Below are positions 1 through 64,000 of a DNA stretch of 64,000 bases, piece by piece (position 1 is the stretch's first letter; each line of letters starts with the position of its first letter). The notes under the pieces were generated by a model. The model saw nothing but the letters and a program-made list of their open reading frames with translations. It did no database searches and was not told where the DNA came from. Location of the stretch: positions 2,752 through 66,751 of the forward strand of contig JAFZBE010000067.1 of the NCBI GenBank assembly GCA_017561935.1, written 5' to 3'. The translations under genes and the position numbers were made by a program. The DNA is from Bacteroidales bacterium. GTDB lineage: Bacteria; Bacteroidota; Bacteroidia; Bacteroidales; UBA3663.

Positions 1-1199
1 TTACTGCCCAGGAACAACTGCTGGCCGATGCGGGTGATGTGCCAGTTCTGTCCTTCAGTGCCTGCCACAAGGCGTGCCGGTGAGTTACCGTCGAGCTCAC
101 AGTGATAAAAACCTTCGTTGGTGGCCATAAGGAGTTCGTCGTGGAGAGGCAGGATGCCGAAGACGGTGCCGATGGACTGTTCGGCGGGCGAGGGTTTGAA
201 GCAGGTGATGGGTATGCCGCAATGGATGAGAGCGATGCCGCTGTCGAGACAGGCCCAGACATTGTTGTCGCGGTCGCAGAAGAGATTGAGTACGGAGTTG
301 TTGATGAGTCCGTCGGACAAATCGTAGTGCCAAAGCAGTTTCCCGCCGAGGTCAAGTCCAAAAATGCCATCGCGGATGGTGCCAATGACGAGAATGCTGT
401 CGCGTGTGATTACGGCACGGTTGATCATGGCTCGCTGCAGTTGTCCGTCGATGGTGGTATGATAGGGAGCCGTAAGGCCCGAAGCCGCACGATGGACGAA
501 GAGCCCCGCATCTTCGGTACAGAGAAGCATGTCGCCCCCTGCCCTCAGTTCGAAGCTTGCCACGATGCGGCTGTTGCCATAGTTGGACGGAGGAATGGCG
601 AGTTCGTAATCTTGTCCTATCATGCGATAATAACCTCCTTCGATAAGCTGTGCCCACAGCTGTCCATTGACCTGATGCAAATAGAGCGGATGCTTATCGT
701 TGATGCTGATGGGTGTGACGCTTCCTTGCCCTTCGTTGGCTTGCGGATTGTAACGGAAGATGGATGCAAACGACTGGAAATAGATCTCGTCGCCATGCTG
801 CAGGATGAACCACGGCTCTTCGTTCTTCATCGGGAAGTCACCGACCAGGGGGCGCAAAGATGTGTACTCGAGATGTCCGAACGCATCGTAATGGAAATAA
901 CCGAAGTCCTCGTAGGTGCCCACATAGATGCGATCGCCGATGACCTTGACCGAACGGATGATGGTGTTGTCGGCCAGGGAGACGTTGGTCCATTGGTAAC
1001 TGTCGAAGACAAGAAGACCCTTGTTGGAGGCGAAATAGACAATGCCGTTGTCATCCTGCGAGCAGCTCCAGATCTGGGTGCCTGCCGAAAAACCATAGAC
1101 TTCGGAGGTATAGTTGGTGATGATGGGGCGAAAGCCAGCGGCCTGCACTGCGATGCAGATTGAAAAGATATATATAATAAAAAGAAGACAACGCTTCAT
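1..1199 (-). CDS. Periplasmic sensor protein with two-component-regulator propeller repeats, N-terminal ~399 aa only (probable hybrid two-component regulator of the adjacent PUL); runs off the left edge
   Basis: Absent from the ORF track because it has no stop inside the window. Reverse complement from ATG at 1199 reads MKRCLLFIIYIFSICIAVQAAGFRPIITNYTSEVYGFSAGTQIWSCSQDDNGIVYFASNKGLLVFDSYQW... and, as far as I translated it by eye, stays open to position 1. The N-terminus is signal-peptide-like. The body has repeated propeller-type motifs as in Bacteroidota HTCS sensor domains. It is divergent from susC. Confidence 0.7.
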   Translation of the reverse strand, partial: MKRCLLFIIYIFSICIAVQAAGFRPIITNYTSEVYGFSAGTQIWSCSQDDNGIVYFASNKGLLVFDSYQWTNVSLADNTIIRSVKVIGDRIYVGTYEDFGYFHYDAFGHLEYTSLRPLVGDFPMKNEEPWFILQHGDEIYFQSFASIFRYNPQANEGQGSVTPISINDKHPLYLHQVNGQLWAQLIEGGYYRMIGQDYELAIPPSNYGNSRIVASFELRAGGDMLLCTEDAGLFVHRAASGLTAPYHTTIDGQLQRAMINRAVITRDSILVIGTIRDGIFGLDLGGKLLWHYDLSDGLINNSVLNLFCDRDNNVWACLDSGIALIHCGIPITCFKPSPAEQSIGTVFGILPLHDELLMATNEGFYHCELDGNSPARLVAGTEGQNWHITRIGQQLFLGS

Positions 1200-1238
1200 A
1201 GTATAGTATTATAAGGAAAGTTGGTTGTATTTCGGAGG

Positions 1239-1246
1239 CAAAGATA
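1239..1246 (-). promoter_or_regulatory. Bacteroidota -7 promoter box (TAnnTTTG) for the sensor gene
   Basis: Plus-strand CAAAGATA equals TATCTTTG on the minus strand, about 40 nt upstream of ATG 1199. Confidence 0.55.
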
Positions 1247-1327
1247 AGAATTATTCCTGGATAATAAAAATTTTCGGCAGTTTTTTTTTGATGTGCAAGT
1301 CAATAAACTGCAATAGGTTGCATTTTT

Positions 1328-1378
1328 TAGCGTACTAATAGCGTAGTTGTAGAAAAACGAAACGTAGCAGAATCGTAG
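1328..1378 (+). promoter_or_regulatory. Helically phased CGTA(G) direct repeats upstream of the susC promoter; candidate operator for the PUL regulator
   Basis: TAGCGTA at 1328-1334 and 1339-1345; ACGTAG at 1362-1367; TCGTAG at 1373-1378. The CGTA cores start at 1331, 1342, 1363 and 1374, giving spacings of 11, 21 and 11 bp. Confidence 0.3.
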
Positions 1379-1409
1379 TATTATATTTGGAGGTTATTTC
1401 AAAAGCCCT

Positions 1410-1417
1410 TACCTTTG
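1410..1417 (+). promoter_or_regulatory. -7 promoter box TACCTTTG for the susC operon
   Basis: TAnnTTTG match 57 nt upstream of ATG 1474. Confidence 0.6.
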
Positions 1418-1473
1418 CGGCATCATTCTTACACATTTCTACTACACATTTCATTTAACAATTCCTATTAATT

Positions 1474-4400
1474 ATGAGAAAGCAAACGCTTGCATTATTG
1501 CTTGTCCTTGTTGCGTTCCCTGTGTCGATGTTGGCACAGAGCGTGGGCAAGGTGAAAGGTCGCGTTCTCGATGAGTTCGGCGAGCCTTTGCTGGGTGCTG
1601 TAGTCCGTGTGGCGGGTACTGACATCGTCACGACGACCGACTACGACGGCAACTACGAACTTGACGGTGTGGCCACGGGTGCCACATTGACCTGTTCCTA
1701 TCTGGGCATGACGACCGAGAACGTCCAGGTAAAGGGAGGGACGATGAACATCAGCATGTCGCCCGATGTGCAGAACCTCGAAGAGACCATCGTGATCGGT
1801 TACGGTGCCGCCAAGTCGAAGGACCTGACTTCGCCGATCGAGACCGTGAAGGCCGCTGACATCGCCAGCGTGCCGAGTTCGTCACCCATGGGAGCCTTGC
1901 AGGGCAAGGTGGCCGGTGTGAACATCGTGAACAGCGGTGTGCCTGGCGGCGGACCGACGGTGACCATCCGTGGTCTGGGATCGTTCAGCAACACTACGCC
2001 ACTCTATGTGGTGGATGGCATGTTCTACGACAACATCAACTTCCTCAACAACAATGACATCGAGGAGATGAGCATCATGAAGGATGCGAGTGCGAGCGCC
2101 ATCTACGGCGTACGTGCCGCCAATGGTGTGGTGATCATCACTACGAAGAAAGGTAAGAACAATGAACGCGCGAAGGTGACCTACGACGGCTATGTGGGCG
2201 TACAGAAGGCCACGAACGTGCTGGAGATGTGTAACTCGAGCCAGTATGCACAGATGCTTCGCGAGAGCGGTGTAGATGATTACCTGCCGATGCTGCAGGC
2301 CAGTGTGGCCAAGTACGGCGGCAACTTCGAGCAGAACCAGTACACTTCGGACACCGACTGGTATGACGAGCTGCTTCGCACGGCCGTGATCACCAACCAC
2401 AGCCTGAACATCAGCGGTGGTACGGACAAGTCGAACTACGGTGTGGGCATGAGCTACCTCTACCAGAACGGTATCATGGATGCCGAGAACGACTACCAGC
2501 GTCTCAACTTCCGTGCCAACCTCGAATACAAGGCCTTCAACTGGCTCACCGTTGGCATGAACGGCGTATTCAGCCAATCGACACAGCGTCTGCCGAACAA
2601 TGCTGCCTGGCAGCAGGCATTCAACATGCCGGGCATCTTCCCCGTCTATGACAAGACGACGGCTGACATCTATACCGATGGCTATGCCAGCCCGAACACC
2701 ATCGGCGTGAGCAACAACTTCTACAACCCGGTAGCTACGGCCGAGCTCTTCGATTCGCAGAACAAGAACTATCAGGTGATGAGCAACTTCTACGCACAGT
2801 TCAACATCCTCCCCGAGAAGCTGAACTTCCGTACCAGCTACAGCTACGACTATTCGACCACACGTGCCACGGCGTTTACTCCGCAGTATTACCTCGGCAC
2901 CGTGCAGCAGACTTCGACCACAAGCCTGACGAAGAGCGACAGCAACTTCAACAACTACGTCTGGGACAACACGCTGACCTATACCGACGAGTGGGGCAAC
3001 CATCGCCTGACGGCCATGCTCGGCACCTCGTTGCGCCAGGAGCGCTATGACGGCCTGTGGGGCACGGCACAGAACGTCCCCGAGGGACAGGACAGCTGGA
3101 AGTACCTCTCGCTGGGCGACAAGGAGGGCATCACCCTGGGTGACGGCGGTTTCCGCTATCGCGCCCTCTCCTACTTTGCACGTTTCAACTACAACTATGC
3201 CGACAAGTACCTGCTGATGATCACCCTTCGTGAGGACGGTAGCTCGAAGTACAACGAGCCTTGGGGCTTCTTCCCCTCGGTAGGTGCCGCCTGGGTAATT
3301 ACCAACGAGGACTTCATGAAGGACCAGGACCTCTTCCAGTACCTGAAGCTGCGTGCCAGCTGGGGCAAGCTCGGTAATGACAAGATTGCTGCCAGTGCAG
3401 GTTATGCATCGAGCGCTACGGCACGTGCCGTCTTCGGCACCAACAATGCCCTTGACGGTTATATCAACGGTTCGACCTTCAGCTGGCTGAGCTGGGAGAC
3501 CGTCAACGAGACCAACATCGGCTTGAACTTCACCACCGCCAACAACCACCTCACGGGTGACATCGACTGGTACTATCGTCTGACCAGCGACGCCGTGATC
3601 AGTCCCGCTCGCCCGATGCAGAACACCACCGTGGCCGGCAACTGGGCAGAGATCCTCAACATGGGTGTCGATCTGACCCTGAACTGGAACCAGCGTCTCA
3701 CCAAGGACTTCAGCTACCAGATAGGCGCCAACCTCGGCTGGCTGCACAATGAGGTGAAGAGCCTGAAGGACGGCATCAAGCAGGTGCAGACCAACGGCAA
3801 GGTCTATCAGATCGTGGGCGAGAAGATGAACAGCTACTACGGCTACAAGGTGGTGGGTATCTACCAGAACGACGCCGAGGTGGCTGCCGACCCCGTGGCT
3901 GTGGCCAACGGCCTCCAGCCGGGCGACTTCCGCTATGAGGACGTGAACGGCGACAAGGTGATCGACGGCAGCGACAAGCAAGCCCTGGGCAGCTACGTGC
4001 CCGACATCACCTACGGCTTCAACGTGGGCGTGCAGTGGAAGGCCTTCGACTTCGCAGTGAGCTTCTACGGCCAGGCCGGCGGCGAACTGTGGAACCGCAA
4101 ACGCGCATTGCGTTATGCTGCACAGAACTACAACTTCGACCTTGCACAGTTTGAGAACCGTTGGCATGGCGAAGGCACGAGCAACAGCGATCCTTCGGCC
4201 AAGGCCCTGATGAAGAGCTGGAACGTAGGCGACAGCCAGAATGCGAGCTACTTCGTCGAGAGCGCCAACTACTTCCGTCTGCAGAATGCTTCGCTCGGCT
4301 ACACGGTGAAGAACATCCAGCTGGGCGGCTACACCCTGCCCAGTGCACGCGTGAGCCTCTCGGCCGACCGTCCATTCACATGGTTCTCGGCCCACAGCTT

Positions 4401-4491
4401 CTCGCCTGAGGTGAGCGATGCCGACGGCTGGGATTCGCAGGTTTATCCACTCTCCGCAACCTATACCCTGGGTGTGCAGATCAATTTCTAA
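1474..4491 (+). CDS. susC: SusC/RagA-family TonB-dependent outer-membrane transporter
   Basis: 1005 aa. Signal peptide MRKQTLALLLVLVAFPVSMLAQ. Carboxypeptidase-regulatory-like N-domain (GKVKGRVLDEFGEPLLGAVVRVAGTD). Plug/TonB-box region (EETIVIGYGAAKSKDLTSPI). C-terminal aromatic residue (...GVQINF). A SusD-like gene follows directly. Confidence 0.95.
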   Translation: MRKQTLALLLVLVAFPVSMLAQSVGKVKGRVLDEFGEPLLGAVVRVAGTDIVTTTDYDGNYELDGVATGATLTCSYLGMTTENVQVKGGTMNISMSPDVQNLEETIVIGYGAAKSKDLTSPIETVKAADIASVPSSSPMGALQGKVAGVNIVNSGVPGGGPTVTIRGLGSFSNTTPLYVVDGMFYDNINFLNNNDIEEMSIMKDASASAIYGVRAANGVVIITTKKGKNNERAKVTYDGYVGVQKATNVLEMCNSSQYAQMLRESGVDDYLPMLQASVAKYGGNFEQNQYTSDTDWYDELLRTAVITNHSLNISGGTDKSNYGVGMSYLYQNGIMDAENDYQRLNFRANLEYKAFNWLTVGMNGVFSQSTQRLPNNAAWQQAFNMPGIFPVYDKTTADIYTDGYASPNTIGVSNNFYNPVATAELFDSQNKNYQVMSNFYAQFNILPEKLNFRTSYSYDYSTTRATAFTPQYYLGTVQQTSTTSLTKSDSNFNNYVWDNTLTYTDEWGNHRLTAMLGTSLRQERYDGLWGTAQNVPEGQDSWKYLSLGDKEGITLGDGGFRYRALSYFARFNYNYADKYLLMITLREDGSSKYNEPWGFFPSVGAAWVITNEDFMKDQDLFQYLKLRASWGKLGNDKIAASAGYASSATARAVFGTNNALDGYINGSTFSWLSWETVNETNIGLNFTTANNHLTGDIDWYYRLTSDAVISPARPMQNTTVAGNWAEILNMGVDLTLNWNQRLTKDFSYQIGANLGWLHNEVKSLKDGIKQVQTNGKVYQIVGEKMNSYYGYKVVGIYQNDAEVAADPVAVANGLQPGDFRYEDVNGDKVIDGSDKQALGSYVPDITYGFNVGVQWKAFDFAVSFYGQAGGELWNRKRALRYAAQNYNFDLAQFENRWHGEGTSNSDPSAKALMKSWNVGDSQNASYFVESANYFRLQNASLGYTVKNIQLGGYTLPSARVSLSADRPFTWFSAHSFSPEVSDADGWDSQVYPLSATYTLGVQINF

Positions 4492-4493
4492 CC

Positions 4494-4520
4494 AACTCAT
4501 TACCCATAACTCATTACCCA
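4494..4520 (+). repeat. Tandem duplication AACTCATTACCCA x2 (14-bp period) in the susC-susD spacer
   Basis: AACTCATTACCCA at 4494-4506 and again at 4508-4520. Confidence 0.8.
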
Positions 4521-4533
4521 CAACCATAAAGTT

Positions 4534-6039
4534 ATGAAAACTATAAAGACTTTATTATATGTCCTCCCCGCTGCATTGCTGGGACTTGCCAGCTGCACCG
4601 ACTACATCGACATTGATGCGGAGAACACACGCGACGTGGATGCCATCGACTACACCGACGCCAGCACCATGCATGAGGCTGCCACGGGTGCCTATGCCAC
4701 GCTTCGTTCCCAGGGTATCCATTGGGCCAATGCTATGCTTTGGATGGGACGCGACGATGACATGTCATCGGGCCGTGCCGACGACCAGGGCGATGCACTC
4801 AAGTTCGGTTATCCCGGTGGTTACACCAATCCCAATGCCTTCTGGGCCGTGGGCAACATGTGGAGCACGATGTACAACATCATCATCGACTGCAACTCGA
4901 ACATCGATGCCCTCGACCAGTATGCCGAGAACCTTTCGACAGGCAGCAGCGATTATCAAAGCTACCTGCAGTACAAGGGCGAAGTGCGCGTAGTGCGTGC
5001 CTGGGCCTATTACCAGCTCGTCACCAGCTTCGGACCCTGCGTCATCTATCGTGACAACAACCAGAGTTCGTTCCGTCGCAGCACGGTGGAGAAGGTCTAT
5101 GACTACATCATCACTGAGATGAAGGATGCAGCTGCAGGCATGGAGGCCAAGCGCCCCAACCAGATGTCGCGTCCCGGTGCCTTCACCAAGTTTACTGCCG
5201 AGGCACTGGCTGCCCGTACCGCCCTGTTGGCCGGCGACTATGCCACCGTGGAGACGTTGACCGACGACATCATCAACAACGGCGGCTTCGAGCTCTATGC
5301 CGACTACTACAACCTCTTCAAGATCCCCGGCAAGCTCTGCAACGAGAGCCTTATGGAGGTACAGTGCTCGGACTTCGGCACCGCCAGCGGCGACTATGTG
5401 GGCGTGGACCAGTGGTTCAACTTCCGTGGTGCAGGCCTCACCCTCTTTGACGAGGCCGGCAACTGGAGCAATGGCATCGGCGGCTGGACGTTCATGCGCT
5501 ACAGCCCCAAGTTCCTCCAGCTGATGGAGAACCGTGGCGAAACCGTCCGTCTTGAGACTTCGCTACTCGTGGCTGGTACGAAGACGCGTGAGGGTTGGAC
5601 CGTGAACGGCGACCTCGATCGCACGGCAACCATCGCACAGATCTATGACGGAAAGGGTTATATCCCCTTCGAGCAGATGACGGCCGGCAACAGCGAGTGG
5701 GGCCGCAACAACAACGTGCGCCTCATCCGTTATGCCGAAGTGCTGCTGATGAATGCCGAGGCCAAAGTACGTCAGGGTAAGAACGGCGATGCTCCGTTCA
5801 ACCTGGTGCGCACACGTGCACAGATGCCAACCGTCAACGGCGTCAACGTTGATCAGATCCTCGAGGAGCGTCGCGTAGAGCTCTGCGCTGAGTGGGGCCT
5901 GCGTTACACCGACCTCTGCCGCACAGGCCAGGCTACCAGCGTGCTGGGTGCCTACGGATGGTCGGAGAGCAGCCGCTATATTCCTGTGCCTTCGAACCAG
6001 ATCACGAATACGCCGGAATTGGGCGAGGATCCCGAATAA
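4534..6039 (+). CDS. susD: SusD/RagB-family nutrient-binding outer-membrane lipoprotein
   Basis: 501 aa. Lipoprotein signal (...LLGLASC). SusD-like segments RVVRAWAYYQLVTSFG, IRYAEVLLMNAEA and EERRVELCAEWGLRYTDLCR. Sits immediately downstream of susC. Confidence 0.93.
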   Translation: MKTIKTLLYVLPAALLGLASCTDYIDIDAENTRDVDAIDYTDASTMHEAATGAYATLRSQGIHWANAMLWMGRDDDMSSGRADDQGDALKFGYPGGYTNPNAFWAVGNMWSTMYNIIIDCNSNIDALDQYAENLSTGSSDYQSYLQYKGEVRVVRAWAYYQLVTSFGPCVIYRDNNQSSFRRSTVEKVYDYIITEMKDAAAGMEAKRPNQMSRPGAFTKFTAEALAARTALLAGDYATVETLTDDIINNGGFELYADYYNLFKIPGKLCNESLMEVQCSDFGTASGDYVGVDQWFNFRGAGLTLFDEAGNWSNGIGGWTFMRYSPKFLQLMENRGETVRLETSLLVAGTKTREGWTVNGDLDRTATIAQIYDGKGYIPFEQMTAGNSEWGRNNNVRLIRYAEVLLMNAEAKVRQGKNGDAPFNLVRTRAQMPTVNGVNVDQILEERRVELCAEWGLRYTDLCRTGQATSVLGAYGWSESSRYIPVPSNQITNTPELGEDPE

Positions 6040-6041
6040 CT

Positions 6042-7388
6042 ATGAAATCCCTCAAGTTATTCATCGGTTTGGCACTGCTTGTATGCTCTTGTGGCGGTTC
6101 CGACAATCAGGCTTCGAACGGAACACCAGATGAGACCACTCAGCTGAGTGACAACGAACTGCTCGACCTTGTGCAGAAGCAGTGCCTGAACTACATGTGG
6201 GAGGGCGCTGATCCGACATCGGGACTGGCCTACGAGCGTATCCACCTGGATGGCATCTATCCGTCGAACGACAAGATGACGATCACCACAGGTGGCTCGG
6301 GCTTTGGCGTGGCCGGACTCGTCGTCGGCATGGAGCGCGGCTGGATCAGTCGTGCCGAGGGCGTAGCCAGACTGGCACGTATCGTCGATTATCTGGCGAA
6401 GGCCGACCGCTACCATGGCGTGTGGTCACACTGGATGGACGGCCCTTCAGGCAAGACCATTCCTTTCGGCACGAAGGACAATGGCGGCGATCTTGTCGAG
6501 TCGTGTTTTCTGATGCAAAGCTTGCTTTGTGCTCGCCAATACCTCAAGTCTGACGTCGAGATCGAGGCCGTCGTCATCAACAAGATCAACGAACTGTGGC
6601 GTGCGATGGAGTTCGACTGGTACACCCGTGGTGGCCAGCACGTCCTCTATTGGCATTGGAGTCCCGACTATGCCTGGGAGATGAACTTCCCCCTCGAAGG
6701 CTACAACGAGTGCCTCATCACCTATATCCTCGCAGCATCCAGCCCCACCCATACCGTGCCGGCTGAATGCTATCACGAGGGATGGGCACGCAGCGGAGGT
6801 ATCAAGAGCGATGCTGCTCCCTACGGTTATCCGCTCGACGTGAAGCACAACGGTGCCGAGGCCAATGGTGGACCGCTCTTCTGGGCACATTACAGCTGGA
6901 TCGGCCTTTGTCCGAAGGGTCTCAAGGACAAGTATGCCGACTATTGGCACGTCACGGCTAACCATGCCCTTGCCAACTATGCCTACTGCGTCGATAATCC
7001 CAAGCATTACAAGGGCTACAGCAAGGATTGCTGGGGTCTCACCGCCAGCTATTCTCCCGATGGCTATGCCGCCCATGCACCCAATCAGGATCTCGGTGTT
7101 ATTACTCCCACGGCTGCTCTGTCGAGCTTCCCCTATACTCCCGAACAGAGTATGGCAGCTCTGCGTTATTTCCATTCGAAGGAGAGCTTCCTCTGGGGCA
7201 AATATGGCCCGTATGATGCCTTCTCACTCGACCCGACGTGGACACTGCCACGTTACCTCGCCATCGACCAGCTCACCATCGCACCCATGATCGAAAATTA
7301 TCGTTCAGGCCTGCTCTGGCGTCTCTTCATGAGTTGTCCCGAGGTGCAGGAGGGATTGACGAAGCTGGGGTTCTCAATTAACAATTAA
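6042..7388 (+). CDS. Secreted lipoprotein glycoside hydrolase, GH144-like (glucoamylase-family / putative endo-beta-1,2-glucanase)
   Basis: Start moved to ATG 6042 (MKSLKLFIGLALLVCSCGG lipoprotein signal); the track start at 5892 would overlap susD by 148 nt. The body (LNYMWEGADPTSGLAYERI, TTGGSGFGVAGLVVGMERGWISR, YHGVWSHWMDG) resembles Bacteroidota proteins annotated as glucoamylase family, now classed GH144. This assignment is from memory and was not searched. Confidence 0.6.
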   Translation: MKSLKLFIGLALLVCSCGGSDNQASNGTPDETTQLSDNELLDLVQKQCLNYMWEGADPTSGLAYERIHLDGIYPSNDKMTITTGGSGFGVAGLVVGMERGWISRAEGVARLARIVDYLAKADRYHGVWSHWMDGPSGKTIPFGTKDNGGDLVESCFLMQSLLCARQYLKSDVEIEAVVINKINELWRAMEFDWYTRGGQHVLYWHWSPDYAWEMNFPLEGYNECLITYILAASSPTHTVPAECYHEGWARSGGIKSDAAPYGYPLDVKHNGAEANGGPLFWAHYSWIGLCPKGLKDKYADYWHVTANHALANYAYCVDNPKHYKGYSKDCWGLTASYSPDGYAAHAPNQDLGVITPTAALSSFPYTPEQSMAALRYFHSKESFLWGKYGPYDAFSLDPTWTLPRYLAIDQLTIAPMIENYRSGLLWRLFMSCPEVQEGLTKLGFSINN

Positions 7389-7411
7389 CAAAAAACAATA
7401 TATAATTGGCT

Positions 7412-9682
7412 ATGAAAAAAACAATATGGGGTTTGGCCCTGTTGCTAGGTCTTGCCAGTTGCTCGGGCAACAAGTCAGGCAACGAGATGGATCGCTTCAT
7501 CAACGACCTGATGGGCAAGATGACCCTCGAAGAGAAGCTCGGTCAGCTCAATCTGCCTGTTACCGGCGACATCGTGACGGGTGCAGCCCAGTCGAGCAAC
7601 GTGGCCGAGAACATTCGTGCAGGTCGCGTAGGCGGACTCTTCAACTTGAAGGGTGCAGGCAACGTGGCCGAACTGCAGCGCATTGCCGTCGAAGAGAGCC
7701 GTCTTGGCATCCCTTTGATCTTCGGCATGGACGTGATACACGGTTATGAGACCGTTTTCCCCATTCCGTTGGGACTCTCCTGCACGTGGGACATGGAGGC
7801 CATCGAGCGTTCAGCACGTATCGCCGCCGAGGAAGCTACGGCCGACGGCATCTGCTGGACCTTCAGCCCGATGGTCGATATCTGCCACGATGCCCGTTGG
7901 GGCCGTATCTCGGAGGGCAGTGGCGAGGATCCGTTCCTTGGCAGTCGCATCGCCGAAGCCATGGTGCGCGGCTATCAGCAGGATGACCTCACCAGCAGCA
8001 ATACCATGATGGCGTGTGTCAAGCATTTCGCCCTCTATGGCGCACCCGAGGCAGGACGCGACTACAACACCGTCGATATGAGTCTCTGGCGTATGTACAA
8101 CGAATATTTCCCGCCCTACAAGGCAGCTGCCGAGGCTGGCGCAGGCAGTTACATGGCCAGCTTCAACATCGTCAATGGTGTACCCGCCACCGGCAACCGC
8201 TGGCTCCTCACCGACGTGCTTCGCAAGGAGTGGGGCTTCGATGGCTTCGTGGTGAGCGACTACACCGGCATTGCCGAGATGGTGAACCACGGCATGGGCG
8301 ACCTCAAGGAAGTGAGTGCCCTGGCCCTTCACGCAGGTCTTGACATGGACATGGTGAGCGACGGCCTGGTAGGCACGCTTGCCGAAAGTCTGAAGGAAGG
8401 CAGGACCAAACAGGCCGACATCGATCAGGCTTGTCGCCGCATCCTTGAAGCGAAGTACAAGCTCGGCCTCTTCGCCGATCCCTACCGTTATTGCGACACC
8501 ACGCGTTATGCGAAGGAGGTATTCACCGATGCCAACCGCCAGGAAGCCCGCAGGATTGCAACCGAGAGCTTCGTGCTTCTCAAGAACGAGGGCAACATCC
8601 TGCCGTTGAAGCGTCAGGGAAAAATCGCTCTCATCGGTCCATTGGCCAACACCCGCGCCAACATGCCAGGCACATGGAGCGTGGCAGCCACCAGCGACAG
8701 GTACAGCACAGTTGTCGAAGGGCTGAAGCGTGCCGCAGGCGACAAGGCGCAGGTGCTCTATGCCAAGGGCTGCAACCTCATGTATGATGCCAAGGCTGAG
8801 GCCGATGCCACCATGTTCGGACGTGAGATGCGCGACAATCGCAGCGACGCAGCCATGCGTGCCGAGGCTCTGGCCATTGCACGTCAGGCCAACGTCATCG
8901 TCTTCGCTGGCGGTGAGGCTTCCGAGATGGCAGGCGAATGCTCGAGCCGTGTCGGCATCGAGATGCCCGATGCCCAGCATGACCTCCTGGTCGAACTGGT
9001 GAAGCTCGGCAAGCCCATCGTCCTGCTCAACTTCTCGGGCCGTCCGATGATCCTGAACTGGGAAACCGAACATATCCCCGCCATCCTTGAGGTATGGTTT
9101 GGCGGCAGCGAGGCAGCCGATGCCATCGCCGATGTCGTCTTCGGCGACGTAGCACCATCGGGCAAGCTCACCACCAGCTTCCCGCGTCATATCGGGCAGT
9201 TGCCGATGAGCTACAACTACTACAACACCGGTCGCCCCTTGCAGGGCGAGGGCTTCGTGAAGTTCCAGAGCTGCTACATGGACGTGAGCAACAAACCCCT
9301 TTACCCCTTCGGCTACGGTTTGAGCTACACCACCTTCAGCTATTCGCCTGTGACCCTCAGCAGCACGGAGATGACACAGGATGGCGAGATCAAGGCAACA
9401 GTTACGCTCACGAACACCGGCAACTGCGAAGGCACCGAGGTCGTGCAGCTCTATATCCGTGACCTCGTGGGCAGCGTCACACGTCCCGTGAAAGAGCTCA
9501 AGGGCTTCGAACGTGTAACACTCAAGGCCGGCGAGAGCCGCGAAGTTGCATTCACCATCAGTCAGGATCTGCTGAAGTTCTACAATGGCGAAATCAAGTA
9601 TGTCTGTGAGCCAGGCGAATTCGAGGTGATGATCGGTACCAACAGTGCCGATGTACAGAGCGCCAAGTTCACCCTCAAGTAA
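7412..9682 (+). CDS. GH3 beta-glucosidase (BglX-like), lipoprotein
   Basis: MKKTIWGLALLLGLASC lipoprotein signal. GH3 motifs KLGQLNL, the GIPLIFGMDVIHG region and GFDGFVVSDY (nucleophile Asp). A C-terminal fibronectin-like region is present. The track start at 7406 is TTG; ATG 7412 is preferred. Confidence 0.92.
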   Translation: MKKTIWGLALLLGLASCSGNKSGNEMDRFINDLMGKMTLEEKLGQLNLPVTGDIVTGAAQSSNVAENIRAGRVGGLFNLKGAGNVAELQRIAVEESRLGIPLIFGMDVIHGYETVFPIPLGLSCTWDMEAIERSARIAAEEATADGICWTFSPMVDICHDARWGRISEGSGEDPFLGSRIAEAMVRGYQQDDLTSSNTMMACVKHFALYGAPEAGRDYNTVDMSLWRMYNEYFPPYKAAAEAGAGSYMASFNIVNGVPATGNRWLLTDVLRKEWGFDGFVVSDYTGIAEMVNHGMGDLKEVSALALHAGLDMDMVSDGLVGTLAESLKEGRTKQADIDQACRRILEAKYKLGLFADPYRYCDTTRYAKEVFTDANRQEARRIATESFVLLKNEGNILPLKRQGKIALIGPLANTRANMPGTWSVAATSDRYSTVVEGLKRAAGDKAQVLYAKGCNLMYDAKAEADATMFGREMRDNRSDAAMRAEALAIARQANVIVFAGGEASEMAGECSSRVGIEMPDAQHDLLVELVKLGKPIVLLNFSGRPMILNWETEHIPAILEVWFGGSEAADAIADVVFGDVAPSGKLTTSFPRHIGQLPMSYNYYNTGRPLQGEGFVKFQSCYMDVSNKPLYPFGYGLSYTTFSYSPVTLSSTEMTQDGEIKATVTLTNTGNCEGTEVVQLYIRDLVGSVTRPVKELKGFERVTLKAGESREVAFTISQDLLKFYNGEIKYVCEPGEFEVMIGTNSADVQSAKFTLK

Positions 9683-9695
9683 CCATTGGTTATCT

Positions 9696-9737
9696 AAAAA
9701 CAAAGTCCGAGCTTTCAGAGGCTCGGACTTTGTTTTT
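9696..9737. terminator. Bidirectional intrinsic terminator between GH3 and the convergent membrane-protein gene
   Basis: AAAGTCCGAGC (9702-9712) pairs with GCTCGGACTTT (9721-9731). An A-run lies upstream and GTTTTT downstream. Confidence 0.8.
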
Positions 9738-9752
9738 ATGCTATCCATTCAT

Positions 9753-10397
9753 TCAGGAACGGACCTTCGGACAATGCGAACGGATGTAGTCATAGACGAA
9801 GTCGAAATCCTCGTCCACATAGACCTGATTGAAGAAGAGCGGCTCGTTGACCTTGATAAGATGGCGACGGCGATAGGGCTTGACGGCTCGTACCGATGCA
9901 AAGGTCGAATAGGAAGAAGTTTTCGTGGCGGCAAGGAGTCCTGCCCCTATTGTCGAAGGCTTGCCCGTTGCCAGACCCACCATCGCCGTGATGAATCCTA
10001 TCGCCGTTGTTTTCTTCACCTGTTTCTTGAGCTGCCGACATTCGATGCCTTCTTCGTCCATCTCGAACAGCACTACATATTTCCAATTGAAAAGGGCAGC
10101 AAGGATCAGATACGACACAATCGAGAGAACGAAGAAGACGCCTCCTATGATGAGCACTATCTTTCCAGCGAATTGGAGGGTTTCAAGAAAATCGGTGCCA
10201 TCGAAGAGCCCCAAGATAAAGATGAAGACTCCGATACCCATGATGATGTAGGCGAAGACCTTTAGAACCAATATAATCATGCTGGGATTGCGCAACATGT
10301 CGAACTCATAGACCCAACGGTATTTGCCGTCGTCGCATAGTTCAACCTGCTTAAGCTGGGGAGCACTTCTTTTTTCAAGCGTTGTTTCGTTTTCCAT
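9753..10397 (-). CDS. Hypothetical integral membrane protein
   Basis: ORF with several hydrophobic helices (IILVLKVFAYIIMGIGVFIFILGLF, IVLIIGGVFFVLSIVSYLILAAL). Start set at ATG 10397 (MENETTLEK). I recognise no family. Confidence 0.6.
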   Translation of the reverse strand: MENETTLEKRSAPQLKQVELCDDGKYRWVYEFDMLRNPSMIILVLKVFAYIIMGIGVFIFILGLFDGTDFLETLQFAGKIVLIIGGVFFVLSIVSYLILAALFNWKYVVLFEMDEEGIECRQLKKQVKKTTAIGFITAMVGLATGKPSTIGAGLLAATKTSSYSTFASVRAVKPYRRRHLIKVNEPLFFNQVYVDEDFDFVYDYIRSHCPKVRS

Positions 10398-10596
10398 AAA
10401 TAATAATAATGTGGCGTAAATTGATGCATGCAAAGAAACGAAAAATCTGCCAGATTACCAAAACCGATGAGGTGAAAAATCGTCTTCTTGTTCGAATGGC
10501 ATCAATCTATGCGTTTGCTGATATTTCCGCTTGCTATTTTATCTTCATGGAATGAACATTAAACCTAAGGGCTAAAGCATAGTCAAAAGAGCAAAT

Positions 10597-13572
10597 ATGA
10601 ACATTTCTAAATTGCACCAGCTGGCGCGCAGTCTGCTCCTCATTTGCTTCATCCTGCTGGGATGGAGCGGATGTGTTGTGTCGTATGCCATTACCATCAC
10701 CGGACGCGTAGCTTCGGCAACCGACGACACACCACTGGCCGGCACCACCATCCGTCTTATGACTCTCCCCGACTCGACCTTCGTTGTCGGCACATTTACT
10801 GACCGCAACGGCAACTTCACTCTTCATTCTTCACGACTGGATGGTTTGCTCAAGGAACGCAAGGCGCATCAAAAGGTGCTCGTGCATTTCACGTACATAG
10901 GTTTCCAAGAAACCCTAAAGGTATTTACGCTACATCACCGGCAGAAGTCGTTCGCGCTCGGCGACGTGTTTATGCAGGAAGAACATCGCCTGTTGGGTGA
11001 GACCGTCGTCTCGGCCACCCCTCCCCCAATGGTGATTCGCGAGGACACTATCGAATACTACGCCAGCAGCTACCAACTTGAGCCCGATGCTACGGCCGAA
11101 GACCTCTTGAAACGACTGGCAGGCATCGAAGTGGATGCCAACGGAAGCATTACAGCCCAGGGCGAGACGGTGACGAAAGTATATGTGGATGGGAAGGAAT
11201 TCTTCAGTTCGAATATCCAGGCCACGACCAAGAACCTCACCGCCGACATGTTCGAGTCGGTGCAGGTGGTGGACATGAAGACCGAGGAGAGCCGTCTCAC
11301 AGGTATCGACAACGGCGAACGCGAGAAGGTGATCAACTTCAAGCTGAAGCCGAGGATGAGGCGCGGATATTTCGGCAACGCTGCCGGTGCATGGGGTGAC
11401 GGCTCGGGCATTGACGACCGTTTCGAAACGAAAGGCATGGCGGGCTACTTCAGAGGCAACAACCAGAATGCACTGGTGGCAAATGCGAACAATACGAACA
11501 ACACGGGCTTCGGCGACTTGGGCGAAAAGGTCATGCGCAACTCGACCATGCGCGGCAACCGAAACAGCGGACGACGCGGTGAAGGTCTGAACACCTCGTG
11601 GAGCATGGGCCTGAACCTTAATTACGACAAGGGTAACCGACTGCGCGACGAGAACACTCCCTTCGCCATCGGCGGCGATGTGCTCTATGGCGGGGAGAAA
11701 CAGAGCGAGAAGACATCGACGCACCGCATCAACTATCTGAAGTCGGGCAACACCGGCACCGACACGGAGCAGACAGGCGACAACAAGGGACAGAACGTCC
11801 AACTCGACTTCAAGTACGAAAAGACCTGGGGCAAGGTAGCCGATGGAGAACATCGCCTGCAAATTAGCCCGGAACTGGCTTTCAACAGATCGGAAACCGA
11901 TGAACATTCGACCAGCAGGAACTACCACCTGGATCCGAATGCGGAGGATGAGATCACGGCACTGCCTTCGACCTACATCAGCCAGACCCAACGCTCGAGC
12001 AACATAAAGCAGCAGGGCTTGAGCTATGAACTCGGTCTCACCTACTCTTACGCCAAGAAGATCTCACGAGGGCGACGACGCAGCAGCATCCGTGTCAGCC
12101 TGAATGGACGACACAATGACGGAGACCACTACACCCAATCGTTCACTAGTTACGACAATCTGCTCGTCAACGACCTGAGTCTCCTGAACGACACCACCAT
12201 CAACCAATGGCAGGAAGAACGTTCGAACTCCCTCACCTATCGCATTCGACTTACCCATGTGGAACCCATCAACGAACATCAGTTCATCGAAGTGGGTGCA
12301 ACGGGCAGTTTCACACGCAACACCCAACGCCAGCTCTACCACTTCTGGGACGAAGGTCTCGGACAATATGCCGACTCGATAAACGGCAGGTCGAACATCG
12401 ACTACAGCACCGATTCGCGTACACAGCAAAACAGCTACACCCTGTCGGCCAGCTATCGCCACGTCACAGAGCGTGTCAATAGCTCGATAGGCATTGACCT
12501 GCTGCCCAACACACAGAACTATACCGACTACTACGACCACTCTCGCGATTACAAACGTTCTTACATGAACTTTGCGCCACGGGTGGAGTACCGCTACAAC
12601 TGGAACCGTAGGAAGAACCTGCGCATCACACTGAACGGCAGGACGACACAACCTTCAATCAACCAACTGCAGGCACGCAAGAACCAGACGTCGGCCACCC
12701 ATGTCACATTGGGCAACCAAGACCTTGGGCCGGCTTTCCAAACCAACTTCCAGGCACGCTTCCGTGCCAACAGCCAAGAGACGGGACGTACGCTGGAGGC
12801 TTCGATCAACGCTACTGCACAGTTCAATACCCTGGCCACCAAACGCTGGTACAGCGCCGACCTCCGGACTGACACGACGATGACAGTTAACATCGACGGA
12901 CTGGGTTCGTGGAACGTGCAAAGCGAATTCAGGGGGTCGTTCCCCTTTGCCGACAACCAATGGTATGTAACCACACAGACGACACTGGGCTACCGCGAGA
13001 ACATCGGTTATGCAAACCTGAAGAGCACCGATACACAGGTGAACCATATACACAACGTTACGGCAGACGAACGAACGGGTATCGCCTACCGTAACGACTG
13101 GCTCAACGTGGAGCTACATGGACATTACAGTCTCTCATATAGCGAGGCGACAATCGTCACCTCGGGAAGTTTGGGTACTACACACCAGTTCGGCGTGCGA
13201 AGCAACTTATCAGCCCGTCTGCCGTGGAACCTGAGTTGTTCGACAAGCATCGACTACACGGGACGACGCGGCTATTCGGCTGGCTTGACGCGCAACCAAA
13301 CCATCTGGAACGCACAACTCTCACGTTCGTTCCTGAAACGCAAGAACCTTTCGGCCTTCGTGAAGGTGTTCGACATCCTGCATCAGAAGACAAGCATCAG
13401 GCGCAGCATCAGTGCCACGTCAATCACCGACCGCGAGAGCACAACACTCAGACAATATTTCCTGCTGGGATGCAGTATGAAGTTTAATCAGGGTGCGAGG
13501 GGTTTGAGGGGTTCGAGGGGTTTGAAGGGTTCGAGAGGTCCGAAGGGTTCAAGGGAACACGAACAACATTGA
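10597..13572 (+). CDS. Outer-membrane beta-barrel protein with carboxypeptidase-regulatory-like N-domain (TonB-dependent-receptor-like, OMP_b-brl_3 type) carrying a repeat-derived C-terminal tail
   Basis: 991 aa. N-terminal ITITGRVASATDDTPLAGTTIRL Cna/CarboxypepD_reg-like domain. Plug-like ETVVSATPPP...VYVDGKEFF. Long Asn/Tyr/Thr-rich barrel. A barrel-type end ...LLGCSMKF is followed by 28 extra residues, NQGARGLRGSRGLKGSRGPKGSREHEQH. Confidence 0.85.
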   Translation: MNISKLHQLARSLLLICFILLGWSGCVVSYAITITGRVASATDDTPLAGTTIRLMTLPDSTFVVGTFTDRNGNFTLHSSRLDGLLKERKAHQKVLVHFTYIGFQETLKVFTLHHRQKSFALGDVFMQEEHRLLGETVVSATPPPMVIREDTIEYYASSYQLEPDATAEDLLKRLAGIEVDANGSITAQGETVTKVYVDGKEFFSSNIQATTKNLTADMFESVQVVDMKTEESRLTGIDNGEREKVINFKLKPRMRRGYFGNAAGAWGDGSGIDDRFETKGMAGYFRGNNQNALVANANNTNNTGFGDLGEKVMRNSTMRGNRNSGRRGEGLNTSWSMGLNLNYDKGNRLRDENTPFAIGGDVLYGGEKQSEKTSTHRINYLKSGNTGTDTEQTGDNKGQNVQLDFKYEKTWGKVADGEHRLQISPELAFNRSETDEHSTSRNYHLDPNAEDEITALPSTYISQTQRSSNIKQQGLSYELGLTYSYAKKISRGRRRSSIRVSLNGRHNDGDHYTQSFTSYDNLLVNDLSLLNDTTINQWQEERSNSLTYRIRLTHVEPINEHQFIEVGATGSFTRNTQRQLYHFWDEGLGQYADSINGRSNIDYSTDSRTQQNSYTLSASYRHVTERVNSSIGIDLLPNTQNYTDYYDHSRDYKRSYMNFAPRVEYRYNWNRRKNLRITLNGRTTQPSINQLQARKNQTSATHVTLGNQDLGPAFQTNFQARFRANSQETGRTLEASINATAQFNTLATKRWYSADLRTDTTMTVNIDGLGSWNVQSEFRGSFPFADNQWYVTTQTTLGYRENIGYANLKSTDTQVNHIHNVTADERTGIAYRNDWLNVELHGHYSLSYSEATIVTSGSLGTTHQFGVRSNLSARLPWNLSCSTSIDYTGRRGYSAGLTRNQTIWNAQLSRSFLKRKNLSAFVKVFDILHQKTSIRRSISATSITDRESTTLRQYFLLGCSMKFNQGARGLRGSRGLKGSRGPKGSREHEQH
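13492..13554 (+). repeat. 9-bp-period mini-array, locus A (7 units, GGTTYGARG family)
   Basis: Units: GGTGCGAGG GGTTTGAGG GGTTCGAGG GGTTTGAAG GGTTCGAGA GGTCCGAAG GGTTCAAGG. Translated as seven Gly-X-Y triplets at the 3' end of the OMP gene. Confidence 0.9.
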
Positions 13573-14316
13573 TTATTCCTCAAGAATCGAGACTTGCATG
13601 GTGATGTCCTCGACGGGACGATCACCAGGCTGTGTCTTGACAAGCTGAATTTTATCGACCACATCGAGACCTTCTTCGACTTCACCGAACACAGTGTAGT
13701 TCTGGTCGAGGAAGGGCGTACCACCCACCGTCGTATAGACCTCGCGCTGTGCAGGGCTGTACTTTGGCTCGCCTTGCTCCTTGGCCATGGCGTACGTCTT
13801 CTGCTGCAGTTCCTCCTGCAAAGCCATAAGACCTGCATTGTCGCGATTCTTGCGAAGCTCGATGATCCGGTTGCGATTCTCGACCACTAGGCCGTTGAAG
13901 ATATTCTGCAACTGCTGCTGAGCCATCTGTCGTTCGAGCTGGGTGAGTTTGCCTGCACTATAAACTTCGCCGGTGACGATATAGAACTGACTGCCACTGG
14001 AACGCTTTTCGGGATTGACTTCGTCGCCCTGACGGGCAGCGGCCAGAGCGCCCTTCTTGTGAATCAGATCCTTATTGAACTCAGCGGGGATGGTATAGTC
14101 GGGGCCACCCGCACCGAGATGGGCAGTTGGCGAGGCTCCACGAGAGTCTGGATCACCGCCCTGTACCATGAAATTCTTGATGACACGATGGAAAAGCGTG
14201 CCATCGTAATAGCCTTCCTTGGCCAACTTGAGAAAATTGTCACGATGAAGTGGCGTCTCGTCGTAGAGTCGTACGGTAATGACACCGAGACTGGTCTTGA
14301 TTAATACTTTTGCCAT
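13573..14316 (-). CDS. Cyclophilin-type peptidyl-prolyl cis-trans isomerase (with Bacteroidota-type helical insert)
   Basis: MAKVLIKTSLGVITVRLYDETPLHRDNFLKLAKEGYYDGTLFHRVIKNFMVQGGDP ... YTVFGEVEEGLDVVDKI. These are canonical cyclophilin motifs. Confidence 0.93.
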   Translation of the reverse strand: MAKVLIKTSLGVITVRLYDETPLHRDNFLKLAKEGYYDGTLFHRVIKNFMVQGGDPDSRGASPTAHLGAGGPDYTIPAEFNKDLIHKKGALAAARQGDEVNPEKRSSGSQFYIVTGEVYSAGKLTQLERQMAQQQLQNIFNGLVVENRNRIIELRKNRDNAGLMALQEELQQKTYAMAKEQGEPKYSPAQREVYTTVGGTPFLDQNYTVFGEVEEGLDVVDKIQLVKTQPGDRPVEDITMQVSILEE

Positions 14317-14493
14317 ATCAATTATAATTCATCAGTAAAGAAAAAAAGACGCGGAAAAACGGCTGCGCAAACCATTGCATTTGCTATAGTGAGATTACAA
14401 AATATGTTTTTTAGCATATTTTTTCAGCCAAAATAGGATGATTTACCCAAAATAATTTGGAGGATTGGCAGAAATCCCCTATCTTTGCATCGT

Positions 14494-14563
14494 GTTTTTC
14501 ATGGTATTAGATTTTAAGGTTAATGCAAAAGGGTCGTTGTGAAACGCCCCTTTCGCATTTTAA
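14494..14563 (+). ncRNA. Candidate small RNA (orphan promoter plus hairpin)
   Basis: TATCTTTG -7 box at 14480-14487 with TTTG about 21 nt upstream. There is no plus-strand ORF downstream. A 17-bp imperfect hairpin at 14522-14559 has a GTGA loop (AATGCAAAAGGGTCGTT / AACGCCCCTTTCGCATT), followed by TT. The hairpin could equally be only the purM terminator. Confidence 0.25.
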
Positions 14564-14569
14564 ATACTT

Positions 14570-15817
14570 TCACTCATATTCGAAGATTCCATTCTCGGTA
14601 TGGAGCGTGACCTTTGCACCCTCCTTTCGTTCCTCGACATGACCAATGATTTGCGCTTCGATGTTGAAGCTGTGTGCGATGTCAATCACCGTCTGGGCAT
14701 GCTCGGCGGGGAGATAAATCTCGAGACGATGTCCCATATTAAATACCTTATACATCTCGGACCAGTCGGTACCCGACTGCTCGTGAATGGTGCGGAACAA
14801 TGGAGGAATGGGGAAAAGATTGTCCTTGATGACATGCAAATCCTTTATGAAGTGGAGCACCTTGGTCTGTGCGCCGCCGGAACAATGAACCATGCCGTGG
14901 AGGGAGGAGGAGAGGTTTGAGGAGTTTGAAAGGTTCGAGGGGTTTGAGGGGTTTGAGGGGTTTGAAAGGTTCGAGAGGTTTGAGCGGAATACGTCAAGGA
15001 TCTTTTTGACAACAGGAGCATAGGTGCGAGTAGGGCTCAGAACAAGCCTGCCGGCATCAAGGGGGCTGCCTTCGACGGCATCGGTGAGTTTCAGCTGTCC
15101 ACTATAGACGAGTTCCTCGGGCACCGCATGATCGTATGACTCGGGATATTTCTGGGCCAAATACTTGCCAAAGACATCATGACGTGCTGAAGTCAAGCCA
15201 TTAGAACCCATCCCTCCGTTGTATTCTTTCTCGTAGGTGGCCTGTCCGTAGCTGGCAAGACCGACAATGACGTCGCCTGCTGCGATGTTGGCATTGTCGA
15301 TCACATCGCTGCGCTTCATACGACATGTAACCGTAGAATCGACGATGATGGTGCGTGCCAAATCACCGATATCGGCCGTCTCGCCACCTGTACCATACAC
15401 ACCTATGCCCATCTCACGCAGTTCGGCCATCAGTTCGTCGTTGCCATTGATGATGGCACTGATCACCTCACCCGGGATGAGCATCTTGTTGCGACCAATG
15501 GTTGACGAGACGAGGATGTTATCGACAGCACCTACGCAGATAAGGTCGTCGATATTCATGATGAGAGAATCCTGGGCGATGCCTTTCCAAACCGAGAGGT
15601 CGCCGGTTTCCTTCCAATACATATAGGCCAATGATGTCTTGGTACCTGCTCCATCAGCATGCATGATGTTGCAATACTCGGGATCTCCACCCAGAATATC
15701 GGGAATGATTTTGCAGAATGCCTGTGGATAGAGGCCCTTGTCGATGTTCTTGATGGCGTTGTGCACATCTTCCTTGCTGGCACTCACGCCGCGCATCATA
15801 TATCTTTGATCTGCCAT
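14570..15817 (-). CDS. purM: Phosphoribosylformylglycinamidine cyclo-ligase (AIR synthase, Bacteroidota long form) with an in-frame repeat insertion
   Basis: MADQRYMMRGVSASKEDVHNAIKNIDKGLYPQAFCKIIPDILGGDPEYCNIMHADGAGTK ... HGMVHCSGGAQTKVLHF. The conserved flanks are interrupted by a 27-aa tract, SNLSNLSNPSNPSNPSNLSNSSNLSSS. Confidence 0.92.
   Translation of the reverse strand: MADQRYMMRGVSASKEDVHNAIKNIDKGLYPQAFCKIIPDILGGDPEYCNIMHADGAGTKTSLAYMYWKETGDLSVWKGIAQDSLIMNIDDLICVGAVDNILVSSTIGRNKMLIPGEVISAIINGNDELMAELREMGIGVYGTGGETADIGDLARTIIVDSTVTCRMKRSDVIDNANIAAGDVIVGLASYGQATYEKEYNGGMGSNGLTSARHDVFGKYLAQKYPESYDHAVPEELVYSGQLKLTDAVEGSPLDAGRLVLSPTRTYAPVVKKILDVFRSNLSNLSNPSNPSNPSNLSNSSNLSSSLHGMVHCSGGAQTKVLHFIKDLHVIKDNLFPIPPLFRTIHEQSGTDWSEMYKVFNMGHRLEIYLPAEHAQTVIDIAHSFNIEAQIIGHVEERKEGAKVTLHTENGIFEYE
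14905..14985 (+). repeat. 9-bp-period mini-array, locus B (about 9 units) inside purM
   Basis: Units: GGTTTGAGG AGTTTGAAA GGTTCGAGG GGTTTGAGG GGTTTGAGG GGTTTGAAA GGTTCGAGA GGTTTGAGC, preceded by a degenerate GGAGGAGAG. The gene reads the C-rich strand, giving (S-N-L/P) repeats. Confidence 0.9.
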
Positions 15818-15839
15818 AAGAATTACATTTAAGCGGGTG

Positions 15840-15847
15840 CAAAGATA
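15840..15847 (-). promoter_or_regulatory. -7 promoter box TATCTTTG for purM
   Basis: Plus-strand CAAAGATA 23 nt upstream of ATG 15817. Confidence 0.6.
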
Positions 15848-15900
15848 GCAATAAAAATCGATGCTACCAAATTTTGTTGTCTATTTCTTACTATTTCCGT

Positions 15901-17484
15901 CTAAAAGCACTGGGCGACGAGGGCATCAGCGCAGCGCCTGCCATCCATGGCCGACGAAACGATGCCGCCGGCATAGCCTGCACCCTCGCCGCAAGGATAG
16001 AGACACTGGACGATGGTGTGACATAGCGACACGCTGTCGCGAGGGATGCGTACAGGGGAAGAGGTGCGTGTTTCGGTGCCGACAAGCAACGCCTCGTCGG
16101 TGAGGAACCCATGGGCACGTCGTCCGAAGAAACGGAGCCCCTCCTGCAATCGTGCACCAATGAACTTGGGCAACCAGAAATGCAGAGGACTGGCCACGAT
16201 ACCTGGGGTATAGGACGAGGCAGGAAGATTGGCCGACAATCGGCCATTAACGAAGTCGGTCATACGCTGGGCGGGGGCCACCTGCGTACGTCCACCATTG
16301 AGCCAACATTGATGTTCGATAGCCTCCTGGATGGCCATCATGGTCAAGGGACTTGCAGGGTCGATATCGAGATGAAGTTGGCTGGCCAAGAGTGGGATAT
16401 CATCGACACGAATTTCAGTTACCATGGCAGCGTTGGCCCAACGACCTCCGCGAGAACTGGTGCTCATGCCATTGACTACAACCTGGTCGGACATCGTGGC
16501 CGAGGGTACGATGACGCCACCCGGACACATGCAGAAACTATAGACGCCACGATTATCGACCTGCGTGACGAAACTGTATTCGGCAGGAGGCAGGTACTCG
16601 CCACGACCTTCACGGGAATGATATTGGATACGGTCGATGAGAGGCTGCGGGTGCTCTAAACGGCAACCGATGGCCAACCCCTTGGCTTCGATAAGGATGC
16701 CTTCGTCGTGAAGCATACGGTAAATGTCGCGTGCCGAATGGCCTGTAGCCAGAATGACGGGACCCAAAAACTCACGACCATCGAGGGTGCATACGCCGAC
16801 TACCTTATTGGCGGAAAGAATCAGGCGGGAAACAACTGTCTCAAAATGAATCTGACCACCACAAGAAATGATTTTCTCACGAATGCTGGCTATGATGGCA
16901 GGTAACTTCTCGGTGCCAATGTGGGGATGGGACGCATCGAGGATGCCCGTGTCGGCGCCGAACTGACACAAACCTTCGAGCACGCCCTGCACATTGCCGC
17001 GTTTCTTTGAGCGTGTGAAGAGCTTGCCATCGGAAAAGGCCCCTGCCCCACCCTCGCCGAAACAATAGTTGGAGTTGGGATCGACGCGCTGTTCGCGGGT
17101 GATAAGAGCTACATCGCGACGACGGTCACGAACATTACGTCCGCGCTCGATGACGATGGGACGCACTCCCAACTCGATGAGCCGTAGTGCGGCAAAAAGA
17201 CCGCCAGGACCCGCACCGACAACAATGGCCTGAGGCGCATTGGCAGGTACTTCGCGATATTCCACAACCCGATATGTCTCCTGTGGCGGTTCCTCATTGA
17301 TATATAGGTCCACATCAAGCTGCACCATCACCTGACGCTGGCGTGCATCGATACTGGTGTGCTTCATGCGCAGTCCACACAGCGCTTTACGAGGGATGTC
17401 ATACTCGCGGCATAGTTGTGCCTCAAGCTTCTCTGCATCGCGCCATACCTGCGGCAGAACGCGTATCTTGACGTTCTTAATCAT
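15901..17484 (-). CDS. NAD(P)/FAD-dependent oxidoreductase (COG2509-like uncharacterised FAD-dependent dehydrogenase)
   Basis: 527 aa. Dinucleotide-binding motif VVGAGPGGLFAALRLIELGVRPIVIERG. C-terminal LYPCGEGAGYAGGIVSSAMDG. The start overlaps the radA stop by 1 nt. Confidence 0.8.
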   Translation of the reverse strand: MIKNVKIRVLPQVWRDAEKLEAQLCREYDIPRKALCGLRMKHTSIDARQRQVMVQLDVDLYINEEPPQETYRVVEYREVPANAPQAIVVGAGPGGLFAALRLIELGVRPIVIERGRNVRDRRRDVALITREQRVDPNSNYCFGEGGAGAFSDGKLFTRSKKRGNVQGVLEGLCQFGADTGILDASHPHIGTEKLPAIIASIREKIISCGGQIHFETVVSRLILSANKVVGVCTLDGREFLGPVILATGHSARDIYRMLHDEGILIEAKGLAIGCRLEHPQPLIDRIQYHSREGRGEYLPPAEYSFVTQVDNRGVYSFCMCPGGVIVPSATMSDQVVVNGMSTSSRGGRWANAAMVTEIRVDDIPLLASQLHLDIDPASPLTMMAIQEAIEHQCWLNGGRTQVAPAQRMTDFVNGRLSANLPASSYTPGIVASPLHFWLPKFIGARLQEGLRFFGRRAHGFLTDEALLVGTETRTSSPVRIPRDSVSLCHTIVQCLYPCGEGAGYAGGIVSSAMDGRRCADALVAQCF

Positions 17485-18896
17485 TATTTAAAAAGAAGAC
17501 GGAAGGCCTCATCGACACGGGAGACGGGCGACAGCTGGATGCGGAGGCTCTTTGTCTCGATGCTCTTGAGGGCGATATTGGGAATGAGGATACGTTCGAA
17601 GCCCAGCTTTTCGGCCTCGCGGATGCGTTGTTCGAGACGTGCCACGGGACGTATCTCGCCCGAGAGACCCACCTCACCTGTCATGCAGGTAAGCGCAGGG
17701 AGCGGCATATCAAGGTTGGACGAAAGAATAGCTGCCATCACAGCCAAATCCATGGCGGGGTCGGACACACGGAGACCGCCCGCGATGTTGAGAAAGACAT
17801 CCTTCTGCGCCAGCTTGAAGCCGACACGCTTCTCGAGGACGGCAAGCAACATGTTGAGACGTCGTTGGTCAAAACCCGTCGTGGAACGCATAGCCGTAGC
17901 ATAGACGCTGGTGCTGACAAGTGCCTGTGTCTCGATGAGGAAAGGACGCATACCTTCAATGGCTGCAGCAATAGCGACACCAGAGAGATCCTTGTGGTCG
18001 GTGTTGAGCAACAATTCGGAGGGGTTGGTGACCTGCCGCAACCCTGTGCCCAACATCTCGTAGATGCCCAACTCGGACGTCGAGCCGAAGCGGTTCTTGA
18101 TAGCACGCAGAATGCGGTACATGTAATGTTGGTCGCCCTCGAACTGCAGGACAGTATCGACGATATGCTCAAGAACTTTCGGCCCAGCCAATGACCCTTC
18201 CTTGGTGATATGACCAATGAGGATGACGGGCGTGCCCGACTCCTTGGCGAACTTGAGGATGCGAGCTGCACATTCACGCACCTGTCCAACACTGCCTGCA
18301 CTTGATTCAAGATCGTCGGTGGCAATCGTTTGGATGGAATCGATGACAAGGATATCTGGTTCCACGTTGGCCACATGGGTGAAGATCTCGTCAAGGTTGG
18401 TCTCGCAGGCGATGAAGACTTGGTCAATGTCGCCCGTGGCCAGGCGCGTGGCACGCAGCTTGAGCTGATAGGCCGACTCCTCGCCCGAACAATAGAGCAC
18501 CTTCTTGTCAGGGATGTTCATGACGGTCTGAAGGACGAGCGTCGATTTGCCGATGCCAGGATCGCCGCCCAACAGTACCATCGAACCAGGTACGAGACCA
18601 CCTCCTAACACACGGTTGAGTTCGTCATCATGCATGTCGATACGCTGTTCCTCGCGTGCCTCGATTTCGGAGAGCCGACGGGGACGTTCCTTCTGTCCAG
18701 GTAGTCCCAATGTGCCGCCATGACTCCATTGGACGCCACCGCCCTTGCGCGAAGCCTTGCCGATAGCACCCGTCTGCGCATCGACAATCTCCTCGACACA
18801 GGTACCCCACTCGCCGCACGACGGACACTTACCGAACCACTTGGGCTCGTCGTTGCCGCAGGCGCTGCAGAAATATGCTGTCTTTTTCTTTGCCAT
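17484..18896 (-). CDS. radA: DNA repair protein RadA/Sms
   Basis: N-terminal zinc ribbon YFCSACGNDEPKWFGKCPSCGEWGT. Walker A GGDPGIGKST. KNRFG motif. Lon-like C-terminal domain. Confidence 0.95.
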   Translation of the reverse strand: MAKKKTAYFCSACGNDEPKWFGKCPSCGEWGTCVEEIVDAQTGAIGKASRKGGGVQWSHGGTLGLPGQKERPRRLSEIEAREEQRIDMHDDELNRVLGGGLVPGSMVLLGGDPGIGKSTLVLQTVMNIPDKKVLYCSGEESAYQLKLRATRLATGDIDQVFIACETNLDEIFTHVANVEPDILVIDSIQTIATDDLESSAGSVGQVRECAARILKFAKESGTPVILIGHITKEGSLAGPKVLEHIVDTVLQFEGDQHYMYRILRAIKNRFGSTSELGIYEMLGTGLRQVTNPSELLLNTDHKDLSGVAIAAAIEGMRPFLIETQALVSTSVYATAMRSTTGFDQRRLNMLLAVLEKRVGFKLAQKDVFLNIAGGLRVSDPAMDLAVMAAILSSNLDMPLPALTCMTGEVGLSGEIRPVARLEQRIREAEKLGFERILIPNIALKSIETKSLRIQLSPVSRVDEAFRLLFK

Positions 18897-18909
18897 ATTC
18901 TAAAGTTCA

Positions 18910-19956
18910 TTAACCACGCAGGGCAGGTTCATTCTTATATAAATAACAAGCCACAGCACAAGCCAAAATGATAAACACAACTAACATCATGATGCCGGCC
19001 AAAGTCATATAGCCTAACACACGTCGCTTGGAATAGCCGGAAAACTGCTTGAACGTCACGAGAATCATTATGAGCGAAAAGAGCTTGAGGAGTTCGGAAT
19101 CCAGCAGTTTTGCGAGAATCGAGTAGATACTGTAGGTGTTGGAGGTGCAGATGATCGCCAACAAGAACTCGGAATATCTGAGATTGGGAACGGAGGGTGT
19201 GGAACGGAAGAAGATGAACAAAGGCAGCGAGAACAATGCAAGTATCAGCAGGGAGAAGATGGCGGGATTCTGCTCGTTGAAGGAATCGAAAGCCATCAGG
19301 ACCTTCAAGCCTATCTTGGCGAGCCTCGATTGCAGATGGACATCCTCGTATGTCATGTCTTCGTGCTTCTCGCCAGCTTCGGCCGCGTCCTCATTCTCCT
19401 CGGTATCGGCCTCGGTGGGTTGTGTATCGTCGAGGTTTACGGTCGATTCCGTGGCCTTGTTGGGCTCATACGATGTATCGACACTGCTGCCATTATTGTT
19501 CCTTTTGTCCTTATCGAAATCGAACGTGAAACCCTGTTCGACAATCAGCGAGAAGGTAGCCAGCAGGAAGAACATTTTGAAGGGCGAGAGATAGGCGGCC
19601 TGCATGCCGTTCAGATAGTCGCGTATCATATAACCCGGGCGCAACATCAGGTCGAAGATGCTGCGGAAAACACTGCGGTTGTTGACATCCCACACGTCAA
19701 GGAAGAGCGCGATAGCCTTACGGAATGAGAATCGCCCCACTTCGGACATCTGGCCGCAACGGGGACAGTAGTTGCCAGTGTATTCCGTGCCGCAACATGC
19801 GCACTTGCAGGTCTTCTCGGACAGGGGCGCCACCTGATGGGGCGCTTGTTGCCAGATGCGGAAGGCACGCCACCAGACGGCCAGACGCCGTTTGGTGGGA
19901 ATATAATTGACGATTTTCTGTGACTTATTCATTTCACACTTTGCCATAATAAACAA
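18910..19956 (-). CDS. DUF3667-like zinc-ribbon membrane protein
   Basis: CKCACCGTEYTGNYCPRCGQ zinc ribbon followed by several transmembrane helices. An acidic low-complexity insert is present (TEADTEENEDAAEAGEKHED). The start is ambiguous (19956, 19947 or 19932). Confidence 0.7.
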   Translation of the reverse strand: MFIMAKCEMNKSQKIVNYIPTKRRLAVWWRAFRIWQQAPHQVAPLSEKTCKCACCGTEYTGNYCPRCGQMSEVGRFSFRKAIALFLDVWDVNNRSVFRSIFDLMLRPGYMIRDYLNGMQAAYLSPFKMFFLLATFSLIVEQGFTFDFDKDKRNNNGSSVDTSYEPNKATESTVNLDDTQPTEADTEENEDAAEAGEKHEDMTYEDVHLQSRLAKIGLKVLMAFDSFNEQNPAIFSLLILALFSLPLFIFFRSTPSVPNLRYSEFLLAIICTSNTYSIYSILAKLLDSELLKLFSLIMILVTFKQFSGYSKRRVLGYMTLAGIMMLVVFIILACAVACYLYKNEPALRG

Positions 19957-20014
19957 AAGACCTTTGCAGCGCCTCGGCTGACAAGAATGTCGTCAGGATT
20001 GCCGTTTGGCGCTG

Positions 20015-20022
20015 CAAAGGTA
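20015..20022 (-). promoter_or_regulatory. -7 promoter box TACCTTTG for the DUF3667-like gene
   Basis: Plus-strand CAAAGGTA about 59 nt upstream of ATG 19956. Confidence 0.5.
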
Positions 20023-20073
20023 AGAATAAAAAAGGAATTTTCAAAACTTTTGGGATAAAAAACTCACGAAATA

Positions 20074-20625
20074 CTATTCCTTGATACTTACTCCACCGAA
20101 GAAGTTGCTTGCGACAATGTGGAGACACGGAGCACCCTTTTTAGACGTACGCACCGCCTCGTTACCGACACCGCCGACGAAGCTTCGACTTTTGACCTCA
20201 ACGTTGACGGTCTTGGGGACAAACAACTCGACACCACCCAAGAAAGTGCGGATGTCGATCTCCTCGTCCTCGGTGATGACAGCCTCGCGCAAATCCATGC
20301 GGATGCCGCCGCAGAAGGCATCGAGACGAGCGCCTTTGAAAGGCTCGCCGTGGAAGATGTATTCGTCACCTCCATAGCGTGCAGTGCAGCAAATGCGCTT
20401 GCCTTCCTCGTTGACCGGAATAGGACGTTGCAGCCACTGGTCATGGCTGTTCGAGTAGCTGCTGATGATGAGTTCCACACCGATGAACAGGAAGAACAAT
20501 GGGGCAAGATAGGATGTCCACGGCTGCCGCCAAATCCAATCCAGGTCGATGAGCCCACTCAGGTCGACAATCTTCAGAAGTGCCGCCACCACGAAAACAA
20601 TACCGATGATTTTCCTTCGTTTCAT
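20074..20625 (-). CDS. LiaF-like (cell-wall-active-antibiotic response, DUF2154-type) membrane protein
   Basis: Two N-terminal TM helices, then FCGGIRMDLREAVITEDEEIDIRTFLGGVELFVPKTVNVEVKSRSFVGGVGNE, which is typical of the LiaF C-terminal domain. Divergent from a LytTR gene. Confidence 0.65.
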   Translation of the reverse strand: MKRRKIIGIVFVVAALLKIVDLSGLIDLDWIWRQPWTSYLAPLFFLFIGVELIISSYSNSHDQWLQRPIPVNEEGKRICCTARYGGDEYIFHGEPFKGARLDAFCGGIRMDLREAVITEDEEIDIRTFLGGVELFVPKTVNVEVKSRSFVGGVGNEAVRTSKKGAPCLHIVASNFFGGVSIKE

Positions 20626-20680
20626 ATTGATGATGTATTTGTGATATTATTATGAAATACAATACTTGAAATTTCGAGTG

Positions 20681-20688
20681 CAAAGATA
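20681..20688 (-). promoter_or_regulatory. -7 promoter box TATCTTTG for the LiaF-like gene
   Basis: Plus-strand CAAAGATA 56 nt upstream of ATG 20625. Confidence 0.55.
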
Positions 20689-20736
20689 CAGCGACGGTTT
20701 CGCACCTGCAAATTTCAGGGATAAACTGCTCATTTT

Positions 20737-20784
20737 TGTGACGAATTGCAGGAAGAGGCGGGATAAATTGCAGAAATGTGACGA
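20737..20784 (+). promoter_or_regulatory. Direct repeats TGTGACGA and ATTGCAG in the divergent liaF-like/lytTR control region; candidate LytTR sites
   Basis: TGTGACGA-ATTGCAG at 20737-20751 and ATTGCAG-aaa-TGTGACGA at 20767-20784. A near-copy in inverted orientation, CTGCAAAT, lies at 20706-20713. Confidence 0.3.
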
Positions 20785-20812
20785 TTTGTTTGGTTTTATG
20801 CCAAAAAGAGTG

Positions 20813-20820
20813 TATCTTTG
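20813..20820 (+). promoter_or_regulatory. -7 promoter box TATCTTTG for the LytTR gene (implies a near-leaderless mRNA)
   Basis: The box ends 8 nt before ATG 20829. Confidence 0.45.
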
Positions 20821-20828
20821 CGGACTGT

Positions 20829-21743
20829 ATGGATAAAGGACAAATAGAAACATTCCGCATACGTGTCATCAGCGTCGGATTTACGGTGCTGGCCTTGTTC
20901 GTGTTCAAGCCCTTTGGGCTCGAAGCATGGCAATGGGAGGCCTATGCCCATCTGTTGGCCATCGGCGCACTGGGTTTCGGGACATGTTTAATTGTCGAAA
21001 TTATCTTGAAGTATCTCGTCAGAATGCCGCGATCGACGGGACGTGGCATCGATTACATCATACGCCGCAACCTCTGGTTCCAACTCATCAACACACCGCT
21101 CATTTCGCTGATCATTTGCCTCTATCGACATTATGTGTTAAGCGACCGCGAGCCAGGCAATCATCTCTCGTGGAGCAATTACTTCGAGACATTGATCATC
21201 ATCGCTTTCTGTTCCTTTGCCATCGGCCTATACTGGCGTTTCAAGTTCCGCAACAGGTATTTGAAGGCCGAGCTAGAGGAGACGCAGTTACTGAACATGC
21301 AGTTGCAAAGAATGCAGCAACCTCTAGCTTCGGTGGACGAAGGTAAACAGACCGCAGAATCGGGCGAAAACGTCACGACACCACCCGACACCACCCAACC
21401 ACCGACAACGATTGTTCTCACAGGAACGACAAGCGAGACAGTGACACTGCGAACATACGACCTCTTTTATATCGAAGCCGTGGGAAACTATGTGAAAATA
21501 TGCCAGCTATGTGACGGCAAAGTGCATACCGATATGTTGCGAGCCACATCGAAACAGATGGAAGACGATCTGAAAGACTATCCGATGATTGTGCGCTGTC
21601 ACCGCGCCTTCCTGGTGAATCTCGGACAAGTGGAGAAGATTGTCTCAAAGGCAGGTTCCATGCAACTCGTCATGAAGCACAACCACGAGGCAATACCCGT
21701 CTCGCGCAGCAACATGTCACAAGTCAAGAATGCCATTAGTTGA
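20829..21743 (+). CDS. Membrane-anchored LytTR-family DNA-binding protein
   Basis: Start moved to ATG 20829 because the promoter box lies inside the track ORF extension. Four hydrophobic helices are followed by a LytTR domain (LFYIEAVGNYVKICQLCDGKVHTDMLRATSKQMEDDL...IVRCHRAFLVNLGQVEKI). Confidence 0.8.
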   Translation: MDKGQIETFRIRVISVGFTVLALFVFKPFGLEAWQWEAYAHLLAIGALGFGTCLIVEIILKYLVRMPRSTGRGIDYIIRRNLWFQLINTPLISLIICLYRHYVLSDREPGNHLSWSNYFETLIIIAFCSFAIGLYWRFKFRNRYLKAELEETQLLNMQLQRMQQPLASVDEGKQTAESGENVTTPPDTTQPPTTIVLTGTTSETVTLRTYDLFYIEAVGNYVKICQLCDGKVHTDMLRATSKQMEDDLKDYPMIVRCHRAFLVNLGQVEKIVSKAGSMQLVMKHNHEAIPVSRSNMSQVKNAIS

Positions 21744-21751
21744 ACATCCAC

Positions 21752-21759
21752 TATCTTTG
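21752..21759 (+). promoter_or_regulatory. -7 promoter box TATCTTTG for the SDR gene
   Basis: 41 nt upstream of ATG 21800. Confidence 0.55.
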
Positions 21760-21799
21760 CATCCAATCTTTATTAACTTCAAACGACACAGAAAACAAT

Positions 21800-22549
21800 A
21801 TGGAACAGAAACGTGCCATCGTAATGGGAGCCACTTCGGGCATAGGACAGGCCGTCGCCAAACGACTGACGCAGGAAGGGTGGCAAGTGGGCATCGCAGG
21901 ACGCCGACTTGACCGTCTCTTCGAAATGCAACGCAAAAACCTCGATATCGTCGCCGTTCAACAGATTGACGTCACACGCGATGATGCACCCGAACAGTTG
22001 CAGACGCTTATCGGCAAGATGGGGGGCGAGATTGACCTCTACTTCCACAGCTCGGGCATCGGGTACCAGAACCCCGACCTCGACGCCGAAAAAGAGCTCG
22101 CCACCGTCGAGACCAATGCCCTGGGTATGACACGCATGGTGCTGACAGCTTTCAAATACTTCGAGAGTCGGCCCGACCACGAGGGACAGATTGCTGTAAT
22201 CAGCAGTATCGCAGGCACCAAGGGGCTGGGCGCAGCGCCCGCCTACTCTGCTACAAAGCGATACGTGAACCATTACCTGGAATGTCTCAACCAGCTAAAG
22301 CACATCAAGGGGCTCAAGAAACTGACCATTTCCGACATCCGTCCCGGTTTCGTCAGGACACCTTTGTTGAACGATGGAGGGAAATACCCATTGCAGCTCG
22401 ATGTCGAGAAAGTTGCCGAAGAGATTGTGCGGAAAGTTGAAAAGAAAAAACAGATCATCACCGTCGATTGGCGCTACCGTATCCTCGTCTTCTTCTGGCG
22501 CCTCATCCCCCGATGGATATGGGTAAGATTAAGGATTATTTCGAAATAA
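21800..22549 (+). CDS. Short-chain dehydrogenase/reductase (SDR) family oxidoreductase
   Basis: MEQKRAIVMGATSGIGQAVAKRL (TGxxxGxG) and YSATKRYV (YxxxK). Start set at 21800, downstream of the promoter box. Confidence 0.88.
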   Translation: MEQKRAIVMGATSGIGQAVAKRLTQEGWQVGIAGRRLDRLFEMQRKNLDIVAVQQIDVTRDDAPEQLQTLIGKMGGEIDLYFHSSGIGYQNPDLDAEKELATVETNALGMTRMVLTAFKYFESRPDHEGQIAVISSIAGTKGLGAAPAYSATKRYVNHYLECLNQLKHIKGLKKLTISDIRPGFVRTPLLNDGGKYPLQLDVEKVAEEIVRKVEKKKQIITVDWRYRILVFFWRLIPRWIWVRLRIISK

Positions 22550-22594
22550 CAGTATTTATGAACGAAATAGCTACAAATCTCAAACAAACACACT

Positions 22595-24346
22595 ATGAAT
22601 AACATAATTACTACCTTGGCAGCCACAGTTCTGGTTATTGCAGGCTGCACACTCACGACATTGGCACAGGCACCTTCGAAGACCTGGAATCCCAATGCAA
22701 AGAACGGAATGTATCGAAATCCGATCATCGATGCCGACTATTCCGACCCCGATGTTTGTCGAGTAGGCAACGACTACTACATGACTTCTTCGTCGTTTGC
22801 ATGTTTCCCTGGACTGCAGATCCTGCACAGCACAGACCTGGTGAACTGGGAGATCATCGGACATGCCTTAACCGACGATTATCCCGTACTGGAGGAGTTT
22901 GAGGGCACCGACCTGGATTGGCACAAGAAAATCCAGCATGGCAACTATGTCTGGGCTCCTGCCATTCGCTATCACGACGGATGGTTCTATATCTATTGCG
23001 GCGACCCCGACCAAGGCCTCTTTATGACAAAGACCCAGGATCCAGCGGGGACATGGGAGCCTATCGTTTGGGTAAAGAAGGGCAAGGGACTTATCGACTG
23101 CTGTCCACTATGGGACGAGGACGGCAAAGCATACCTTTCACATGGTTGTGCAGGTTCACGTGCTGGCGTGAAGTCCATCCTCTTTGTTGCACCGATGTCG
23201 CCCGACGGAACCAAGGTCATCGGTCCTTCACGTGTAGTTTATGACGGACACGAGGACCAACCCACCATCGAGGGAACCAAGTTCTACAAACGTAATGGTT
23301 ACTACTATATCTTCAGCCCAGCAGGTGGCGTTAAATATGGCTGGCAGGTGGAACTCCGTAGCCGTAATCCCTTCGGCCCCTACGAGGAGTATGTCGGACT
23401 GGCACAAGGCAAGTCGAAAGTCAACGGTCCACACCAGGGCGCATGGGTTGACACGCAGAATGGCGAAGACTGGTTTATACATTTCCAGGACAAACATGCC
23501 TATGGTCGTGTCGTACACCTGCAGCCTGCCAAGTGGGTCAACGACTGGCTCGTCATCGGCGAAGACAAGGACGGTGACGGTTGCGGTGATGCCGTAGCAC
23601 AGTGGAAGAAACCCAACCTCCCCTCTTCGGGGGAGTTCCAACCTGCCGAAGATGACGAATTCGATTCCACAGAACTTGGCCTGCAATGGCAGTTTGAAGG
23701 CCCATACAGTCATTACTGGTACTTCTGCGATGCTAACAAGAGCAAGCTGCGCCTATATGGCGTGCAGCGTCCCGATGACTTCAAGAACCTCTCCGACCTG
23801 CAGAACGTCCTGCTACAGAAGTTCCCCACCGAAAACTTTACGGCTACGGCCAAGATGCAGTTCATTCCCAATCCGGAATACAAGGACAAGGGCGAGGAGG
23901 GCGGATTCATCGTCAAAGGACAGGACTATGCCGCCCTCAAGATTGTCAGCATCAAGGAGGGTTGCGAACTGCGCTATGTCACTTGTAAGGATGCCATGCG
24001 GGGCAAAACCGAGGAGATTGAGAAGCGCGTGGATCTGAAGGTCAATAAGATGAAGGCACCCTATACGCAGAAGTATGCTGTCGATGACATTCCACAACCA
24101 CGATATGCCACGCAAGACGTCTATGTGCGTGTAACCGTGAAGAGCGAAGGCACTGGCAATGCTATCAAGTCGAAGGCTCAGTTCTACTATAGCCTCGACG
24201 GCAAGAAATATAAGAAGATCGGCGACGAATTTACAGTCAAGGAAGGCAAATGGATTGGAGCGAAACTCGGCTTCTACAACTCACGTCCAAATGTCAAGAA
24301 TGACGGCGCCTTCCTCGATGTCGATTGGATCCGATTCGAAAAGTAA
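22595..24346 (+). CDS. GH43 glycoside hydrolase (beta-xylosidase/alpha-L-arabinofuranosidase type) with C-terminal ConA-like domain
   Basis: Signal peptide. NPIIDADYSDPDVCRVGNDYYMTSSSFACFPGLQILHSTDLVNWEIIGHAL. VWAPAIRYHDGWFYIY. 583 aa. Confidence 0.9.
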   Translation: MNNIITTLAATVLVIAGCTLTTLAQAPSKTWNPNAKNGMYRNPIIDADYSDPDVCRVGNDYYMTSSSFACFPGLQILHSTDLVNWEIIGHALTDDYPVLEEFEGTDLDWHKKIQHGNYVWAPAIRYHDGWFYIYCGDPDQGLFMTKTQDPAGTWEPIVWVKKGKGLIDCCPLWDEDGKAYLSHGCAGSRAGVKSILFVAPMSPDGTKVIGPSRVVYDGHEDQPTIEGTKFYKRNGYYYIFSPAGGVKYGWQVELRSRNPFGPYEEYVGLAQGKSKVNGPHQGAWVDTQNGEDWFIHFQDKHAYGRVVHLQPAKWVNDWLVIGEDKDGDGCGDAVAQWKKPNLPSSGEFQPAEDDEFDSTELGLQWQFEGPYSHYWYFCDANKSKLRLYGVQRPDDFKNLSDLQNVLLQKFPTENFTATAKMQFIPNPEYKDKGEEGGFIVKGQDYAALKIVSIKEGCELRYVTCKDAMRGKTEEIEKRVDLKVNKMKAPYTQKYAVDDIPQPRYATQDVYVRVTVKSEGTGNAIKSKAQFYYSLDGKKYKKIGDEFTVKEGKWIGAKLGFYNSRPNVKNDGAFLDVDWIRFEK

Positions 24347-24358
24347 GAACAAAAAAGA

Positions 24359-25885
24359 ATGAACGCAACATTGGTATTGGGCGTCATCGTCCTTTACTTC
24401 CTTATGGTTTTCGGTGTAAGTTGGTGGACCACGCGTCGGCGTGACCGCGACACCGAAACCTTCTATCGCGGCGACCGCAAGAGCCCCTGGTGGGTGGTAG
24501 CCATCGCTATGATTGGCACATCCATCTCGGGTGTGACCTACGTGAGTGTGCCCGGCATGGTTGAAGCAAAGCAGATGAGCTACATACAAATGGTCATCGG
24601 CTTTGTTTGTGGTTACTTTGCCGTGGCCTACATCCTGCTCCCCCTTTACTATCGCCTCGGACTCTCGAGCATATACGTGTATCTCGAGCAACGATACGGA
24701 CGGTTCGCCCACAAGACGGGAGCCTCGTTCTTCCTCTTGAGCAAGTATCTGGGTTGCGCCGTCAGGATGTATCTCACTGCTGTGGTTCTGCAACTCGTTC
24801 TCTTCGATCAATTAGGTGTTCCCTTTGGCCTCTCGGTAGCATGCATCATGCTCATCGTCTGGATCTACTCGTTCCGTGGTGGCGTAAAGACACTGGTATG
24901 GACCGACCTTCTGCAGACACTCTGCCTACTATCCGCCATGATAGGATTTGTGATTTGCATCAGTTCAGCGATGGGCCTTGACTTTTCAGGGCTGTATAGC
25001 ACCATCACCGAAAGTCCGATGTCAAGGGTATGGTTCTTCGATGATGCGAATGACACGCGCTACTTCTGGAAACAGTTCCTCGGCGGCATGTTCACCACCA
25101 TCGCCATGACAGGTCTTGACCAGGACATGATGCAGAAGAACCTTTCCTGTAAATCGTTGAAAGAAGCGCAGAAGAACATGGTCTCCTACGGCTTCGGTTT
25201 CCTTCCCGTCAACATCATCTTCCTCTCTCTAGGAATATTATTATATATGTACGCGCGAGAAGTGGGTGTCGATCGAACAGGTGACGAGCTCTTCCCCTAC
25301 CTTGCCACAGGCATCAATCCGACGACGGGCCAACCCTTCCTTCCGCTCATCGTGAGCGTGCTTTTCGTGTTAGGTCTAGTAGCAGCCGCTTTCTCGTCGG
25401 CGGGATCGGCGGTTACCGCTTTGACGACAGCCATCATGGTCGATTTTCTGCGTAAGACGCCCAGCGAGGAAGGTTTGAGGGGTTCGAAGGGTTCGAGAGG
25501 TTCGAAGGGTTTGAGGAGTTCGATAGAGGGCCAACGTTTCTGGGTTCACATCATCAATTCCATCATGATGGGATTCATGATCTACCTGTTCCATCTGCTG
25601 GCTTCCGGCTCAGTCATTAACGCAGTCTATGTGGTAGCATCCTATACATACGGCCCACTCATCGGCCTTTTCTTCTTCGGCATGTTCACGAAGTGCAAGG
25701 TGAAGGATGGATGGTGGATACCGGCCATCTGCATCGCCTCGCCGCTTCTCTGCTTTTTCCTCGATCAGCATTCAGAAGCATGGTTCAATGGATATAAGAT
25801 CGGCTATGAGATGCTGCTAATCAATGGTGCACTGACAGCCCTCGGACTCTTTCTCGCTTCTCTCCACTTCCGCAAGTGTAGTTAA
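24359..25885 (+). CDS. Sodium:solute symporter (SSF) family transporter with an in-frame repeat insertion
   Basis: About 13 hydrophobic helices. SSF-like N-terminus (FYRGDRKSPWWVVAIAMIGTSISGVTYVSVPG). The loop insertion EEGLRGSKGSRGSKGLRSSIEG is encoded by repeat locus C. Confidence 0.88.
   Translation: MNATLVLGVIVLYFLMVFGVSWWTTRRRDRDTETFYRGDRKSPWWVVAIAMIGTSISGVTYVSVPGMVEAKQMSYIQMVIGFVCGYFAVAYILLPLYYRLGLSSIYVYLEQRYGRFAHKTGASFFLLSKYLGCAVRMYLTAVVLQLVLFDQLGVPFGLSVACIMLIVWIYSFRGGVKTLVWTDLLQTLCLLSAMIGFVICISSAMGLDFSGLYSTITESPMSRVWFFDDANDTRYFWKQFLGGMFTTIAMTGLDQDMMQKNLSCKSLKEAQKNMVSYGFGFLPVNIIFLSLGILLYMYAREVGVDRTGDELFPYLATGINPTTGQPFLPLIVSVLFVLGLVAAAFSSAGSAVTALTTAIMVDFLRKTPSEEGLRGSKGSRGSKGLRSSIEGQRFWVHIINSIMMGFMIYLFHLLASGSVINAVYVVASYTYGPLIGLFFFGMFTKCKVKDGWWIPAICIASPLLCFFLDQHSEAWFNGYKIGYEMLLINGALTALGLFLASLHFRKCS
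25472..25525 (+). repeat. 9-bp-period mini-array, locus C (6 units) inside the symporter gene
   Basis: Units: GGTTTGAGG GGTTCGAAG GGTTCGAGA GGTTCGAAG GGTTTGAGG AGTTCGATA. Confidence 0.9.
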
Positions 25886-25902
25886 TTGTTATTTGTCCAT
25901 GG

Positions 25903-25947
25903 TAAAATAAAAAAAGCAACGACCTTACTTTCTCAAGCGAGGTCGTT
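25903..25947 (-). terminator. Intrinsic terminator downstream of tRNA-Thr (also closes the symporter gene)
   Basis: AACGACCT (25918-25925) pairs with AGGTCGTT (25940-25947). On the minus strand the hairpin is followed by GCTTTTTTTATTTT. Confidence 0.8.
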
Positions 25948-25988
25948 TGTCGTTGTGATTTACCATTAAATCCCTTTTATATTATGGG

Positions 25989-26061
<73 letters not shown>

Positions 26062-26083
26062 AATATTTGCTCAAAAGCGGGTG

Positions 26084-26091
26084 CAAAGATA
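26084..26091 (-). promoter_or_regulatory. -7 promoter box TATCTTTG for tRNA-Thr
   Basis: Plus-strand CAAAGATA 23 nt upstream of the tRNA 5' end. Confidence 0.6.
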
Positions 26092-26163
26092 GCGTATTTT
26101 CATTATATCTCCAAATTTTTTTGAAAGAATTTGTTATTACAGAAGCAAATTCCACAAATTAAC

Positions 26164-27228
26164 CTAGAAATAGACATCGAAATCGAGCAAAATAGGCAGG
26201 TGATCACTATATCCTCCCTCATACTGATAGCCATAATAGCTTCGCGCTGGGCGATGTCCCAGATGACTGGTATCCTCGGTGAGCATAAACGGGAGATAGA
26301 AGACGCGTGGGTTGGAGAAGGTGACAAAGGGCGAAGTCTTCACGTTGACAACAAACTGATCCAAAAACCCCCATTCGCCCTGATACTTGTGACTACCGAA
26401 AGCCGAGGGATGATGTTTCAATGACTTCTGCAACGGTATCATAAGGTTCAAGTAATCCTTGCCCCACCATGTGTTGGACTTGCGAGCATTGTCGTTCATA
26501 TCACCCATGATGACAATGTTGGGATGCTGGCGGCATAGGCGAACGCTATCGGCCACATGCATCACCGTGCGATGTGCCACATCGCGTGCCGATTGCGACT
26601 GCTTGGTGCCACCCAATCGGCTGGGTAAATGGCAGACGATGACATCGAGCGTGTCACCACTCACCACACGGCCTGCTGCATGAAGCACATCGCGTGTCGG
26701 ACGATTACCTTCAGGCAATGTGATGCGATGGAAGTCGGCATGGAGCAACTTGAAATCGGTTGGCTGATAGAGCAAGGCCGTCTGGATACCTCGCACATCG
26801 GGTCCGTCACTTATGATATAGTTGTAATGCAAATTCCAAAGAGGAGTACTATGTGTCCAATAGTGCATCACACTGTCACCCTCAACCTCGGCCAAGCCTA
26901 CTAGCATTGGAGCCATGCCGTCGCCGGCAGCAACGATGACACGCGACAACTGCAGTAACTTTTGACGCAGACGCGAGTGCGTCCAATGACGGATACCTTC
27001 AGGAGTGAACTCGTCATCCTGATGAAGCGAATCGTCGGAAGGCCAAAAGGCATTCTCAACGTTCCAGAACATGATACGCTGTTGCTGGACACGCACACTT
27101 TCGGGGAGCTTCTCCCCCGCCCTCTCCAATAGGGAGGGCGTAACCCCTTCACCAATTCTTCCTTGTAGGGAGGGGAAGGTAAAGAGTAAAAAAAATGTAG
27201 AGAGGATGAAGATTCTTATTATCCACAT
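26164..27228 (-). CDS. Endonuclease/exonuclease/phosphatase (EEP) family protein, secreted
   Basis: Signal peptide. FWNVENAF near the N-terminus. IVIMGDMNDN and a terminal SDHLPILLDF motif, typical of the EEP fold. Confidence 0.8.
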   Translation of the reverse strand: MWIIRIFILSTFFLLFTFPSLQGRIGEGVTPSLLERAGEKLPESVRVQQQRIMFWNVENAFWPSDDSLHQDDEFTPEGIRHWTHSRLRQKLLQLSRVIVAAGDGMAPMLVGLAEVEGDSVMHYWTHSTPLWNLHYNYIISDGPDVRGIQTALLYQPTDFKLLHADFHRITLPEGNRPTRDVLHAAGRVVSGDTLDVIVCHLPSRLGGTKQSQSARDVAHRTVMHVADSVRLCRQHPNIVIMGDMNDNARKSNTWWGKDYLNLMIPLQKSLKHHPSAFGSHKYQGEWGFLDQFVVNVKTSPFVTFSNPRVFYLPFMLTEDTSHLGHRPARSYYGYQYEGGYSDHLPILLDFDVYF

Positions 27229-27282
27229 AGGGGGACCTCAATATTTTTTCTATTCGAAGAATAGGAATCGACCAAAAGATTG

Positions 27283-27316
27283 AAAAAAACCGGACCATCC
27301 CAAAAGATGATCCGGT
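27283..27316 (-). terminator. Intrinsic terminator of rpsP
   Basis: On the minus strand, ACCGGATCATC-ttttgg-GATGGTCCGGT is followed by TTTTTTT. Confidence 0.85.
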
Positions 27317-27336
27317 GTGCCTTTATCGAAACTCAA

Positions 27337-27882
27337 TTAAGCCTCGGTAGGGGCATCAGTGGCAGCGGCAGCCTCAACAGCAGCGGCAGCCTCAGCAGCA
27401 GCGGCAGCTGCCTTAGCAGCAGCCTCAGCCTTCTTGGCTGCCAATGCTTCAGCCTTGGCATTCTTCACTGCAACCTCAGCGTTGGCAATCTCCTTCTCCT
27501 TCTTGGCAGCTTCGGCTGCGAGACCAGAGATCTTAGTGGTGATCTTAGCCTCCTTGGCCTTCATCCAAGCGTCAAACTTGGCTTTTGCCTGCTCTTCGGT
27601 GAGAGCGCCCTTCTTCACACCACCATTGAGGTGCTTCATCAGAAGGACTCCCTTGTAGGAAAGAATACGACTAGCGGTGAGCGTGGGCTGTGCACCAGTC
27701 TCTACCCAATAAAGGGCGCGTTCGAAATTGAGTTGAATAGTAGCAGGGTTGGTGTTGGGATTGTAAGTACCGATCTTCTCAATATACTTACCATCACGTG
27801 GCGCTCTGCTATCTGCGACTACGATGCTATATACAGCGTAGTCCTTGTGACCATGTCGTGCAAGACGGATCTTTGTAGCCAT
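27337..27882 (-). CDS. rpsP: 30S ribosomal protein S16 with long Ala/Lys/Glu-rich C-terminal extension
   Basis: [67 protein letters not shown], followed by a low-complexity tail of about 95 aa. Confidence 0.95.
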
Positions 27883-27966
27883 TTCGCAAATTGAATTAAA
27901 GATGTTAATACTAATGCAATCCTTGTCGGGAGTGGTGACACGTCATGTTCCCCGGTTTTGCGGGCA

Positions 27967-27974
27967 CAAAGATA
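27967..27974 (-). promoter_or_regulatory. -7 promoter box TATCTTTG for rpsP
   Basis: Plus-strand CAAAGATA about 85 nt upstream of ATG 27882. Confidence 0.55.
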
Positions 27975-28158
27975 ACGCAAATCTTTGAAATAAAAAAATA
28001 TTCGTGATGAAAAATTCTTGTTTCGTTGATTTTTCCTATAATGTCGAATAAACTTCTCGGTTTTTGCCACGTCAAAAAAACAAACTCATTCAGTTTTCAA
28101 TTTAGAAATAGTACTTTTCAAACACTAATATACAAATCAATCTTAACAAATTTCAAGT

Positions 28159-28662
28159 ATGAAAAGAATTCTTTTGGCAGCAATCTGCTGCATGGCAATC
28201 GGTATGGGAAGTGTTATGGCACAGGATCAGTCCCACGGCAGGGGAATGCGTGGGCAAGGACGTCAGCAAATGTTTCAACTGGCCGACACCGCCATCACCA
28301 ATCACATGAACCTCACTGCTGACCAACAAGTTCAGATTGCCCAACTCAACGAGAGTTTCCAGGAACAAATGAAAGCTGGTGGCGAAAGAGGGAAACGACT
28401 CGACAAGGAGACTCGCCAAGCGCAACGTACACAGATTGAAGCAAAGCGTACCGAGGCACGCAAGCAGCTCCGCGCCATCCTCGGCACCGAACTCTACATC
28501 GAGTATCTGGAGAAAGCACTTGATCGTCGTCCAATGATGATGGGCGGAATGCGCCCTGACGGACAAAATATGCCACGCTCACGTGGTATGCGTCCTGACG
28601 GCGTGGGCAATGCCTTCGGAGGTGGCGGCTTCGGCGGCGGTTTTGGTGAAGGGGATTTCTAA
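28159..28662 (+). CDS. Secreted LTXXQ-motif (Spy/CpxP-like, DUF4890-like) protein with Gly/Met/Arg-rich tail
   Basis: Signal peptide MKRILLAAICCMAIGMGSVMAQ. LTADQ motif. Helical, charged core. Tail GGGGFGGGFGEGDF. Confidence 0.6.
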   Translation: MKRILLAAICCMAIGMGSVMAQDQSHGRGMRGQGRQQMFQLADTAITNHMNLTADQQVQIAQLNESFQEQMKAGGERGKRLDKETRQAQRTQIEAKRTEARKQLRAILGTELYIEYLEKALDRRPMMMGGMRPDGQNMPRSRGMRPDGVGNAFGGGGFGGGFGEGDF

Positions 28663-28679
28663 ACCACAATATTTGAAAT

Positions 28680-28709
28680 AACGGGAACCACATCGATGTG
28701 GTTCCCGTT
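28680..28709. terminator. Bidirectional hairpin between convergent genes
   Basis: Perfect palindrome AACGGGAACCACAT-CG-ATGTGGTTCCCGTT. Confidence 0.7.
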
Positions 28710-28720
28710 TCATGTTATCC

Positions 28721-30979
28721 TCAAAGGTTCTTCTTGAAGTAACTGCAGACCTTCTTGTAGATATGCACGTTGCTATTACCTCCTGTGATGAAATGGTTAC
28801 GGTTGGTATAGACCATCATGTCGAAGTCGAGATCGTTCTGTACGAAGGCCTCGGCCACCTCGTAGGTATTTTGAGGATGCACGTTGTCGTCAGCCGTACC
28901 CGTGACGATGAGAAGCTGGCCCTTGAGGTTTTGGGCACGACTCAGTACAGAGCTTTTCCGATAACCCTCGGCATTTTGCTGGGGCGTGCGCATGAAACGC
29001 TCGGTGTAGATGGTGTCGTAGAACTTGAAGTCGGCAACGGGAGCCACTGCGACCCCAGCCTTGAAGACGTCGTTACCTCCGCACATCGTCATGAGTGTAT
29101 TGTAACCACCGAAACTCCAACCCCAGATGCCGATGCGTTGGGCATCAACGTAGGGTAATGAAGCGGCATAATGACCAGCTGAAAGCTGATCCTCGGCCTC
29201 ACGCACACCCAGCTCACAATAGACTTGTCGCTCCCATTGTGCTCCTCGGCAAGCTGTGCCACGCCCATCAACGGTCAATGCCACAAAACCCTCCTGCACC
29301 AGATACATCGGGAAGCCAAACTCCCAACGGTCGAGAACCTCCTGCGAACCAGGACCGCCATATTGCTCAAGCACACAGGGGGCCTTTGCGCCACCATTGT
29401 TCGGACGGATTACATAGCCATTGAGCTTGTCGCCTCGCTCGGTAGTCATCTGGAAAAACTCACGTTTGGGTTGACCAGCCACCTCCTGGCAAAGCGCGCT
29501 ATTGTCCTCGAGGGTCTTGATGACCTTCAGATTCTGCACTGTCTCGAGCGTGACGCGAATGGGTGTCTCGGCATCGCTGTAGTAATGCTGCATGTAGATG
29601 AAGCCTCGACTGAAGGCAGCGCTGTGCGTGCCACGACAGCCAGCGCCATCACGCCCACCATTGAAGAGAGGTGTCATCACGCCCTTGGCATCAATCTTAT
29701 AAATACCACGAGTCAGTTCGGAGGGCACCGCCGAACCCTTTCCGACGTAAGCCAACTGCACGTATGCACAGCGTGATGCAGGATCGTAACCATAGACACT
29801 GGTCAGATCAAAATTGCCTTTAGTAAGCTGGCGCTGCTGCTGACCTAACATATTATAATAATATAGGTGTCGCCAGCCCGAACGCTCACTAGCAAAGGTA
29901 AAACCGTTCTCGTCGAAATGGATGGCATCGAGGTCGGCTTCGGCAATATACTGGTCGTTGGTGTCCTCAAGAATGAGCTTGGCCACACCACTACGAGGAT
30001 TGACGAAGTAGAGCGACAGCTTGTTCTGAAGACGATTCATCGTCACCACGGCGAGTTTGTCCTCGGCTTTGGTGAACTGAATACGCGGTATGTAGCCATC
30101 AGCCTCGACAGGGACATTGAGCTCGGTGAGCTTCTTCGTATAGACATCGTACGACCATGCAGAAACCTTGGAATTCACCTCACCTGCCACGGGATACTTA
30201 TAAACATATTGGCCTGGATAAAGCTCATATTCTGGGTATTCGGGGAACTGTCCTTTGTAAGTAGGCAGCCAATACTCCTTGACATCCGACTCATCCCACT
30301 TCAAGAAGCAGAAGGACTTGGAATCGGGACTCCATGCAATGGCTCTGTCCATCGAGAACTCCTCTTCATAGACCCAGTCAGGCACTCCGTTGATGATTCT
30401 GTTACGCAGGCCATCGTCGGTCACCTGACGCTCGGCAAGGTCGATGCCTGCCGACATCACTCGAACATAGAACAAGTTATTATCGCGCATGAAGACAAGC
30501 TGACGACCATCTGGAGCCATTGTCACAGCCTGCACCTTTCCTTCGGTCAACCGCTTGAAGGCCTGACGACGTACTCCACCTGCCTCGATGACAAAATAGA
30601 AATAGTCGGCCTTGTAGCTTCGACGATAGATTGACTCACGGTTGCTCCAGACAAGAAGACGTTCCTCGTCCTGGGAAAGCTCGTAACCGGAGAGCTTGAG
30701 GTTGCTCACATCGAGTCCCTCTTCAGGTTTTACCTTGTTGAGATTGAGTAATGTATCGACCGCCTGACCATTACTATATTGGTATTTGACGATAGCACGA
30801 CCATCGGCTGTGATAGCTGTGTAATGCTTGCCGTCGGCTGTGCTGCGGAAAGCAGGCACGCTATTTCCACGATAATGACCGCCACGGATGGCCTCTACCG
30901 TGATGGGTTCAGCAGCATAGGCAACGGTCGAAATGACCATCGCAACCATGCAGAAAAGTGATAAATAAAATTTGTTCAT
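28721..30979 (-). CDS. S9B-family serine peptidase, dipeptidyl-peptidase IV-like
   Basis: 752 aa. Signal peptide. DPP-IV N-terminal propeller-like region. Catalytic motif GIWGWSFGGYNTLM, then a later ...GTADDNVH... segment. Confidence 0.9.
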   Translation of the reverse strand: MNKFYLSLFCMVAMVISTVAYAAEPITVEAIRGGHYRGNSVPAFRSTADGKHYTAITADGRAIVKYQYSNGQAVDTLLNLNKVKPEEGLDVSNLKLSGYELSQDEERLLVWSNRESIYRRSYKADYFYFVIEAGGVRRQAFKRLTEGKVQAVTMAPDGRQLVFMRDNNLFYVRVMSAGIDLAERQVTDDGLRNRIINGVPDWVYEEEFSMDRAIAWSPDSKSFCFLKWDESDVKEYWLPTYKGQFPEYPEYELYPGQYVYKYPVAGEVNSKVSAWSYDVYTKKLTELNVPVEADGYIPRIQFTKAEDKLAVVTMNRLQNKLSLYFVNPRSGVAKLILEDTNDQYIAEADLDAIHFDENGFTFASERSGWRHLYYYNMLGQQQRQLTKGNFDLTSVYGYDPASRCAYVQLAYVGKGSAVPSELTRGIYKIDAKGVMTPLFNGGRDGAGCRGTHSAAFSRGFIYMQHYYSDAETPIRVTLETVQNLKVIKTLEDNSALCQEVAGQPKREFFQMTTERGDKLNGYVIRPNNGGAKAPCVLEQYGGPGSQEVLDRWEFGFPMYLVQEGFVALTVDGRGTACRGAQWERQVYCELGVREAEDQLSAGHYAASLPYVDAQRIGIWGWSFGGYNTLMTMCGGNDVFKAGVAVAPVADFKFYDTIYTERFMRTPQQNAEGYRKSSVLSRAQNLKGQLLIVTGTADDNVHPQNTYEVAEAFVQNDLDFDMMVYTNRNHFITGGNSNVHIYKKVCSYFKKNL

Positions 30980-30980
30980 A

Positions 30981-32198
30981 TTAATCCATTCTGTATTTAT
31001 AGTCTTCGTAGGTGTATTCGCGGAGAAGATCTATCGAAGCGTCCTCACGGAAGAGAGCGATGGCAGGATGAGCGACGCCATTGAACGTGTGCGTCTTGAC
31101 TGTTGTGTAATGAAGCATATCCTCAAAGAGGATGTATTCGCCCAACAGCAACTCATGGTCAAAACGCCAAGAGCCCAGGAAATCACCACTCAGGCAACTG
31201 TTGCCGCCTAAACGATAGATATATCCGTGTCCATCGGCATCGTCAACAACACCATGCTTGCCTGCCATATCGTCGGCAGCCGACAATGGAAGAGATTGCG
31301 CCCCACGCACAGCCGGCTGATAAGGCATCTCCAGACAGTCGGGTGTATGACATGCAAAGGAGATATTGAGGATAGCTGTTCGTATGCCATGGTTCTCGAC
31401 AACATCGACCACTTGGCTCAACAACGGTCCGGTTTGCCATGCGAAAGCACTACCAGGCTCGAGAATGACCTTGAGCCAAGGATAACGCTGACGCAATCCG
31501 CGGAGCAGACCGACAAGATGACGGGTGTCGTAATCTTTACGCGTCATCAAATGCCCTCCTCCCAAATTGAGCCACTTGATCTGTGGGAACCACTTCGAGA
31601 ACTTGTCCTCAAGATGCGCCAATGTCCTTTCCAAAGTATAGGAATCGTCCTCACAATGGCAATGACAATGGAAGCCCTCTATACCTTCGGGTAACTTTGA
31701 AGGAAGATCTTCGGCCAAGACTCCGAACCTCGATCCCGGTGCACAAGGATTGTAGAGAGCAGTTTCAATCTCACTGTATTCAGGATTCACCCTTATCCCA
31801 CACGATACCTTTCCCTTGGCCCGAGGATAGAAATGTACATATTGGCCTAATGAGTTGAAGGTAATGTACCCCGAACAACGTAATATCTCAGGGAAGTTCT
31901 CATCGGTATAAGCGGGACTATAAGTGTGGGCTGGCAATCCGAACTCTTCGTAGGCTAAACGCGCCTCCCATACTGACGAGGCCGTCGTATGAGTGATGTA
32001 TTCGCGAAATATAGGAAAGGTCTTCCACAAAGCATAGGCCTTGAAGGCGAGGATGATCTCAACTCCCGCCTCGGTGGCGACGTCACGGATCAACGAAAGG
32101 TTGCGACGCAGGAGCCTCTCTTCAAGGATATAGCAGGGCGAAGGAAATCGACTGTAGTCCGACTCCTGAATATACGATTCGATGGAATTATGCTTCAT
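30981..32198 (-). CDS. nspC: Carboxynorspermidine/carboxyspermidine decarboxylase
   Basis: Start set at ATG 32198 (MKHNSIESYIQESDYSRFPSPCYILEERLLRRNL...) because a -7 box lies within the longer track ORF. This resembles the NspC N-terminus as I recall it. The stop is 1 nt from the start of the DPP-IV-like gene. Confidence 0.88.
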   Translation of the reverse strand: MKHNSIESYIQESDYSRFPSPCYILEERLLRRNLSLIRDVATEAGVEIILAFKAYALWKTFPIFREYITHTTASSVWEARLAYEEFGLPAHTYSPAYTDENFPEILRCSGYITFNSLGQYVHFYPRAKGKVSCGIRVNPEYSEIETALYNPCAPGSRFGVLAEDLPSKLPEGIEGFHCHCHCEDDSYTLERTLAHLEDKFSKWFPQIKWLNLGGGHLMTRKDYDTRHLVGLLRGLRQRYPWLKVILEPGSAFAWQTGPLLSQVVDVVENHGIRTAILNISFACHTPDCLEMPYQPAVRGAQSLPLSAADDMAGKHGVVDDADGHGYIYRLGGNSCLSGDFLGSWRFDHELLLGEYILFEDMLHYTTVKTHTFNGVAHPAIALFREDASIDLLREYTYEDYKYRMD

Positions 32199-32227
32199 CT
32201 TGGGACGAAAAAAAAGTATTTCGGCGG

Positions 32228-32235
32228 CAAAGTTA
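32228..32235 (-). promoter_or_regulatory. -7 promoter box TAACTTTG for nspC
   Basis: Plus-strand CAAAGTTA 30 nt upstream of ATG 32198. Confidence 0.5.
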
Positions 32236-32297
32236 AGAAAATAATCCCACATTTTAAAATATTTGTCTTAAAATTTCGTCATCTTCCAAAAAAAACA

Positions 32298-32305
32298 TAT
32301 CTTTG
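32298..32305 (+). promoter_or_regulatory. -7 promoter box TATCTTTG for speA
   Basis: 89 nt upstream of ATG 32394; divergent from the nspC promoter. Confidence 0.55.
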
Positions 32306-32393
32306 CACCCACAAAATTCTTTGATATTTGCATCTCCCTGCTAAAGGTTGCGGGGTTTATGTTGAACGGTAATTTGTAAAATTGTAAAATCAG

Positions 32394-34292
32394 ATGAAAA
32401 AGTGGCACATTGAAGACTCTGCCGAGCTCTACAATATCCATGGATGGGGTGTCAGCTATTTTGACATCAACGAGAAGGGTCACGTAGTGGTAACCCCCAA
32501 GAAGGATGGTGTGCAGGTTGACCTGCGCGAAGTGATGGACGAATTGGCGTTACGCGATATTCAGGCACCCGTGCTACTGCGTTTCCCCGATATCCTTGAC
32601 AATCGTATCGAACGCATGTCGCAATGTTTCGAAAAAGCGGCCAACGAATATGGATACAAGGGAGAATGTTATACCGTCTATCCCATCAAGGTAAACCAGA
32701 TGCAACCCGTTGTCACCGAGATGGTGAGCCACGGAAAGAAGTTTAACCTGGGATTGGAGGCAGGCTCGAAGCCCGAGCTGCATGCGGTTATCGCTGCATG
32801 CACCGATTATGATTCCATTATCATCTGCAATGGCTACAAAGACGATTCTTTTGTCGAGCTGGCCCTGCTTGCCCAGAAAATGGGCAAACGTATCTTCATT
32901 GTTGCCGAGAAACTCAACGAGCTCGAGATCATCGACCATATTGCCAAACGGCTTAATGTGCGTCCGAACATCGGCATACGCATCAAACTTGCCTCTTCTG
33001 GCTCCGGTAAATGGGAGGAGTCTGGTGGTGATGCCTCGAAGTTCGGGCTTACCAGTTCCGAACTGCTCGAAGCCGTCGAATACCTTGAATCACACGGCCT
33101 GAAGGACTGCCTCAAGCTCATCCATTTCCACATCGGTTCACAAGTCACCAATATTCGTTATGTCAAAACAGCCATCCGCGAAGCCTCGCAGTTCTATGTG
33201 CAGCTCTGCAAAATAGGATTTGACGTGAAGTTTGTCGATGCCGGTGGTGGCCTGGGTGTAGATTACGACGGGACACGCAGTGCCTCAAACTGTTCATCGG
33301 TTAATTACTCCATCCAAGAATACATCAACGACATCATGTACCAGATCATGGAGGCTGCCGATAAGAATGATCTCCCTCACCCAAATATCATCACCGAATC
33401 GGGGCGTTCGCTGTCAGCCCATCACTCCCTACTCGTTATGGAAGTGCTTGAGACCGCCTCGCTGCCCGAAATGCCCGAAGATTGGGAGGTTGGTCCCGAC
33501 GACCATGACCTGGTGAAGGAACTCTACGAAATCTGGGATACCTTGACTCAGCGTTCTGCTCTCGAATCATGGCACGATGCGCAACAGATTCGTGACGAAG
33601 TTCTCCAGCTCTTCAGCCATGGCATCATCGACTTGAAGACACGTGCACAGATCGAGAAACTGTTCTGGAGTGTCACCCGTGAGATTAACAATCTTATTTC
33701 GGGCATGAAGCGCGTACCCGAAGAATTGCATTCCATTCCCAAACTGCTTGCAGACAAGTATTATTGCAATTTCTCGCTTTTCCAATCACTTCCCGACATG
33801 TGGTCTATAGACCAGATCTTCCCCATCATGCCTCTCCAGCGTCTCAACGAGCGACCCGATCGCAAGGCCACGCTGCAAGACATGACATGCGACTCGGATG
33901 GCAAGGTACAAAGTTACATCGCCGAAAACCAGATCGTCAATGCCATGCCGATACACTCGCTGAAGAAAAACGAAAAATACTACCTCGGAGTCTTCCTTGT
34001 GGGAGCATATCAAGAGATTCTGGGAGACCTCCACAACCTCTTCGGTGACACCAACGCAGTACATATCTCGGTCAACAAGAGCGGTTACGAGATTGACCAA
34101 ACCATCGATGGAGAAACCGTTCAGGATGTGTTGCGATGGGTGGAATACGACACCAAGAAAATGGTTCGCACGCTAGAGACATGGGTAACCAAATCGGTCA
34201 AGACGGGACGAATCTCGCTCGAAGAAGGTAAGGAGTTCCTCAATAACTATCGCAACGGCCTCTACGGCTATACCTATCTCGAAAAAGATTGA
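32394..34292 (+). CDS. speA: Biosynthetic arginine decarboxylase
   Basis: 632 aa. MKKWHIEDSAELYNIHGWGVSYFDINEKGHVVV and YPIKVNQ (PLP lysine region); SpeA-type length and C-terminus. Confidence 0.93.
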   Translation: MKKWHIEDSAELYNIHGWGVSYFDINEKGHVVVTPKKDGVQVDLREVMDELALRDIQAPVLLRFPDILDNRIERMSQCFEKAANEYGYKGECYTVYPIKVNQMQPVVTEMVSHGKKFNLGLEAGSKPELHAVIAACTDYDSIIICNGYKDDSFVELALLAQKMGKRIFIVAEKLNELEIIDHIAKRLNVRPNIGIRIKLASSGSGKWEESGGDASKFGLTSSELLEAVEYLESHGLKDCLKLIHFHIGSQVTNIRYVKTAIREASQFYVQLCKIGFDVKFVDAGGGLGVDYDGTRSASNCSSVNYSIQEYINDIMYQIMEAADKNDLPHPNIITESGRSLSAHHSLLVMEVLETASLPEMPEDWEVGPDDHDLVKELYEIWDTLTQRSALESWHDAQQIRDEVLQLFSHGIIDLKTRAQIEKLFWSVTREINNLISGMKRVPEELHSIPKLLADKYYCNFSLFQSLPDMWSIDQIFPIMPLQRLNERPDRKATLQDMTCDSDGKVQSYIAENQIVNAMPIHSLKKNEKYYLGVFLVGAYQEILGDLHNLFGDTNAVHISVNKSGYEIDQTIDGETVQDVLRWVEYDTKKMVRTLETWVTKSVKTGRISLEEGKEFLNNYRNGLYGYTYLEKD

Positions 34293-34320
34293 TGCAAATA
34301 TCATTCTGATTTAATAATTT

Positions 34321-34353
34321 GAAAGGCAACCGTCATCTCGACGACTGCCTTTC
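34321..34353. terminator. speA terminator hairpin
   Basis: GAAAGGCAACCGTC-atctc-GACGACTGCCTTTC (12 of 14 positions pair), followed by CTTTTGCC. Confidence 0.7.
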
Positions 34354-34603
34354 CTTTTGCCTTAATAATTAATTACACATACAATTTGCTATTCACTAAT
34401 TAAGAGTAATAACCTTTATATTGATTTATAAAAATCTATATGTTTCTAAATCTCGCTGCAAAGATAAGGGTATTTTCGTAAGTGACCAAACGTTTTTGTA
34501 ACAACAATCTTTTATATTGTTCCATCACTTCCAAAGACCATATTTCTAGCAATATTTTGCGATTTTAGCCCCTGTTTTGAGCAAAAAAAACTCGAGACAA
34601 CAT

Positions 34604-34678
34604 AAAAAAATCGCGGGCTGTCTCCCGACAGCCCACAATCACAAAATCATTCACTTATTGTTACCATTTATTGCCTTA
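34604..34678 (-). ncRNA. Candidate ~75-nt small RNA defined by an orphan promoter and a strong intrinsic terminator
   Basis: Minus-strand TATCTTTG box at 34684-34691. About 45 nt further on lies the hairpin GGGCTGTC-GGGA-GACAGCCC (34615-34634), followed on the minus strand by GCGATTTTTTT. No credible ORF is present. Confidence 0.4.
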
Positions 34679-34995
34679 TGGTGCAAAGATATATCATTTC
34701 CCAATACACTCCAAATATTATTGGCTCATTTTTCCTATTTCATAACGAATCGCCCATTTTTCCCTATTAAAATTTTTGATTGTGTACCAATAAGTATAAA
34801 AAACAGGCATTATAGAGTCTTATCTTGCTCTATTCAGAGTATAGGACTATCAAACTGCGGAAACTGCAATACGAGAACCTCTCTCATGCCTTCCTTTATG
34901 CATAGATTGGATACTATGCATGACAATCTCGGCAGTTAAGTCATCAGAATAATAGAAAAACTGACAAAGAAGACCATAATTTCAAAAAAACTCTC

Positions 34996-35003
34996 TATAT
35001 TTG
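34996..35003 (+). promoter_or_regulatory. -7 promoter box TATATTTG for the aminotransferase-licC-licD operon
   Basis: 57 nt upstream of ATG 35060. Confidence 0.5.
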
Positions 35004-35059
35004 TAAACTTTTATTACATAAATACTTCATCCGAAAACAATTATCCTATTGCATACGCT

Positions 35060-36097
35060 ATGATTTTTTTAGATCGCAATGAATTCAATTTCAAGCCTTC
35101 GCAGAAGGTGATTGATGCTGTAAAGAACTTTTCACCCGAGGATCTATGCTTCTACACCCGCATCTACGACCAAGGCAAGAAGAGTGTCGTTTCGGTTCGC
35201 CTTAGCGAGATCTATGGTGTTCCCGAGTCGCAGGTACTGTTGGGTTATGGCGGCGAGGACATCCTCAAGAACGTCGTCCACTATTATCTCACCAAGGATG
35301 ACAACCGCTCCATTCTCATACCCGAGTTCTCGTGGTGGTACTACAACCGCATCGCCAGCGAATGTGGAGGCGAAACCCATATGTATCCCCTCCACGAAAT
35401 GGATGACACCTTCGCCTACGATGTGGACGAAGTGATTGACTATACGTGCCGTGTTCATCCACGCATGCTCCTCATCGCTTCGCCCAACAATCCCACCGGC
35501 AACAGTCTGACCCCCGATGAAATCACGCGCATCATGGAGAACATCCCCTCCGACACCATGGTGCTCATCGACGAAGCATACGCATCGTTTATCTCTGCCG
35601 ACACCCATTATATAGCCCCATTGGTCGAGAAACATAGCAACCTTATCATCTCGCGTACTCTCTCGAAATTCTATGGGCTTCCCGGTTTGCGCATGGGCTT
35701 CGGCTTCATGGGCAAGGGACACGATGGATTCCTCAACTATGCCAACAAATATCTCGGTTATAACCGTTTCTCGGAGGCTGTGGCACTTGCTGCACTCGAA
35801 AGCGACGAGCATTATCGCGACGTAGCCAATCAGATGCAGTGGGACCGCGATCTCTTCAAGAAGGAACTAGGCGACCTTCCCGGCTTCAAGGTATATAAGT
35901 CTGTAGCCAACTTCATTCTCATCAAATATCCTATTGAAATCAAAGAGGCACTCCAAGAAGCTCTTCGCGTGCAGGAATACAAGATCAAGTTCATGTCCGA
36001 CAAGGGTCTTGAATCCTGCCTCCGCATCACATTGGGCCGTCCTGAGCAAATACAAGTGGTTGTCGATACAATCAAAAAAGTATATCTATCTAGATGA
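35060..36097 (+). CDS. PLP-dependent class I/II aminotransferase, HisC/CobD-like
   Basis: 345 aa. PLP-lysine motif IISRTLSKFYGLPGLRMGFG. SPNNPTGN motif. The stop overlaps the next start (ATGA). Confidence 0.85.
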   Translation: MIFLDRNEFNFKPSQKVIDAVKNFSPEDLCFYTRIYDQGKKSVVSVRLSEIYGVPESQVLLGYGGEDILKNVVHYYLTKDDNRSILIPEFSWWYYNRIASECGGETHMYPLHEMDDTFAYDVDEVIDYTCRVHPRMLLIASPNNPTGNSLTPDEITRIMENIPSDTMVLIDEAYASFISADTHYIAPLVEKHSNLIISRTLSKFYGLPGLRMGFGFMGKGHDGFLNYANKYLGYNRFSEAVALAALESDEHYRDVANQMQWDRDLFKKELGDLPGFKVYKSVANFILIKYPIEIKEALQEALRVQEYKIKFMSDKGLESCLRITLGRPEQIQVVVDTIKKVYLSR

Positions 36098-36855
36098 AAG
36101 CCCTTATCCTTGCTGCCGGCACAGCTTCACGCCTGCGCCCATTGACCAACGATACACCCAAGTGCCTCCTTCAAGTGGGTCAACGCTCCTTGCTCCAACG
36201 TTCAATGGATGCGCTGATTCAAAACGGTATTCGCCAGTTTGTCATCGTCACGGGTTACCTACACGAGAAGATTGAGCAATTTGTGAGTCAACAGTATGGC
36301 GACAGCATCCATGTCTCCTTTATCCAAAACAACATCTTTGCTTCGACCAATAACATTTACTCTCTCTGGTTGGCACGCCCTTCTGTCGAAGGTGAAGATG
36401 TGCTGTTACTCGACAGCGACCTGCTCTACGACCCGCAAATCATCACGCGCATCCTTGCCGAAGATGCTCCCAACGTCCTCACGCTCATTCGTCATCCGTT
36501 AGGCGAAGAGGAGATGAAGGTGGTTACCGCCTCCAGCCGCAACCATGCCAAGGGAGTAACTACCGACACCATCCTTGAGATCAGCAAGACCTGTAATCCC
36601 GATGAGGCTGCAGGCGAGAGTCTCGGCATAGAAAAGATGTGTCCTGCCTACAGTCGTAGCCTCTACTCCGAACTCGACAAGATGATGAACCAGGAACATC
36701 TCGAGAACAAGTTCTATGAACTCGCCTTCGAGCGTCTCATTCCTCAAGGACATACATTCAGCGTGCTCGACGTTACTGATCTCTTCAGTTGCGAACTCGA
36801 CACTGTCGAGGACTTCGAGAATGCCAAACAAAAGATCCCCGCATCGCTCTATTGA
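36094..36855 (+). CDS. LicC-like sugar/alcohol-phosphate nucleotidyl(cytidylyl)transferase
   Basis: MKALILAAGTASRLRPLTNDTPKCLL (GxGxRL nucleotide-binding signature), 253 aa. Confidence 0.8.
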   Translation: MKALILAAGTASRLRPLTNDTPKCLLQVGQRSLLQRSMDALIQNGIRQFVIVTGYLHEKIEQFVSQQYGDSIHVSFIQNNIFASTNNIYSLWLARPSVEGEDVLLLDSDLLYDPQIITRILAEDAPNVLTLIRHPLGEEEMKVVTASSRNHAKGVTTDTILEISKTCNPDEAAGESLGIEKMCPAYSRSLYSELDKMMNQEHLENKFYELAFERLIPQGHTFSVLDVTDLFSCELDTVEDFENAKQKIPASLY

Positions 36856-36856
36856 T

Positions 36857-37681
36857 ATGGCCACTTACGACATTCGTCCCCTGCAGTTACGTATCCTGCG
36901 CATACTCCTCGCTGTCCAACAGGTCTGCGAGGAGCATCACCTGCGCTATTTCATTATCGCTGGTACGCTCCTTGGGGCAGTGCGTCACAAAGGGTTCATC
37001 CCCTGGGACGACGACCTCGACATAGCCATGCCGCGTCGCGACTATGATCTGTTGTGCAAGCATGCCAACGAGTGGCTCCCCGCTCCCTACGAGATGGTGA
37101 GCTTCGAGACCGATCCCGAAAACTATCCCCTCCCCTTCGCCAAGATACAGGATGCCAGCACCACGCTCATCGAACGTATGCACCTCAAATACCTTGGTGG
37201 CATCTATATTGACCTCTTCCCCCTCGACGGCATGCCCAAGAGCGGATGGCTCCGTCGTCTCCATTTTATGCGCTACGAATGGTATAAGCGTGCCCTCTAC
37301 CTTGTGCATCGCGACCCCTACAAGCATGGCCACGGGCCGTCAAGCTGGGTTCCACTACTCTGTCGTAAGCTATACACAATGCAGGAGATACAACATAAAT
37401 TGAGCCAATTGCAGCACCAATGGGACTATGATACCAGCGATTACGTGGTCGATCATGACGACGGACTGAAAGGAGTAATGGCGAAGTCCATCTTGGGCAA
37501 ACCAACTCCAATCCCCTTCGAGGATGCAATAGTCTGGGGCGTCGAGCATCCTCACGAATATCTTTCGCAAAAATATGGCGAATATATGGTGATTCCCGAT
37601 GGTGACCATCAGCGCCAGCACAACTTTCACCTCCTTGACCTCGACGTGCCCTATCGGGAGTATTCTCAAGGAAAACAATAA
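36857..37681 (+). CDS. licD: LicD-family phosphotransferase (phosphocholine/phospho-alcohol transferase to glycans)
   Basis: Start set at ATG 36857. MATYDIRPLQLRILRILLAVQQVCEEHHLRYFIIAGTLLGAVRHKGFIPWDDDLDIAMPRRDYD is the canonical LicD N-terminal region. Confidence 0.85.
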   Translation: MATYDIRPLQLRILRILLAVQQVCEEHHLRYFIIAGTLLGAVRHKGFIPWDDDLDIAMPRRDYDLLCKHANEWLPAPYEMVSFETDPENYPLPFAKIQDASTTLIERMHLKYLGGIYIDLFPLDGMPKSGWLRRLHFMRYEWYKRALYLVHRDPYKHGHGPSSWVPLLCRKLYTMQEIQHKLSQLQHQWDYDTSDYVVDHDDGLKGVMAKSILGKPTPIPFEDAIVWGVEHPHEYLSQKYGEYMVIPDGDHQRQHNFHLLDLDVPYREYSQGKQ

Positions 37682-37739
37682 TCCCTATCGGCATTTTCAA
37701 ACATATCCCGATTTTTTAAACATTTAATACCAAAATTTT

Positions 37740-38114
37740 ATGAGCAACGTAAACGAAATTTTCAAATGCAAGGAATGCGGCCTGATGGTAGAAGTTGTTA
37801 TCGCAGGTGATTGCGCTCCCGAATGCTGTGGCAAACCCATGCAGCTACTCAAAGAGAACACTACCGACGGTGCCAAGGAAAAACATGTCCCCGTGGTAGA
37901 GAAGACCAGCGAAGGTTTTCGTGTCAGAGTAGGTTCCGTGGATCATCCGATGACCGAGGCTCACTATATTCAGTGGATCGAACTCGTCACCGAGAACGGA
38001 GTACTTCGCCAACACCTTACTCCACAAGACCAACCTGTTGCTGAATTCAAGACCGATGCCAAGGTAGTTTATGCACGCGAATTCTGTAATCTTCACGGAC
38101 TTTGGAAATCCTGA
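37740..38114 (+). CDS. dfx: Desulfoferrodoxin (class I superoxide reductase)
   Basis: N-terminal desulforedoxin-like CKECG...CC. The neelaredoxin domain has EKHVPV, ...HPMTEAHYIQWIEL and CNLHGLW. Confidence 0.93.
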   Translation: MSNVNEIFKCKECGLMVEVVIAGDCAPECCGKPMQLLKENTTDGAKEKHVPVVEKTSEGFRVRVGSVDHPMTEAHYIQWIELVTENGVLRQHLTPQDQPVAEFKTDAKVVYAREFCNLHGLWKS

Positions 38115-38192
38115 TTCTTCACTCGAATCATCTCTCCTGTCATCAATCCTGAACAATACGGATTATGGTTTGAACCATAACTGAACACCAAA

Positions 38193-38225
38193 ATGAAGCC
38201 TGGACAAACAATGCCCAGGCTTCAT
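38193..38225. terminator. Bidirectional terminator between dfx and the GH9-like gene
   Basis: ATGAAGCCTGG-acaaacaatgc-CCAGGCTTCAT, followed by ATTTAT. Confidence 0.75.
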
Positions 38226-38246
38226 ATTTATCTATGACTTCTCTTA

Positions 38247-40598
38247 TTAACGAATACTGTAGAGATATGCGAGGAGCATCATCTTACCACGCATGGTCTC
38301 ACGCGGTGTGAATTCGCCATTCACCCACATATATCGCTGATTGAAATAGGACTCCTGGCGAGGCCAGTTTTCTGCCCACGAAGGATAACAGCGATTGAGC
38401 AGAATACGAGCATCACCACCATTATCGGGCGACCACACTTCAGTTCCGTTGAACGGTGTTTGACCAGGATGGCTCTCTGGCGTACCATCGTTTCGTCCGG
38501 TAGTATAGACATCGGTGAGGTGACGCTGACCTAAGCCTGTCATTTCGACGATGTTTCCAGGATTGCGGCCCAATGCCCATCCAGCCTCTAGATAGAGTGC
38601 ACGTTCGAGTTGCTGACGACGGGTCTTGGTATTGGCAATATAGTGTGCAAGGACAACAAGGTGCAGGTTCTGCGAAGTCTGCCAGCGGGCATCGTTGGCG
38701 GCACGACGTGAGGGACGCTGATCGACGAAACCGACGTTATAGGCATCGGCATGATGATCGACACTGGACTTCATGTTGGCATAAAGTTCGGGATAATGAC
38801 GCTCTCGCGGACAACAGAGATAAGCAGCTGTGGCATAGTATTGGAAATAGCCCACTTCACCTGCCCCGAAGACGTTTGTGACATTCGCCTCAAAGAATCC
38901 CTGACGCCCCTTGTTGAAGAGTGGAGTATTGTCGGTCTTGATCATGCTTTCGGCGGCCATGATGTCCTCCCATTCGCGCTCCCCCGTGACGTTATAGAGG
39001 AAAGCAGCTGCCATCTGACGGAAGTCACGCCCACGCATACTGATACTGCCGATGTCTTGCTTGTCATCGAGCTGCGAATTCTCCTGTCGCGATGCATAGC
39101 GGAACGCCTTGATAGCTTCTTGGGTGTAATAGCTGCAAAGAGAATCGTTGCCCTGAATACGAAATGCCTCAGCGGTTATTGCACAGTTGGCTGCATTGGC
39201 CCAAGCTGCCATCGTAGTACAACCGGCCTGGAACATGATGGTCCATTCAGAGGAAGGGTTAGTGACACCTTGGGAGTAAGCTTCGCCGTCGCGAATGCTC
39301 AAGAAGAAATCCACCTCGTTGCGAGCCTCATCGATGAGATCAGGCAAACCGTTGCCACTTTCACGAATACCGAGGTTGTCTTCCGAAAGCCGTCCATTTG
39401 TAAGGATATAGGGCAACAGCATGTCGTAGATGTTGGAAACATGGGCAAGGTGACGATCCCAGTCAAACGCATCGGAATGACCACCCTTGACATCTACGTT
39501 CACAGGATTGCCTGGCAGACGATGCTTCCAGAAGATAGAGGTAAGTGCAGGCTTAAAGTGCGGTTCGTCCCATACATCGGTGCGCAATGCCCTCCAGTCA
39601 GGGTCCCAAGGCTGGAAATCAGTCTTGTAAATGGTGAAGCCCTTGGGATCAACCTCGGGGATGAACTGCGGCTGACGAGGCACAGGAGTCACGTGTTCGG
39701 GGTCAATGGGTTCACCCAAACGCATGTAATAGTAACCACGTACAGAATAACGATAAGGTTGGTAATAGATATCCTGACTGATATCAAAGTCCATGCTACA
39801 TCCCACGTCCTCGACAACGAGTCGATAGCGTCCTGGTGCTGCTGTATTGAAATCAACATTCCAGACATCAGTGCCAACGAGATTCTTTCGACCGGCCTCG
39901 TTGGCCGAAGCTGTGGCAGGTAGCCAATAGCGAACGGTTCCCACCTTTTGCTTCTTCCCCGTGCAAACATTGTAAAGATACACCTTTTTGCCCTCGAACG
40001 ACTTGTAGTCACGCTGACCACCGTCGCCAAGCCACATATAGAGGTCGGCTGCTTTAACAGCTTCTGAAGGACTATAGCCCATGATATTGACATGAACAGC
40101 CTCGGACTGAGCAGTCCAGATGTCGAACTTCACTGTAGCAGTAGTTTGATCGGCACCCAAGTCTGCAGGAAAATTGACCTGATAAGAACAACCCTGACGC
40201 ATGGACTGAGGCAACTGGAGGAAGATCCAATGGTCGAGTTCTGAGGTCAGTGTGTGATCGGTGTTCATGGGTTTGCTCTTGCGATAGACTACGCGCAGCT
40301 GATGGGTTGGAAAAGTCTTGTCGTCGAGCGAAGAGACCTGCCACGAAGCAGCATGTGTCGCAATCGCCGGATCAAGACGTGGTCCAAAGACGAGCAAGGT
40401 GTCGTCGCCCTCGGCAAAGCTATGGCCAAGGTAGGCACTAGGCCCTGTGGCGTCATCACGGTAATGCACTTCTCCATCGCGGAAATGGAGCATCAGATAA
40501 TCCTTGTCAATCACCTGTATGCCGATGAACCGATTGGCCAAAGCAAAGGATGGCAACAGGAATGAAAGAAGCGAAATAAGAAATAACGTTTTTTTCAT
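38247..40598 (-). CDS. Secreted (alpha/alpha)6-type glycoside hydrolase, GH9-like
   Basis: Start set at ATG 40598 (MKKTLFLISLLSFLLPSFALA). N-terminal Ig-like region. DAFDWD resembles the GH9 DAGD motif. The C-terminal part (ALGRNPGNIVEMTGLG...GEFTPRE) resembles GH9 end motifs. The family call is tentative. Confidence 0.5.
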   Translation of the reverse strand: MKKTLFLISLLSFLLPSFALANRFIGIQVIDKDYLMLHFRDGEVHYRDDATGPSAYLGHSFAEGDDTLLVFGPRLDPAIATHAASWQVSSLDDKTFPTHQLRVVYRKSKPMNTDHTLTSELDHWIFLQLPQSMRQGCSYQVNFPADLGADQTTATVKFDIWTAQSEAVHVNIMGYSPSEAVKAADLYMWLGDGGQRDYKSFEGKKVYLYNVCTGKKQKVGTVRYWLPATASANEAGRKNLVGTDVWNVDFNTAAPGRYRLVVEDVGCSMDFDISQDIYYQPYRYSVRGYYYMRLGEPIDPEHVTPVPRQPQFIPEVDPKGFTIYKTDFQPWDPDWRALRTDVWDEPHFKPALTSIFWKHRLPGNPVNVDVKGGHSDAFDWDRHLAHVSNIYDMLLPYILTNGRLSEDNLGIRESGNGLPDLIDEARNEVDFFLSIRDGEAYSQGVTNPSSEWTIMFQAGCTTMAAWANAANCAITAEAFRIQGNDSLCSYYTQEAIKAFRYASRQENSQLDDKQDIGSISMRGRDFRQMAAAFLYNVTGEREWEDIMAAESMIKTDNTPLFNKGRQGFFEANVTNVFGAGEVGYFQYYATAAYLCCPRERHYPELYANMKSSVDHHADAYNVGFVDQRPSRRAANDARWQTSQNLHLVVLAHYIANTKTRRQQLERALYLEAGWALGRNPGNIVEMTGLGQRHLTDVYTTGRNDGTPESHPGQTPFNGTEVWSPDNGGDARILLNRCYPSWAENWPRQESYFNQRYMWVNGEFTPRETMRGKMMLLAYLYSIR

Positions 40599-40633
40599 GA
40601 AATTTGTGGTGTTACTCAGATAATGTTGATTAA

Positions 40634-41623
40634 TCAAAATGGCTCAGAGGTGACGACAAGTTTATCGCCGCTCAGATCAATTTCAAAAAGATGGGGTACG
40701 CGGATGTAGCGTCCATTCGCGTTATTGTGGCTGTGACAGCTCAGAAGAAGACGACCTTCGAAGTCACGGAATATCATGCCATGTCCAAAATTGGGAGGGG
40801 TAATAGGCTTCTCCTCCTGTACCCAAGGTCCTGCCAGAGTGCCGGATTCGGAATACGCGACACCCTGCGTATATACGTCATAGACCCACGATGTCCAAAT
40901 CATACCAAGACGTCCCGTTCCTGTACGGAATAGATAAGGGCCATCGGTAACCTTGTTGGGATGCTCACCATCCATGTCCTTCTCCTTGCTCCATGGAGAG
41001 TCCTTGGCACGGAAGAGGATGCGTGGCTCGCCCACTGTCCCGCTGAGGTCATCCTTCAATCGGATAGCCTCTATCGTTCCATTCCAGTTCTGCAGCCACT
41101 CACCACAGTAGATCATATAGGGATGGCCATCAGTATCGACCCAAAATGTTCCGTCAAGTGTAGGCTGATCGGCACGCAAGTAGGCAGGATCACCGAAAAG
41201 CCGATAGGGACCATCGGGATAATCGCTAACGAGCACTTGAGATGCGCGACGCGGAATGACATTACCACGCACCGAGTCGATACGCACTGCATTATTGGTG
41301 AATGTAGCGAAGTAATAATACTTACCCTGGTAAGGATGGAGCTCTGCGGCCCAGATCATTGGACGTGGACCCATCCACGATGTCGAATCAATATCGACCA
41401 CATTGTATGGGCCAGTCCACATCTCAAGGTCACGGCTTTTCCACAACATGCCTCCCGTGCCCGTCATATAATAAATGTGTGAGGCGGCATCAGGCAGGAT
41501 GCATGGGTCGCTGAGAATGATTGAGTCTCGAGGCACTGTGCGCACCTTCATGGGACGACGCTGACGCTGCGCTGAGGCTGTAAGCGTCAGGAACGTAAGA
41601 AATAGGATAATGAAGTGTTTCAT
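40634..41623 (-). CDS. GH43 glycoside hydrolase (arabinanase/arabinofuranosidase-like), secreted
   Basis: Signal peptide. ILSDPCILPDAASHIYYMTGTGG. IWAAELHPYQGKYYYFATF. Five-bladed-propeller-type length of 329 aa. Confidence 0.85.
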   Translation of the reverse strand: MKHFIILFLTFLTLTASAQRQRRPMKVRTVPRDSIILSDPCILPDAASHIYYMTGTGGMLWKSRDLEMWTGPYNVVDIDSTSWMGPRPMIWAAELHPYQGKYYYFATFTNNAVRIDSVRGNVIPRRASQVLVSDYPDGPYRLFGDPAYLRADQPTLDGTFWVDTDGHPYMIYCGEWLQNWNGTIEAIRLKDDLSGTVGEPRILFRAKDSPWSKEKDMDGEHPNKVTDGPYLFRTGTGRLGMIWTSWVYDVYTQGVAYSESGTLAGPWVQEEKPITPPNFGHGMIFRDFEGRLLLSCHSHNNANGRYIRVPHLFEIDLSGDKLVVTSEPF

Positions 41624-41641
41624 GTAGGTAAGTGTATATTA

Positions 41642-42541
41642 TTATTGATAAAGCGAAGCCATCTGGCTAGTGATGTCACGAAACTGTTCACGCAGCGACT
41701 TAGGGGAAAGGACCTCAATGCTGGCACCATACTCCAGAAACTTGTTGATCAGGTCGGGAGTGACCACGAGTTTATACTCAAAGATACTATAGTCGTTGTG
41801 TGTCTCAACCTCTTGCTGAGAAGCATGAAGGGGAAGAGTCCGGAAATAACTGCGCCAAAAGAGATTAACCTTAAGCCGAATGGTCTCGATAGCAGGACTA
41901 ATGACAACATATACACCAAAGTAATGGGCGAAATAGTCCTTTGATGAGAAATAGTCGGGAATCTGGAAATCCACATCCTCAAGGATGCGCAATTGAAGCA
42001 TTCGATCGAGGGCAAACAACTGCAAATGCGAACTACGATTCTTGCGTGCCAACAGATACCAACGTTGCTGGGACAGTTTTACGCAATAGGGTTCGATAAA
42101 ACATGTGTAAGGCTCGCTATCGCTGAACTTCTTGTAATCGAGTTCCATCGCCTTGCCCTTCGACATCGCTTCGATAATTGTGGGCAAGAAGAACTGACCC
42201 GAAGGTATCTCTTCCAACAAAATCCTTTCGCGTACGTTACTGCCCTCGGTTATCAGTTGGTTGACAGAATATGACGACAACATCCACTCGGTGGCCTTCA
42301 GACTGTCGTCACCTGCAATATAGTAACGATAACGATCCTTAACATCGCATTCTATTGCTACACCTAAAACATCGAGAGCCGAACTGATAGCGCGGTTCAG
42401 CTGATTGCGGGTCAGTTCTTCTCCCTTGCTCAAATCCACATTATGCATCCAGAGCTTATTCAACTCCTCTCTGCTGAGCTTTTTATAGTTCAGTAAGGTG
42501 TTCACAAGCCACATTCCATGCCGAAAACGCAGATTTTCCAT
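41642..42541 (-). CDS. WYL-domain transcriptional regulator
   Basis: N-terminal HTH-like region, then ...PYCVKLSQQRWYLLARKNRSSHLQLFALDRM, containing the WYL signature. 299 aa. Confidence 0.8.
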   Translation of the reverse strand: MENLRFRHGMWLVNTLLNYKKLSREELNKLWMHNVDLSKGEELTRNQLNRAISSALDVLGVAIECDVKDRYRYYIAGDDSLKATEWMLSSYSVNQLITEGSNVRERILLEEIPSGQFFLPTIIEAMSKGKAMELDYKKFSDSEPYTCFIEPYCVKLSQQRWYLLARKNRSSHLQLFALDRMLQLRILEDVDFQIPDYFSSKDYFAHYFGVYVVISPAIETIRLKVNLFWRSYFRTLPLHASQQEVETHNDYSIFEYKLVVTPDLINKFLEYGASIEVLSPKSLREQFRDITSQMASLYQ

Positions 42542-42604
42542 AAGAAATTTGGTGTATTAACTTTAATTAACAAAGGTGTATCAATGCTGGTAACACCCTG
42601 CTCA

Positions 42605-42612
42605 TATCTTTG
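42605..42612 (+). promoter_or_regulatory. -7 promoter box TATCTTTG for the small membrane protein gene
   Basis: 41 nt upstream of ATG 42653. Confidence 0.5.
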
Positions 42613-42652
42613 CACCGTGAAAACAAGAATATCCACACAAAACGATACAACA

Positions 42653-42889
42653 ATGAAAAAGTTTGCCATCATTTTCATCATCGCCGCCATCGTAGTTCTC
42701 GACCTCATCCTCTCGGGTATGAATGTCATTGCCGGTCTATTGCTCATCGTCGGTGTCGGTCTTTTCTCATATCTGATGGACTTGTCAAGCCGTCAGCCAC
42801 GACGCACCACAAGCATCACACGTGCTGCACGCCAGAGTCGTGAGTTGCAAAAGACCACAACAAAAGCTGAGCTCAGCGTGGCCGTCTAA
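42653..42889 (+). CDS. Small (78 aa) two-helix membrane protein with basic tail, hypothetical
   Basis: MKKFAIIFIIAAIVVLDLILSGMNVIAGLLLIVGVGLFSYLM..., positioned correctly behind a promoter box. The track start at 42518 lies upstream of that promoter. Confidence 0.5.
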   Translation: MKKFAIIFIIAAIVVLDLILSGMNVIAGLLLIVGVGLFSYLMDLSSRQPRRTTSITRAARQSRELQKTTTKAELSVAV

Positions 42890-43702
42890 TCATTTGATTA
42901 TGCGTATCTTCATGCGCACGTCAGTGTTTGGTCGATTGACCGCATTGCTCTCAAGGGCAGCAATCTTCGAGATGACATCCAGTCCCTCAACGACCTCGCC
43001 ATAGCATGTGTATTCACCATAGATGTGATAAGCGCCGCCCACCGTACTGTAGGCTTCACGCTCAGCGGGTGTGAAGAAACGTGTGCCTGGCATCGTGCGA
43101 GCTATGCTGTCGATATCGTGGTTAATGCGACGGGCCAACTGATTGTATTCGGCCACACTGGTGGTCTTGAGCAAGGCCAGCGAGTCCTTTATGGCCTGTG
43201 TCATTACCTTGCGTTGAGCTGCTTTTCGTGCCGTAGCGTTGTGGGTTTTCTCCCAGTTGTTAAGCGTAGCTTCACTCATCACATAACCATCGACGATGAA
43301 GAACATCGACATGTCAGAGTTGACCACACCCTCACGATGCGGTGCACAAAGGGCACCCTTCTTCGGAACGTGGTTCTTGCGTATCTCGGCTGGTATCTCT
43401 TCGCTGAGGTCACCCCATCCGATACTTTGACCTGGCAACGCCGTCTTCGAATCGGGAGCACCACCCTGGATCATGAACGTTGGCATCACGCGGCCAAAGA
43501 GTGAGTCGTCGTAATAGCCCGCACGCACCTTCTTCAGGAAATTTGCCACCGTGCGGGGACAGTCGTCATAGAGCATCACTCGCATATTGCCCATATTGGT
43601 TGTAATGAGCACCTCGTGCGTCTGGGCATTCACAATATTTCCGCTAATGTTTGGAACGAAAAGAAGGGCGAAAAACGACAGTAGAACTGAAAGATGTTTC
43701 AT
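42890..43702 (-). CDS. Cyclophilin-type peptidyl-prolyl isomerase, secreted paralogue
   Basis: Start at ATG 43702 (MKHLSVLLSFFALLFVPNISG). FGRVMPTFMIQGGAPDS and YTCYGEVVEGLDVISKI. Confidence 0.9.
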   Translation of the reverse strand: MKHLSVLLSFFALLFVPNISGNIVNAQTHEVLITTNMGNMRVMLYDDCPRTVANFLKKVRAGYYDDSLFGRVMPTFMIQGGAPDSKTALPGQSIGWGDLSEEIPAEIRKNHVPKKGALCAPHREGVVNSDMSMFFIVDGYVMSEATLNNWEKTHNATARKAAQRKVMTQAIKDSLALLKTTSVAEYNQLARRINHDIDSIARTMPGTRFFTPAEREAYSTVGGAYHIYGEYTCYGEVVEGLDVISKIAALESNAVNRPNTDVRMKIRIIK

Positions 43703-43799
43703 GATCTTAATTTGAAAGGTAAAAGCCCTTCCCTCCATAAAGAGAGAAGGGCTAGTTGTTTGTAAAAATGGCCATAAGGACCGAAAACCTTATCGACGA

Positions 43800-45455
<1,656 letters not shown>

Positions 45456-46232
45456 TTATGTGGTCGCAGGACGAGGGTTCTTGACCTGTGGCAGGAACTC
45501 CTTTTCGAGCTTGGCATAATTCTGCACAAACCATTTGTGCCAATAGCGTGTCATCTCGCCATGTGTCTGTCCCATGATGCCATCGTCAAACGATACACGT
45601 TTGCCTATTTCGATGCACTCGGGGCCCGGTGTCAGACAGAAGTCATTCTTGGGAAGAAGATAACCTGTGCCGAAGATAGTGACGGGAATGATGTCACACT
45701 TCAGCTGTTCGGCAAGGAGAAACGCGCCACGACGGAACTTGTGGACCTGACAATCCTCCGAGCGGGTACCTTCAGGGAAGATAAGCACCGAATACCCGCG
45801 CTTCATACACTTGCTGATATGTGTCTGCATCTCGTCCATAGGCATTGTGGCAGGGAAGAAATCGGCAAAACGCACCACATGGCCGTAGATCTTGCTATCC
45901 CATACCCACTGTCCGGTCATCACGATAAGCCTGTTGGTGAGCATCAAGGTGGCAAGCAGGTCGAGCAGAGATTGGTGATTGGCGATGATAAGGGCTGGTT
46001 TCTTGAATGTCTCTTCATACGGGTTGCGCACGATCGGGTGAACCTGTGGCACACAGAATAAAGCGAAGAATCGGCAGAACCTGCGTATGTGGCGATGCAG
46101 ACGATAACGAACACGTTCATTATCGCCGAACCAAGCATAGATCCTTGCCATGGGGGCAATGATGAAGAAGATGTATCCAAGAAGGATGCCAAATCCAAGG
46201 TAGGAAATTATCAGTCTGAACCACCGTGGCAT
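45456..46232 (-). CDS. 1-acyl-sn-glycerol-3-phosphate (lysophospholipid) acyltransferase family protein
   Basis: HXXXXD motif in ANHQSLLD. FPEGTRSED. N-terminal TM helix. Confidence 0.85.
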   Translation of the reverse strand: MPRWFRLIISYLGFGILLGYIFFIIAPMARIYAWFGDNERVRYRLHRHIRRFCRFFALFCVPQVHPIVRNPYEETFKKPALIIANHQSLLDLLATLMLTNRLIVMTGQWVWDSKIYGHVVRFADFFPATMPMDEMQTHISKCMKRGYSVLIFPEGTRSEDCQVHKFRRGAFLLAEQLKCDIIPVTIFGTGYLLPKNDFCLTPGPECIEIGKRVSFDDGIMGQTHGEMTRYWHKWFVQNYAKLEKEFLPQVKNPRPATT

Positions 46233-46268
46233 AAAATGGTAGAGGTTTAGAGTTTCCGAAGAGTTTAC

Positions 46269-47351
46269 TTAAAAACGTACGCCAAAGAAGAATCGCGACG
46301 ACCAGTCGAACGTATAAATCGAGAATCTTTCCTTTTCCGGGAAAGAATCGATATTTGCAAATACCATCACTCCTGTCACATATCGACTGAAATTATAGAC
46401 GAAACTGGAATGTATCGTCCCGTTGATTGCCAACTTCTGACTAATTGCTACGACATGCCTCTCGTCCTGATAGCGCTGGGCTGTACTATCCCATGTGCGC
46501 TCGTCGAAATACCTGCGGTTCCTGTGCCATATCGACAGCATCGGCATGGCAGAGAAGTGAAGAAGGCAGTGCGCATCGTTGAAGATGAAATTATAGGCAT
46601 ATCCTCCACCCAGGCTGACCTGCGTCTGAGAAAGCCTGTAGCTCGCCATGCCCTCATCACCCACATCGAGTATGTCATCGCCGATGAAGTAGTGCTGATG
46701 CTCACCGGCCAATGTGGTTGCCGAATGCCTGTAGTTCAGGATGGCCAGCCATGATCCGCTGCTCCTCTTCTGGATAATGGTGTGCGACATGGCTGCGGGA
46801 AGCGAGAAACGCTTGCGTCCGAAGACGTAGTATAAATTGCCTAAGAGAAGACGCTGATGGCAATTCTTCATCTCAATGTCGTATTTGTCCATGATGCTGG
46901 CTCCCTCCACGTCGAGTACACCGCTGAGTGAATAGGAGTTGTGGATACGCGTCTCCAATCCGTAACCCTGCCCATAAGAACAGAACGACCACTCCGTGTC
47001 GCCATTTTTCGAGAAATCCTTCGAATAGCTCAGGCCCCAGCCTCGATACGATACGCCTACCGAAAGCAACGAAGCAACACGTGTGCTCAAGGTACCCGAT
47101 ACGTCGACCGTACCATATTGGGCGAAGATATGACTATAGTCGAGATATGCTTTCGAACCAGTCAGATAGACGTTGCCATATCCCACAAAGCCCTCCTTAG
47201 GCAAACGCAGATAGGTCGTATCACATCCCTTGATGTCGGCGCTGTCAACCCAGTTCTTGAGTGCTCGCCAAAAACCCTCGGCCTTCACCTGACCGACCAT
47301 GGCGGTCAGGAGGAAAAGCACGACAAGACGGGTAGATGTGGAACTTGACAT
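46269..47351 (-). CDS. Predicted outer-membrane beta-barrel protein (DUF4421-like)
   Basis: Signal peptide. Alternating beta-strand pattern. C-terminal ...FFFGVRF. The family name is from memory only. Confidence 0.6.
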   Translation of the reverse strand: MSSSTSTRLVVLFLLTAMVGQVKAEGFWRALKNWVDSADIKGCDTTYLRLPKEGFVGYGNVYLTGSKAYLDYSHIFAQYGTVDVSGTLSTRVASLLSVGVSYRGWGLSYSKDFSKNGDTEWSFCSYGQGYGLETRIHNSYSLSGVLDVEGASIMDKYDIEMKNCHQRLLLGNLYYVFGRKRFSLPAAMSHTIIQKRSSGSWLAILNYRHSATTLAGEHQHYFIGDDILDVGDEGMASYRLSQTQVSLGGGYAYNFIFNDAHCLLHFSAMPMLSIWHRNRRYFDERTWDSTAQRYQDERHVVAISQKLAINGTIHSSFVYNFSRYVTGVMVFANIDSFPEKERFSIYTFDWSSRFFFGVRF

Positions 47352-47392
47352 AGTCTATTTCGGTCTAAATGAATAAGTAATTTACTATGGGA

Positions 47393-49990
47393 CTAACGCG
47401 AACCGAGATCTTCGATGATTGAGCGAAGCTCCGAATCACTCGTGACGAGCACGGCACGAGCCTTCGAACCACTGTATGGTCCGACAATACCAGCTGCTTC
47501 CAGCTGATCCATGATACGGCCTGCCCTGTTGTATCCGATCTGGAACTTACGCTGAATCATCGACGTTGAACCCTGGGCATTGGCCACGACGAGCTCAGCA
47601 CATTCATTGAACAACGGGTCGAGTTGGTGCAGATCCACCACCTCACCATTGCCATCAGGGGTATCGCCCTCCTGTATCCTGGGCTCGGGCAGGATGAGCG
47701 CCGTAGGATAACCCTGTTGTCCGGCGATGAACCTGCAGATGCGATCCACCTCGGGAGTATCAACATAAGCACATTGCACGCGTTCGGGAGCACGGCCTGT
47801 CGAGAACAGCAGGTCGCCACGTCCAATCAGGTTCTGTGCCCCCGGCTGGTCAAGAATTATACCCGAATCGATACCCGACGACACACGGAAGGCCATACGG
47901 GCGGGGAAGTTTGCCTTGATGATACCCGTGACAATCTTCGCCGAAGGACGTTGCGTAGCAATGATCATGTGAATTCCTACAGCACGAGCCTTTTGGGCAA
48001 TGCGGGCAATGGGCAACTCCACTTCCTTGCCGGCTGTCATGATGAGGTCGCCATACTCGTCGATGATGGCAACGATATAGGGCAAGTAGCGGTGATTCGT
48101 GCCCTCACGGCTACCAATAGGTGCCGAGATGTGCTTACGAGGATTCAGTTGACGATGGATGAACTTCTCGTTGTACTCCTTGATGTTACGCACACCAGCA
48201 TCCTCCACCAATGCATAACGGTCCTCCATCTCAGCACAAAGCGACTTAAGTATATCCACCGTCTTGGTGACATCGGTGATGATGGGGTTCTCCTGATCGG
48301 GCAACTTAGCCAAATAGTGCTTCTCGATGCGCTTGTAGATACTAAACTCCACCATCTTCGGATCGACGAGCACAATCTTGAGTTGAGAGGGATGCTTCTT
48401 GTAAAGCAGCGAAGTGATGATGGCATTCAGGCCTACCGACTTGCCCTGACCAGTAGCACCAGCCACGAGGAGGTGAGGCGCCTTGGTAAGGTCAAAGGTG
48501 AACACCTCATTCATAATCGTCTTGCCAAGGGCGATAGGCAGTTCGTACTTCGATTCCTGGAAGGCGCGTGAAGAGATACAGTCGCGCATCGATACGGTCT
48601 GGGGATCATTATTGGGCACCTCGATGCCGATGGCCGACTTTCCGGGAATCGGGGCAATGATACGGATACCCGACTTTGAGGCTATCGACATGGCGATTTC
48701 ATCACTCAGGTTCTTCACGCGGCTGATCTTGGTACCGCTCTCCAATACGATCTCGAAGAGCGTGATCGTAGGACCTACGGTAGCCGAGATCGACTGTATC
48801 TCGATGCCGTAGTCCGACAATGTCTGGCGAATCTTTTCCTTGTTTGCCGTCTGCTCATCCATGTCGATGGGTGAATGGCTCGGATAGGTTTTCAGCAGGT
48901 CGAAAGTCGGGAACTTATAGTGACTGAGGTCTGCCGTGGGGTCATAGTCGGTTTGGGGAAGGTCTTCGGTGGTTTCTGCAACAGGAGCCTTCACTGTGTC
49001 AGTCTTGCCCGTCTTAACCACAAAAACCGGATCATTTCCAGCCTTTTCATCCGCTTTGTCTTTGGTGTCGTCGCCTTTCTTCATCGGTTTGGTAACCTCG
49101 TCCTGTAAAGTATCAACGTCAGGAATGACTGTAGTTGGGTCCTTCACATCGTCAGCCTCCTTACGCTCATCCTCCGACTCGACAATCTGCTGTCCCACTG
49201 GCTCCACCTCCTCGGCGGATATACGCTCGGCCTCCAACTGCGCCTGTCGCTCGGCCTCTCGTGCAGCTTTCTCCTCCTTGTGCTTATCGATGCGGCCCTG
49301 CAGCCAAGGGATTAGGCCGAAGAGGGTACGTGTTTTCTCGATCGTGCTGTCGAACATGAACGTGGCGATGATCAGTCCCGACGCGATAAGGAACAGTACC
49401 AAGCCGGGCACATGCAGGTTGGTCACAAGCAGCTGTGTCAGCTCGTAACCATGCTTGCCGCCCAAATAGAGGAAGTTCGACTGCAGTTCTGTGCCGAACA
49501 GGGTGTCGAGGATATAGCTCATGGCACTGAGCAAGAGCGAAAGCCAGATCACCATGAAAGCTGTTCGTACAAACGCCCCCAGAAGACGGGGCATAGGTCC
49601 CGACGAAATCAGTCCACGTCCGAAGCGGAACAGCAGCCCGACGAAGAGTAGTACAGGCAGGCCGAGCCAGCGGTTCACACACCATTCCGAAGTAAAGGCA
49701 CCAAACGTGCCCACCCAGTTGTGGACATCATTGTTCGGAAGGAAAATCTCGTACCAACTCAGATTTTCCAGTATCGCTTGATCATCTTTGCCAGTTACGA
49801 TGAACGACAAGAATCCGATGCCCAACAGCGCTGATAGCAACATAACTAGTAATCCAGCGGCGAACTGAGTCTGTTCGCCGCGCAAGAAGGCCAAGAAACG
49901 CGAGGGCTTCTTCGGGCCTTTCCCCTTTGCATTTTTCTCCTTTGCAGCAGTAGTGTTCTTTTCTTTGCCCATTCTATTTATTTTTTCCAA
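47393..49990 (-). CDS. ftsK: DNA translocase FtsK
   Basis: 865 aa. N-terminal TM helices. Acidic linker. Walker A GATGQGKS. C-terminal gamma domain (MIQRKFQIGYNRAGRIMDQLE). Confidence 0.95.
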   Translation of the reverse strand: MEKINRMGKEKNTTAAKEKNAKGKGPKKPSRFLAFLRGEQTQFAAGLLVMLLSALLGIGFLSFIVTGKDDQAILENLSWYEIFLPNNDVHNWVGTFGAFTSEWCVNRWLGLPVLLFVGLLFRFGRGLISSGPMPRLLGAFVRTAFMVIWLSLLLSAMSYILDTLFGTELQSNFLYLGGKHGYELTQLLVTNLHVPGLVLFLIASGLIIATFMFDSTIEKTRTLFGLIPWLQGRIDKHKEEKAAREAERQAQLEAERISAEEVEPVGQQIVESEDERKEADDVKDPTTVIPDVDTLQDEVTKPMKKGDDTKDKADEKAGNDPVFVVKTGKTDTVKAPVAETTEDLPQTDYDPTADLSHYKFPTFDLLKTYPSHSPIDMDEQTANKEKIRQTLSDYGIEIQSISATVGPTITLFEIVLESGTKISRVKNLSDEIAMSIASKSGIRIIAPIPGKSAIGIEVPNNDPQTVSMRDCISSRAFQESKYELPIALGKTIMNEVFTFDLTKAPHLLVAGATGQGKSVGLNAIITSLLYKKHPSQLKIVLVDPKMVEFSIYKRIEKHYLAKLPDQENPIITDVTKTVDILKSLCAEMEDRYALVEDAGVRNIKEYNEKFIHRQLNPRKHISAPIGSREGTNHRYLPYIVAIIDEYGDLIMTAGKEVELPIARIAQKARAVGIHMIIATQRPSAKIVTGIIKANFPARMAFRVSSGIDSGIILDQPGAQNLIGRGDLLFSTGRAPERVQCAYVDTPEVDRICRFIAGQQGYPTALILPEPRIQEGDTPDGNGEVVDLHQLDPLFNECAELVVANAQGSTSMIQRKFQIGYNRAGRIMDQLEAAGIVGPYSGSKARAVLVTSDSELRSIIEDLGSR

Positions 49991-49995
49991 AACAA

Positions 49996-51507
49996 TTAAT
50001 TTTTCCAGAACATTGGCGTAAATATCACAATGACCGTAAATATCTCAAGACGGCCCACCAGCATCATGAAACCGAGGTACCATTTGGCAGCAGCTGGCAG
50101 CCATGCCCAGTTGAAGGCAGGTCCCGTGTCACCTAGGGCAGGTCCCGTGTTGCCCAATGCCGAAATGGCAGTGCCAATAGCCGTTTCGAAATTGAGGCCG
50201 AAACATTGCAGGATGAAAATCGATATGACCAGCAGCATCAGGTAGATCGACAGCATGGCCAATATCTTGAAGACGGCGTCGTTCGAAAGCGCCTGCCCAT
50301 TGAGGCGCACGTTGCTATAGGAACGCGGCAGCAGGGCATGCAATATCTGGTTGCGTCCATTCTTGATCAACACCACAAAACGGACCACCTTCAGACCGCC
50401 GGCTGTGCTCGACGAGCATCCACCCATCACCATCATCAGCAGCGTGGGGAGCCAGAAGATCGAGCCCCACAGGTTGTAGTCGAAGTACTCTGCCTGATAA
50501 CCCGCACTCGAGATGATGGTCAGCGTATGGAACAGCGAACTGCGCAATGTGCACTCCAGCGAGCCGTCACCCAGCGTCGCCATGTTGTCGGCAGGTATCA
50601 GTCCATGAAGACGTGTCAGGTAATTGAGCGACATGAATAGTCCGGTGAATCCAACCACTGCACCTGCAAACCATCGCAGTTCCTCGTTCTTCCACATCAG
50701 GCCCACATGTCCTTTCGACAACATATAGAACAGGTTGAAATTGACTGACGTCAGGAAGAGGAACACGATGCAGACATATTCAATATAGGCCGAATGGAAA
50801 TGGCCGATAGAGTCGGAATACGTTGAGAACCCACCCGATGCCATGGTCGAAAACGAATGGCATACTGCATCAAACCAATCCATGTCCCCTATCGCATAGA
50901 GCGCGGCACAGGCCATAGTCAGAACCAAGTAGATTCCCCACAGGCGACGTGCAGTCTCGTCAATCTTTGGTCGTAGCTTATCCACCGACAGTCCATTTGT
51001 CTCGGCGCCGAACACCTGTGTGGCTCCCGCACCGATGAGTGGCAGCAAGGCCAGGCTGAAGACCACAATACCGAGGCCTCCCATCCACTGCATCAGATGA
51101 CGCCAAAACATGATCCCATGCGGTTGTGCCTCCAGATCGGTGATGGTCGTGCAACCCGTCGTCGTGAATCCCGACATCGTTTCTAGAAATGCGCTCGAGA
51201 TATCGTCACATGCGCCTGACAGCCGCATCGGTATCATGCTGAGAAGACAAAAGACGAACCACGCCAGCGAAACGACGAGGAACCCTTCGCGAGTCGTGAT
51301 CTTTGACGAATGTTCGCGGCTGCCATACCAAGCTCCGAAACCGACAACAGCAGTAATCACAGTGCCCATAAGCAGGGTCCACCAGTCACTTTCGCCCGCC
51401 GTATAGTGATAGTAGAGTGCAACCACGGTGCTCAAGCCCATGAAGCCAGCCTCCATGAGCAACAACACACCGAAGATGTAACGGATCAACAGCCAGTTGA
51501 TTTTCAT
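49996..51507 (-). CDS. trkH: TrkH-family potassium uptake protein
   Basis: 503 aa polytopic protein. Selectivity-filter-like segments GFTTTG, SGGFS, SAGYQ and GNTGP. Confidence 0.9.
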   Translation of the reverse strand: MKINWLLIRYIFGVLLLMEAGFMGLSTVVALYYHYTAGESDWWTLLMGTVITAVVGFGAWYGSREHSSKITTREGFLVVSLAWFVFCLLSMIPMRLSGACDDISSAFLETMSGFTTTGCTTITDLEAQPHGIMFWRHLMQWMGGLGIVVFSLALLPLIGAGATQVFGAETNGLSVDKLRPKIDETARRLWGIYLVLTMACAALYAIGDMDWFDAVCHSFSTMASGGFSTYSDSIGHFHSAYIEYVCIVFLFLTSVNFNLFYMLSKGHVGLMWKNEELRWFAGAVVGFTGLFMSLNYLTRLHGLIPADNMATLGDGSLECTLRSSLFHTLTIISSAGYQAEYFDYNLWGSIFWLPTLLMMVMGGCSSSTAGGLKVVRFVVLIKNGRNQILHALLPRSYSNVRLNGQALSNDAVFKILAMLSIYLMLLVISIFILQCFGLNFETAIGTAISALGNTGPALGDTGPAFNWAWLPAAAKWYLGFMMLVGRLEIFTVIVIFTPMFWKN

Positions 51508-51511
51508 TATT

Positions 51512-52849
51512 CTACTTCACAAACAGTTCCTGCACAGCCTCGATTTTCTCATTACGACATATCACTACCACTTGGTCGCCAGGCTGGATATGTGTCTGGC
51601 CTGTGACTGTCTGTCCCTGTCCGTTGCGTACCATGCCACCTATGGTGATACCCTTGGGCAGACGCAACTCCATCACCGGTTTCAGTGTGATCGACGAGTT
51701 GTTCTGGGCCGTGAGGTCCACCACCTCGGCATCAATCAGGCTGAAACACTTCGCATTCGTCTTGTCCGACTCCAGCAGAATCTGATAGATGGATGCTGCC
51801 GTGAGCGATTTCTTGTTGACAGTCGAACCGATATTGAGGTTTTGGGCCATGGTGACCTGCTCCACATCGCTCACTTCGACGATGCTCTTCCCCACGCCCA
51901 TCTTCTTGGCAGTCAGACAAGCCAGGATATTTGAATCTGAATCCGGACCGACAGCCACAAACGCATCGTGAACGTTAATATTCAGGTCGTTCAGTGTCTC
52001 GATGTAGTTCTTCATCCCTCTCACCACCTTCACGTTGGGCAGCTTGTCCATCACATGATTGGCATTGTCAGCATCATCTTCAATGAAGACCACGTCATAA
52101 TGCTTCTTCAAATAATAACAGAGCTGTATGCCCAGGCGATTACCACCCAAAATGATGATGCGGTGCAGGTCGCGCTCCTTCTTTCCGCAGGTAAAGCGCA
52201 CCACGTCGGCCTTTTGTGGCAAGGTGACGAAATACACCAGATCCTCGGCCTTGACGATGTCATTGCCGTTGGGAATGATCAGATCGACATCGCGCCTGAT
52301 GGCCGCCACATGGAACGAGTCGTGATGCATGCGTCCGATGTCCATGAGCTTCCTTCCCACAATGGGGGCACCTTCGCGCACCTTCACAGCCAGCAGAAGC
52401 AGGCAGCCATCGCAGAGCGAGATGCTCTGTCGCGCCCACGGACGGGCTATGGCATCGGCAATGAACTGACCTCCCAGCATCTCGGGATAGACAAGGTCGC
52501 TGATGCCGATGCGCTTGTAGAAGTCCGCCGAGTCGGTCTTCTGTGTCTCGTAATTGTCCACACGGGCCATCGTACGACGAGCACCCAGGTTCGCTGCGAG
52601 GATGCAAGAATGGATGTTCGTGCTCTCATCGGGCGTCACGGCAATGAACAGGTTACACTCGGGCACACCAGCTTCTTTCAGTGCATGGATGCTGGTGGGC
52701 TTGCCGACCATGGTCATCAGGTTCATGAACGTCAGCTGAGCGATGCGGTTCATATCCGAATCCATCAGCACGACGTCATGATTCTCCTTCGCCAATAGCT
52801 TGGCCAGATGTGTGCCCACTTCCTGGGCACCGGCGATAACTATCTTCAT
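51512..52849 (-). CDS. trkA: Trk system potassium uptake protein TrkA (two RCK domains)
   Basis: MKIVIAGAQEVGTHLAKLL and a second Rossmann segment IIILGGNRLGIQL. 445 aa. Confidence 0.92.
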   Translation of the reverse strand: MKIVIAGAQEVGTHLAKLLAKENHDVVLMDSDMNRIAQLTFMNLMTMVGKPTSIHALKEAGVPECNLFIAVTPDESTNIHSCILAANLGARRTMARVDNYETQKTDSADFYKRIGISDLVYPEMLGGQFIADAIARPWARQSISLCDGCLLLLAVKVREGAPIVGRKLMDIGRMHHDSFHVAAIRRDVDLIIPNGNDIVKAEDLVYFVTLPQKADVVRFTCGKKERDLHRIIILGGNRLGIQLCYYLKKHYDVVFIEDDADNANHVMDKLPNVKVVRGMKNYIETLNDLNINVHDAFVAVGPDSDSNILACLTAKKMGVGKSIVEVSDVEQVTMAQNLNIGSTVNKKSLTAASIYQILLESDKTNAKCFSLIDAEVVDLTAQNNSSITLKPVMELRLPKGITIGGMVRNGQGQTVTGQTHIQPGDQVVVICRNEKIEAVQELFVK

Positions 52850-52857
52850 TGCCCTAA

Positions 52858-52911
52858 TCTCTGATTTCTCTGAATTCTCCGATTACTTGGAGTTCTCCGA
52901 TTATTCCGAAT
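52858..52911 (+). repeat. 9-bp-period mini-array, locus F (diverged TCTCYGATT type, 6 units) in the dxs-trkA spacer
   Basis: Units: TCTCTGATT TCTCTGAAT TCTCCGATT ACTTGGAGT TCTCCGATT ATTCCGAAT. The array overlaps the dxs stop codon (52901-52903). Confidence 0.7.
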
Positions 52912-54814
52912 CTTCCTCCAAAACCTTCGCAATGCTCGAGGCATCAATGCCGCAGAGTCGATAGAGTTCGCTCACTGAGCCTTGTGAGATGAACTCGTCG
53001 GGAATGCCCAGGCAGCGGATCTTGCCTTCGTACCCCTGACGGTTGGCTTCCTCCAAAATGGCACTGCCGAAACCGCCAGCCAAAGCACCATCCTCGACGG
53101 TGACAACGCGCGTGTACCTATTAAATATTTGCGCGAGGAGTTCGGTGTCGAGTGGCTTGCAGAACACCATATCATAATGGGCCACGTCACGCTCTACTCT
53201 ATCAATGGCCTTGGCTACCTCGATGCCTATCGGGCCGAAGGAAAGCACAGCCGTGTTTCCGCTGCCTTCACGCAAGCAATAACCACGACCTATCTCCACA
53301 GCCTCAAGGACGTTCTTCCAGTTCGGGTTGCCATCGGCATCATTGCCGCAGATGCTGCCGCGCCCGCGAGGATATCGGATCATGAACGGACCATCAGCCA
53401 CATCCACAGCCGTCACCATCAGTCTGCGCAGCCAATGTTCATCAATGGGCGAGCACACCGTCATGCCAGGTATGGCGCGGAAATAGGGAATATCCAGTAC
53501 ACCGTGGTGCGTCGGTCCGTCGGCACCCACCAGTCCCGCCCTATCCAGGCAGAACACCACATGCAGATGCTGGAGCGACACATCGTTCACCACCTGGTCG
53601 ATGGCACGTTGCATGAAGGTCGAGTAGATGTTGCAGAACGGCAGCATGCCCTCCTTGGCCAGTCCGCCGCTGAAAGTCACGGCGTGTTCCTCGGCAATAC
53701 CCACGTCGAACGTGCGGTCGGGGAATCGATTCATCATATACGTCATCGAACAGCCTGTTGGCATGGCAGGTGTCACACCCACGATTCGCTCGTTCTTCTC
53801 GGCCAGTTCCACCAATGTCATGCCGAAGACGTCCTGGAACTTCGACGGCAGTCCCTCCGTATTCTCCTTGATGCGTTCACCCGTGGCAGGGTCAAACTTG
53901 CCTGGAGCGTGCCAGATGGTGGCTTGCTCTTCGGCCTGCTTGAAACCCTTGCCCTTGATGGTGCACACGTGCAGCATCTTCGGTCCACCCAGATCCTTGA
54001 TCTTGCGCAAAGTCTTTACGAGCGACACCACATTGTGGCCATCCACGGGTCCGAAGTATCGGATGTCGAGGCCCTCGAAGATGTTCTGTCGGCGAGAAAA
54101 GAGCGACTTTACGCTGTTGGCGAAGCGAATCAAGGCGCGACGCAGCCTATCGCTGATCAGGCCATGGCGTTTCAGCGCGTTATATGCCTTGTAGCGCAGC
54201 AGGTTATAGCGTTGGCTGGTAGTAATACGCGTCAAATAGTGGTAGAGGGCTCCCACATTCTGATCGATGGCCATCTGGTTGTCGTTGAGCAGGATGAGCA
54301 GATCGTTCGGATGCGAGGAGGCATTGTTCAAGCCCTCAAAAGCCATGCCTCCGCTGATCGAAGCGTCACCGATTACGGCCACCACCTTGCGCTTGCTGCC
54401 TTCCAGCTTATTGGCCACAGCCATACCCAAGGCTGCCGAGATGCTGTTCGAGGCATGACCCGTTGAGAACGTGTCGTACTCGCTCTCCTTTGGAGTGGGG
54501 AAGCCGCTCAATCCACCCAGCTGGCGCAGAGTATTGAACTTCTCGCGACGACCTGTTAGTATCTTGTGCGCGTAAGCCTGGTGACCCACATCCCACACTA
54601 ACCGGTCGTCGGGTGTGTCAAACACATAATGCAGCGCCACGATGATCTCGATGGCACCCAAGCTCGAAGCGAAGTGTCCCGGATGGACGCTCACCTGTTC
54701 GATGATGAACTGACGTAAAGCCTGACATACATCCGGCAACTGCTCAATCGGCAATTGGCGCAAGTCGGCTGGACTATCAATCCCATCCAGTATGTTCTTA
54801 TATTTCTCTTCCAA
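52901..54814 (-). CDS. dxs: 1-deoxy-D-xylulose-5-phosphate synthase
   Basis: [26 protein letters not shown] and [16 protein letters not shown]. The only start-like codon after the upstream in-frame stop is TTG at 54814. Confidence 0.93.
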
Positions 54815-54828
54815 AGTATATCAATTTT

Positions 54829-54891
54829 CTTAACCCCTCTTAACCTTTCGAACCCTTCGAACCTATCGAACTCTTCGAACCCCTCATCCTT
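54829..54891 (-). repeat. 9-bp-period mini-array, locus D (7 units; G-rich strand is the minus strand)
   Basis: Plus strand reads CTTAACCCC TCTTAACCT TTCGAACCC TTCGAACCT ATCGAACTC TTCGAACCC CTCATCCTT. It covers the last 16 codons and the stop of the wbqC-like gene and ends 15 nt before the dxs start. Confidence 0.9.
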
Positions 54892-55511
54892 TCAAGGATG
54901 AGTATGGCCTCGGGACCCATGTTGAATAGCAAATCTAAAATACTCACATCAGCCATAAACGTCTGACGTCCACCCACACAGGCAACCTGATAATATGGGG
55001 GCACTTGCATGTGACCGAAATGCAGCGAGGGGGCATCGCTTAGGAAGACACCGTTTGGCGCAACGCAATCGAGTGGTCCCATCCATTGTTCCGAATAGCG
55101 GACTTTCGGCGAAAAGCCTATTTCGTGGCAGATGTGCTGGCGCAACGCCTCATTCATTCCGAAGAGTGTACCATCATGACCGTGAAGAAATGTCTCGCGC
55201 AGATCGTCGATGTAGTATTCGTAGAAAGGCGAATTGCCATAGTACGTTGCCCATGAGTAGAGGTGTTGTCGCTGCCAGTCCCCGTGTTTGCTCAAACGCA
55301 CCTCACGGATAGGCATCTTCAGTTTGTTGCCTTTCTCGACGTTCACCGAGAGCGTCTGTGGACCCTGGTCGGTGGCTATCGTGCAGCGGGTACGGAGGGT
55401 CTGTTTCGTGTAGTGCTCGTTCGCCTCCAACACCACCTCGTCGGCCGCATAGAGTATGACGTAGTACGAGATGGGGGCCAGATAGGCAGTAGGTAGAACA
55501 ATCGGCGGCAT
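54840..55511 (-). CDS. WbqC-family protein with repeat-derived C-terminal tail
   Basis: Start set at ATG 55511 (MPPIVLPTAYLAPISYYVILYAADEVVLEANEHYTKQTLRTRCTIATDQGPQTLSVNVEKG), overlapping the lepB stop by 1 nt. The track's 352-aa ORF extends through lepB in another frame. The tail is MRGSKSSIGSKGSKG. Confidence 0.85.
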   Translation of the reverse strand: MPPIVLPTAYLAPISYYVILYAADEVVLEANEHYTKQTLRTRCTIATDQGPQTLSVNVEKGNKLKMPIREVRLSKHGDWQRQHLYSWATYYGNSPFYEYYIDDLRETFLHGHDGTLFGMNEALRQHICHEIGFSPKVRYSEQWMGPLDCVAPNGVFLSDAPSLHFGHMQVPPYYQVACVGGRQTFMADVSILDLLFNMGPEAILILERMRGSKSSIGSKGSKG

Positions 55512-56992
55512 CAGAGTCCCTTCACTTTCTTGAACCAGCGGTCCTTGCGCCATTCGCCCGTCTCCTGGTTGATCGAGAACCATACAAAGAGCGGAGTGCC
55601 CACGATATGGTCTTCGGGCACGAAGCCCCAGTAGCGCGAGTCGAGCGAGTTGTCGCGGTTGTCGCCCATCATCCAGTAGTAGTCGTAGCCAAAAGTGAAC
55701 TCCGAAGCCTCCTGTCCGTTGAGCTCGTACTTGTCCTTGCCGAGGCGTGTAAGCACGTTGCCCTGGCCGTCGCCTGTGGCCTGATTGGGCTCGTAGGCAG
55801 TGATGCAGCGACCATAGAGCTTCACGTTCTCGTCGGTGAGCTTGATGGTCTTGCCCTTCTGCGGAATCCAAAGCGGGCCAAAGTTCGAACCCGTCCAATC
55901 CGATAGTTCATCCTGCGGATACACCGAACCGGGAGTCTCCTGATATGGGCTGTCCTTGATCCACTCCACTTTGCCCGACTTCTCCAGTCGCTCCTTCGCC
56001 TCACTCGTCAGGTTAACAAAGTAGAGGGGAGCATAGCGTCCCGTGATGCTATCGGGACTGATCTCGTAATAATGATAGAACGAAACATCCTGAATCGGCT
56101 GTACATCAGGGCCTACCGAACCGTTGCTGCTGCCCTTGGTATAAATGCCCATCCGTTTCCACTCGCGTTCGGTAATGATGCCGCCCTTCGTCAACACCAC
56201 ATATCGATGCTGCAGGTACTGTGGATCCTTCAGCTCCTTGCCGTCGATCAGCACCTTGCGGTCGATGATCTGCAGCGTCTCGCCCGGCATTCCGATCAGA
56301 CGCTTCACATAGTTCTCGCGGCGATCGACAGGGCGGGTGACGATTTCTCCAAAGGTTTTTTTGTCGTTCCACACCTTGTCACGCCCGTACATGTTGCAGA
56401 GCGTGTAGTAATCAGGGTTCTCGCAATTCACACACACGGTGTCGCCATTCGGATAGTTGAACACCACGATGTCGTAGCGCTCCATCTTTGTCAGTCCTGG
56501 CATGCGCCTATAGTTCACCTGAGGATGGGTAATGTAGCTCTTGCCCAAACGTGTCGAGCCAATCGATACCGTATGCTGGAACAAGGGCAACGACAAGGGA
56601 GTCATCGGCACACGAGGTCCGTAGTGGTATTTCGAGACGAGCAGGTAATCGCCCGCCATCATTGTCTTCTCCAGCGAAGTGGTAGGAATCTGGAAGTTCT
56701 GGAAGAAGAAGTTCTGCAGCACCCACACAGCGGCTAGGGCGAAGACGATGGCATCGACCCATGACATCGTGCTGCGCAGGAATCCATTCTTAATGCTCTT
56801 GTACCAGTCCCATTTGATGAATCGAGTCCAATACACATCCACCACAAATGGGAGGACGAGGAAGGGCACGAACGAGTTCATCCACAGGGCAAAGAGCACA
56901 ATTGCAATAATGCCGACCACCAGCCACACCTTGTCGCTCCTGGTCATCTTGCGGCCGAAACCGCGTATTTCCTTTTCTGTATTTTCAGCCAT
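55511..56992 (-). CDS. lepB: Signal peptidase I (large Bacteroidota type)
   Basis: SLEKTMMAGDYLLVSKYHYG (Ser box), VKRLIGMPGE (Lys box) and GDNRDNSLDSRYWGFVPEDHIVG. Confidence 0.93.
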   Translation of the reverse strand: MAENTEKEIRGFGRKMTRSDKVWLVVGIIAIVLFALWMNSFVPFLVLPFVVDVYWTRFIKWDWYKSIKNGFLRSTMSWVDAIVFALAAVWVLQNFFFQNFQIPTTSLEKTMMAGDYLLVSKYHYGPRVPMTPLSLPLFQHTVSIGSTRLGKSYITHPQVNYRRMPGLTKMERYDIVVFNYPNGDTVCVNCENPDYYTLCNMYGRDKVWNDKKTFGEIVTRPVDRRENYVKRLIGMPGETLQIIDRKVLIDGKELKDPQYLQHRYVVLTKGGIITEREWKRMGIYTKGSSNGSVGPDVQPIQDVSFYHYYEISPDSITGRYAPLYFVNLTSEAKERLEKSGKVEWIKDSPYQETPGSVYPQDELSDWTGSNFGPLWIPQKGKTIKLTDENVKLYGRCITAYEPNQATGDGQGNVLTRLGKDKYELNGQEASEFTFGYDYYWMMGDNRDNSLDSRYWGFVPEDHIVGTPLFVWFSINQETGEWRKDRWFKKVKGL

Positions 56993-56995
56993 AAA

Positions 56996-57784
56996 TTAAA
57001 ATCTCATCAAATCGGTCATCGTGAACACACCCTTCTTGCCATCGCTCATCCATTCGGCGGCAACCACCGCACCGAGGGCGAAACCGCGACGTGACTTGGC
57101 CGAATGTGTCATCGTGATGGTATCCACGTCGCTGTCGTAGGTCACTGTATGGATGCCCGGCACTTCTCCGCGACGGAAGGCAATCACCTCCAGCTCGTCG
57201 TCGCGATGCGTCTTGAAGGTCGTGCCCACCTCGGCATTGCGGGCCACATCCACGCTCTGATCCTCATGCTGCCAGATGGCCGCCGTCTCTTTCCAAGTAC
57301 TCTTGCGATCGAGATTATCAGTGATGGCGTCGGCAATGGTGATGGCCGTGCCGCTTGGTGAATCGAGTTTATGGATATGGTGAGTCTCGCTCAGGGTGAC
57401 ATCATACTGGGGATAACTGTTCATGATGCGAGCCACAAACTTCTGCATGGCCACGAAGACATTCACACCAATCGAGAAATTCGAAGCCCAGAAGAGCGAA
57501 CCGTTCGCTTTCATAACCTCCTCCTTCACCTTTGGCAGTTCGTCATACCAACCCGTCGAGCCCACCACCACAGTGACACCCGCGTTGAGGCACTTGCGCA
57601 CGTTGGCAAGGCAGGTCTTCGGTGTAGTAAATTCAATAGCCACATCGGCCGAGCGGAAGGCTTCGCTTTCGAAGTCCTCCTGATTATTGATATCAATGGC
57701 ACAGACCACCTCGTGTCCACGTCCCTTCGCTATCTCTTCGATGATATGGCCCATCTTGCCATATCCTATCAATGCAATCTTCAT
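56996..57784 (-). CDS. dapB: 4-hydroxy-tetrahydrodipicolinate reductase
   Basis: MKIALIGYGKMGHIIEEIA; ...ETHHIHKLDSPSGTA... Confidence 0.92.
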   Translation of the reverse strand: MKIALIGYGKMGHIIEEIAKGRGHEVVCAIDINNQEDFESEAFRSADVAIEFTTPKTCLANVRKCLNAGVTVVVGSTGWYDELPKVKEEVMKANGSLFWASNFSIGVNVFVAMQKFVARIMNSYPQYDVTLSETHHIHKLDSPSGTAITIADAITDNLDRKSTWKETAAIWQHEDQSVDVARNAEVGTTFKTHRDDELEVIAFRRGEVPGIHTVTYDSDVDTITMTHSAKSRRGFALGAVVAAEWMSDGKKGVFTMTDLMRF

Positions 57785-57848
57785 ATTGTATCTTCCTACA
57801 CTAACAATTGTTTTAAATTAATTGTTAATTGACATCGTTATATCGGGG

Positions 57849-57856
57849 CAAATATA
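57849..57856 (-). promoter_or_regulatory. -7 promoter box TATATTTG for the dapB-lepB-wbqC run
   Basis: Plus-strand CAAATATA 65 nt upstream of ATG 57784. Confidence 0.5.
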
Positions 57857-57951
57857 CGCATTTTTTCTGACATTGAGCCTATAATTACCAAAAATTATTC
57901 TTATTTTGGTATTTTTTACCCATTTTGCTGTCCTATATCAGAGAAAATATT

Positions 57952-57959
57952 TATATTTG
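57952..57959 (+). promoter_or_regulatory. -7 promoter box TATATTTG for the DUF2851 gene
   Basis: About 104 nt upstream of ATG 58063. The predicted leader contains repeat locus E. Confidence 0.5.
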
Positions 57960-58020
57960 CACGCTATAATTGACATCTTTTTATCATATATAGTCCTAAG
58001 GTCTTGAGTTTTCTTACCCC

Positions 58021-58060
58021 CTCATAACCTCATAATCCAATAACCTCATAACCTCTTTCG
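58021..58060 (+). repeat. 8-bp-period mini-array, locus E (CTCATAAC type, about 5 units) in the DUF2851 leader
   Basis: Units: CTCATAAC CTCATAAT CCAATAAC CTCATAAC CTCTTTCG. The preceding edge TTTTCTTACCCCCTCATAACC matches the edge of locus D (TTTTCTTAACCCCTCTTAACC) at 19 of 21 positions. Confidence 0.75.
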
Positions 58061-58062
58061 TC

Positions 58063-59376
58063 ATGGAGGAACTCATGTATTTCGTTTGGCAGCAGCGTCT
58101 CTTCCTCACTATAGAGACGCCCGACCATCAGCCCCTCGACATTCTCCACCCCGGACTACGCAACTACGATGCCGGACCCGACTTTTTCAACGCAAAGGTC
58201 AAGGAGGATGGCATCGTGTGGGCTGGGAATGTGGAGATGCACGTCAAGGCATCCGACTGGTATCGCCATCATCATCAAGACGATCCCAACTACGATTCGG
58301 TGATACTGCACGTCGTCATGGACCCCGACACCGAAGTTAGGCTACGAAATGGCACATTGGTCAAGACCGTCGTGATGCATATTCCCGATGATCTGATGGA
58401 ACGCTACCGGCAGCTCTGCAGCTGTACGTCTGCCCCTCTCCTACCAGGTCAAGTCCCCAGCTATTCCTGCATCTCCTGCTCAAATCGGCTCGATCAGATA
58501 CCCTCTGTCGTACTTCACGATTGGATTACAGCTCTCTGCACCCAGCGGATGATCGAGAAACTGCAGCGTGTGCGTGACCTCGTTGAAGGACAACTCAAGG
58601 CATGGCCCGAAGCGTTCTATGTGGTGCTAACACGTAGCCTCGGCACGGGTGTCAACAGCGACCAGATGGAACGATTGGCTCGCAGTCTGCCCTACAGTTG
58701 TCTGTTGCATCATAAGGATAACTTTCTGCAGATTCAAGCCCTTCTGTTTGGACAGGCAGGCCTTCTGCAGATGCAGGATGCGGAATCAAAAGAAGCAAAA
58801 GACCAACAGGAATGGCGACTGATGCAACGCGAATACGCTTTTTTGAGGCAGAAATTCAGCCTTTCTCCCCTCAACGGAACTTATTGGAAGATGGGACGTG
58901 TGCGTCCTCCCGCACAGCCTGAAGCCCGTTTACGTGCCTTGGCCAAACTCATTTGGACACATCAGGACCTCTTCGATGAAGTTCTCGAAGCCAACAGCTT
59001 GGAGCAGATGGAAAAGATTTTCAGTGGAAAGGGTATCGGACGGCAAACGGTGCGCAGCCTCATTATCAATGCGGTTGTTCCCCTCCTACTCGCCTATGCC
59101 CAATGGCAAGGCGATGACGAGCGCTGCGAAAAGGCACTCAATCTGCTCGAAGAACTTCCTCCTGAAAGGAATCGATACATCAACCAATGGATTGAGGCAG
59201 GCATCACCGTGAAGTCCGCCATGGACACACAGGCTTTGCTCCATCTCTTCAAGAACTACTGCCAGCCCCACAAATGCTTGCGCTGCCGTATCGGTTGCTG
59301 GCTGCTAAAAAAGGCCGACATATCCCCTTCGAGCGGCGAAAACCCGCTTCAAGTCTCAGATGAGATTCCCTTTTGA
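58063..59376 (+). CDS. DUF2851 family protein
   Basis: MEELMYFVWQQRLFLTIETPDHQPLDILHPGLRNYDAGPDFFNAKVKEDGIVWAGNVEMHVKASDWYRHHH, as in the conserved DUF2851 N-terminus. A C-terminal CxxC (CLRCRIGC) is present. Confidence 0.85.
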   Translation: MEELMYFVWQQRLFLTIETPDHQPLDILHPGLRNYDAGPDFFNAKVKEDGIVWAGNVEMHVKASDWYRHHHQDDPNYDSVILHVVMDPDTEVRLRNGTLVKTVVMHIPDDLMERYRQLCSCTSAPLLPGQVPSYSCISCSNRLDQIPSVVLHDWITALCTQRMIEKLQRVRDLVEGQLKAWPEAFYVVLTRSLGTGVNSDQMERLARSLPYSCLLHHKDNFLQIQALLFGQAGLLQMQDAESKEAKDQQEWRLMQREYAFLRQKFSLSPLNGTYWKMGRVRPPAQPEARLRALAKLIWTHQDLFDEVLEANSLEQMEKIFSGKGIGRQTVRSLIINAVVPLLLAYAQWQGDDERCEKALNLLEELPPERNRYINQWIEAGITVKSAMDTQALLHLFKNYCQPHKCLRCRIGCWLLKKADISPSSGENPLQVSDEIPF

Positions 59377-59806
59377 GGGAAACGTCCAATTTACGATTGA
59401 GAATTGGACACACGCGATTGGAAACGTCCAATTTACGATTGAGAATTGGACACACACGATCGGAAACGTCCAATTTACGATTGAGAATTGGACACACACG
59501 ATCAGAAACGTCCAATTTACGATCGAGAATTGGACGCACGCGATCGGAAACGTCCAATTTACGATTGAGAATTGGACGCATGCGATCGGAAACGTCCAAT
59601 TTACGATTGGGAATTGGACACACGCGATTGGAAACGTCCAATTTACGATTGAGAATTGGACGCATGCGATTGGAAACGCCCAATTTACGATCAGGAATTG
59701 GACGCGCGCAATCGGAAACGTCCATTTTACGATTGAGAATTGGACGCATGCGATTTACGATAGAACATTCCCCTTTCTAAGTGAGCCCTTCGTCCTCGGA
59801 AATTGA
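59360..59806 (+). CDS. Candidate 148-aa protein made of nine 14-residue repeats (GNVQFTIENWTHAI); coding status uncertain
   Basis: ORF MRFPFE(GNVQFTIENWTHAI)x9...YDRTFPFLSEPFVLGN. In this frame, 4 of the 6 unit polymorphisms shared by two or more units are synonymous third-position changes. However, three frames are open across the array, and most variable sites are CpG-context transitions, which confounds the signal. Confidence 0.25.
   Translation: MRFPFEGNVQFTIENWTHAIGNVQFTIENWTHTIGNVQFTIENWTHTIRNVQFTIENWTHAIGNVQFTIENWTHAIGNVQFTIGNWTHAIGNVQFTIENWTHAIGNAQFTIRNWTRAIGNVHFTIENWTHAIYDRTFPFLSEPFVLGN
59379..59756 (+). repeat. Tandem array, 9 x 42 bp; each unit has a 9-bp inverted repeat and an alternating purine-pyrimidine tract
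   Basis: Unit: GAAACGTCCAATTTACGATTGAGAATTGGACRCRYGCGATYG. Unit starts are at 59379, 59421, 59463, 59505, 59547, 59589, 59631, 59673 and 59715. CGTCCAATT and AATTGGACG are reverse complements separated by 10 nt. There are no unique spacers. Confidence 0.95.
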
Positions 59807-59911
59807 TTATGAGTGAGAAAACTTCAGCTTTCTTGCCGATTTGACAGAAGTCGATCCAAAGCGGGCATCAGACTATTTAATGAACCTCTCGATTCGTAAA
59901 ACGTAATCATT

Positions 59912-60442
59912 ATGACCAAAAAAATTGTTTCTATTCAACTTGTCAGACTCTCTGAGGAGCGTACCGTTGCCTTCAAGGAGGAAATGCAAGAAGCTTTTCA
60001 ACATGGTTTCGAGGCATATAACAAAGAACCTGAAGAAACGAATCAGTGGCAAGTCCTGCCTGATGAGGATTTCTATCAGTCGTTGAATGCAGAAGGTGCC
60101 GAAGCCTACGAAGCCGTCAGCGAGGATGGCCAACGAGTAGGCGGTGCCATCATTACCACTAACGACAATATGGGTGAACTTGCATTCCTCTATGTGAAGG
60201 TGGGCGTTCAGAGCAAGGGTATTGGCCAGTCTATCTGGAGATCTATAGAAGCCATGCATCCAGAAATAGAGGTGTGGGAAACCTGCACTCCGTATTTCGA
60301 CCGTCGCAATATCCATTTCTACATCAACCGCTGCGGTTTCCATGCCGTTGAGTTCTTCAACGAGCATCACCCAGACCCCAATATGCCTGAGCAGTTCGAC
60401 CAGGAGGACGGACTATTTAAGTTTGAGAAAAGAATGAAATGA
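59912..60442 (+). CDS. GNAT-family N-acetyltransferase
   Basis: GGAIITTNDNMGELAFLYVKVGVQSKGIGQSIWRSIE (acetyl-CoA-binding Q/RxxGxG/A-type motif). 176 aa. Confidence 0.85.
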   Translation: MTKKIVSIQLVRLSEERTVAFKEEMQEAFQHGFEAYNKEPEETNQWQVLPDEDFYQSLNAEGAEAYEAVSEDGQRVGGAIITTNDNMGELAFLYVKVGVQSKGIGQSIWRSIEAMHPEIEVWETCTPYFDRRNIHFYINRCGFHAVEFFNEHHPDPNMPEQFDQEDGLFKFEKRMK

Positions 60443-60443
60443 T

Positions 60444-60998
60444 ATGGAAGAGCAAGAAGTAAAAGGCCGTAAGGTGGCCATAGATATTGTAAAGGCGAAT
60501 ATATTTGCCGTAGTAATTATGGTGGTGGCAGCCATCGTGTTCCTCGTGCCGTTCTTCTGGATTTGGGTTGGTAAGAAGCCAACAAGTGAACTCCTTGGTG
60601 GCTTCGGCGACTGGAGCATCACCTTTATCCTTGTCATTGTGGGTATCGTGGTTCATGAACTGATCCACGGCCTAACGTGGGCCTGCTATGCTAAGAGCGG
60701 TTGGAAAAGCATCAGCTTCGGCGTAATATGGAAACTGCTGACTCCCTACTGCCATTGTGACGAGCCGATGCACATCCCCGGCTACATGATGGGAGCCATG
60801 ATGCCTTGCATCATCTTGGGTGTCCTTCCTGCCATTGCAGCCCTCTTTATCGGCAGTCTGCCTATGCTGGCATGGGGAATTTTCTTTATAGCTGCAGCTG
60901 CTGGCGACATCTGGATGACTTGGCTTTTGACCAAGGAGAATCCCAAGAGCATGGTTCTCGACCATCCTTCGGAAGCAGGATTCTATATTATTGATTGA
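60444..60998 (+). CDS. DUF3267-like membrane protein with HExxH motif (putative zincin peptidase)
   Basis: TM helices flank VVHELIHGLTW. The start is 1 nt after the stop of the upstream GNAT gene. Confidence 0.7.
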   Translation: MEEQEVKGRKVAIDIVKANIFAVVIMVVAAIVFLVPFFWIWVGKKPTSELLGGFGDWSITFILVIVGIVVHELIHGLTWACYAKSGWKSISFGVIWKLLTPYCHCDEPMHIPGYMMGAMMPCIILGVLPAIAALFIGSLPMLAWGIFFIAAAAGDIWMTWLLTKENPKSMVLDHPSEAGFYIID

Positions 60999-61081
60999 AT
61001 GTTTAGATGCAATCGCTGATGGTTGCCCCATTGCTGAAATATCTGTCAAAGGAACTCTAAGTATGAACTTTAGAAACCGAA

Positions 61082-61900
61082 ATGATTATTCCCACTCATA
61101 GAATATCCGACCATGCAGAAGGCGGTATCGGCATCCGTCAGCTGTCACCAGATGTTGCGTTGTTTTTCGATGCGCAACTGCATCGTGATGATTATTTTGT
61201 GTTCTGCCTGCTCACTAAAGGCGAAGTGAGTATCAATGTGGACTTCAAGGAGCATACGCTGCTGGGAGGACATATCGGTTGTATGCTGCCAGGGCAGGTG
61301 CATCAGTATGCCAAAGTGCGCGAGCCGGAGGGCTGGATGATGTTTGTAGATGGCATTCATCTTGGCGAGGAGAACTTGCGGGTGATGCAGCGGTTTGCAC
61401 TTTTGCGCCATCCGCTGCCGATAGACGAACGCAGGACGGAGGAACTGAACCATCTATTCCCGATGTTGCAACAACGGCTGGATAGTCCGCAAGCCCGAGA
61501 CTTTACCCGTGCCATCATCGACATCTTTACCGAAGTGATGAGTCAGAACGACGATATCAACAACCTGAACCCGCGGCATCGTGAGGTGCTGTTGCGCTTT
61601 GCCGAACTGGTTGATAGTCACATCACCAGCCATCGCCAACCATCGTTCTATGCCGAGAAGCTGAACATCACCACGGGTTACCTAAACGAGATTCTTACCG
61701 CCACTATCGGCCACAGCACCAGCGAGTATATCCAGCAGGAGATAATACTTAGGATGAAGCGCGAACTGACATATTCCACGCAGAACATTCAGGAAATTTC
61801 CCTTCGTCTTGGTTTCGAAGACTACACCTATTTCTCACGTCTATTCTCTAAGGCAACAGGTGTTAGTCCGTCGTTGTTCAGAAGTAAATACCACGTTTAG
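61082..61900 (+). CDS. AraC-family transcriptional regulator
   Basis: Cupin-like N-terminal half. C-terminal HTH pair (...PSFYAEKLNITTGYLNEILTATIG... and ...ISLRLGFEDYTYFSRLFSKATGVSPSLFR). Confidence 0.88.
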   Translation: MIIPTHRISDHAEGGIGIRQLSPDVALFFDAQLHRDDYFVFCLLTKGEVSINVDFKEHTLLGGHIGCMLPGQVHQYAKVREPEGWMMFVDGIHLGEENLRVMQRFALLRHPLPIDERRTEELNHLFPMLQQRLDSPQARDFTRAIIDIFTEVMSQNDDINNLNPRHREVLLRFAELVDSHITSHRQPSFYAEKLNITTGYLNEILTATIGHSTSEYIQQEIILRMKRELTYSTQNIQEISLRLGFEDYTYFSRLFSKATGVSPSLFRSKYHV

Positions 61901-61948
61901 TCCATATCTTGCCATTGTCTGTTCATACGGAGTCTCAAAATTCCGTCG

Positions 61949-61956
61949 TACCTTTG
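61949..61956 (+). promoter_or_regulatory. -7 promoter box TACCTTTG for the ferredoxin-domain gene
   Basis: 27 nt upstream of ATG 61983. Confidence 0.5.
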
Positions 61957-61982
61957 CAGCGTGAAATCAAACGTATGAACAA

Positions 61983-62381
61983 ATGAAGACAAAGACAAAA
62001 GAAATGGCGGCTGCATTGGCTGCAACAATAGCAAGTGGATTCGTGCTGCACTTCCGTGGAGGCAACGGATTGACAGCATTACATCTTATCTCCATGGGAA
62101 CATTCACCGTGATGGCGACACTCCATGCCCTATCGCACAGCAGTAGTCGGCGCAAAAGGTTCGGACAGCCACAGGCGACCAAACATATACAGCTCGACCC
62201 GCGTAAATGCCATGCTTGCTGGAAATGCGTCGAGACTTGTCCCAAACAGGTGCTTGGAAAAATAGACCTGCCCTTCCACAAGCACACAAACATTGTCAAT
62301 CCCGATGCCTGCATAGGCTGCAAGAAGTGCGTCAAAGCATGTCAGCACGGAGCGATAACAGTGCTGTTAACAAATATCTGA
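61983..62381 (+). CDS. Membrane-anchored 2x[4Fe-4S] ferredoxin-domain protein
   Basis: Hydrophobic N-terminal segments, then CHACWKCVETCP and CIGCKKCVKACQ cluster motifs. Confidence 0.8.
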   Translation: MKTKTKEMAAALAATIASGFVLHFRGGNGLTALHLISMGTFTVMATLHALSHSSSRRKRFGQPQATKHIQLDPRKCHACWKCVETCPKQVLGKIDLPFHKHTNIVNPDACIGCKKCVKACQHGAITVLLTNI

Positions 62382-62407
62382 CATATTCAAAGTATGAATT
62401 GAGGATC

Positions 62408-62938
62408 CTATAAATCTTTTGGCCACCAGAACTGCTTCAGCTCAGCAGTAATCTCATCCCAATCCTCTAATGTAAAAGAGCCGTTGCCCATCATCATGAT
62501 GGTCATTTCAATATCGTCATATCGACGATAGACATGAGTATCACGGAAGCCGTTACGTAGATAGAACGCACGGCGGCGTAAACGCTGTTCTGGATTAGGG
62601 CATGGATTCTGTTCAGGCGATTCCATGTCAAGTACACAGCTTTGACCCTTGTATTTCTCTATCAGCTGAGTCAGAATCTTCTGTCCTAAGCCTTTGCCCC
62701 TTAACTCTTCCTTCACGGCAAAGTACCAGTACCAGTTAAACGATGGCCGAGGATATACGATGGTAAAGCCGATAAGGGCATCCCCATCATAGTATGCCGT
62801 GAAGTCAAGATGCATCTCCTCCACCAGTCGCATCAAGTCATCCCAGGGAATCTGTTCGTTCTCTGGGAATGCCGTCTGATAGAGTTGTCTCAGTTCCTCA
62901 TCACCGACACTTGCCGATGTAATCTTTGTCTCTTTCAT
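62408..62938 (-). CDS. GNAT-family N-acetyltransferase
   Basis: FAVKEELRGKGLGQKILTQLIEKY acetyl-CoA-binding motif. 176 aa. Confidence 0.85.
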   Translation of the reverse strand: MKETKITSASVGDEELRQLYQTAFPENEQIPWDDLMRLVEEMHLDFTAYYDGDALIGFTIVYPRPSFNWYWYFAVKEELRGKGLGQKILTQLIEKYKGQSCVLDMESPEQNPCPNPEQRLRRRAFYLRNGFRDTHVYRRYDDIEMTIMMMGNGSFTLEDWDEITAELKQFWWPKDL

Positions 62939-63028
62939 TCGTAAACCTCTTTGTTATTTCAGCAGATTATAAACATCGCCCGTTACTGCATCCATGAGTG
63001 TTAGGAGAATCGGATGTCTCACATGCAG

Positions 63029-63068
63029 GAAAAAATCCCCGCCATCGAATTAGAACGATAGCGGGGGA
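63029..63068 (-). terminator. Intrinsic terminator of ppdK
   Basis: On the minus strand, TCCCCCGCTATCG-ttctaatt-CGATGGCGGGGA is followed by TTTTTT. Confidence 0.85.
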
Positions 63069-63090
63069 TAATTATGAATTCACTAAGGAA

Positions 63091-64000
63091 TTACTTGAGG
63101 TCCTCAACAGCGGCCTGCGCGGCAGCCAGACGTGCGATAGGCACGCGGAATGGTGAGCAGGAGACGTAGTTGAGACCTACGCGATGGCAGAACTTGACTG
63201 ACGATGGCTCGCCGCCATGCTCGCCGCAGATACCGCACTTGAGATCGGGACGTACCGAACGGCCCTTCTGTACAGCCATCTGGATGAGCTGACCAACACC
63301 CTTCTGGTCGAGTACCTGGAATGGATCGACCTTGAGGATCTTCTTATCCAGATAAACTGGGAGGAAGCTGGCAATATCGTCGCGAGAATAACCGAAGGTC
63401 ATCTGAGTAAGGTCGTTGGTACCGAACGAGAAGTACTCGGCACGGGCAGCTACTGCATCGGCAGTTAGGGCAGCACGTGGAACCTCGATCATCGTACCCA
63501 CCTTGAACTCGAATGGCTCAACACCTTCAGCCTTGAAGAGCTCGGCTGCAGTCTTGCGGATGACAGCTTCCTGCTGGTCGAACTCGTGGTGCTTGCCGAC
63601 GAGTGGAACCATGATTTCGGGATGCGGGTCGTGACCTTCGCGACGGAGCTGGATAGCGGCGCCGAGGATGGCCTTGGTCTGCATCTCGGTGATTTCGGGA
63701 TAGGTATTGCCCAGACGGCAGCCACGGTGACCAAGCATCGGGTTGTTCTCAGAGAGTGATGCTACACGACCCTGGATATACTCGAGGCTTACACCCATGG
63801 CTTCGGCCATCTCTTCCTGACCCTTGAGGTCATGAGGTACGAACTCGTGAAGCGGTGGGTCGAGCAGACGGATGTTGACCGGAAGTCCGTCCATAGCGAG
63901 GAGGATGCCGTAGAAGTCCTTGGTCTGATAGGGCAGCAGCTTGTTGAGTGCCTTCTCACGACCAGCCTTGTCCTCAGCAAGAATCATCTCGCGCATGGCC
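63091..64000 (-). CDS. ppdK: Pyruvate, phosphate dikinase, C-terminal PEP-utilising domain (5' part outside the window)
   Basis: ...[17 protein letters not shown]..., [20 protein letters not shown] and [42 protein letters not shown]. The ORF stays open to the right edge. Confidence 0.93.

Follow-up and report, generated by a model that had tools for sequence, protein, structure and literature searches.

A coding-compatible 9-bp tandem-repeat family, GGTTYGARG, dispersed in Bacteroidota and Acidobacteriota

Several short arrays of one 9-bp unit, GGTTYGARG, in or beside genes raise the question of whether they are isolated slippage events or copies of a dispersed family, and of how such DNA might be tolerated in coding sequence. 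We addressed this question in a 64,000-nt stretch of a Bacteroidales contig (the window), in which gene contexts were derived from open reading frames and not from curated annotation. The loci and host genes are listed below with the results of Tandem Repeats Finder.

13491..13555, plus strand: array A, period 9, 7.2 copies
10597..13572, plus strand: host of A, outer-membrane beta-barrel protein (OMP_b-brl_3, CarboxypepD_reg)
14905..14985, plus strand: array B, period 9 at 14910-14984, 8.3 copies
14570..15817, minus strand: host of B, PurM-like AIR synthase-related protein (AIRS, AIRS_C)
25472..25525, plus strand: array C, period 9 at 25472-25523, 5.8 copies
24359..25885, plus strand: host of C, sodium:solute symporter (SSF) family transporter
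54826..54891, minus strand: array D, period 9 at 54842-54882, 4.6 copies
54840..55511, minus strand: host of D, WbqC-family protein, its start taken as the Met at MPPIVL
52858..52911, minus strand: locus F, period 9 at 52858-52902, TCTCCGATT
58013..58060, minus strand: locus E, period 8 at 58020-58055

The two-unit GGTTYGARG pattern with up to three mismatches gave 22 matches against 0.47 expected, all 22 of them in loci A to D, and exact single units were found 16 times (2.2 expected), with 13 inside arrays. These counts bear out the four arrays, which lie where the earlier note had placed them. The family unit has the consensus G (89%), G (99%), T (96%), T (98%), Y, G (94%), A (98%), R and G/A. 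Array A comprises 7 units and array C 5 units plus the boundary unit AGTTCGATA, both with the G-rich strand as the sense strand; array B comprises 8 or 9 units, its G-rich strand being the plus strand; in array D the minus strand is the G-rich one, and GGTTCGAAG-type units precede two GGTTAAGAG edge units. An 18-bp periodicity is also present in the window arrays, and a 36-bp one in B (92% matches over 2.1 copies), both with higher match (83-92%) than the 9-bp period. Two independent assemblies, each from a different sample (L001, L002), contain identical arrays, which are therefore not an assembly accident.

Loci E and F had been proposed as diverged relatives, which holds for one of them at most. 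Locus E, with the 8-bp unit CTCATAAC on the plus strand and the C-rich strand as the sense strand, stops 3 nt upstream of the ATG of a DUF2851 gene and shares the edge TTTTCTTA(A/C)CCCCTC with locus D. The reported D/E similarity is real, 20 of 22 positions being equal by our reading (TTTTCTTAACCCCTCTTAACCT and TTTTCTTACCCCCTCATAACCT), and E is probably an 8-bp variant of the GGTTYGARG family. Locus F, in the gap that separates the dxs stop codon from the trkA start codon, was rejected as a member; its minus-strand unit (AATCGGAGA / TCNGAGTAN) places it in a second 9-bp family, TCNGAGTAN, that is dispersed in other Bacteroidales as well.

A scan of reference genomes, for which GGTTYGARG was the one 9-mer used, located at least 114 loci of the family, so that the search for further copies and the proposal of a dispersed family, as opposed to isolated slippage, were both borne out. 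Among the matches listed, most belong to rumen and gut MAGs of Bacteroidales, to Saprospiraceae/Chitinophagales and to Acidobacteriota, along with one isolate, Prevotella sp. P3-122, where the array lies between a stop codon and a terminator. The catalogue comprises 120-123 arrays of 4-23 units each, and the window arrays are copies of a real, widespread repeat family of Bacteroidota and Acidobacteriota. The presence of the same unit in both phyla was counted against the explanation preferred below.

Array length is evidently labile. Array B, read on the minus strand inside the PurM-like gene, gives SNLSNLSNPSNPSNPSNLSNSSN in the (S-N-P/L) frame, and residues 281-301 have no counterpart in the solved homologue 3mdo_A (389 aa). 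PurM homologues measure 384/389/390, 395, 398, 401, 404, 407 and 410 aa, against 415 aa for the window protein, and all these differences lie at one site. Array C reads GLRGSKGSRGSKGLR and contributes GLRGSKGSRGSKGLRSSI to a variable loop of the SSF transporter. The homologues of this transporter are 487 to 517 aa long, differ by multiples of 3 aa and carry between 0 and about 9 G-X-K/R triplets; in DNA, the array counts 2, 5 and about 10 units in three species, and its boundary unit is conserved. Copy number thus varies in multiples of 9 bp, in 3-residue steps in both genes, and slippage clearly operates on the arrays. The PurM inserts are not ancestral linkers, because conspecific contigs of 95-97% DNA identity have the site empty (L117, L118) or filled (L119, L120) and differ there only in the insert, which replaces about 15 nt. 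This pair, the only one at hand, is an old replacement-type event (delins) common to species of about 85% identity and therefore does not reveal the seeding step.

The relatedness of arrays at different loci is best documented by a non-repetitive module, CCTTCGCTTCCCTCGGACGCGACCAACGGGAGCAACC, of exactly 36 nt or four unit lengths. In related rumen genomes it is embedded in arrays, always with one polarity relative to them, and its gene contexts there, at least 15 in number, are unrelated. Its hosts include enzymes (PurM in L122, a BadF-like ATPase in L104, a GH78-like gene with two sites, GH2 genes and AroQ) as well as sensor-kinase linkers, lipoprotein signal peptides, Ser/Gly-rich tails and 5' leaders. 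Because of this recurrence, arrays at different loci are related by copying and not by independent slippage. The window itself is without the module, and the relatedness of its four arrays is therefore extrapolated from the related genomes. The earlier note had argued from the unit AGTTCGATA, found in both C and D; family copies are indeed related, but this unit is weaker evidence than the module, being a common one-step variant elsewhere and, in C, the boundary unit conserved among orthologues.

The statements on reading frames proved correct: only GTT-TGA-RGG is closed, and for TTTGA units only. A unit length divisible by three, together with the lack of stops in almost all frames, makes the repeat compatible with coding, and the family does tolerate and repeatedly occupy coding sequence. 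Among interior Bacteroidales arrays, all 8 with the G-rich strand as sense encode G-[S/L]-[R/K], which generalises the single-frame rule proposed from the window, while the 22 in C-sense encode SNP (16), P-Q/R-T (5) or L-K/E-P (1). Translation of the 36-nt module gives PSDATNGSN in about 30 of 38 cases and, in signal-peptide n-regions, the Arg-rich PRTRPTGAT. The likeness to collagen is superficial, with 5-7 triplets only and no match to Pfam Collagen. Array A forms the final 21 codons of its reading frame, giving the C-terminal tail GARGLRGSRGLKGSRGPKGSR; such a basic tail is not new on this protein, since the array replaces differing, non-periodic and differently encoded Gly/Arg-rich tails that follow the conserved ...KFNQ in orthologues. 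Array D forms the final 13 codons of the WbqC-family gene, leaving about 12 nt before the dxs start codon; WbqC orthologues have short, unrelated tails after ...LDLLFNMGPE..L.LE.

Taken as a whole, the explanation that we favour, with a probability of roughly 0.6, is a slippage-prone, coding-compatible 9-bp long simple-sequence-repeat family that is copied between loci and kept where harmless, its reading frames being filtered by selection. Replication slippage or unequal exchange lengthens and shortens the arrays by one, two or four units at a time, as the length ladders and the higher-order periodicity show. Array sequence is copied between loci and between related genomes, as the shared 36-nt module shows, most likely through ectopic recombination, gene conversion or template switching; the arrays themselves might provide the short homology, since no transposon hallmarks were seen. 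Selection would remove harmful copies and leave three classes. The first would be in-frame spacers in permissive loops, linkers, signal-peptide n-regions and C-terminal tails, in the benign frames (S-N-P)n for C-rich and G-[S/L]-[R/K] for G-rich sense; the second, 5' leaders directly upstream of start codons, where 36 arrays are in C-sense and 8 in G-sense, whose RNA would be the unstructured C/A-rich strand, C-rich strands having essentially no predicted secondary structure; the third, 3' ends of genes. What would mainly result are peptide spacers that are hypervariable and probably disordered, and leaders that differ in length. The data do not call for a dedicated function, and the earlier interpretation is, overall, partly supported.

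A dedicated non-autonomous mobile element, in which a hairpin-capable 36-nt module with flanking 9-bp units is moved by an enzyme in trans (an IS200/IS605-like or RAYT-like HUH transposase, or a reverse transcriptase) and arrays grow secondarily, seems unlikely to us. It would account for so complex a sequence in so many contexts, always with the same polarity relative to the arrays; by our own translation, the module is also stop-free in all six frames. A second hairpin-type module at the same position in L149, PurM array flanks that resemble truncated modules, and the analogy with cyanobacterial small dispersed repeats sitting in heptamer arrays point the same way. However, the hairpin of the module lacks significant stability (z = -1.4), the junctions inspected showed no terminal inverted repeats, target-site duplication or conserved flanking target, the module was absent from viral contigs, and no candidate enzyme was identified. 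Moreover, the module is always embedded in arrays, and array homology alone could therefore carry it from locus to locus.

Similarly low odds attach to a functional cis-element, be it a G-quadruplex, an SD-like or anti-SD-like leader, a protein-binding site or a modulator of translation or termination, with intragenic copies as tolerated by-products. Within 40 nt upstream of an ATG opening a long ORF, 36 arrays are in C-sense and 8 in G-sense; between co-directional genes the ratio is 27 to 13. Convergent gene pairs enclose 15 arrays, more than the 6 of divergent pairs. The same placement grammar is reported for G-rich heptamers of Xanthomonas and Nostoc (PMC4692102) and for TAACTGA (PMC4679880), and cis-acting roles were proposed for both. 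In addition, 52 of 120 catalogued arrays (43%) contain a canonical G-quadruplex motif, and head-to-head arrays make long hairpins or terminators in some genomes (L003, L027, L095). Against this, the largest Bacteroidales class lies in-frame inside enzymes such as PurM, AroQ, GH2, GH78 and GH31, array A is the sole window array with the motif, presence and copy number differ freely among conspecifics, and the orientation bias is accounted for just as well if G-rich, SD-like or structured leaders are selected against. The bias and the G-quadruplex-capable arrays nevertheless leave room for a cis-acting function. The orientation partition reported for the window, G-rich on the plus strand at 13-25 kb and C-rich at 52-58 kb, has the pattern described but is not significant, because only five elements are involved (about 10 of 32 random strings have at most one switch). 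It is explained by gene-relative placement, and cumulative GC skew has no extremum between 25 and 52 kb.

Independent births of microsatellites from local proto-repeats, converging by mutational or structural bias with no exchange between loci, appear very improbable: slippage is at work, AAGGTTATCGG in the ancestral SSF loop, at the place now taken by the boundary unit GGTTCGATA, is a possible proto-unit, and an OMP orthologue tail includes GGTCGCGGAGGT, but a 26-36-nt non-repeat module common to unrelated genes cannot arise convergently and already contradicts this reading, GGTTAAGAG edge units recur at array borders in many genomes as well as at D and E, and nearly all period-9 arrays of the window are of one unit type. 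Just as improbable is adaptation at the protein level, with DNA periodicity a by-product of selected flexible or collagen-like linkers, since the strongly non-random frame usage, the location of inserts in loops and linkers and the Gly/Arg-rich tail of every OMP orthologue are set against a DNA unit that occurs on either strand and in any of the six frames, arrays in 5' leaders and intergenic DNA, PurM alleles wholly devoid of the insert, the missing Collagen match and the closest WbqC orthologue, which lacks the tail.

The preferred reading, a harmlessly kept repeat family, has several precedents. The earlier note did not recognise the unit as a described family, and its strings are absent from the literature that could be searched; elements of this type are known from LSSR with 5-11-nt units, cyanobacterial STRR, and TAACTGA and GGGNATC repeats. 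The STRR are said to be heptamers reported by Mazel in 1990. Rickettsia palindromic elements are reportedly 100-150-bp palindromic single-copy insertions lying in-frame in housekeeping genes, as Ogata and colleagues are said to have described in 2000. They share with the present family in-frame repeat DNA that does not destroy such genes, whereas here the arrays are non-palindromic, short-period and variable in length. These elements are mentioned in PMC10969869. The 36-nt module resembles the small dispersed repeats (SDR) of Nostoc, very small hairpin-capable dispersed sequences in tandem arrays. The latter are reportedly 21-27 nt long and located within short-period (heptamer) arrays; sequences and phylum differ, and the module here is four unit lengths long, six-frame stop-free and mostly translated. 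The SDR are cited in PMC3116915 (Elhai et al., 2008). BrickBuilt of Porphyromonas gingivalis is likewise a dispersed, tandem-repeat-bearing element of Bacteroidota, but according to PMC4596501 its minisatellite resides in a MITE with inverted repeats, and the arrays described here showed no inverted-repeat shell.

TAACTGA heptamer direct repeats of Beggiatoaceae, Cyanobacteria and some Bacteroidetes (MacGregor, 2015; PMC4679880) also form arrays a few nt upstream of start codons in one orientation, and are distributed across phyla with no evident transfer mechanism; their different unit contains stop codons in forward orientation and hence is largely excluded from genes. The G-quadruplex-forming GGGNATC / GGGGAYT heptamers of Xanthomonas and Nostoc (Rehm et al., 2015; PMC4692102) place the G-rich strand in antisense within some 50 bp before ORFs and in sense directly after stop codons, with few copies between divergent genes. 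They are thus a G-rich dispersed family with the same placement grammar, whereas the family described here has a 9-bp unit, the canonical motif in only 43% of arrays, and high coding occupancy. LSSR, as summarised in PMC4679880 (Mrazek, Guo and Shah, 2007), are simple sequence repeats of short head-to-tail units with many dispersed arrays per genome, a sporadic phylogenetic distribution and copy-number variation, and those in coding regions have unit lengths that are multiples of three. Compared with these, the family described here has the GGTTYGARG unit, is found in rumen Bacteroidales most commonly in-frame inside conserved enzymes, and has arrays that share a non-repeat marker module.

Tandem Repeats Finder recovered period-9 arrays at the four loci for which an earlier note on this DNA had claimed them (A to D, 4.6-8.3 copies each), together with a different period-9 array (F) and a period-8 array (E). 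Translation and Pfam placed them relative to their host genes as follows.

Repeat arrays in the window
13491-13555: period-9 array A, C-terminal tail of an OMP_b-brl_3 protein
14910-14984: period-9 array B, interior of a PurM-like AIRS/AIRS_C protein, opposite strand, read as (S-N-P/L)n
25472-25523: period-9 array C, interior of an SSF transporter, read as G-[S/L]-[R/K]
52858-52902: different period-9 array, F
54842-54882: period-9 array D, tail of a WbqC-family protein; the dxs start codon follows after about 12 nt
58020-58055: period-8 array E, C-rich strand sense, with the ATG of a DUF2851 gene 3 nt beyond its end

The two-unit pattern GGTTYGARGGGTTYGARG (up to 3 mismatches) matched 22 times in the window, every time within A-D, where shuffles expect 0.47, which together with the period-9 calls bears out the four claimed loci; exact single units numbered 16 against 2.2 expected. 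The window is a metagenome scaffold, and identical arrays are present in two independent assemblies from two samples. An 18-bp period, for B also a 36-bp period, fitted better than 9 bp, and the arrays have therefore grown by duplication of two- or four-unit blocks. Rfam returned a tRNA as its sole match over the window.

Several other features of the window were recorded. The WbqC-family start codon overlaps the stop of an upstream ORF (55511-56992) by 1 nt (ATGA, 55509-55513), so that the 352-aa ORF is an upstream extension and the real protein has about 223 aa. Within the ORF 27280-27894, positions 27357-27431 hold GCAGCN-rich repeats with periods of 6, 18 and 21 bp (matches up to 96%); they probably encode an Ala/Gln/Ser-rich stretch of low complexity and have no relation to the 9-bp family. 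Directly 3' of the DUF2851 stop codon (59378-59754), the 42-bp unit GGAAACGTCCAATTTACGATTGAGAATTGGACRCRYGCGATY is repeated nine times in tandem (90% matches); it carries an 8-bp inverted repeat (GTCCAATT/AATTGGAC), and three units fold as RNA at z = -8.7. These 42-bp repeats had no Rfam and no viral match, and a CRISPR was ruled out by the lack of unique spacers.

A scan of 185,579 species-representative genomes with three consecutive units as query returned at least 114 loci, which makes the repeat a dispersed family with further copies elsewhere, as had been proposed. Among the matches listed, Bacteroidales rumen and gut MAGs mix TTCGA and TTTGA units, Saprospiraceae, Chitinophagales and Lentimicrobiaceae have TTTGA units only and Acidobacteriota TTCGA units only, a grouping that describes the GGTTYGARG pattern alone. 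The few other carriers include the cultured isolate Prevotella sp. P3-122. Several MAGs hold 4-9 separate matching contigs each, and the window holds four loci within 64 kb. The resulting catalogue comprises 120-123 arrays of 4-23 units, with unit position weights of G89 G99 T96 T98 Y(T63/C36) G94 A98 R(A54/G42) G73/A23. Variant units such as GGTTAAGAG, the edge common to D and E, recur at array borders in many genomes. Variants with 8-bp units also occur, and one of them, AACCTCAA, read as NLKTSKPQ, fills the same SSF loop in another lineage. A literature string search with the DNA units and encoded peptides found nothing relevant. In five Saprospiraceae/Chitinophagales stretches (L006, L014, L058, L062, L087) a conserved small hairpin, CGGCGGGTTTAGCCGCCG, often abuts the arrays, which suggests a REP-like element associated with them in these lineages.

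Array F had been taken for a diverged relative of GGTTYGARG; its unit (AATCGGAGA / TCNGAGTAN) belongs instead to a second dispersed 9-bp family, which is also found in the Bacteroidales stretches L004, L032, L056, L088, L126 and L145. This second family sometimes occupies genes and sites that the first one uses, and in a GH78-like gene it sits where an orthologue has GGTTYGARG arrays. It occurs alongside the GGTTYGARG family, which implies that these genomes hold several short-unit families and that colonisation of permissive sites is recurrent.

Within coding sequence, array length varies in whole units. PurM homologues (at least 86% identity) measure 384/389/390, 395, 398, 401, 404, 407 and 410 aa, the window protein 415 aa, and all differences fall at a single site flanked by ...VVKK.LD..R and HGMVHCSGG. 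Among SSF homologues, those of at least 91% identity range in length from 487 to 517 aa by increments of 3 aa and contain 0 to about 9 triplets; at 90% or less the loop is unrelated and non-repeat. At the DNA level, SSF arrays of three species contain 2, 5 and about 10 units, followed by a conserved boundary unit, GGTTCGATAGA. The ladders at both proteins and the SSF unit counts thus establish the copy-number variation in 9-bp multiples.

That the inserts might be ancestral linkers is contradicted by the PurM site, which is empty in two stretches from other genomes (L117, L118; ...DSMRQE-IHGM) and filled in two others (L119, L120; ...DAFRSH[SNP...]LHGM). The contigs with and without the insert are 95-97% identical in DNA, i.e., at species level; they mismatch only at the insert, which takes the place of about 15 nt and shows no target-site duplication. 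Since the flanks of the filled allele are common to the window and L121, which are about 85% identical, the insertion is old and was later diversified. Against the solved homologue 3mdo_A the window PurM aligns as two blocks, and its residues 281-301 have no counterpart there; an AlphaFold2 model of the PurM-like protein (23-sequence alignment) was unusable (mean pLDDT 38), so that the assignment to a loop is based on the alignments and the 3mdo_A gap. OMP orthologues have differing, non-periodic, Gly/Arg-rich C-terminal tails, and those of WbqC orthologues are short and unrelated, the closest (89% identity) ending in RMRGAKV. Between the OMP and PPIase genes, L118 and L119 have repeats of other kinds, CTGCTTAGGGGGAGGACTGGCGGGTCAC in 2-3 copies and units of the CCCCTCGATCC type, unlike the window, where the two convergent genes have zero spacer.

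We were also able to show that array sequence is copied between loci. An identical non-repeat segment, CTTCCCTCGGACGCGACCAACGGGAGCAACC, lies inside the arrays of some PurM alleles (L122) and of a BadF-like ATPase from another genome (L104). The module, CCTTCGCTTCCCTCGGACGCGACCAACGGGAGCAACC, from rumen metagenomes, has exactly 36 nt, i.e., four unit lengths, and translation gave stop-free reading in all six frames. A metagenome scan with its 26-nt core returned 32 stretches, which together with L104 and L122 place the module in at least 15 unrelated gene contexts.

Sites and contexts of the 36-nt module
L104 7400-7440: module in a BadF-like ATPase
L122 4845-4885: module in PurM
L123-L154: further module-bearing stretches
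Enzyme and kinase contexts: GH78-like gene (two sites), GH2 genes, sensor-kinase linkers, AroQ
Other contexts: lipoprotein signal peptides, Ser/Gly-rich C-terminal regions, 5' leaders

CYTCRAACC units always flank the module, with constant polarity. Two copies are found in or next to the same array in five stretches, adjacent in L149 and one or two units apart in L138, L139, L140 and L150; L149 has an additional second module, CCTTCGCTCCGAGCTCTGCTCGCGCGCCCCGAAGGAAGCAACC. Because a shared module cannot arise convergently, array sequence moves between loci and genomes. The window contains no copy of the module. Phages are unlikely vectors, the array pattern being present in just 5 viral contigs and the module in none of those searched.

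Frame use and orientation of the arrays are non-random. In the Bacteroidales, 30 of 69 arrays lie within long ORFs. Where the C-rich strand is coding (22 interior arrays), the reading is SNP in 16, P-Q/R-T in 5 and L-K/E-P in 1; where the G-rich strand is coding, it is G-[S/L]-[R/K] in 8 of 8, in agreement with the single frame claimed for G-rich sense arrays. The description of these triplets as collagen-like Gly-X-Y had to be given up, since none of the four host proteins matches Pfam Collagen (PF01391) at E <=0.001, the runs comprise just 5-7 triplets and the same DNA reads SNP on the other strand. Interior arrays are placed at loops or linkers of their hosts, among them a GH2 beta-galactosidase (22 units = 66 residues), GH78-like and GH31 proteins, a hybrid sensor kinase and a BadF-like ATPase. 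Translation of the module yields PSDATNGSN in about 30 of 38 cases; its frame within signal-peptide n-regions gives Arg-rich PRTRPTGAT.

Outside genes, placement follows the direction of transcription. Within 40 nt upstream of the ATG of a long ORF, 36 arrays are C-sense (C-rich strand as the sense strand) and 8 G-sense, all groups taken together. An analysis of the longest flanking ORFs counted 27 C-sense against 13 G-sense arrays between co-directional genes, and 15 arrays in convergent against 6 in divergent gaps. The C-rich strands are essentially without structure. G-sense arrays occur at the 3' ends of genes in A, D and the array of isolate P3-122. The earlier note had read a partition by position into the window, G-rich copies at 13-25 kb and C-rich ones at 52-58 kb; gene-relative placement explains all five loci (A and D as G-sense 3' tails, E as a C-sense 5' leader, B and C as interior arrays). 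The cumulative GC skew has no switch or extremum between 25 and 52 kb, so that no replication-based explanation is needed and a replication-linked orientation switch is not supported. In a GH78-like ORF (L090, about 1620-1800) a G-sense array (GLKGSS x5) is directly followed by a C-sense array (SQTPQT...) within one CDS, and from its sequence this inverted pair would form a long mRNA hairpin. L027, L095, L100 and L111 have comparable head-to-head pairs in intergenic positions.

The family thus combines slippage-type length change, presence/absence alleles within species and copying between loci. The copying may proceed by ectopic recombination, gene conversion or template switching, with the arrays providing homology. 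Purifying selection against hydrophobic or stop-containing frames could account for the frame bias, and selection of the same kind against G-rich, SD-like or structured leaders for the orientation bias. Four rival explanations were weighed, namely a dedicated mobile element, a functional cis-element, protein-level adaptation and independent births. According to the first, a dedicated enzyme would insert a coding-compatible mobile DNA, made up of arrays and module and so far unrecognised as a class, into the genes of Bacteroidota and possibly of Acidobacteriota; the element would have no stop in any frame and a length divisible by three, and the arrays would act as its landing pads and homology arms. 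If true, it would be a continual source of hypervariable linkers in the enzymes and surface proteins of bacteria from rumen and gut. We consider it unlikely: at the module loci no inverted repeats, duplications or conserved target were seen, and the flanks share no common motif. Against the other three stand the arrays within long ORFs (functional cis-element), the reading of the same DNA in different frames (protein-level adaptation) and the shared module (independent births). The idea of stacked 9-bp target-site duplications of an IS4/Tn5-like element, the unit resembling the Tn5 target GNTYWRANC, was dropped, because no array-adjacent IS remnants were seen and growth is in 18-/36-bp blocks, not single units.

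If our reading of slippage and inter-locus copying is right, in-frame length variation in the proteins of abundant rumen and gut Bacteroidales stems to a major extent from one family, the affected proteins including PurM, AroQ, the SSF transporter, GH2/GH78/GH31 glycosidases and sensor kinases. Gene callers would be misled into spurious C-terminal tails and N-terminal extensions, orthologue clustering at fixed identity and coverage as well as structure prediction would be affected, and the arrays would be natural strain-level length markers for metagenomic typing. The family can colonise coding sequence because its units are of a length divisible by three, and to our knowledge such colonisation is unique among described dispersed short-unit repeat families. 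The multiple-of-three unit and the shared 36-nt marker make it a tractable system for studying how loci are seeded and how selection filters reading frames, and one that bears on why G-rich repeats share gene-adjacent orientation rules across very different phyla.

Several known systems resemble the arrays in part. CRISPR arrays were dismissed, since the units of A-D abut head to tail without spacers, and so was a contingency locus acting through frame shifts, the unit being 9 bp and all length variants seen (PurM, SSF) keeping frame. A MITE or classical transposon does not fit, as no terminal inverted repeats were seen and the PurM insertion is a replacement without duplication. A hairpin or palindrome was likewise rejected for the arrays, which DNA folding left nearly unstructured (A and B with dG of 0 to -3.9 kcal/mol, C and D with only small TTCGAA mini-hairpins); the module hairpin is weak (z = -1.4). 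For REP/REPIN-RAYT elements, which are imperfect palindromes with a conserved 5' tetranucleotide and an accompanying RAYT gene, the comparison extends to the arrays, which show no palindrome, and to the module with its weak hairpin. The comparison with Rickettsia palindromic elements drawn in the earlier note stood as far as in-frame inserts in conserved genes that are missing from orthologues (PurM, SSF; L117/L118; 3mdo_A), and so did its reservation that, unlike their long-hairpin palindromes, the arrays are non-palindromic. G-quadruplex formation is not a universal property, the canonical motif (at least 4 G-tracts of at least 3 G, loops of 1-7 nt) being present in 52 of 120 arrays (43%) and, in the window, in A only, not in B, C or D.

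Closer precedents are found among dispersed short repeats, of which the cyanobacterial STRR are one. Small dispersed repeats inside heptamer arrays were reportedly described by Elhai in 2008, a study cited in PMC3116915. Like long simple sequence repeats (unit 1-11 nt), the arrays consist of head-to-tail units of up to 11 nt, are longer than chance, show whole-unit copy-number polymorphism among relatives and disperse the same unit over many loci. For units of 5-11 nt, those of multiple-of-three length are, as far as the secondary account goes, the ones located in genes (Mrazek 2007, via PMC4679880). TAACTGA repeats are located immediately 5' of start codons, and their occurrence across phyla is unexplained (PMC4679880). 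GGGNATC repeats follow an orientation grammar beside genes like that of the arrays (PMC4692102); the rule of Rehm 2015, by which the G-rich strand is antisense shortly before an ORF and sense shortly after a stop codon, is followed here by the leader arrays (36 versus 8) and by A, D and P3-122. The kind of repeat is therefore already known from precedents. Compared with the known families, the arrays described here differ in their unit, in their near-complete coding compatibility, in their heavy in-frame occupancy of conserved enzymes and in a 36-nt marker that proves exchange between loci.

Follow-up and report, generated by a model that had tools for sequence, protein, structure and literature searches.

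Why does an enzyme of the PurM (AIR synthase) family carry a tandem repeat within its coding sequence, and where does such a repeat come from? In the window, by which we mean the whole 64-kb stretch of rumen Bacteroidales DNA that was analysed, a PurM-like gene contains, by the ORF list and the sequence, an in-frame array of some nine units of 9 bp (Table 1). The protein reads ...VVKKILDVFR-SNLSNLSNPSNPSNPSNLSNSSNLSSS-LHGMVHCSGGAQTK... around the insert, with ILDVFRSNLSNL and NLSSSLHGMVH as junction peptides, and it is the C-rich strand of the array that is translated, as (S-N-L/P)n. An earlier note on this DNA had described exactly nine units at 14905-14985. The array is there, in frame and between intact PurM flanks, and the ORF reads as that note wrote it, but the coordinates were 2 nt off, and nine is approximately right: eight units lie within two mismatches of GGTTYGARR and one further unit is degenerate (GGAGGAGGA, read as SSS). 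TRF reports a period of 9 at 14910-14984 (8.3 copies, 78% matches, score 87). The fit improves at periods of 18 (83% matches) and 36 (92% matches, score 129), and the array therefore has a higher-order structure. The 16-mer GGTTYGARRGGTTYGA, allowing at most one mismatch, finds 19 matches in the window versus 0.02 expected, a number that none of 100 shuffles of the window reached.

Table 1. The purM array, its host gene and the other GGTTYGARR arrays of the 64-kb window.
Feature	Position	Strand	Method
Long-form PurM-like (AIR synthase family) gene, 415 aa, host of the insert	14570-15817	-	ORF list
27 inserted codons (residues 279-305, SNLSNLSNPSNPSNPSNLSNSSNLSSS)	14903-14983	-	Codon arithmetic, ORF translation
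G-rich strand of the purM array, 8 units with at most 2 mismatches from GGTTYGARR	14914-14985	+	Unit scan
Second array, 7 units; C-terminal tail GARGLRGSRGLKGSRGPKGSR... of outer-membrane beta-barrel ORF 10597..13572	13492-13554	+	TRF, unit scan, Pfam
Third array, 6 units; inside SSF symporter ORF 24359..25885, read as GLRGSKGSRGSKGLRSSI	25472-25525	+	Unit scan, Pfam
Fourth array, 4-5 units, G-rich on the - strand; C-terminal tail ...RGSKSSIGSKGSKG of WbqC-like ORF 54840..55898	54842-54882	-	TRF, unit scan, Pfam

The host belongs to a divergent long-form group whose members are named 'putative PurM' or 'AIR synthase related protein' by the sources. It passes the Pfam cut-offs for PF00586 (AIRS, N-terminal; 39.6 bits vs 24) and PF02769 (AIRS_C, C-terminal; 34.9 bits vs 23.1), and matches PDB entry 3mdo with E=6e-208. 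Its score for NCBIfam TIGR00878, the purM equivalog, lies under the cut-off (88.4 vs 236.35 bits), and AIR synthetase activity, together with the rank of essential PurM that the earlier note had given it, is therefore presumptive. The low score reflects the divergence of the long-form family, whose homologues have crystal structures and the same Pfam family assignment. The gene shows dN/dS values of 0.03-0.09, both among carriers of the insert and between carriers and non-carriers: strong purifying selection acts on it. No second purM was found in the 64-kb window.

We mapped the insert on an AlphaFold2 model, as the earlier note had proposed, using an alignment enlarged by Cytophagales homologues (a 28-sequence alignment alone gave a pLDDT of 46). 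The model has an overall pLDDT of 84 and agrees closely with 3mdo (TM 0.98, rmsd 1.1-1.4 Å), with target-normalised TM values of 0.75-0.82 against the classical PurMs 1cli, 2v9y and 9k00. The insert falls between helix 267-279 and strand 308-311, which bears the conserved HCSGG motif; on 3mdo the insertion point corresponds to the junction of residues 281 and 282. Between these two confident elements of the model, residues 281-303 form the only long stretch with pLDDT below 50. We read the insert as a disordered loop on an intact fold, probably surface-exposed given the low pLDDT and the secondary-structure context, with activity presumably unaffected. Its end lies about five residues ahead of H311, which aligns with H239 of the P. 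abyssi AIR synthetase, a residue mutated by crystallographers, and through this proximity the insert may affect activity. Length at the site is fixed in 176 of 178 insert-less long-form PurMs, as it is in two crystal structures. The expectation that orthologues lack the insert is borne out by most of them and by both solved long-form structures, but fails for the closest relatives, which carry an insert of variable length at the same site. A linker shared by orthologues, which the earlier note had named as evidence against its reading, is hence found in part, in these closest relatives, and non-carriers occur in the same species-level cluster.

The nonamer is not confined to purM. Three further GGTTYGARR arrays are present in the window, inside other genes or at their ends, and all four arrays lie within ORFs that carry Pfam domains; TRF finds no other multi-locus nonamer in the window. 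At the position of the array in the outer-membrane protein (OMP), the closest relative (L165) has an unrelated tail. The SSF array sits in a loop that is variable among orthologues, and the nonamer is found at the same loop in a distant lineage in the opposite orientation, where it was acquired independently. Elsewhere, MAGs of other rumen Bacteroidales, of Chitinophagia and of Acidobacteriota contain many GGTTYGARR arrays per genome: more than 114 nonamer stretches are present in the genome collection, and many MAGs have 3-7 loci each among the first 114 matches. The view of the locus as an isolated and clean natural example of a repeat that expanded within a housekeeping enzyme does not hold up against these further loci in the window and in other genomes.

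Across the 157 arrays analysed, units appear on both strands and in every stop-free frame, and the number of units per array varies continuously between 2 and 23. More than half of the arrays (83/157) occupy stop-free spans of 900 nt or more, 58 of these 83 internally, and the family is not predominantly intergenic. Inside these long ORFs the C-rich strand is read in 63 of 83 arrays and the S-N-P frame is used in 40; the nonamer is also found in short-ORF DNA that is probably non-coding. The host genomes are rich in short tandem repeats (STRs), with several other multi-locus STR families, and Bacteroidota as a whole have a high STR density, coding sequence included, whereas prokaryotes in general are depleted of STRs (PMC12699852). 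That survey serves as background only: the nonamer family, its multi-locus nature and its effects on proteins are not described there. Literature searches, by the sequence of the repeat and of its peptide and on nonamers repeated in Prevotella or Bacteroidetes, turned up no description of it either. In a viral collection two scrambled nonamers found 6 and 27 loci, versus 6 for the real one; this control rules out any cross-phylum significance for single matches, and only multi-locus genomes were counted.

Among relatives of the window lineage the insert exists as 16 alleles of 13-28 aa, differing mostly in 3-aa steps, and 291 pairs of proteins with core identity of at least 98.5% are unequal in insert length, so that the site is indeed a hotspot at which length varies while the frame is kept. 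Some alleles have lost the repeat by decay into non-repetitive sequence. One species-level cluster (core identity of at least 97.5%) comprises 42 carriers and 19 non-carriers, and the two states are found together at 99.7% core identity. As an example, L166, which has no insert, differs from carriers L118 and L120 by a synonymous divergence (pS) of 0.12-0.19, the same as separates the two carriers from each other, and the difference between L166 and the carriers is limited to about 30 nt on either side. A second apparent species cluster with both states was discarded, as it exists at the protein level only (DNA-level pS 0.57-0.75). Between filled and empty alleles a short stretch has been replaced and flank codons are changed (M to F and I to L), and these changes, ATG to TTC and ATT to CTC, are common to the carrier lineages. 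The empty site, ATG CGT CAN GAG ATT, holds no convincing proto-unit. A protein neighbour-joining tree with bootstrap did not resolve carrier monophyly because divergence is only about 5%, and synonymous divergence was used in its place: carrier lineages are mutually nearest (pS of about 0.5, vs 0.57-0.75 to non-carriers), suggesting that the carrier array likely has a single old origin.

We consider it likely that the PurM insert is a tolerated, slippage-prone array of a dispersed GGTTYGARR 9-bp repeat family. The array would have settled at the purM site before the window lineage and its nearest relatives diverged, and it is translated as a Ser/Asn/Pro/Leu low-complexity stretch, in frame because the unit is three codons long and its C-rich strand is stop-free in all frames. 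The low-confidence stretch between the helix and the HCSGG strand would be a disordered loop, with the fold and presumably the activity kept. Replication slippage or unequal recombination would resize the array in 9-bp steps and 18/36-bp blocks, and point mutations would erode it. Array-bearing and array-less alleles coexist and are probably swapped by homologous recombination. Genome-wide, selection would purge arrays from intolerant places and frames, leaving survivors in loops and tails, mostly in the S-N-P frame. Our best guess for the seeding of new loci is that they may arise by microhomology-mediated template switching from an existing array in replication or repair; against it stand the filled/empty comparisons at purM, the OMP tail and the SSF loop, in which we saw no convincing microhomology. 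We infer both slippage as the resizing mechanism and this way of seeding.

Dispersal could also be the work of a small, defined mobile element comparable to MITEs or to Rickettsia palindromic elements (RPEs), inserted by a transposase or similar enzyme and surviving in genes by keeping the frame. Such an element would fit the high copy number of each genome, the occurrence of copies in either orientation and, inside conserved genes, in frame, the independent acquisition at the SSF loop and the presence/absence polymorphism inside one species. We nevertheless hold it to be unlikely from the way arrays end. Neither conserved flanks nor terminal inverted repeats were found for the arrays, their ends are ragged and have no fixed phase, and no Watson-Crick structure was found for the purM array, whose MFE is 0 kcal/mol on either strand. 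The continuous copy number speaks against a defined element too, and so do the three filled/empty comparisons (purM, OMP tail and SSF loop), in which a short stretch is replaced and the flanks are altered, with no clean insertion and no convincing target duplication. The sequence YTCCGC on either side of the array in L119 and L120 was considered as a target-site duplication and judged to be chance, since neither the window nor L118 has it. Head-to-head inverted pairs of arrays are present in L030, L018, L058, L101 and L011, and hint at template switching.

The insert could instead be an adaptive feature, a Ser/Asn-rich loop selected to modify PurM (regulation, interaction or solubility), with its length tuning function. 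The persistence of a repetitive array in lineages separated by a pS of about 0.5, with their shared flank substitutions, could reflect selection for the loop instead of neutrality, and both the position of the insert near the HCSGG motif and the over-representation of the S-N-P frame in coding arrays would be in line with this. Improbable as an explanation of the locus, it has to face carriers and non-carriers that are nearly identical in their core, an insert whose sequence and length vary freely to the point of decay, and the 176 of 178 other long-form PurMs that do without it. The nonamer is moreover translated in other frames in other proteins and lies in probably non-coding DNA, so that the common denominator is the DNA, not the peptide.

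A one-off local expansion, in which slippage duplicated a short purM sequence that then grew where it stood, with no relation to the rest of the genome, would suit the 18/36-bp higher-order structure (typical of in-place amplification), the allelic length series and the absence of element-like ends, but it is made very improbable by the three other arrays and the excess of 16-mer matches in the window, by the many loci per genome elsewhere and by the lack of a convincing proto-unit in the empty site. An assembly artefact or a non-functional purM copy is the least credible of all, close to negligible: short-read metagenome assemblies can mis-assemble repeats and the equivalog score is low, but the identical protein is found on contigs of two different metagenome samples, allelic arrays are present in ENA, NCBI and JGI assemblies from independent projects, the 81-bp array is shorter than a sequencing read, the ORF is intact and under purifying selection, and the score is that of a divergent long-form family.

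Even if the insert is read as a tolerated array of a dispersed family, the presence of the same multi-locus nonamer in unrelated phyla, Bacteroidota and Acidobacteriota, is not accounted for by simple slippage. A sequence-specific, horizontally transmissible process might seed GGTTYGARR arrays at new chromosomal sites, for example an unrecognised polymerase or reverse-transcriptase-like activity, or a repair pathway with a fixed template. We regard this as speculative and rather unlikely. If true, it would explain the multi-locus nonamer in Bacteroidales, Chitinophagia and Acidobacteriota, as well as the altered-flank replacements and the occasional head-to-head inverted pairs.

The PurM array belongs to a known class of repeat DNA. 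Rickettsia palindromic elements reportedly lie in frame inside genes. Like RPEs and MITEs, the nonamer places repeat DNA in conserved genes with the frame preserved and an added peptide that the fold tolerates, but those are defined elements of 100-150 bp with palindromic or inverted-repeat structure, whereas GGTTYGARR arrays have neither such structure nor fixed ends. In-frame VNTRs are also said to occur in bacterial genes. As in long simple sequence repeats (LSSRs) and VNTRs, the purM array is head-to-tail, its unit is a multiple of three, the frame is never shifted and strains are polymorphic. Classic LSSRs and VNTRs are locus-specific, however, and often found in surface or contingency genes, whereas GGTTYGARR recurs at many unrelated loci, among them those of a conserved metabolic enzyme, the loop of a transporter and the tails of proteins. 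Coding LSSRs are presented, in the summary of Mrazek et al. 2007 given in PMC4679880, as sporadic among bacteria and polymorphic, with slippage thought to be responsible.

A parallel in genomic distribution exists with heptamer families, namely the cyanobacterial STRR and TAACTGA, the latter present in Beggiatoaceae, Cyanobacteria and some Bacteroidetes (PMC4679880). As in these, one short motif is found in tandem at many loci per genome in scattered lineages, without flanking element structure and in host genomes rich in several such families. They differ in the unit: STRR and TAACTGA units are 7 bp long, and TAACTGA has stop codons in forward orientation. Because of their 7-bp units these families are largely intergenic, whereas GGTTYGARR, at 9 bp and open in 5-6 frames, is therefore also found within genes and translated.

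A number of properties that might have set these arrays apart were discarded. A hairpin or palindrome was rejected for single arrays, which have no predicted structure. A G-quadruplex motif (at least four G3+ runs with loops of 1-7 nt) is present in the OMP-tail array only and absent from the purM, SSF and WbqC arrays, so it is not a general property, and with the G4 option the arrays fold no more favourably than shuffles. A link to the tRNA T-loop (GGTTCGA) was dismissed: the only tRNA (25987-26061), beyond which an Rfam scan found nothing, lies about 460 bp from the third array with coding sequence between them. The G-rich strand can be read as collagen-like Gly-X-Y, but over 4-7 triplets only, and PurM uses the opposite strand; we take this to be coincidence.

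What the locus offers is a conserved enzyme that can bear a variable low-complexity stretch of 13-28 residues about five residues from an active-site motif. The carrier and non-carrier alleles of one species amount to a natural experiment on the tolerance of a fold to insertions, and a nonamer family present in every open coding frame provides a route to linkers, tails and loop-length diversity in STR-rich Bacteroidota. In practical terms, the arrays are usable as strain markers, and they cause noise in annotation and clustering, through length variants of one protein and through C-terminal extensions like that of the OMP. With its abundance in rumen MAGs and a match in at least one cultured isolate, the family may be experimentally approachable: Prevotella sp. 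P3-122 (L104) has one 3-unit match to the pattern.

The 27 extra codons of the PurM-like ORF form one of four tandem arrays of the nonamer GGTTYGARR in the window, each hosted by an ORF with Pfam domains. The ORF reads in frame through the purM array and is intact on either side, confirming what an earlier note had observed; its coordinates (14905-14985) did fall on the array, but two bases off the true span. On the + strand the insert is a G-rich tandem array with a TRF period of 9 (8.3 copies, score 87), yet the fit is better at periods of 18 (83% matches) and 36 (92% matches). A unit scan found eight units with at most two mismatches from GGTTYGARR, plus one degenerate unit. For a 16-mer nonamer pattern, 0.02 matches are expected in the window and 19 were observed. 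The identical PurM protein is present on contigs of two samples of a ruminant gut metagenome set, and hence the array is real and no assembly accident. Three of the four arrays are read on the G-rich strand (frame Gly-[Ser/Leu]-[Arg/Lys]), while purM uses the C-rich one (Ser-Asn-Pro/Leu). The earlier interpretation is thus partly supported: the repeat varies in length within a conserved gene, but with three further loci in the window it is not an isolated expansion in a housekeeping enzyme.

Coordinates of repeat arrays and the purM-like host ORF (L-handles: loci or contigs from other genomes)
Feature	Source	Coordinates	Strand	Description
purM-like host ORF	window	14570..15817	-	415 aa, ...VVKKILDVFR / SNLSNLSNPSNPSNPSNLSNSSNLSSS / LHGMVHCSGGAQTK...
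purM insert	window	14903-14983		residues 279-305 (27 extra), read on C-rich strand
OMP array	window	13492-13554		C-terminal tail GARGLRGSRGLKGSRGPKGSR... of outer-membrane beta-barrel protein (OMP)
Symporter array	window	25472-25525		inside sodium:solute symporter, …GLRGSKGSRGSKGLRSSI…
WbqC array	window	54842-54882		tail …RGSKSSIGSKGSKG of WbqC-like protein
Head-to-head inverted nonamer pair	L030	236-445		
Head-to-head inverted nonamer pair	L018	658-761		
Head-to-head inverted nonamer pair	L058	49-257		
Head-to-head inverted nonamer pair	L101	7289-7481		
Head-to-head inverted nonamer pair	L011	4763-4966		
Heptamer array	window	7375-7399		CAATTAA / AATTAAC (canonical AACAATT)
Heptamer array	L112	5812-5845		AACAATT
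Heptamer array	L115	6222-6261		AACAATT
Heptamer array	L025	7674-7706		AACAATT
Heptamer array	L035	3031-3064		AACAATT
42-bp array	window	59378-59754		9 tandem copies, 90% matches, TRF score 600
9/18-bp array	window	52858-52911		TCTCCGATT / TCTCCGATTACTCGGAAT
Overlapping repeats	window	27357-27431		6, 9, 12, 18 and 21 bp (CAGCGG / GCAGCGGCAGCCTCAACA)

The host protein carries AIRS and AIRS_C domains and matches two solved long-form structures, 3mdo ('putative PurM'; hmmer E = 6e-208; Foldseek 74% identity over aligned columns) and 3kiz. It scores 88 bits against the NCBI purM equivalog, under the 236-bit cut-off, so we infer AIR synthetase activity from family membership. Bacteroides and Prevotella orthologues had been expected to lack the insert. 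Both structures do lack it, running continuously through …LRSQ/IHGMVHCSGG… (slash, insertion point), but 44 of the best 120 homologues have an insert at precisely this position (45 carriers with the window protein). In 176 of 178 insert-less long-form PurMs (Bacteroidales and Cytophagales), 19 residues separate SPTRTY from HCSGG, hence the site is normally fixed in length. Mapping the insert on an AlphaFold2 model (diverse 87-sequence alignment; pLDDT 84, pTM 0.87), as had been proposed, placed it in the sole long low-confidence segment (residues 281-303), between helix 267-279 and strand 308-311; the remainder matches 3mdo (target-normalised TM 0.98, rmsd 1.1-1.4 A). By alignment offsets, H311 would be the counterpart of P. 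abyssi AIR synthetase H239, which is mutated in 9k03, in which case the low-confidence stretch would end some 5 residues before an active-site-proximal motif. Nature here offers a good example of a protein tolerating an insertion beside such a motif. Two other PurM homologues are enlarged differently: P0001 (548 aa) repeats residues ~95-275 internally and P0067 (436 aa) a 47-residue block of the C domain; these are tandem duplications of gene segments or else artefacts of assembly.

A hotspot of length variation had been anticipated at this site, and the alleles bear this out: carriers show 16 distinct inserts of 13-28 residues, mostly in steps of 3 residues, and in 291 protein pairs with at least 98.5% identity outside the site the insert lengths differ, which shows rapid change in length. 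With 27 aa, the window allele is one of the longest, some alleles have decayed (e.g. SPSDATPLNPSEPLLTPQNRSLRD), and in DNA they have TCR-AAC-CYY building units in common. With or without the insert, purM is under strong purifying selection (dN/dS 0.03-0.09). By synonymous divergence the three carrier lineages (the window; L168; the L118/L119/L120 group) group together, with a pS of about 0.5 among them and 0.56-0.75 against the non-carriers L117, L163, L164 and L167. All carriers have two altered flank codons, ATG->TTC (M->F) and ATT->CTC (I->L), in common, which favours a single old origin of this allele class. L166, another relative, has an ancestral-type site (…SMRQE/IHG…) without insert, and is as close to L118/L120 (pS 0.19 in purM, 0.12-0.19 in the neighbouring PPIase gene) as L118 is to L120, the difference from carriers being limited to about +/-30 nt. 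Likewise, one protein cluster (at least 97.5% identity) holds 42 carriers and 19 non-carriers, with some pairs 99.7% identical outside the site. The insert is therefore polymorphic in length and in presence/absence within a species-level population, most simply explained by homologous exchange of allele classes in short patches, or by an old polymorphism.

The other arrays show the same pattern. In the closest clade of the symporter, G-[SL]-[RK] arrays vary in copy number (proteins of 487-517 aa), at a loop that is variable across all orthologues and that at ~90% identity is already an unrelated sequence of similar length. L122, from a lineage at 77% identity, has the nonamer at this loop in the opposite orientation (…TPQTPQT…), an independent acquisition. 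The symporter homologue P0175, of another lineage, bears a different repeat there (NLKTSKPN, 8 residues = 24 bp, ~5 copies), so the loop recurrently accepts unrelated tandem repeats. In the OMP, each relative (L165, L117, L118) has a different Gly/Arg-rich low-complexity tail past the conserved …KFNQ, and the window tail (13492-13572) is the nonamer read in the Gly-X-Arg/Lys frame. The closest relative, L165 (OMP gene ~93% identical in nucleotides), has an unrelated Gly/Arg-rich tail of 94 nt in place of the window's 80-nt array; one breakpoint immediately follows the PPIase stop codon, the other …KFNQ. Such a tail may itself be selected. In all three comparisons (purM, symporter and OMP) the array stands in place of a short stretch, rather than as a clean insertion. 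The arrays are also a good illustration from nature of how repeats diversify loops and tails.

When 185,579 species genomes were scanned for 2.5 pattern units, at least 114 nonamer stretches were found. Among the matches listed, many MAGs have several matching contigs: at least seven loci in Saprospiraceae MAG-361 and at least five each in Chitinophagales UWPOB_CHIT8, Bacteroidales RGIG6006, Reindeer_1_mag_244, SGB_1238 (closely related to the window organism, and source of L118) and Acidobacteriota MFD05521.bin.2.215; a cultured isolate, Prevotella sp. P3-122, has a match as well. In a viral-collection control, two scrambled nonamers of equal composition gave 6 and 27 loci versus 6 for the real one, so that lone matches in remote taxa (e.g. 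Streptomyces) are meaningless and we gave weight to multi-locus genomes only. Three contigs with arrays (L011, L067 and L071; QFQQ01) belong to a MAG labelled Citrobacter freundii; their GC content of 45-47% is low for this species (~52%), and they may be mis-binned.

We collected 157 arrays of 2-23 units, found on both strands, in all stop-free frames (SNP, QTP/RTF, KPF/KPL, GSK/GLK, GFE, VRR), and within long ORFs, at ORF ends or in short-ORF DNA that is probably non-coding. Identity with MITE-, REP- or RPE-like elements was rejected: array flanks had no sequence conserved among them beyond a G-rich signal that fades outwards and stems from degenerate edge units; ends were ragged, without a preferred phase; single arrays had no Watson-Crick structure (purM array MFE 0, both strands); and no tRNA or Rfam family was found to be involved. 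Nor was G-quadruplex potential found as a general property. The arrays resemble instead the 'long simple sequence repeats', sporadically distributed among bacteria, and as a family STRR and TAACTGA, dispersed single-motif families of Beggiatoaceae, Cyanobacteria and some Bacteroidetes without known spreading mechanism (PMC4679880). STR density is exceptionally high in Bacteroidota, coding sequence included (2025 survey; PMC12699852). The nonamer loci are themselves unusually rich in other short arrays of period 7-11 (~800 TRF rows in ~1 Mb), with several multi-locus STR families per genome, such as a GGACGAT-type heptamer in a Chitinophagales MAG, or AAGGGATTTT and AATTAAC in rumen Bacteroidales. 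The last of these, a heptamer with the canonical form AACAATT, occurs in the window and in several other rumen Bacteroidales or Prevotellaceae genomes. We found no description of the GGTTYGARR family in the literature; the purM array is a coding long-SSR array from a phylum rich in STRs, belonging to a dispersed family with a single motif, and is not categorically new.

Among the 83 arrays in stop-free spans of at least 900 nt, 63 are read on the C-rich strand and 40 in the S-N-P frame (~14 expected under even frame use); 58 are internal, 21 near the 5' end and 4 near the stop. This bias fits a picture in which arrays survive where they encode hydrophilic peptides compatible with disorder, in loops and tails that are permissive. 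Arrays would be resized by replication slippage or unequal recombination, a view supported by the allelic series and by periodicities of 9, 18 and 36 bp. Template switching from an existing array, in replication or repair, might seed new loci. The only hints of this are the replacement-type junctions and the head-to-head pairs, in which a G-rich array is followed within 1-90 nt by its own reverse complement, giving long potential hairpins (MAG labels Saprospiraceae, Bifidobacterium, Acidobacteriota and Citrobacter). Seeding by a sequence-specific, transmissible process strikes us as improbable.

Other repeats of the window include a 9/18-bp array between gene 51512..52849 and the dxs-like gene 52901..54814. 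In the relatives L120 and L168, repeats of a similar kind (CGAATTATCGAAT / AATCCGATT) fill the intergenic DNA between PPIase and OMP, downstream of the former, and may constitute a second dispersed family. The overlapping CAGCGG / GCAGCGGCAGCCTCAACA repeats are unrelated to the nonamer family. The 42-bp array, directly 3' of ORF 58063..59376, has an inverted repeat inside it (CCAATT...AATTGG). Several frames of both strands are open through this array, and it is therefore probably non-coding.

Follow-up and report, generated by a model that had tools for sequence, protein, structure and literature searches.

The window, that is, the whole 64-kb stretch of DNA that was analysed, carries a gene for a sodium:solute symporter family transporter directly after a GH43 gene, and this gene order was conserved in the relatives L001, L116 and L118. 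Six units of a G-rich 9-bp repeat (array C) are found in frame within the symporter gene, in the codons of the loop between the membrane helices TM9 and TM10. There were four arrays of the nonamer and one array of a related 8-bp unit in the 64 kb (Table 1), and the matches listed from other genomes included several loci per MAG.

Table 1. Genes and repeat arrays of the window
Feature	Position	Strand	Description
Array A	13491..13555	+	Seven units; C-terminal tail (GARGLRGSRGLKGSRGPKGSR...) of a 991-aa outer-membrane beta-barrel protein
Array B	14910..14985	+ (G-rich strand)	Eight units; in the minus-strand gene 14570..15817, AIR-synthase-related protein
GH43 gene	22595..24346		Symporter ORF starts 12 bp downstream
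Sodium:solute symporter family transporter	24359..25885	+	508 aa; ORF, Pfam PF00474, AF2 model
TM9-TM10 loop	25448..25537	+	Codons for residues 364-393; AF2 helices; predicted cytoplasmic, length hypervariable across the family
Array C	25472..25525	+	Six 9-bp units; sense strand is the G-rich strand
Array D	54828..54884	-	9-bp units including AGTTCGATA, then two 10-bp GGGGTTAAGA units; spacer between WbqC and dxs
Related 8-bp array	58020..58055	- (G-rich strand)	CCTCATAA x4.5 on the + strand

The host transporter and the array in its loop

The transporter matched PF00474 with 55.8 bits (gathering score 22.8, E=4.8e-15) and TIGR00813 with 139.4 bits (E=1.7e-40), the curated cut-off of the latter being 184. 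Its nearest solved relatives by sequence (phmmer) were NIS, SMVT, vSGLT and SiaT. The AF2 model, which was built from 64 homologues and had a pLDDT of 79.5, showed 13 membrane helices, and Foldseek matched it with SiaT (5nva) and NIS (7uv0) at TM-scores of 0.75-0.76. By the PF00474 match and the modelled LeuT-type fold the host protein is a member of the sodium:solute symporter family (TC 2.A.21), with Na+-coupled transport of a substrate as its predicted activity.

The six units of array C are arranged in the order GGTTTGAGG GGTTCGAAG GGTTCGAGA GGTTCGAAG GGTTTGAGG AGTTCGATA, with the unit consensus GGTTYGARR that is read in frame as GGT-TYG-ARR. Tandem Repeats Finder reported period 9 and 5.8 copies, which agrees with the six 9-bp units on the G-rich strand described in the sequence-only reading. 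The array would be translated as GLRGSKGSRGSKGLRSSI, flanked by ...MVDFLRKTPSEE and EGQRFWVH; the flanks had been placed correctly before, but the E in front of GQRF had been omitted. The earlier description as Gly-X-Y is right for the reading frame, but not for anything collagen-like, and the description as strongly basic is right with 5 K/R and zero D/E. All three Arg codons of the array (3/3) were AGG or AGA, which together make up 11% of the Arg codons in the long ORFs of the window, so it is the DNA repeat, rather than a codon preference, that determines the peptide. The Ile (ATA) of the last unit aligned with an Ile of array-free orthologues, and this unit may be partly native sequence. 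The terminal Ser-Ile unit was kept in most array-bearing orthologues (as Gly/Ser/Asp-Ser-Ile), so some of the stretch may be constrained.

In the AF2 model, the insert lies between helix 330-363, which bears the conserved SSAGSA motif, and helix 382-414, and residues 371-380 had the lowest pLDDT of the loop region. A simple hydropathy scan merged the helices, and the AF2 helices were used for topology instead. Members of the family with 13 TM helices such as NIS and PutP are oriented N-out, C-in. Assuming this orientation for the AF2 helices, the loops of the symporter had 27 K+R inside vs 5 outside, and 22 vs 5 when the insert was removed. Both the positive-inside rule and the homology to sodium:solute symporters with 13 TM helices predict that the TM9-TM10 loop holding array C is cytoplasmic, and the insert would reinforce the inside-positive charge bias of the protein. 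The placing of the insert between two helices on the cytoplasmic face, as proposed from the letters of the DNA, is matched by this prediction, and the loop stays on the predicted inside with and without the insert.

Variation of the loop among symporter homologues

The top symporter homologues varied in length by 3-aa steps, and the differences mapped to the TM9-TM10 loop. Within one cluster, whose proteins shared 99.6% identity or more outside the loop, there were loops of 30, 33, 36, 39 and 45 aa with different unit orders. The symporter of the window and P0001 were 99.8% identical outside the loop and had 6 vs 8 units, and the DNA of L001 and L119 carried the nonamer of array C at 7 and 11 units, respectively. 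Since near-identical orthologues differ in this loop by 3-aa steps, array C behaves as a variable-number repeat, and the copy-number differences between strains that the sequence-only reading had proposed to look for do exist. A unit of 9 bp without stop in the used frame means that a change of copy number keeps the reading frame. A phase-variation switch of the SSR contingency type was rejected, as the unit is 9 bp, the orthologue variants differ by multiples of 3 aa and the ORF is intact.

The array was absent from sister lineages. The sister group L116, about 94% identical outside the loop, had NPAGENLEEQSKTGQKKVIG at the array site, with a loop of 25 aa compared with 30 aa in the window; its loop DNA was unrelated to the repeat and non-periodic, while close orthologues bore the array at other copy numbers. 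The refuting condition named in the sequence-only reading, orthologues sharing the loop but lacking periodicity in their DNA, was checked and did not come true. More distant homologues had short K/R-rich loops of 5-15 aa, for example KARRR, and the loop length across symporter homologues ranged from about 5 to 45 aa. The 18-residue insertion claimed at first is repeat-derived indeed, but not a clean insertion, and is better described as an array in an already length-variable loop.

Other repeats were found in the same loop. In L117 it contained two nonamer units in reverse orientation (TPQTPQT), and in L118 an 8-bp unit, CCTCAAAA, was repeated there about 17 times and is read as NLKTSKPN. The occupation by a reverse nonamer and by an 8-bp repeat indicates that the site is permissive and has been filled several times. 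In a quick neighbour-joining tree with the loop masked, which was made without support values, array-bearing and array-free symporter alleles were interleaved. As far as such a tree can tell, this would imply recombination or repeated events, and a single gain of array C followed by vertical descent does not explain the interleaved alleles.

The nonamer family in the window and beyond

Searching the window with two consecutive units of GGTTYGARR (GGTTYGARRGGTTYGARR, up to 2 mismatches) gave 21 matches vs 0.12 expected from 100 shuffles (maximum 1), and all of them fell into the four arrays A, B, C and D, those at array D covering 54842-54881 on the minus strand. The insert in the symporter therefore comes from a repeat dispersed over the window, as had been proposed, with the nonamer at three other loci. 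Array B is read as SNLSNLSNPSNPSNPSNLSNSSNL, that is, as SNL/SNP repeats, in a frame and strand other than those of array C. At array D, the ORF of the WbqC family reads into the array and ends with the tail GSKSSIGSKGSKG, while P0121, the closest homologue of the locus-D protein, ends with ...RMRGAKV and has no array tail. The 8-bp array ends 8 nt before the ATG of ORF 58063..59376. The CCTCAAAA unit of the L118 symporter loop resembles the unit of this 8-bp array.

Arrays come and go when the window is compared with L001 and L002, which are syntenic to it. The orthologue of the array A protein in L001/L002 had a different, non-repeat tail, and the L001 orthologue had a sequence derived from 10/11-bp units at the position of array B. 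The WbqC-dxs spacers of L124 and L125 had other unit types than the window. Two arrangements of L001 were absent from the window: a 10-bp array (GGGGTTAAGA x9.6) that adjoins the start codon of a peptidyl-prolyl isomerase gene, and, immediately before the start of the symporter gene, two arrays of the nonamer.

Using three consecutive units as pattern and one genome per species, we found at least 113 stretches. Among the 113 matches listed, 68 were of Bacteroidales type, mostly rumen/gut MAGs with one isolate (Prevotella sp. P3-122), 21 belonged to Chitinophagales, Saprospiraceae and Cytophagales, 14 to Acidobacteriota, 5 to Actinomycetota and 5 to Enterobacterales; Bacteroidota made up 89/113, and several genomes gave four to seven stretches each. 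In a collection of 2.9 million viral contigs, there were only 4 nonamer matches, and carriage by phage was rejected, there being no sign of a phage vector. A full-text literature search with the unit, its tandem dimers and Prevotella/Bacteroidetes repeats found no description of the nonamer family, and the only relevant paper was that on dispersed heptamers (PMC4692102).

Among the matches listed, 62/157 arrays of three or more units, about 40%, were located in ORFs that stayed open for 60 codons or more to either side. Six array-bearing ORFs were compared with Pfam and corresponded to a GH31 glycosidase, a hybrid sensor kinase, a BcrAD/BadFG-type activase, an alpha-L-rhamnosidase (with several arrays), a DPP-IV peptidase and a GH43 protein. 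At least in the GH31 glycosidase and the sensor kinase (HATPase_c), the array was inside the matched Pfam domain. TTTGA units of the nonamer have 5 frames free of stop codons and TTCGA units have 6, and the related 10-bp and 8-bp units have stops in most frames. With 9 nt and 5-6 stop-free frames, the nonamer is able to persist in coding sequence.

The arrays ended at all phases of the unit, and their flanks graded into degenerate units. A discrete mobile element (MITE/RPE-like or transposon) was rejected, because there were no fixed ends, no constant phase and no conserved flanks, and the length was variable. Among the matches listed, the C-rich strand was the sense strand in 46/62 of the intragenic arrays, and upstream of genes the G-rich strand was antisense in 29 vs 8 arrays (p=0.0008) by the neighbour-ORF method; this figure is used in place of an earlier count of 44 vs 2, which leaned on read-through ORFs. 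The window showed the same kinds of arrangement, with the G-rich strand as sense strand in arrays A and D at the 3' ends of genes, and as antisense strand in the array at 58020 upstream of a gene. There was no link between array orientation and local GC skew (82 vs 70, p=0.42). Only one canonical G-quadruplex motif was present in the whole window, in array A. Array C had three G3+ tracts and one 15-nt spacer, without canonical motif. The Rfam scan of the window identified only a tRNA.

Interpretation and relation to known repeats

Array C is an in-frame, hypervariable member of a dispersed family of G-rich nonamers, located in a permissive loop, and we consider it quite probable that it is a tolerated passenger which changes its length by slippage. 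The GGTTYGARR family is carried at many loci by a rumen Bacteroidales lineage, and one array lies in the codons of the TM9-TM10 loop, which appears poorly constrained and is predicted to be cytoplasmic. As the 9-bp unit has no stop in the used frame, gain or loss of units would preserve the frame and only lengthen or shorten a flexible basic Gly-(Ser/Leu)-(Arg/Lys) stretch, which would be compatible with the positive-inside rule. The array would grow and shrink by replication slippage, possibly together with unequal exchange, and would have no dedicated role in transport. Its neutrality is suggested by its variability.

Several observations link arrays at different loci. Among the matches listed, the rare unit AGTTCGATA occurred in 2/826 units of 164 arrays, both in the window, at loci C and D. 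The sharing of this variant had been pointed out in the sequence-only reading, and it is real; the link between C and D that it would mean is suggestive and not proven, as the ATA may be native. The share of TTCGA vs TTTGA units in non-orthologous arrays was genome-specific, reaching 0.83-0.87 in some MAGs and 0-0.14 in others (permutation p=0.0002, for 63 arrays in 14 genomes that were selected by the search pattern itself), and it did not correlate with GC content (Spearman rho 0.11, p=0.71). In addition, orthologous loci had different unit types, and identical unit types recurred at unrelated loci. Taken at the level of the repeat units, the shared AGTTCGATA, the unit switches at orthologous loci and the genome-specific shares suggest exchange between arrays or a common source. 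Local slippage accounts for the length change, but not for the presence of the nonamer at hundreds of loci or its genome-specific composition. It is possible, albeit doubtful, that the arrays are written or homogenised by an active process linking the loci, such as frequent ectopic gene conversion, copying of a master array or templated synthesis; the symporter array would then be one product of a repeat-seeding system acting across the genome. All three observations would fit such a process, as would the presence of the nonamer in several phyla. However, the analysis identified neither an enzyme nor a template or donor, defined ends are missing from the arrays, the sample behind the unit shares is small and pattern-selected, the viral contigs give no sign of a vector, and shared ancestry of the arrays or a genome-specific mutation spectrum could give an equal signal. 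The widest form of this idea, which we regard as speculative and rather unlikely, is an undescribed protein-coding satellite, carried by rumen Bacteroidales, by further Bacteroidota and by some Acidobacteriota. In this view the G-rich nonamer, being free of stops, would be actively spread or homogenised, through ectopic conversion or templated copying, among hundreds of loci, and would continuously write length-variable disordered loops and tails into housekeeping proteins, with the symporter loop as one instance. An active link concerns the origin of the arrays and is compatible with a passenger as regards the effect on the protein.

For the protein itself, it seems improbable that selection maintains the basic Gly-Ser/Leu-Arg/Lys stretch for a function, such as that of a tunable tether on the cytoplasmic side that contacts lipids or proteins, with adaptive copy number. 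The used frame does give a benign positive sequence on the correct side of the membrane, and the array is retained, with variation, across many related lineages. But it is absent in sister lineages about 94% identical outside the loop, both its sequence and its length are highly unstable, the same repeat DNA is read in other frames in unrelated proteins, the codon usage is set by the repeat, and the loops of other lineages hold quite different peptides (TPQTPQT and NLKTSKPN). A function as nucleic acid, in which a G-quadruplex or similar structure would modulate transcription or translation of the symporter, is very improbable: the G-richness of the family with one G-tract per unit, the four-tract motif of array A, the biased orientation relative to genes and the quadruplexes formed in vitro by comparable heptamer repeats (PMC4692102) are set against the lack of a canonical motif in array C and the fact that a regulatory role was not found even for the heptamers (PMC4692102). 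Finally, five consecutive triplets starting with Gly might recall a collagen-like Gly-X-Y motif, but the Pfam search found only SSF and no Collagen (PF01391), the peptide has five Gly triplets and no Pro, and its loop is predicted on the cytoplasmic side; the intact ORF and the in-frame array, which over 20 homologues assembled independently and taken from several sources also show, speak against an assembly artefact or a pseudogene. Together these last readings have a practically negligible probability.

Among described repeats, those that we found to come closest to the nonamer family are dispersed G-rich heptamers, with the unit GGGAATC in Xanthomonas and the STRR-type unit GGGGA(C/T)T in Nostoc/Anabaena, which are under-represented in coding sequence, form G-quadruplexes in vitro and showed no regulatory role (Rehm et al. 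2015, PMC4692102). Like them, the nonamer forms short head-to-tail arrays with one G-tract per unit that are spread over the genome, vary strongly in length and sequence between close relatives, have the G-rich strand antisense upstream of genes and sense after stop codons, and are without known function. Unlike them, its unit is 9 nt and not 7 and is stop-free in 5-6 of 6 frames, about 40% of the sampled arrays are in ORFs, its hosts are Bacteroidota and Acidobacteriota instead of the heptamer host phyla, and most arrays, array C included, have no canonical four-tract quadruplex motif. STRR repeats were reportedly first described by Mazel et al. in 1990.

Two other known systems show partial similarity. 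Rickettsia palindromic elements (RPE) are discrete palindromic elements of fixed length, about 100-150 bp, and Ogata et al. in 2000 reportedly described them as inserted in frame in protein genes. The nonamer likewise colonises ORFs without breaking the frame and adds a peptide at tolerated sites of many unrelated proteins, but it consists of 9-bp tandem arrays with variable copy number and no defined ends. In classical SSR contingency loci, units not divisible by 3, or changes of promoter spacing, switch surface genes on and off. The nonamer is similar to these loci and to intragenic VNTRs in that its length changes, presumably by slippage, in or beside genes and in that copy numbers differ between strains, but its frame is never lost, and its hosts are housekeeping enzymes and a predicted cytoplasmic loop of a transporter.

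Bacteria are known to carry dispersed G-rich short repeats, so far without explanation, and these were described to avoid coding sequence; here, a stop-free relative of 9 nt is found in frame in a membrane transporter and, in related genomes, within Pfam domains of enzymes. Its arrays are a natural map of insertion-tolerant sites in bacterial proteins. They also lead to protein length polymorphism at the strain level, which gene-clustering and MAG pipelines will split or mishandle. Given its genome-specific composition, the family is a tractable system for how a short unit spreads over a genome. The symporter instance is ordinary for the rumen Bacteroidales genome studied. What follows for the symporter is modest: most probably the insert does no harm, and it points to a permissive loop on the predicted cytoplasmic side.

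Nonamer arrays in L001 and in other genomes

In L001, a fetched stretch syntenic with the window, an array of the 10-bp unit GGGGTTAAGA together with nonamers of the GGTTYGARR family directly adjoins the start codon of a gene for peptidyl-prolyl isomerase, and two more nonamer arrays lie immediately 5' of the L001 symporter start (9890-9999). The window carries no array at either of these occupied sites.

Two orthologous alpha-L-rhamnosidases, encoded in the fetched stretches L081 and L083, had several arrays each; the array positions match between the two proteins and the copy numbers differ. In the L083 protein (GLKGSS)n is followed directly by (PQT)n, so that neighbouring arrays are oriented oppositely. 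We also observed nonamer-like arrays on at least three contigs of one MAG (QFQQ01; stretches L009, L056, L060 and L101) whose label, Citrobacter freundii, is that of an enterobacterium and is unexpected for this repeat family.

Other repeats in genes of the window

The outer-membrane beta-barrel protein extends beyond its ...MKF motif both in the window (13491-13572) and in L001 (about 1330-1390). After this motif the tail of the window protein runs for about 28 aa and is encoded by the repeat; the tail of the L001/L002 protein (L002 is likewise syntenic), NQRGGHEGRGKRERSPRRE, is 21 aa long and unrelated to it. The C-terminal residue of barrel proteins of this kind is usually aromatic.

Different repeats are found in or beside several other genes (see table). 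A second, distinct 9-bp repeat extends across the 3' end of dxs (ORF 52901..54814, minus strand). In the gene for ribosomal protein S16 the Ala-rich C-terminal tail is encoded by GCAGCn-type repeats, and a similar repeat is present in L001 (12896-12963). ORF 58063..59376 is flanked on both sides: an 8-bp array ends 8 nt upstream of its ATG, and a 42-bp repeat, which has no relation to the nonamer family, begins 2 nt past its stop codon.

Coordinates of repeats and a tRNA gene in the window and L001
Feature	Location	Unit	Copies	Remarks
10-bp array with nonamers	L001 2388-2510	GGGGTTAAGA	9.6	
tRNA gene	window 25989-26061			minus strand; about 100 nt 3' of symporter stop codon
GCAGCn-type repeats	window 27357-27431	GCAGCn		within S16 ORF 27337..27882, minus strand, 181 aa
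Second 9-bp repeat	window 52858-52911	TCTCCGATT (reverse complement AATCGGAGA)	about 5	
8-bp array	window 58020-58055	CCTCATAA	4.5	
42-bp tandem repeat	window 59378-59754	42 bp	9	90% identity

Alleles of the symporter loop

A unit similar to that of the 8-bp array is also found in a symporter: the TM9-TM10 loop in L118, a stretch from another genome, is filled by CCTCAAAA. In a neighbour-joining tree of the homologues P0001-P0032, built from the rest of the protein, loop alleles with and without the array are intermixed, and this branching pattern suggests that the loop alleles may have been distributed by recombination or by repeated gain.
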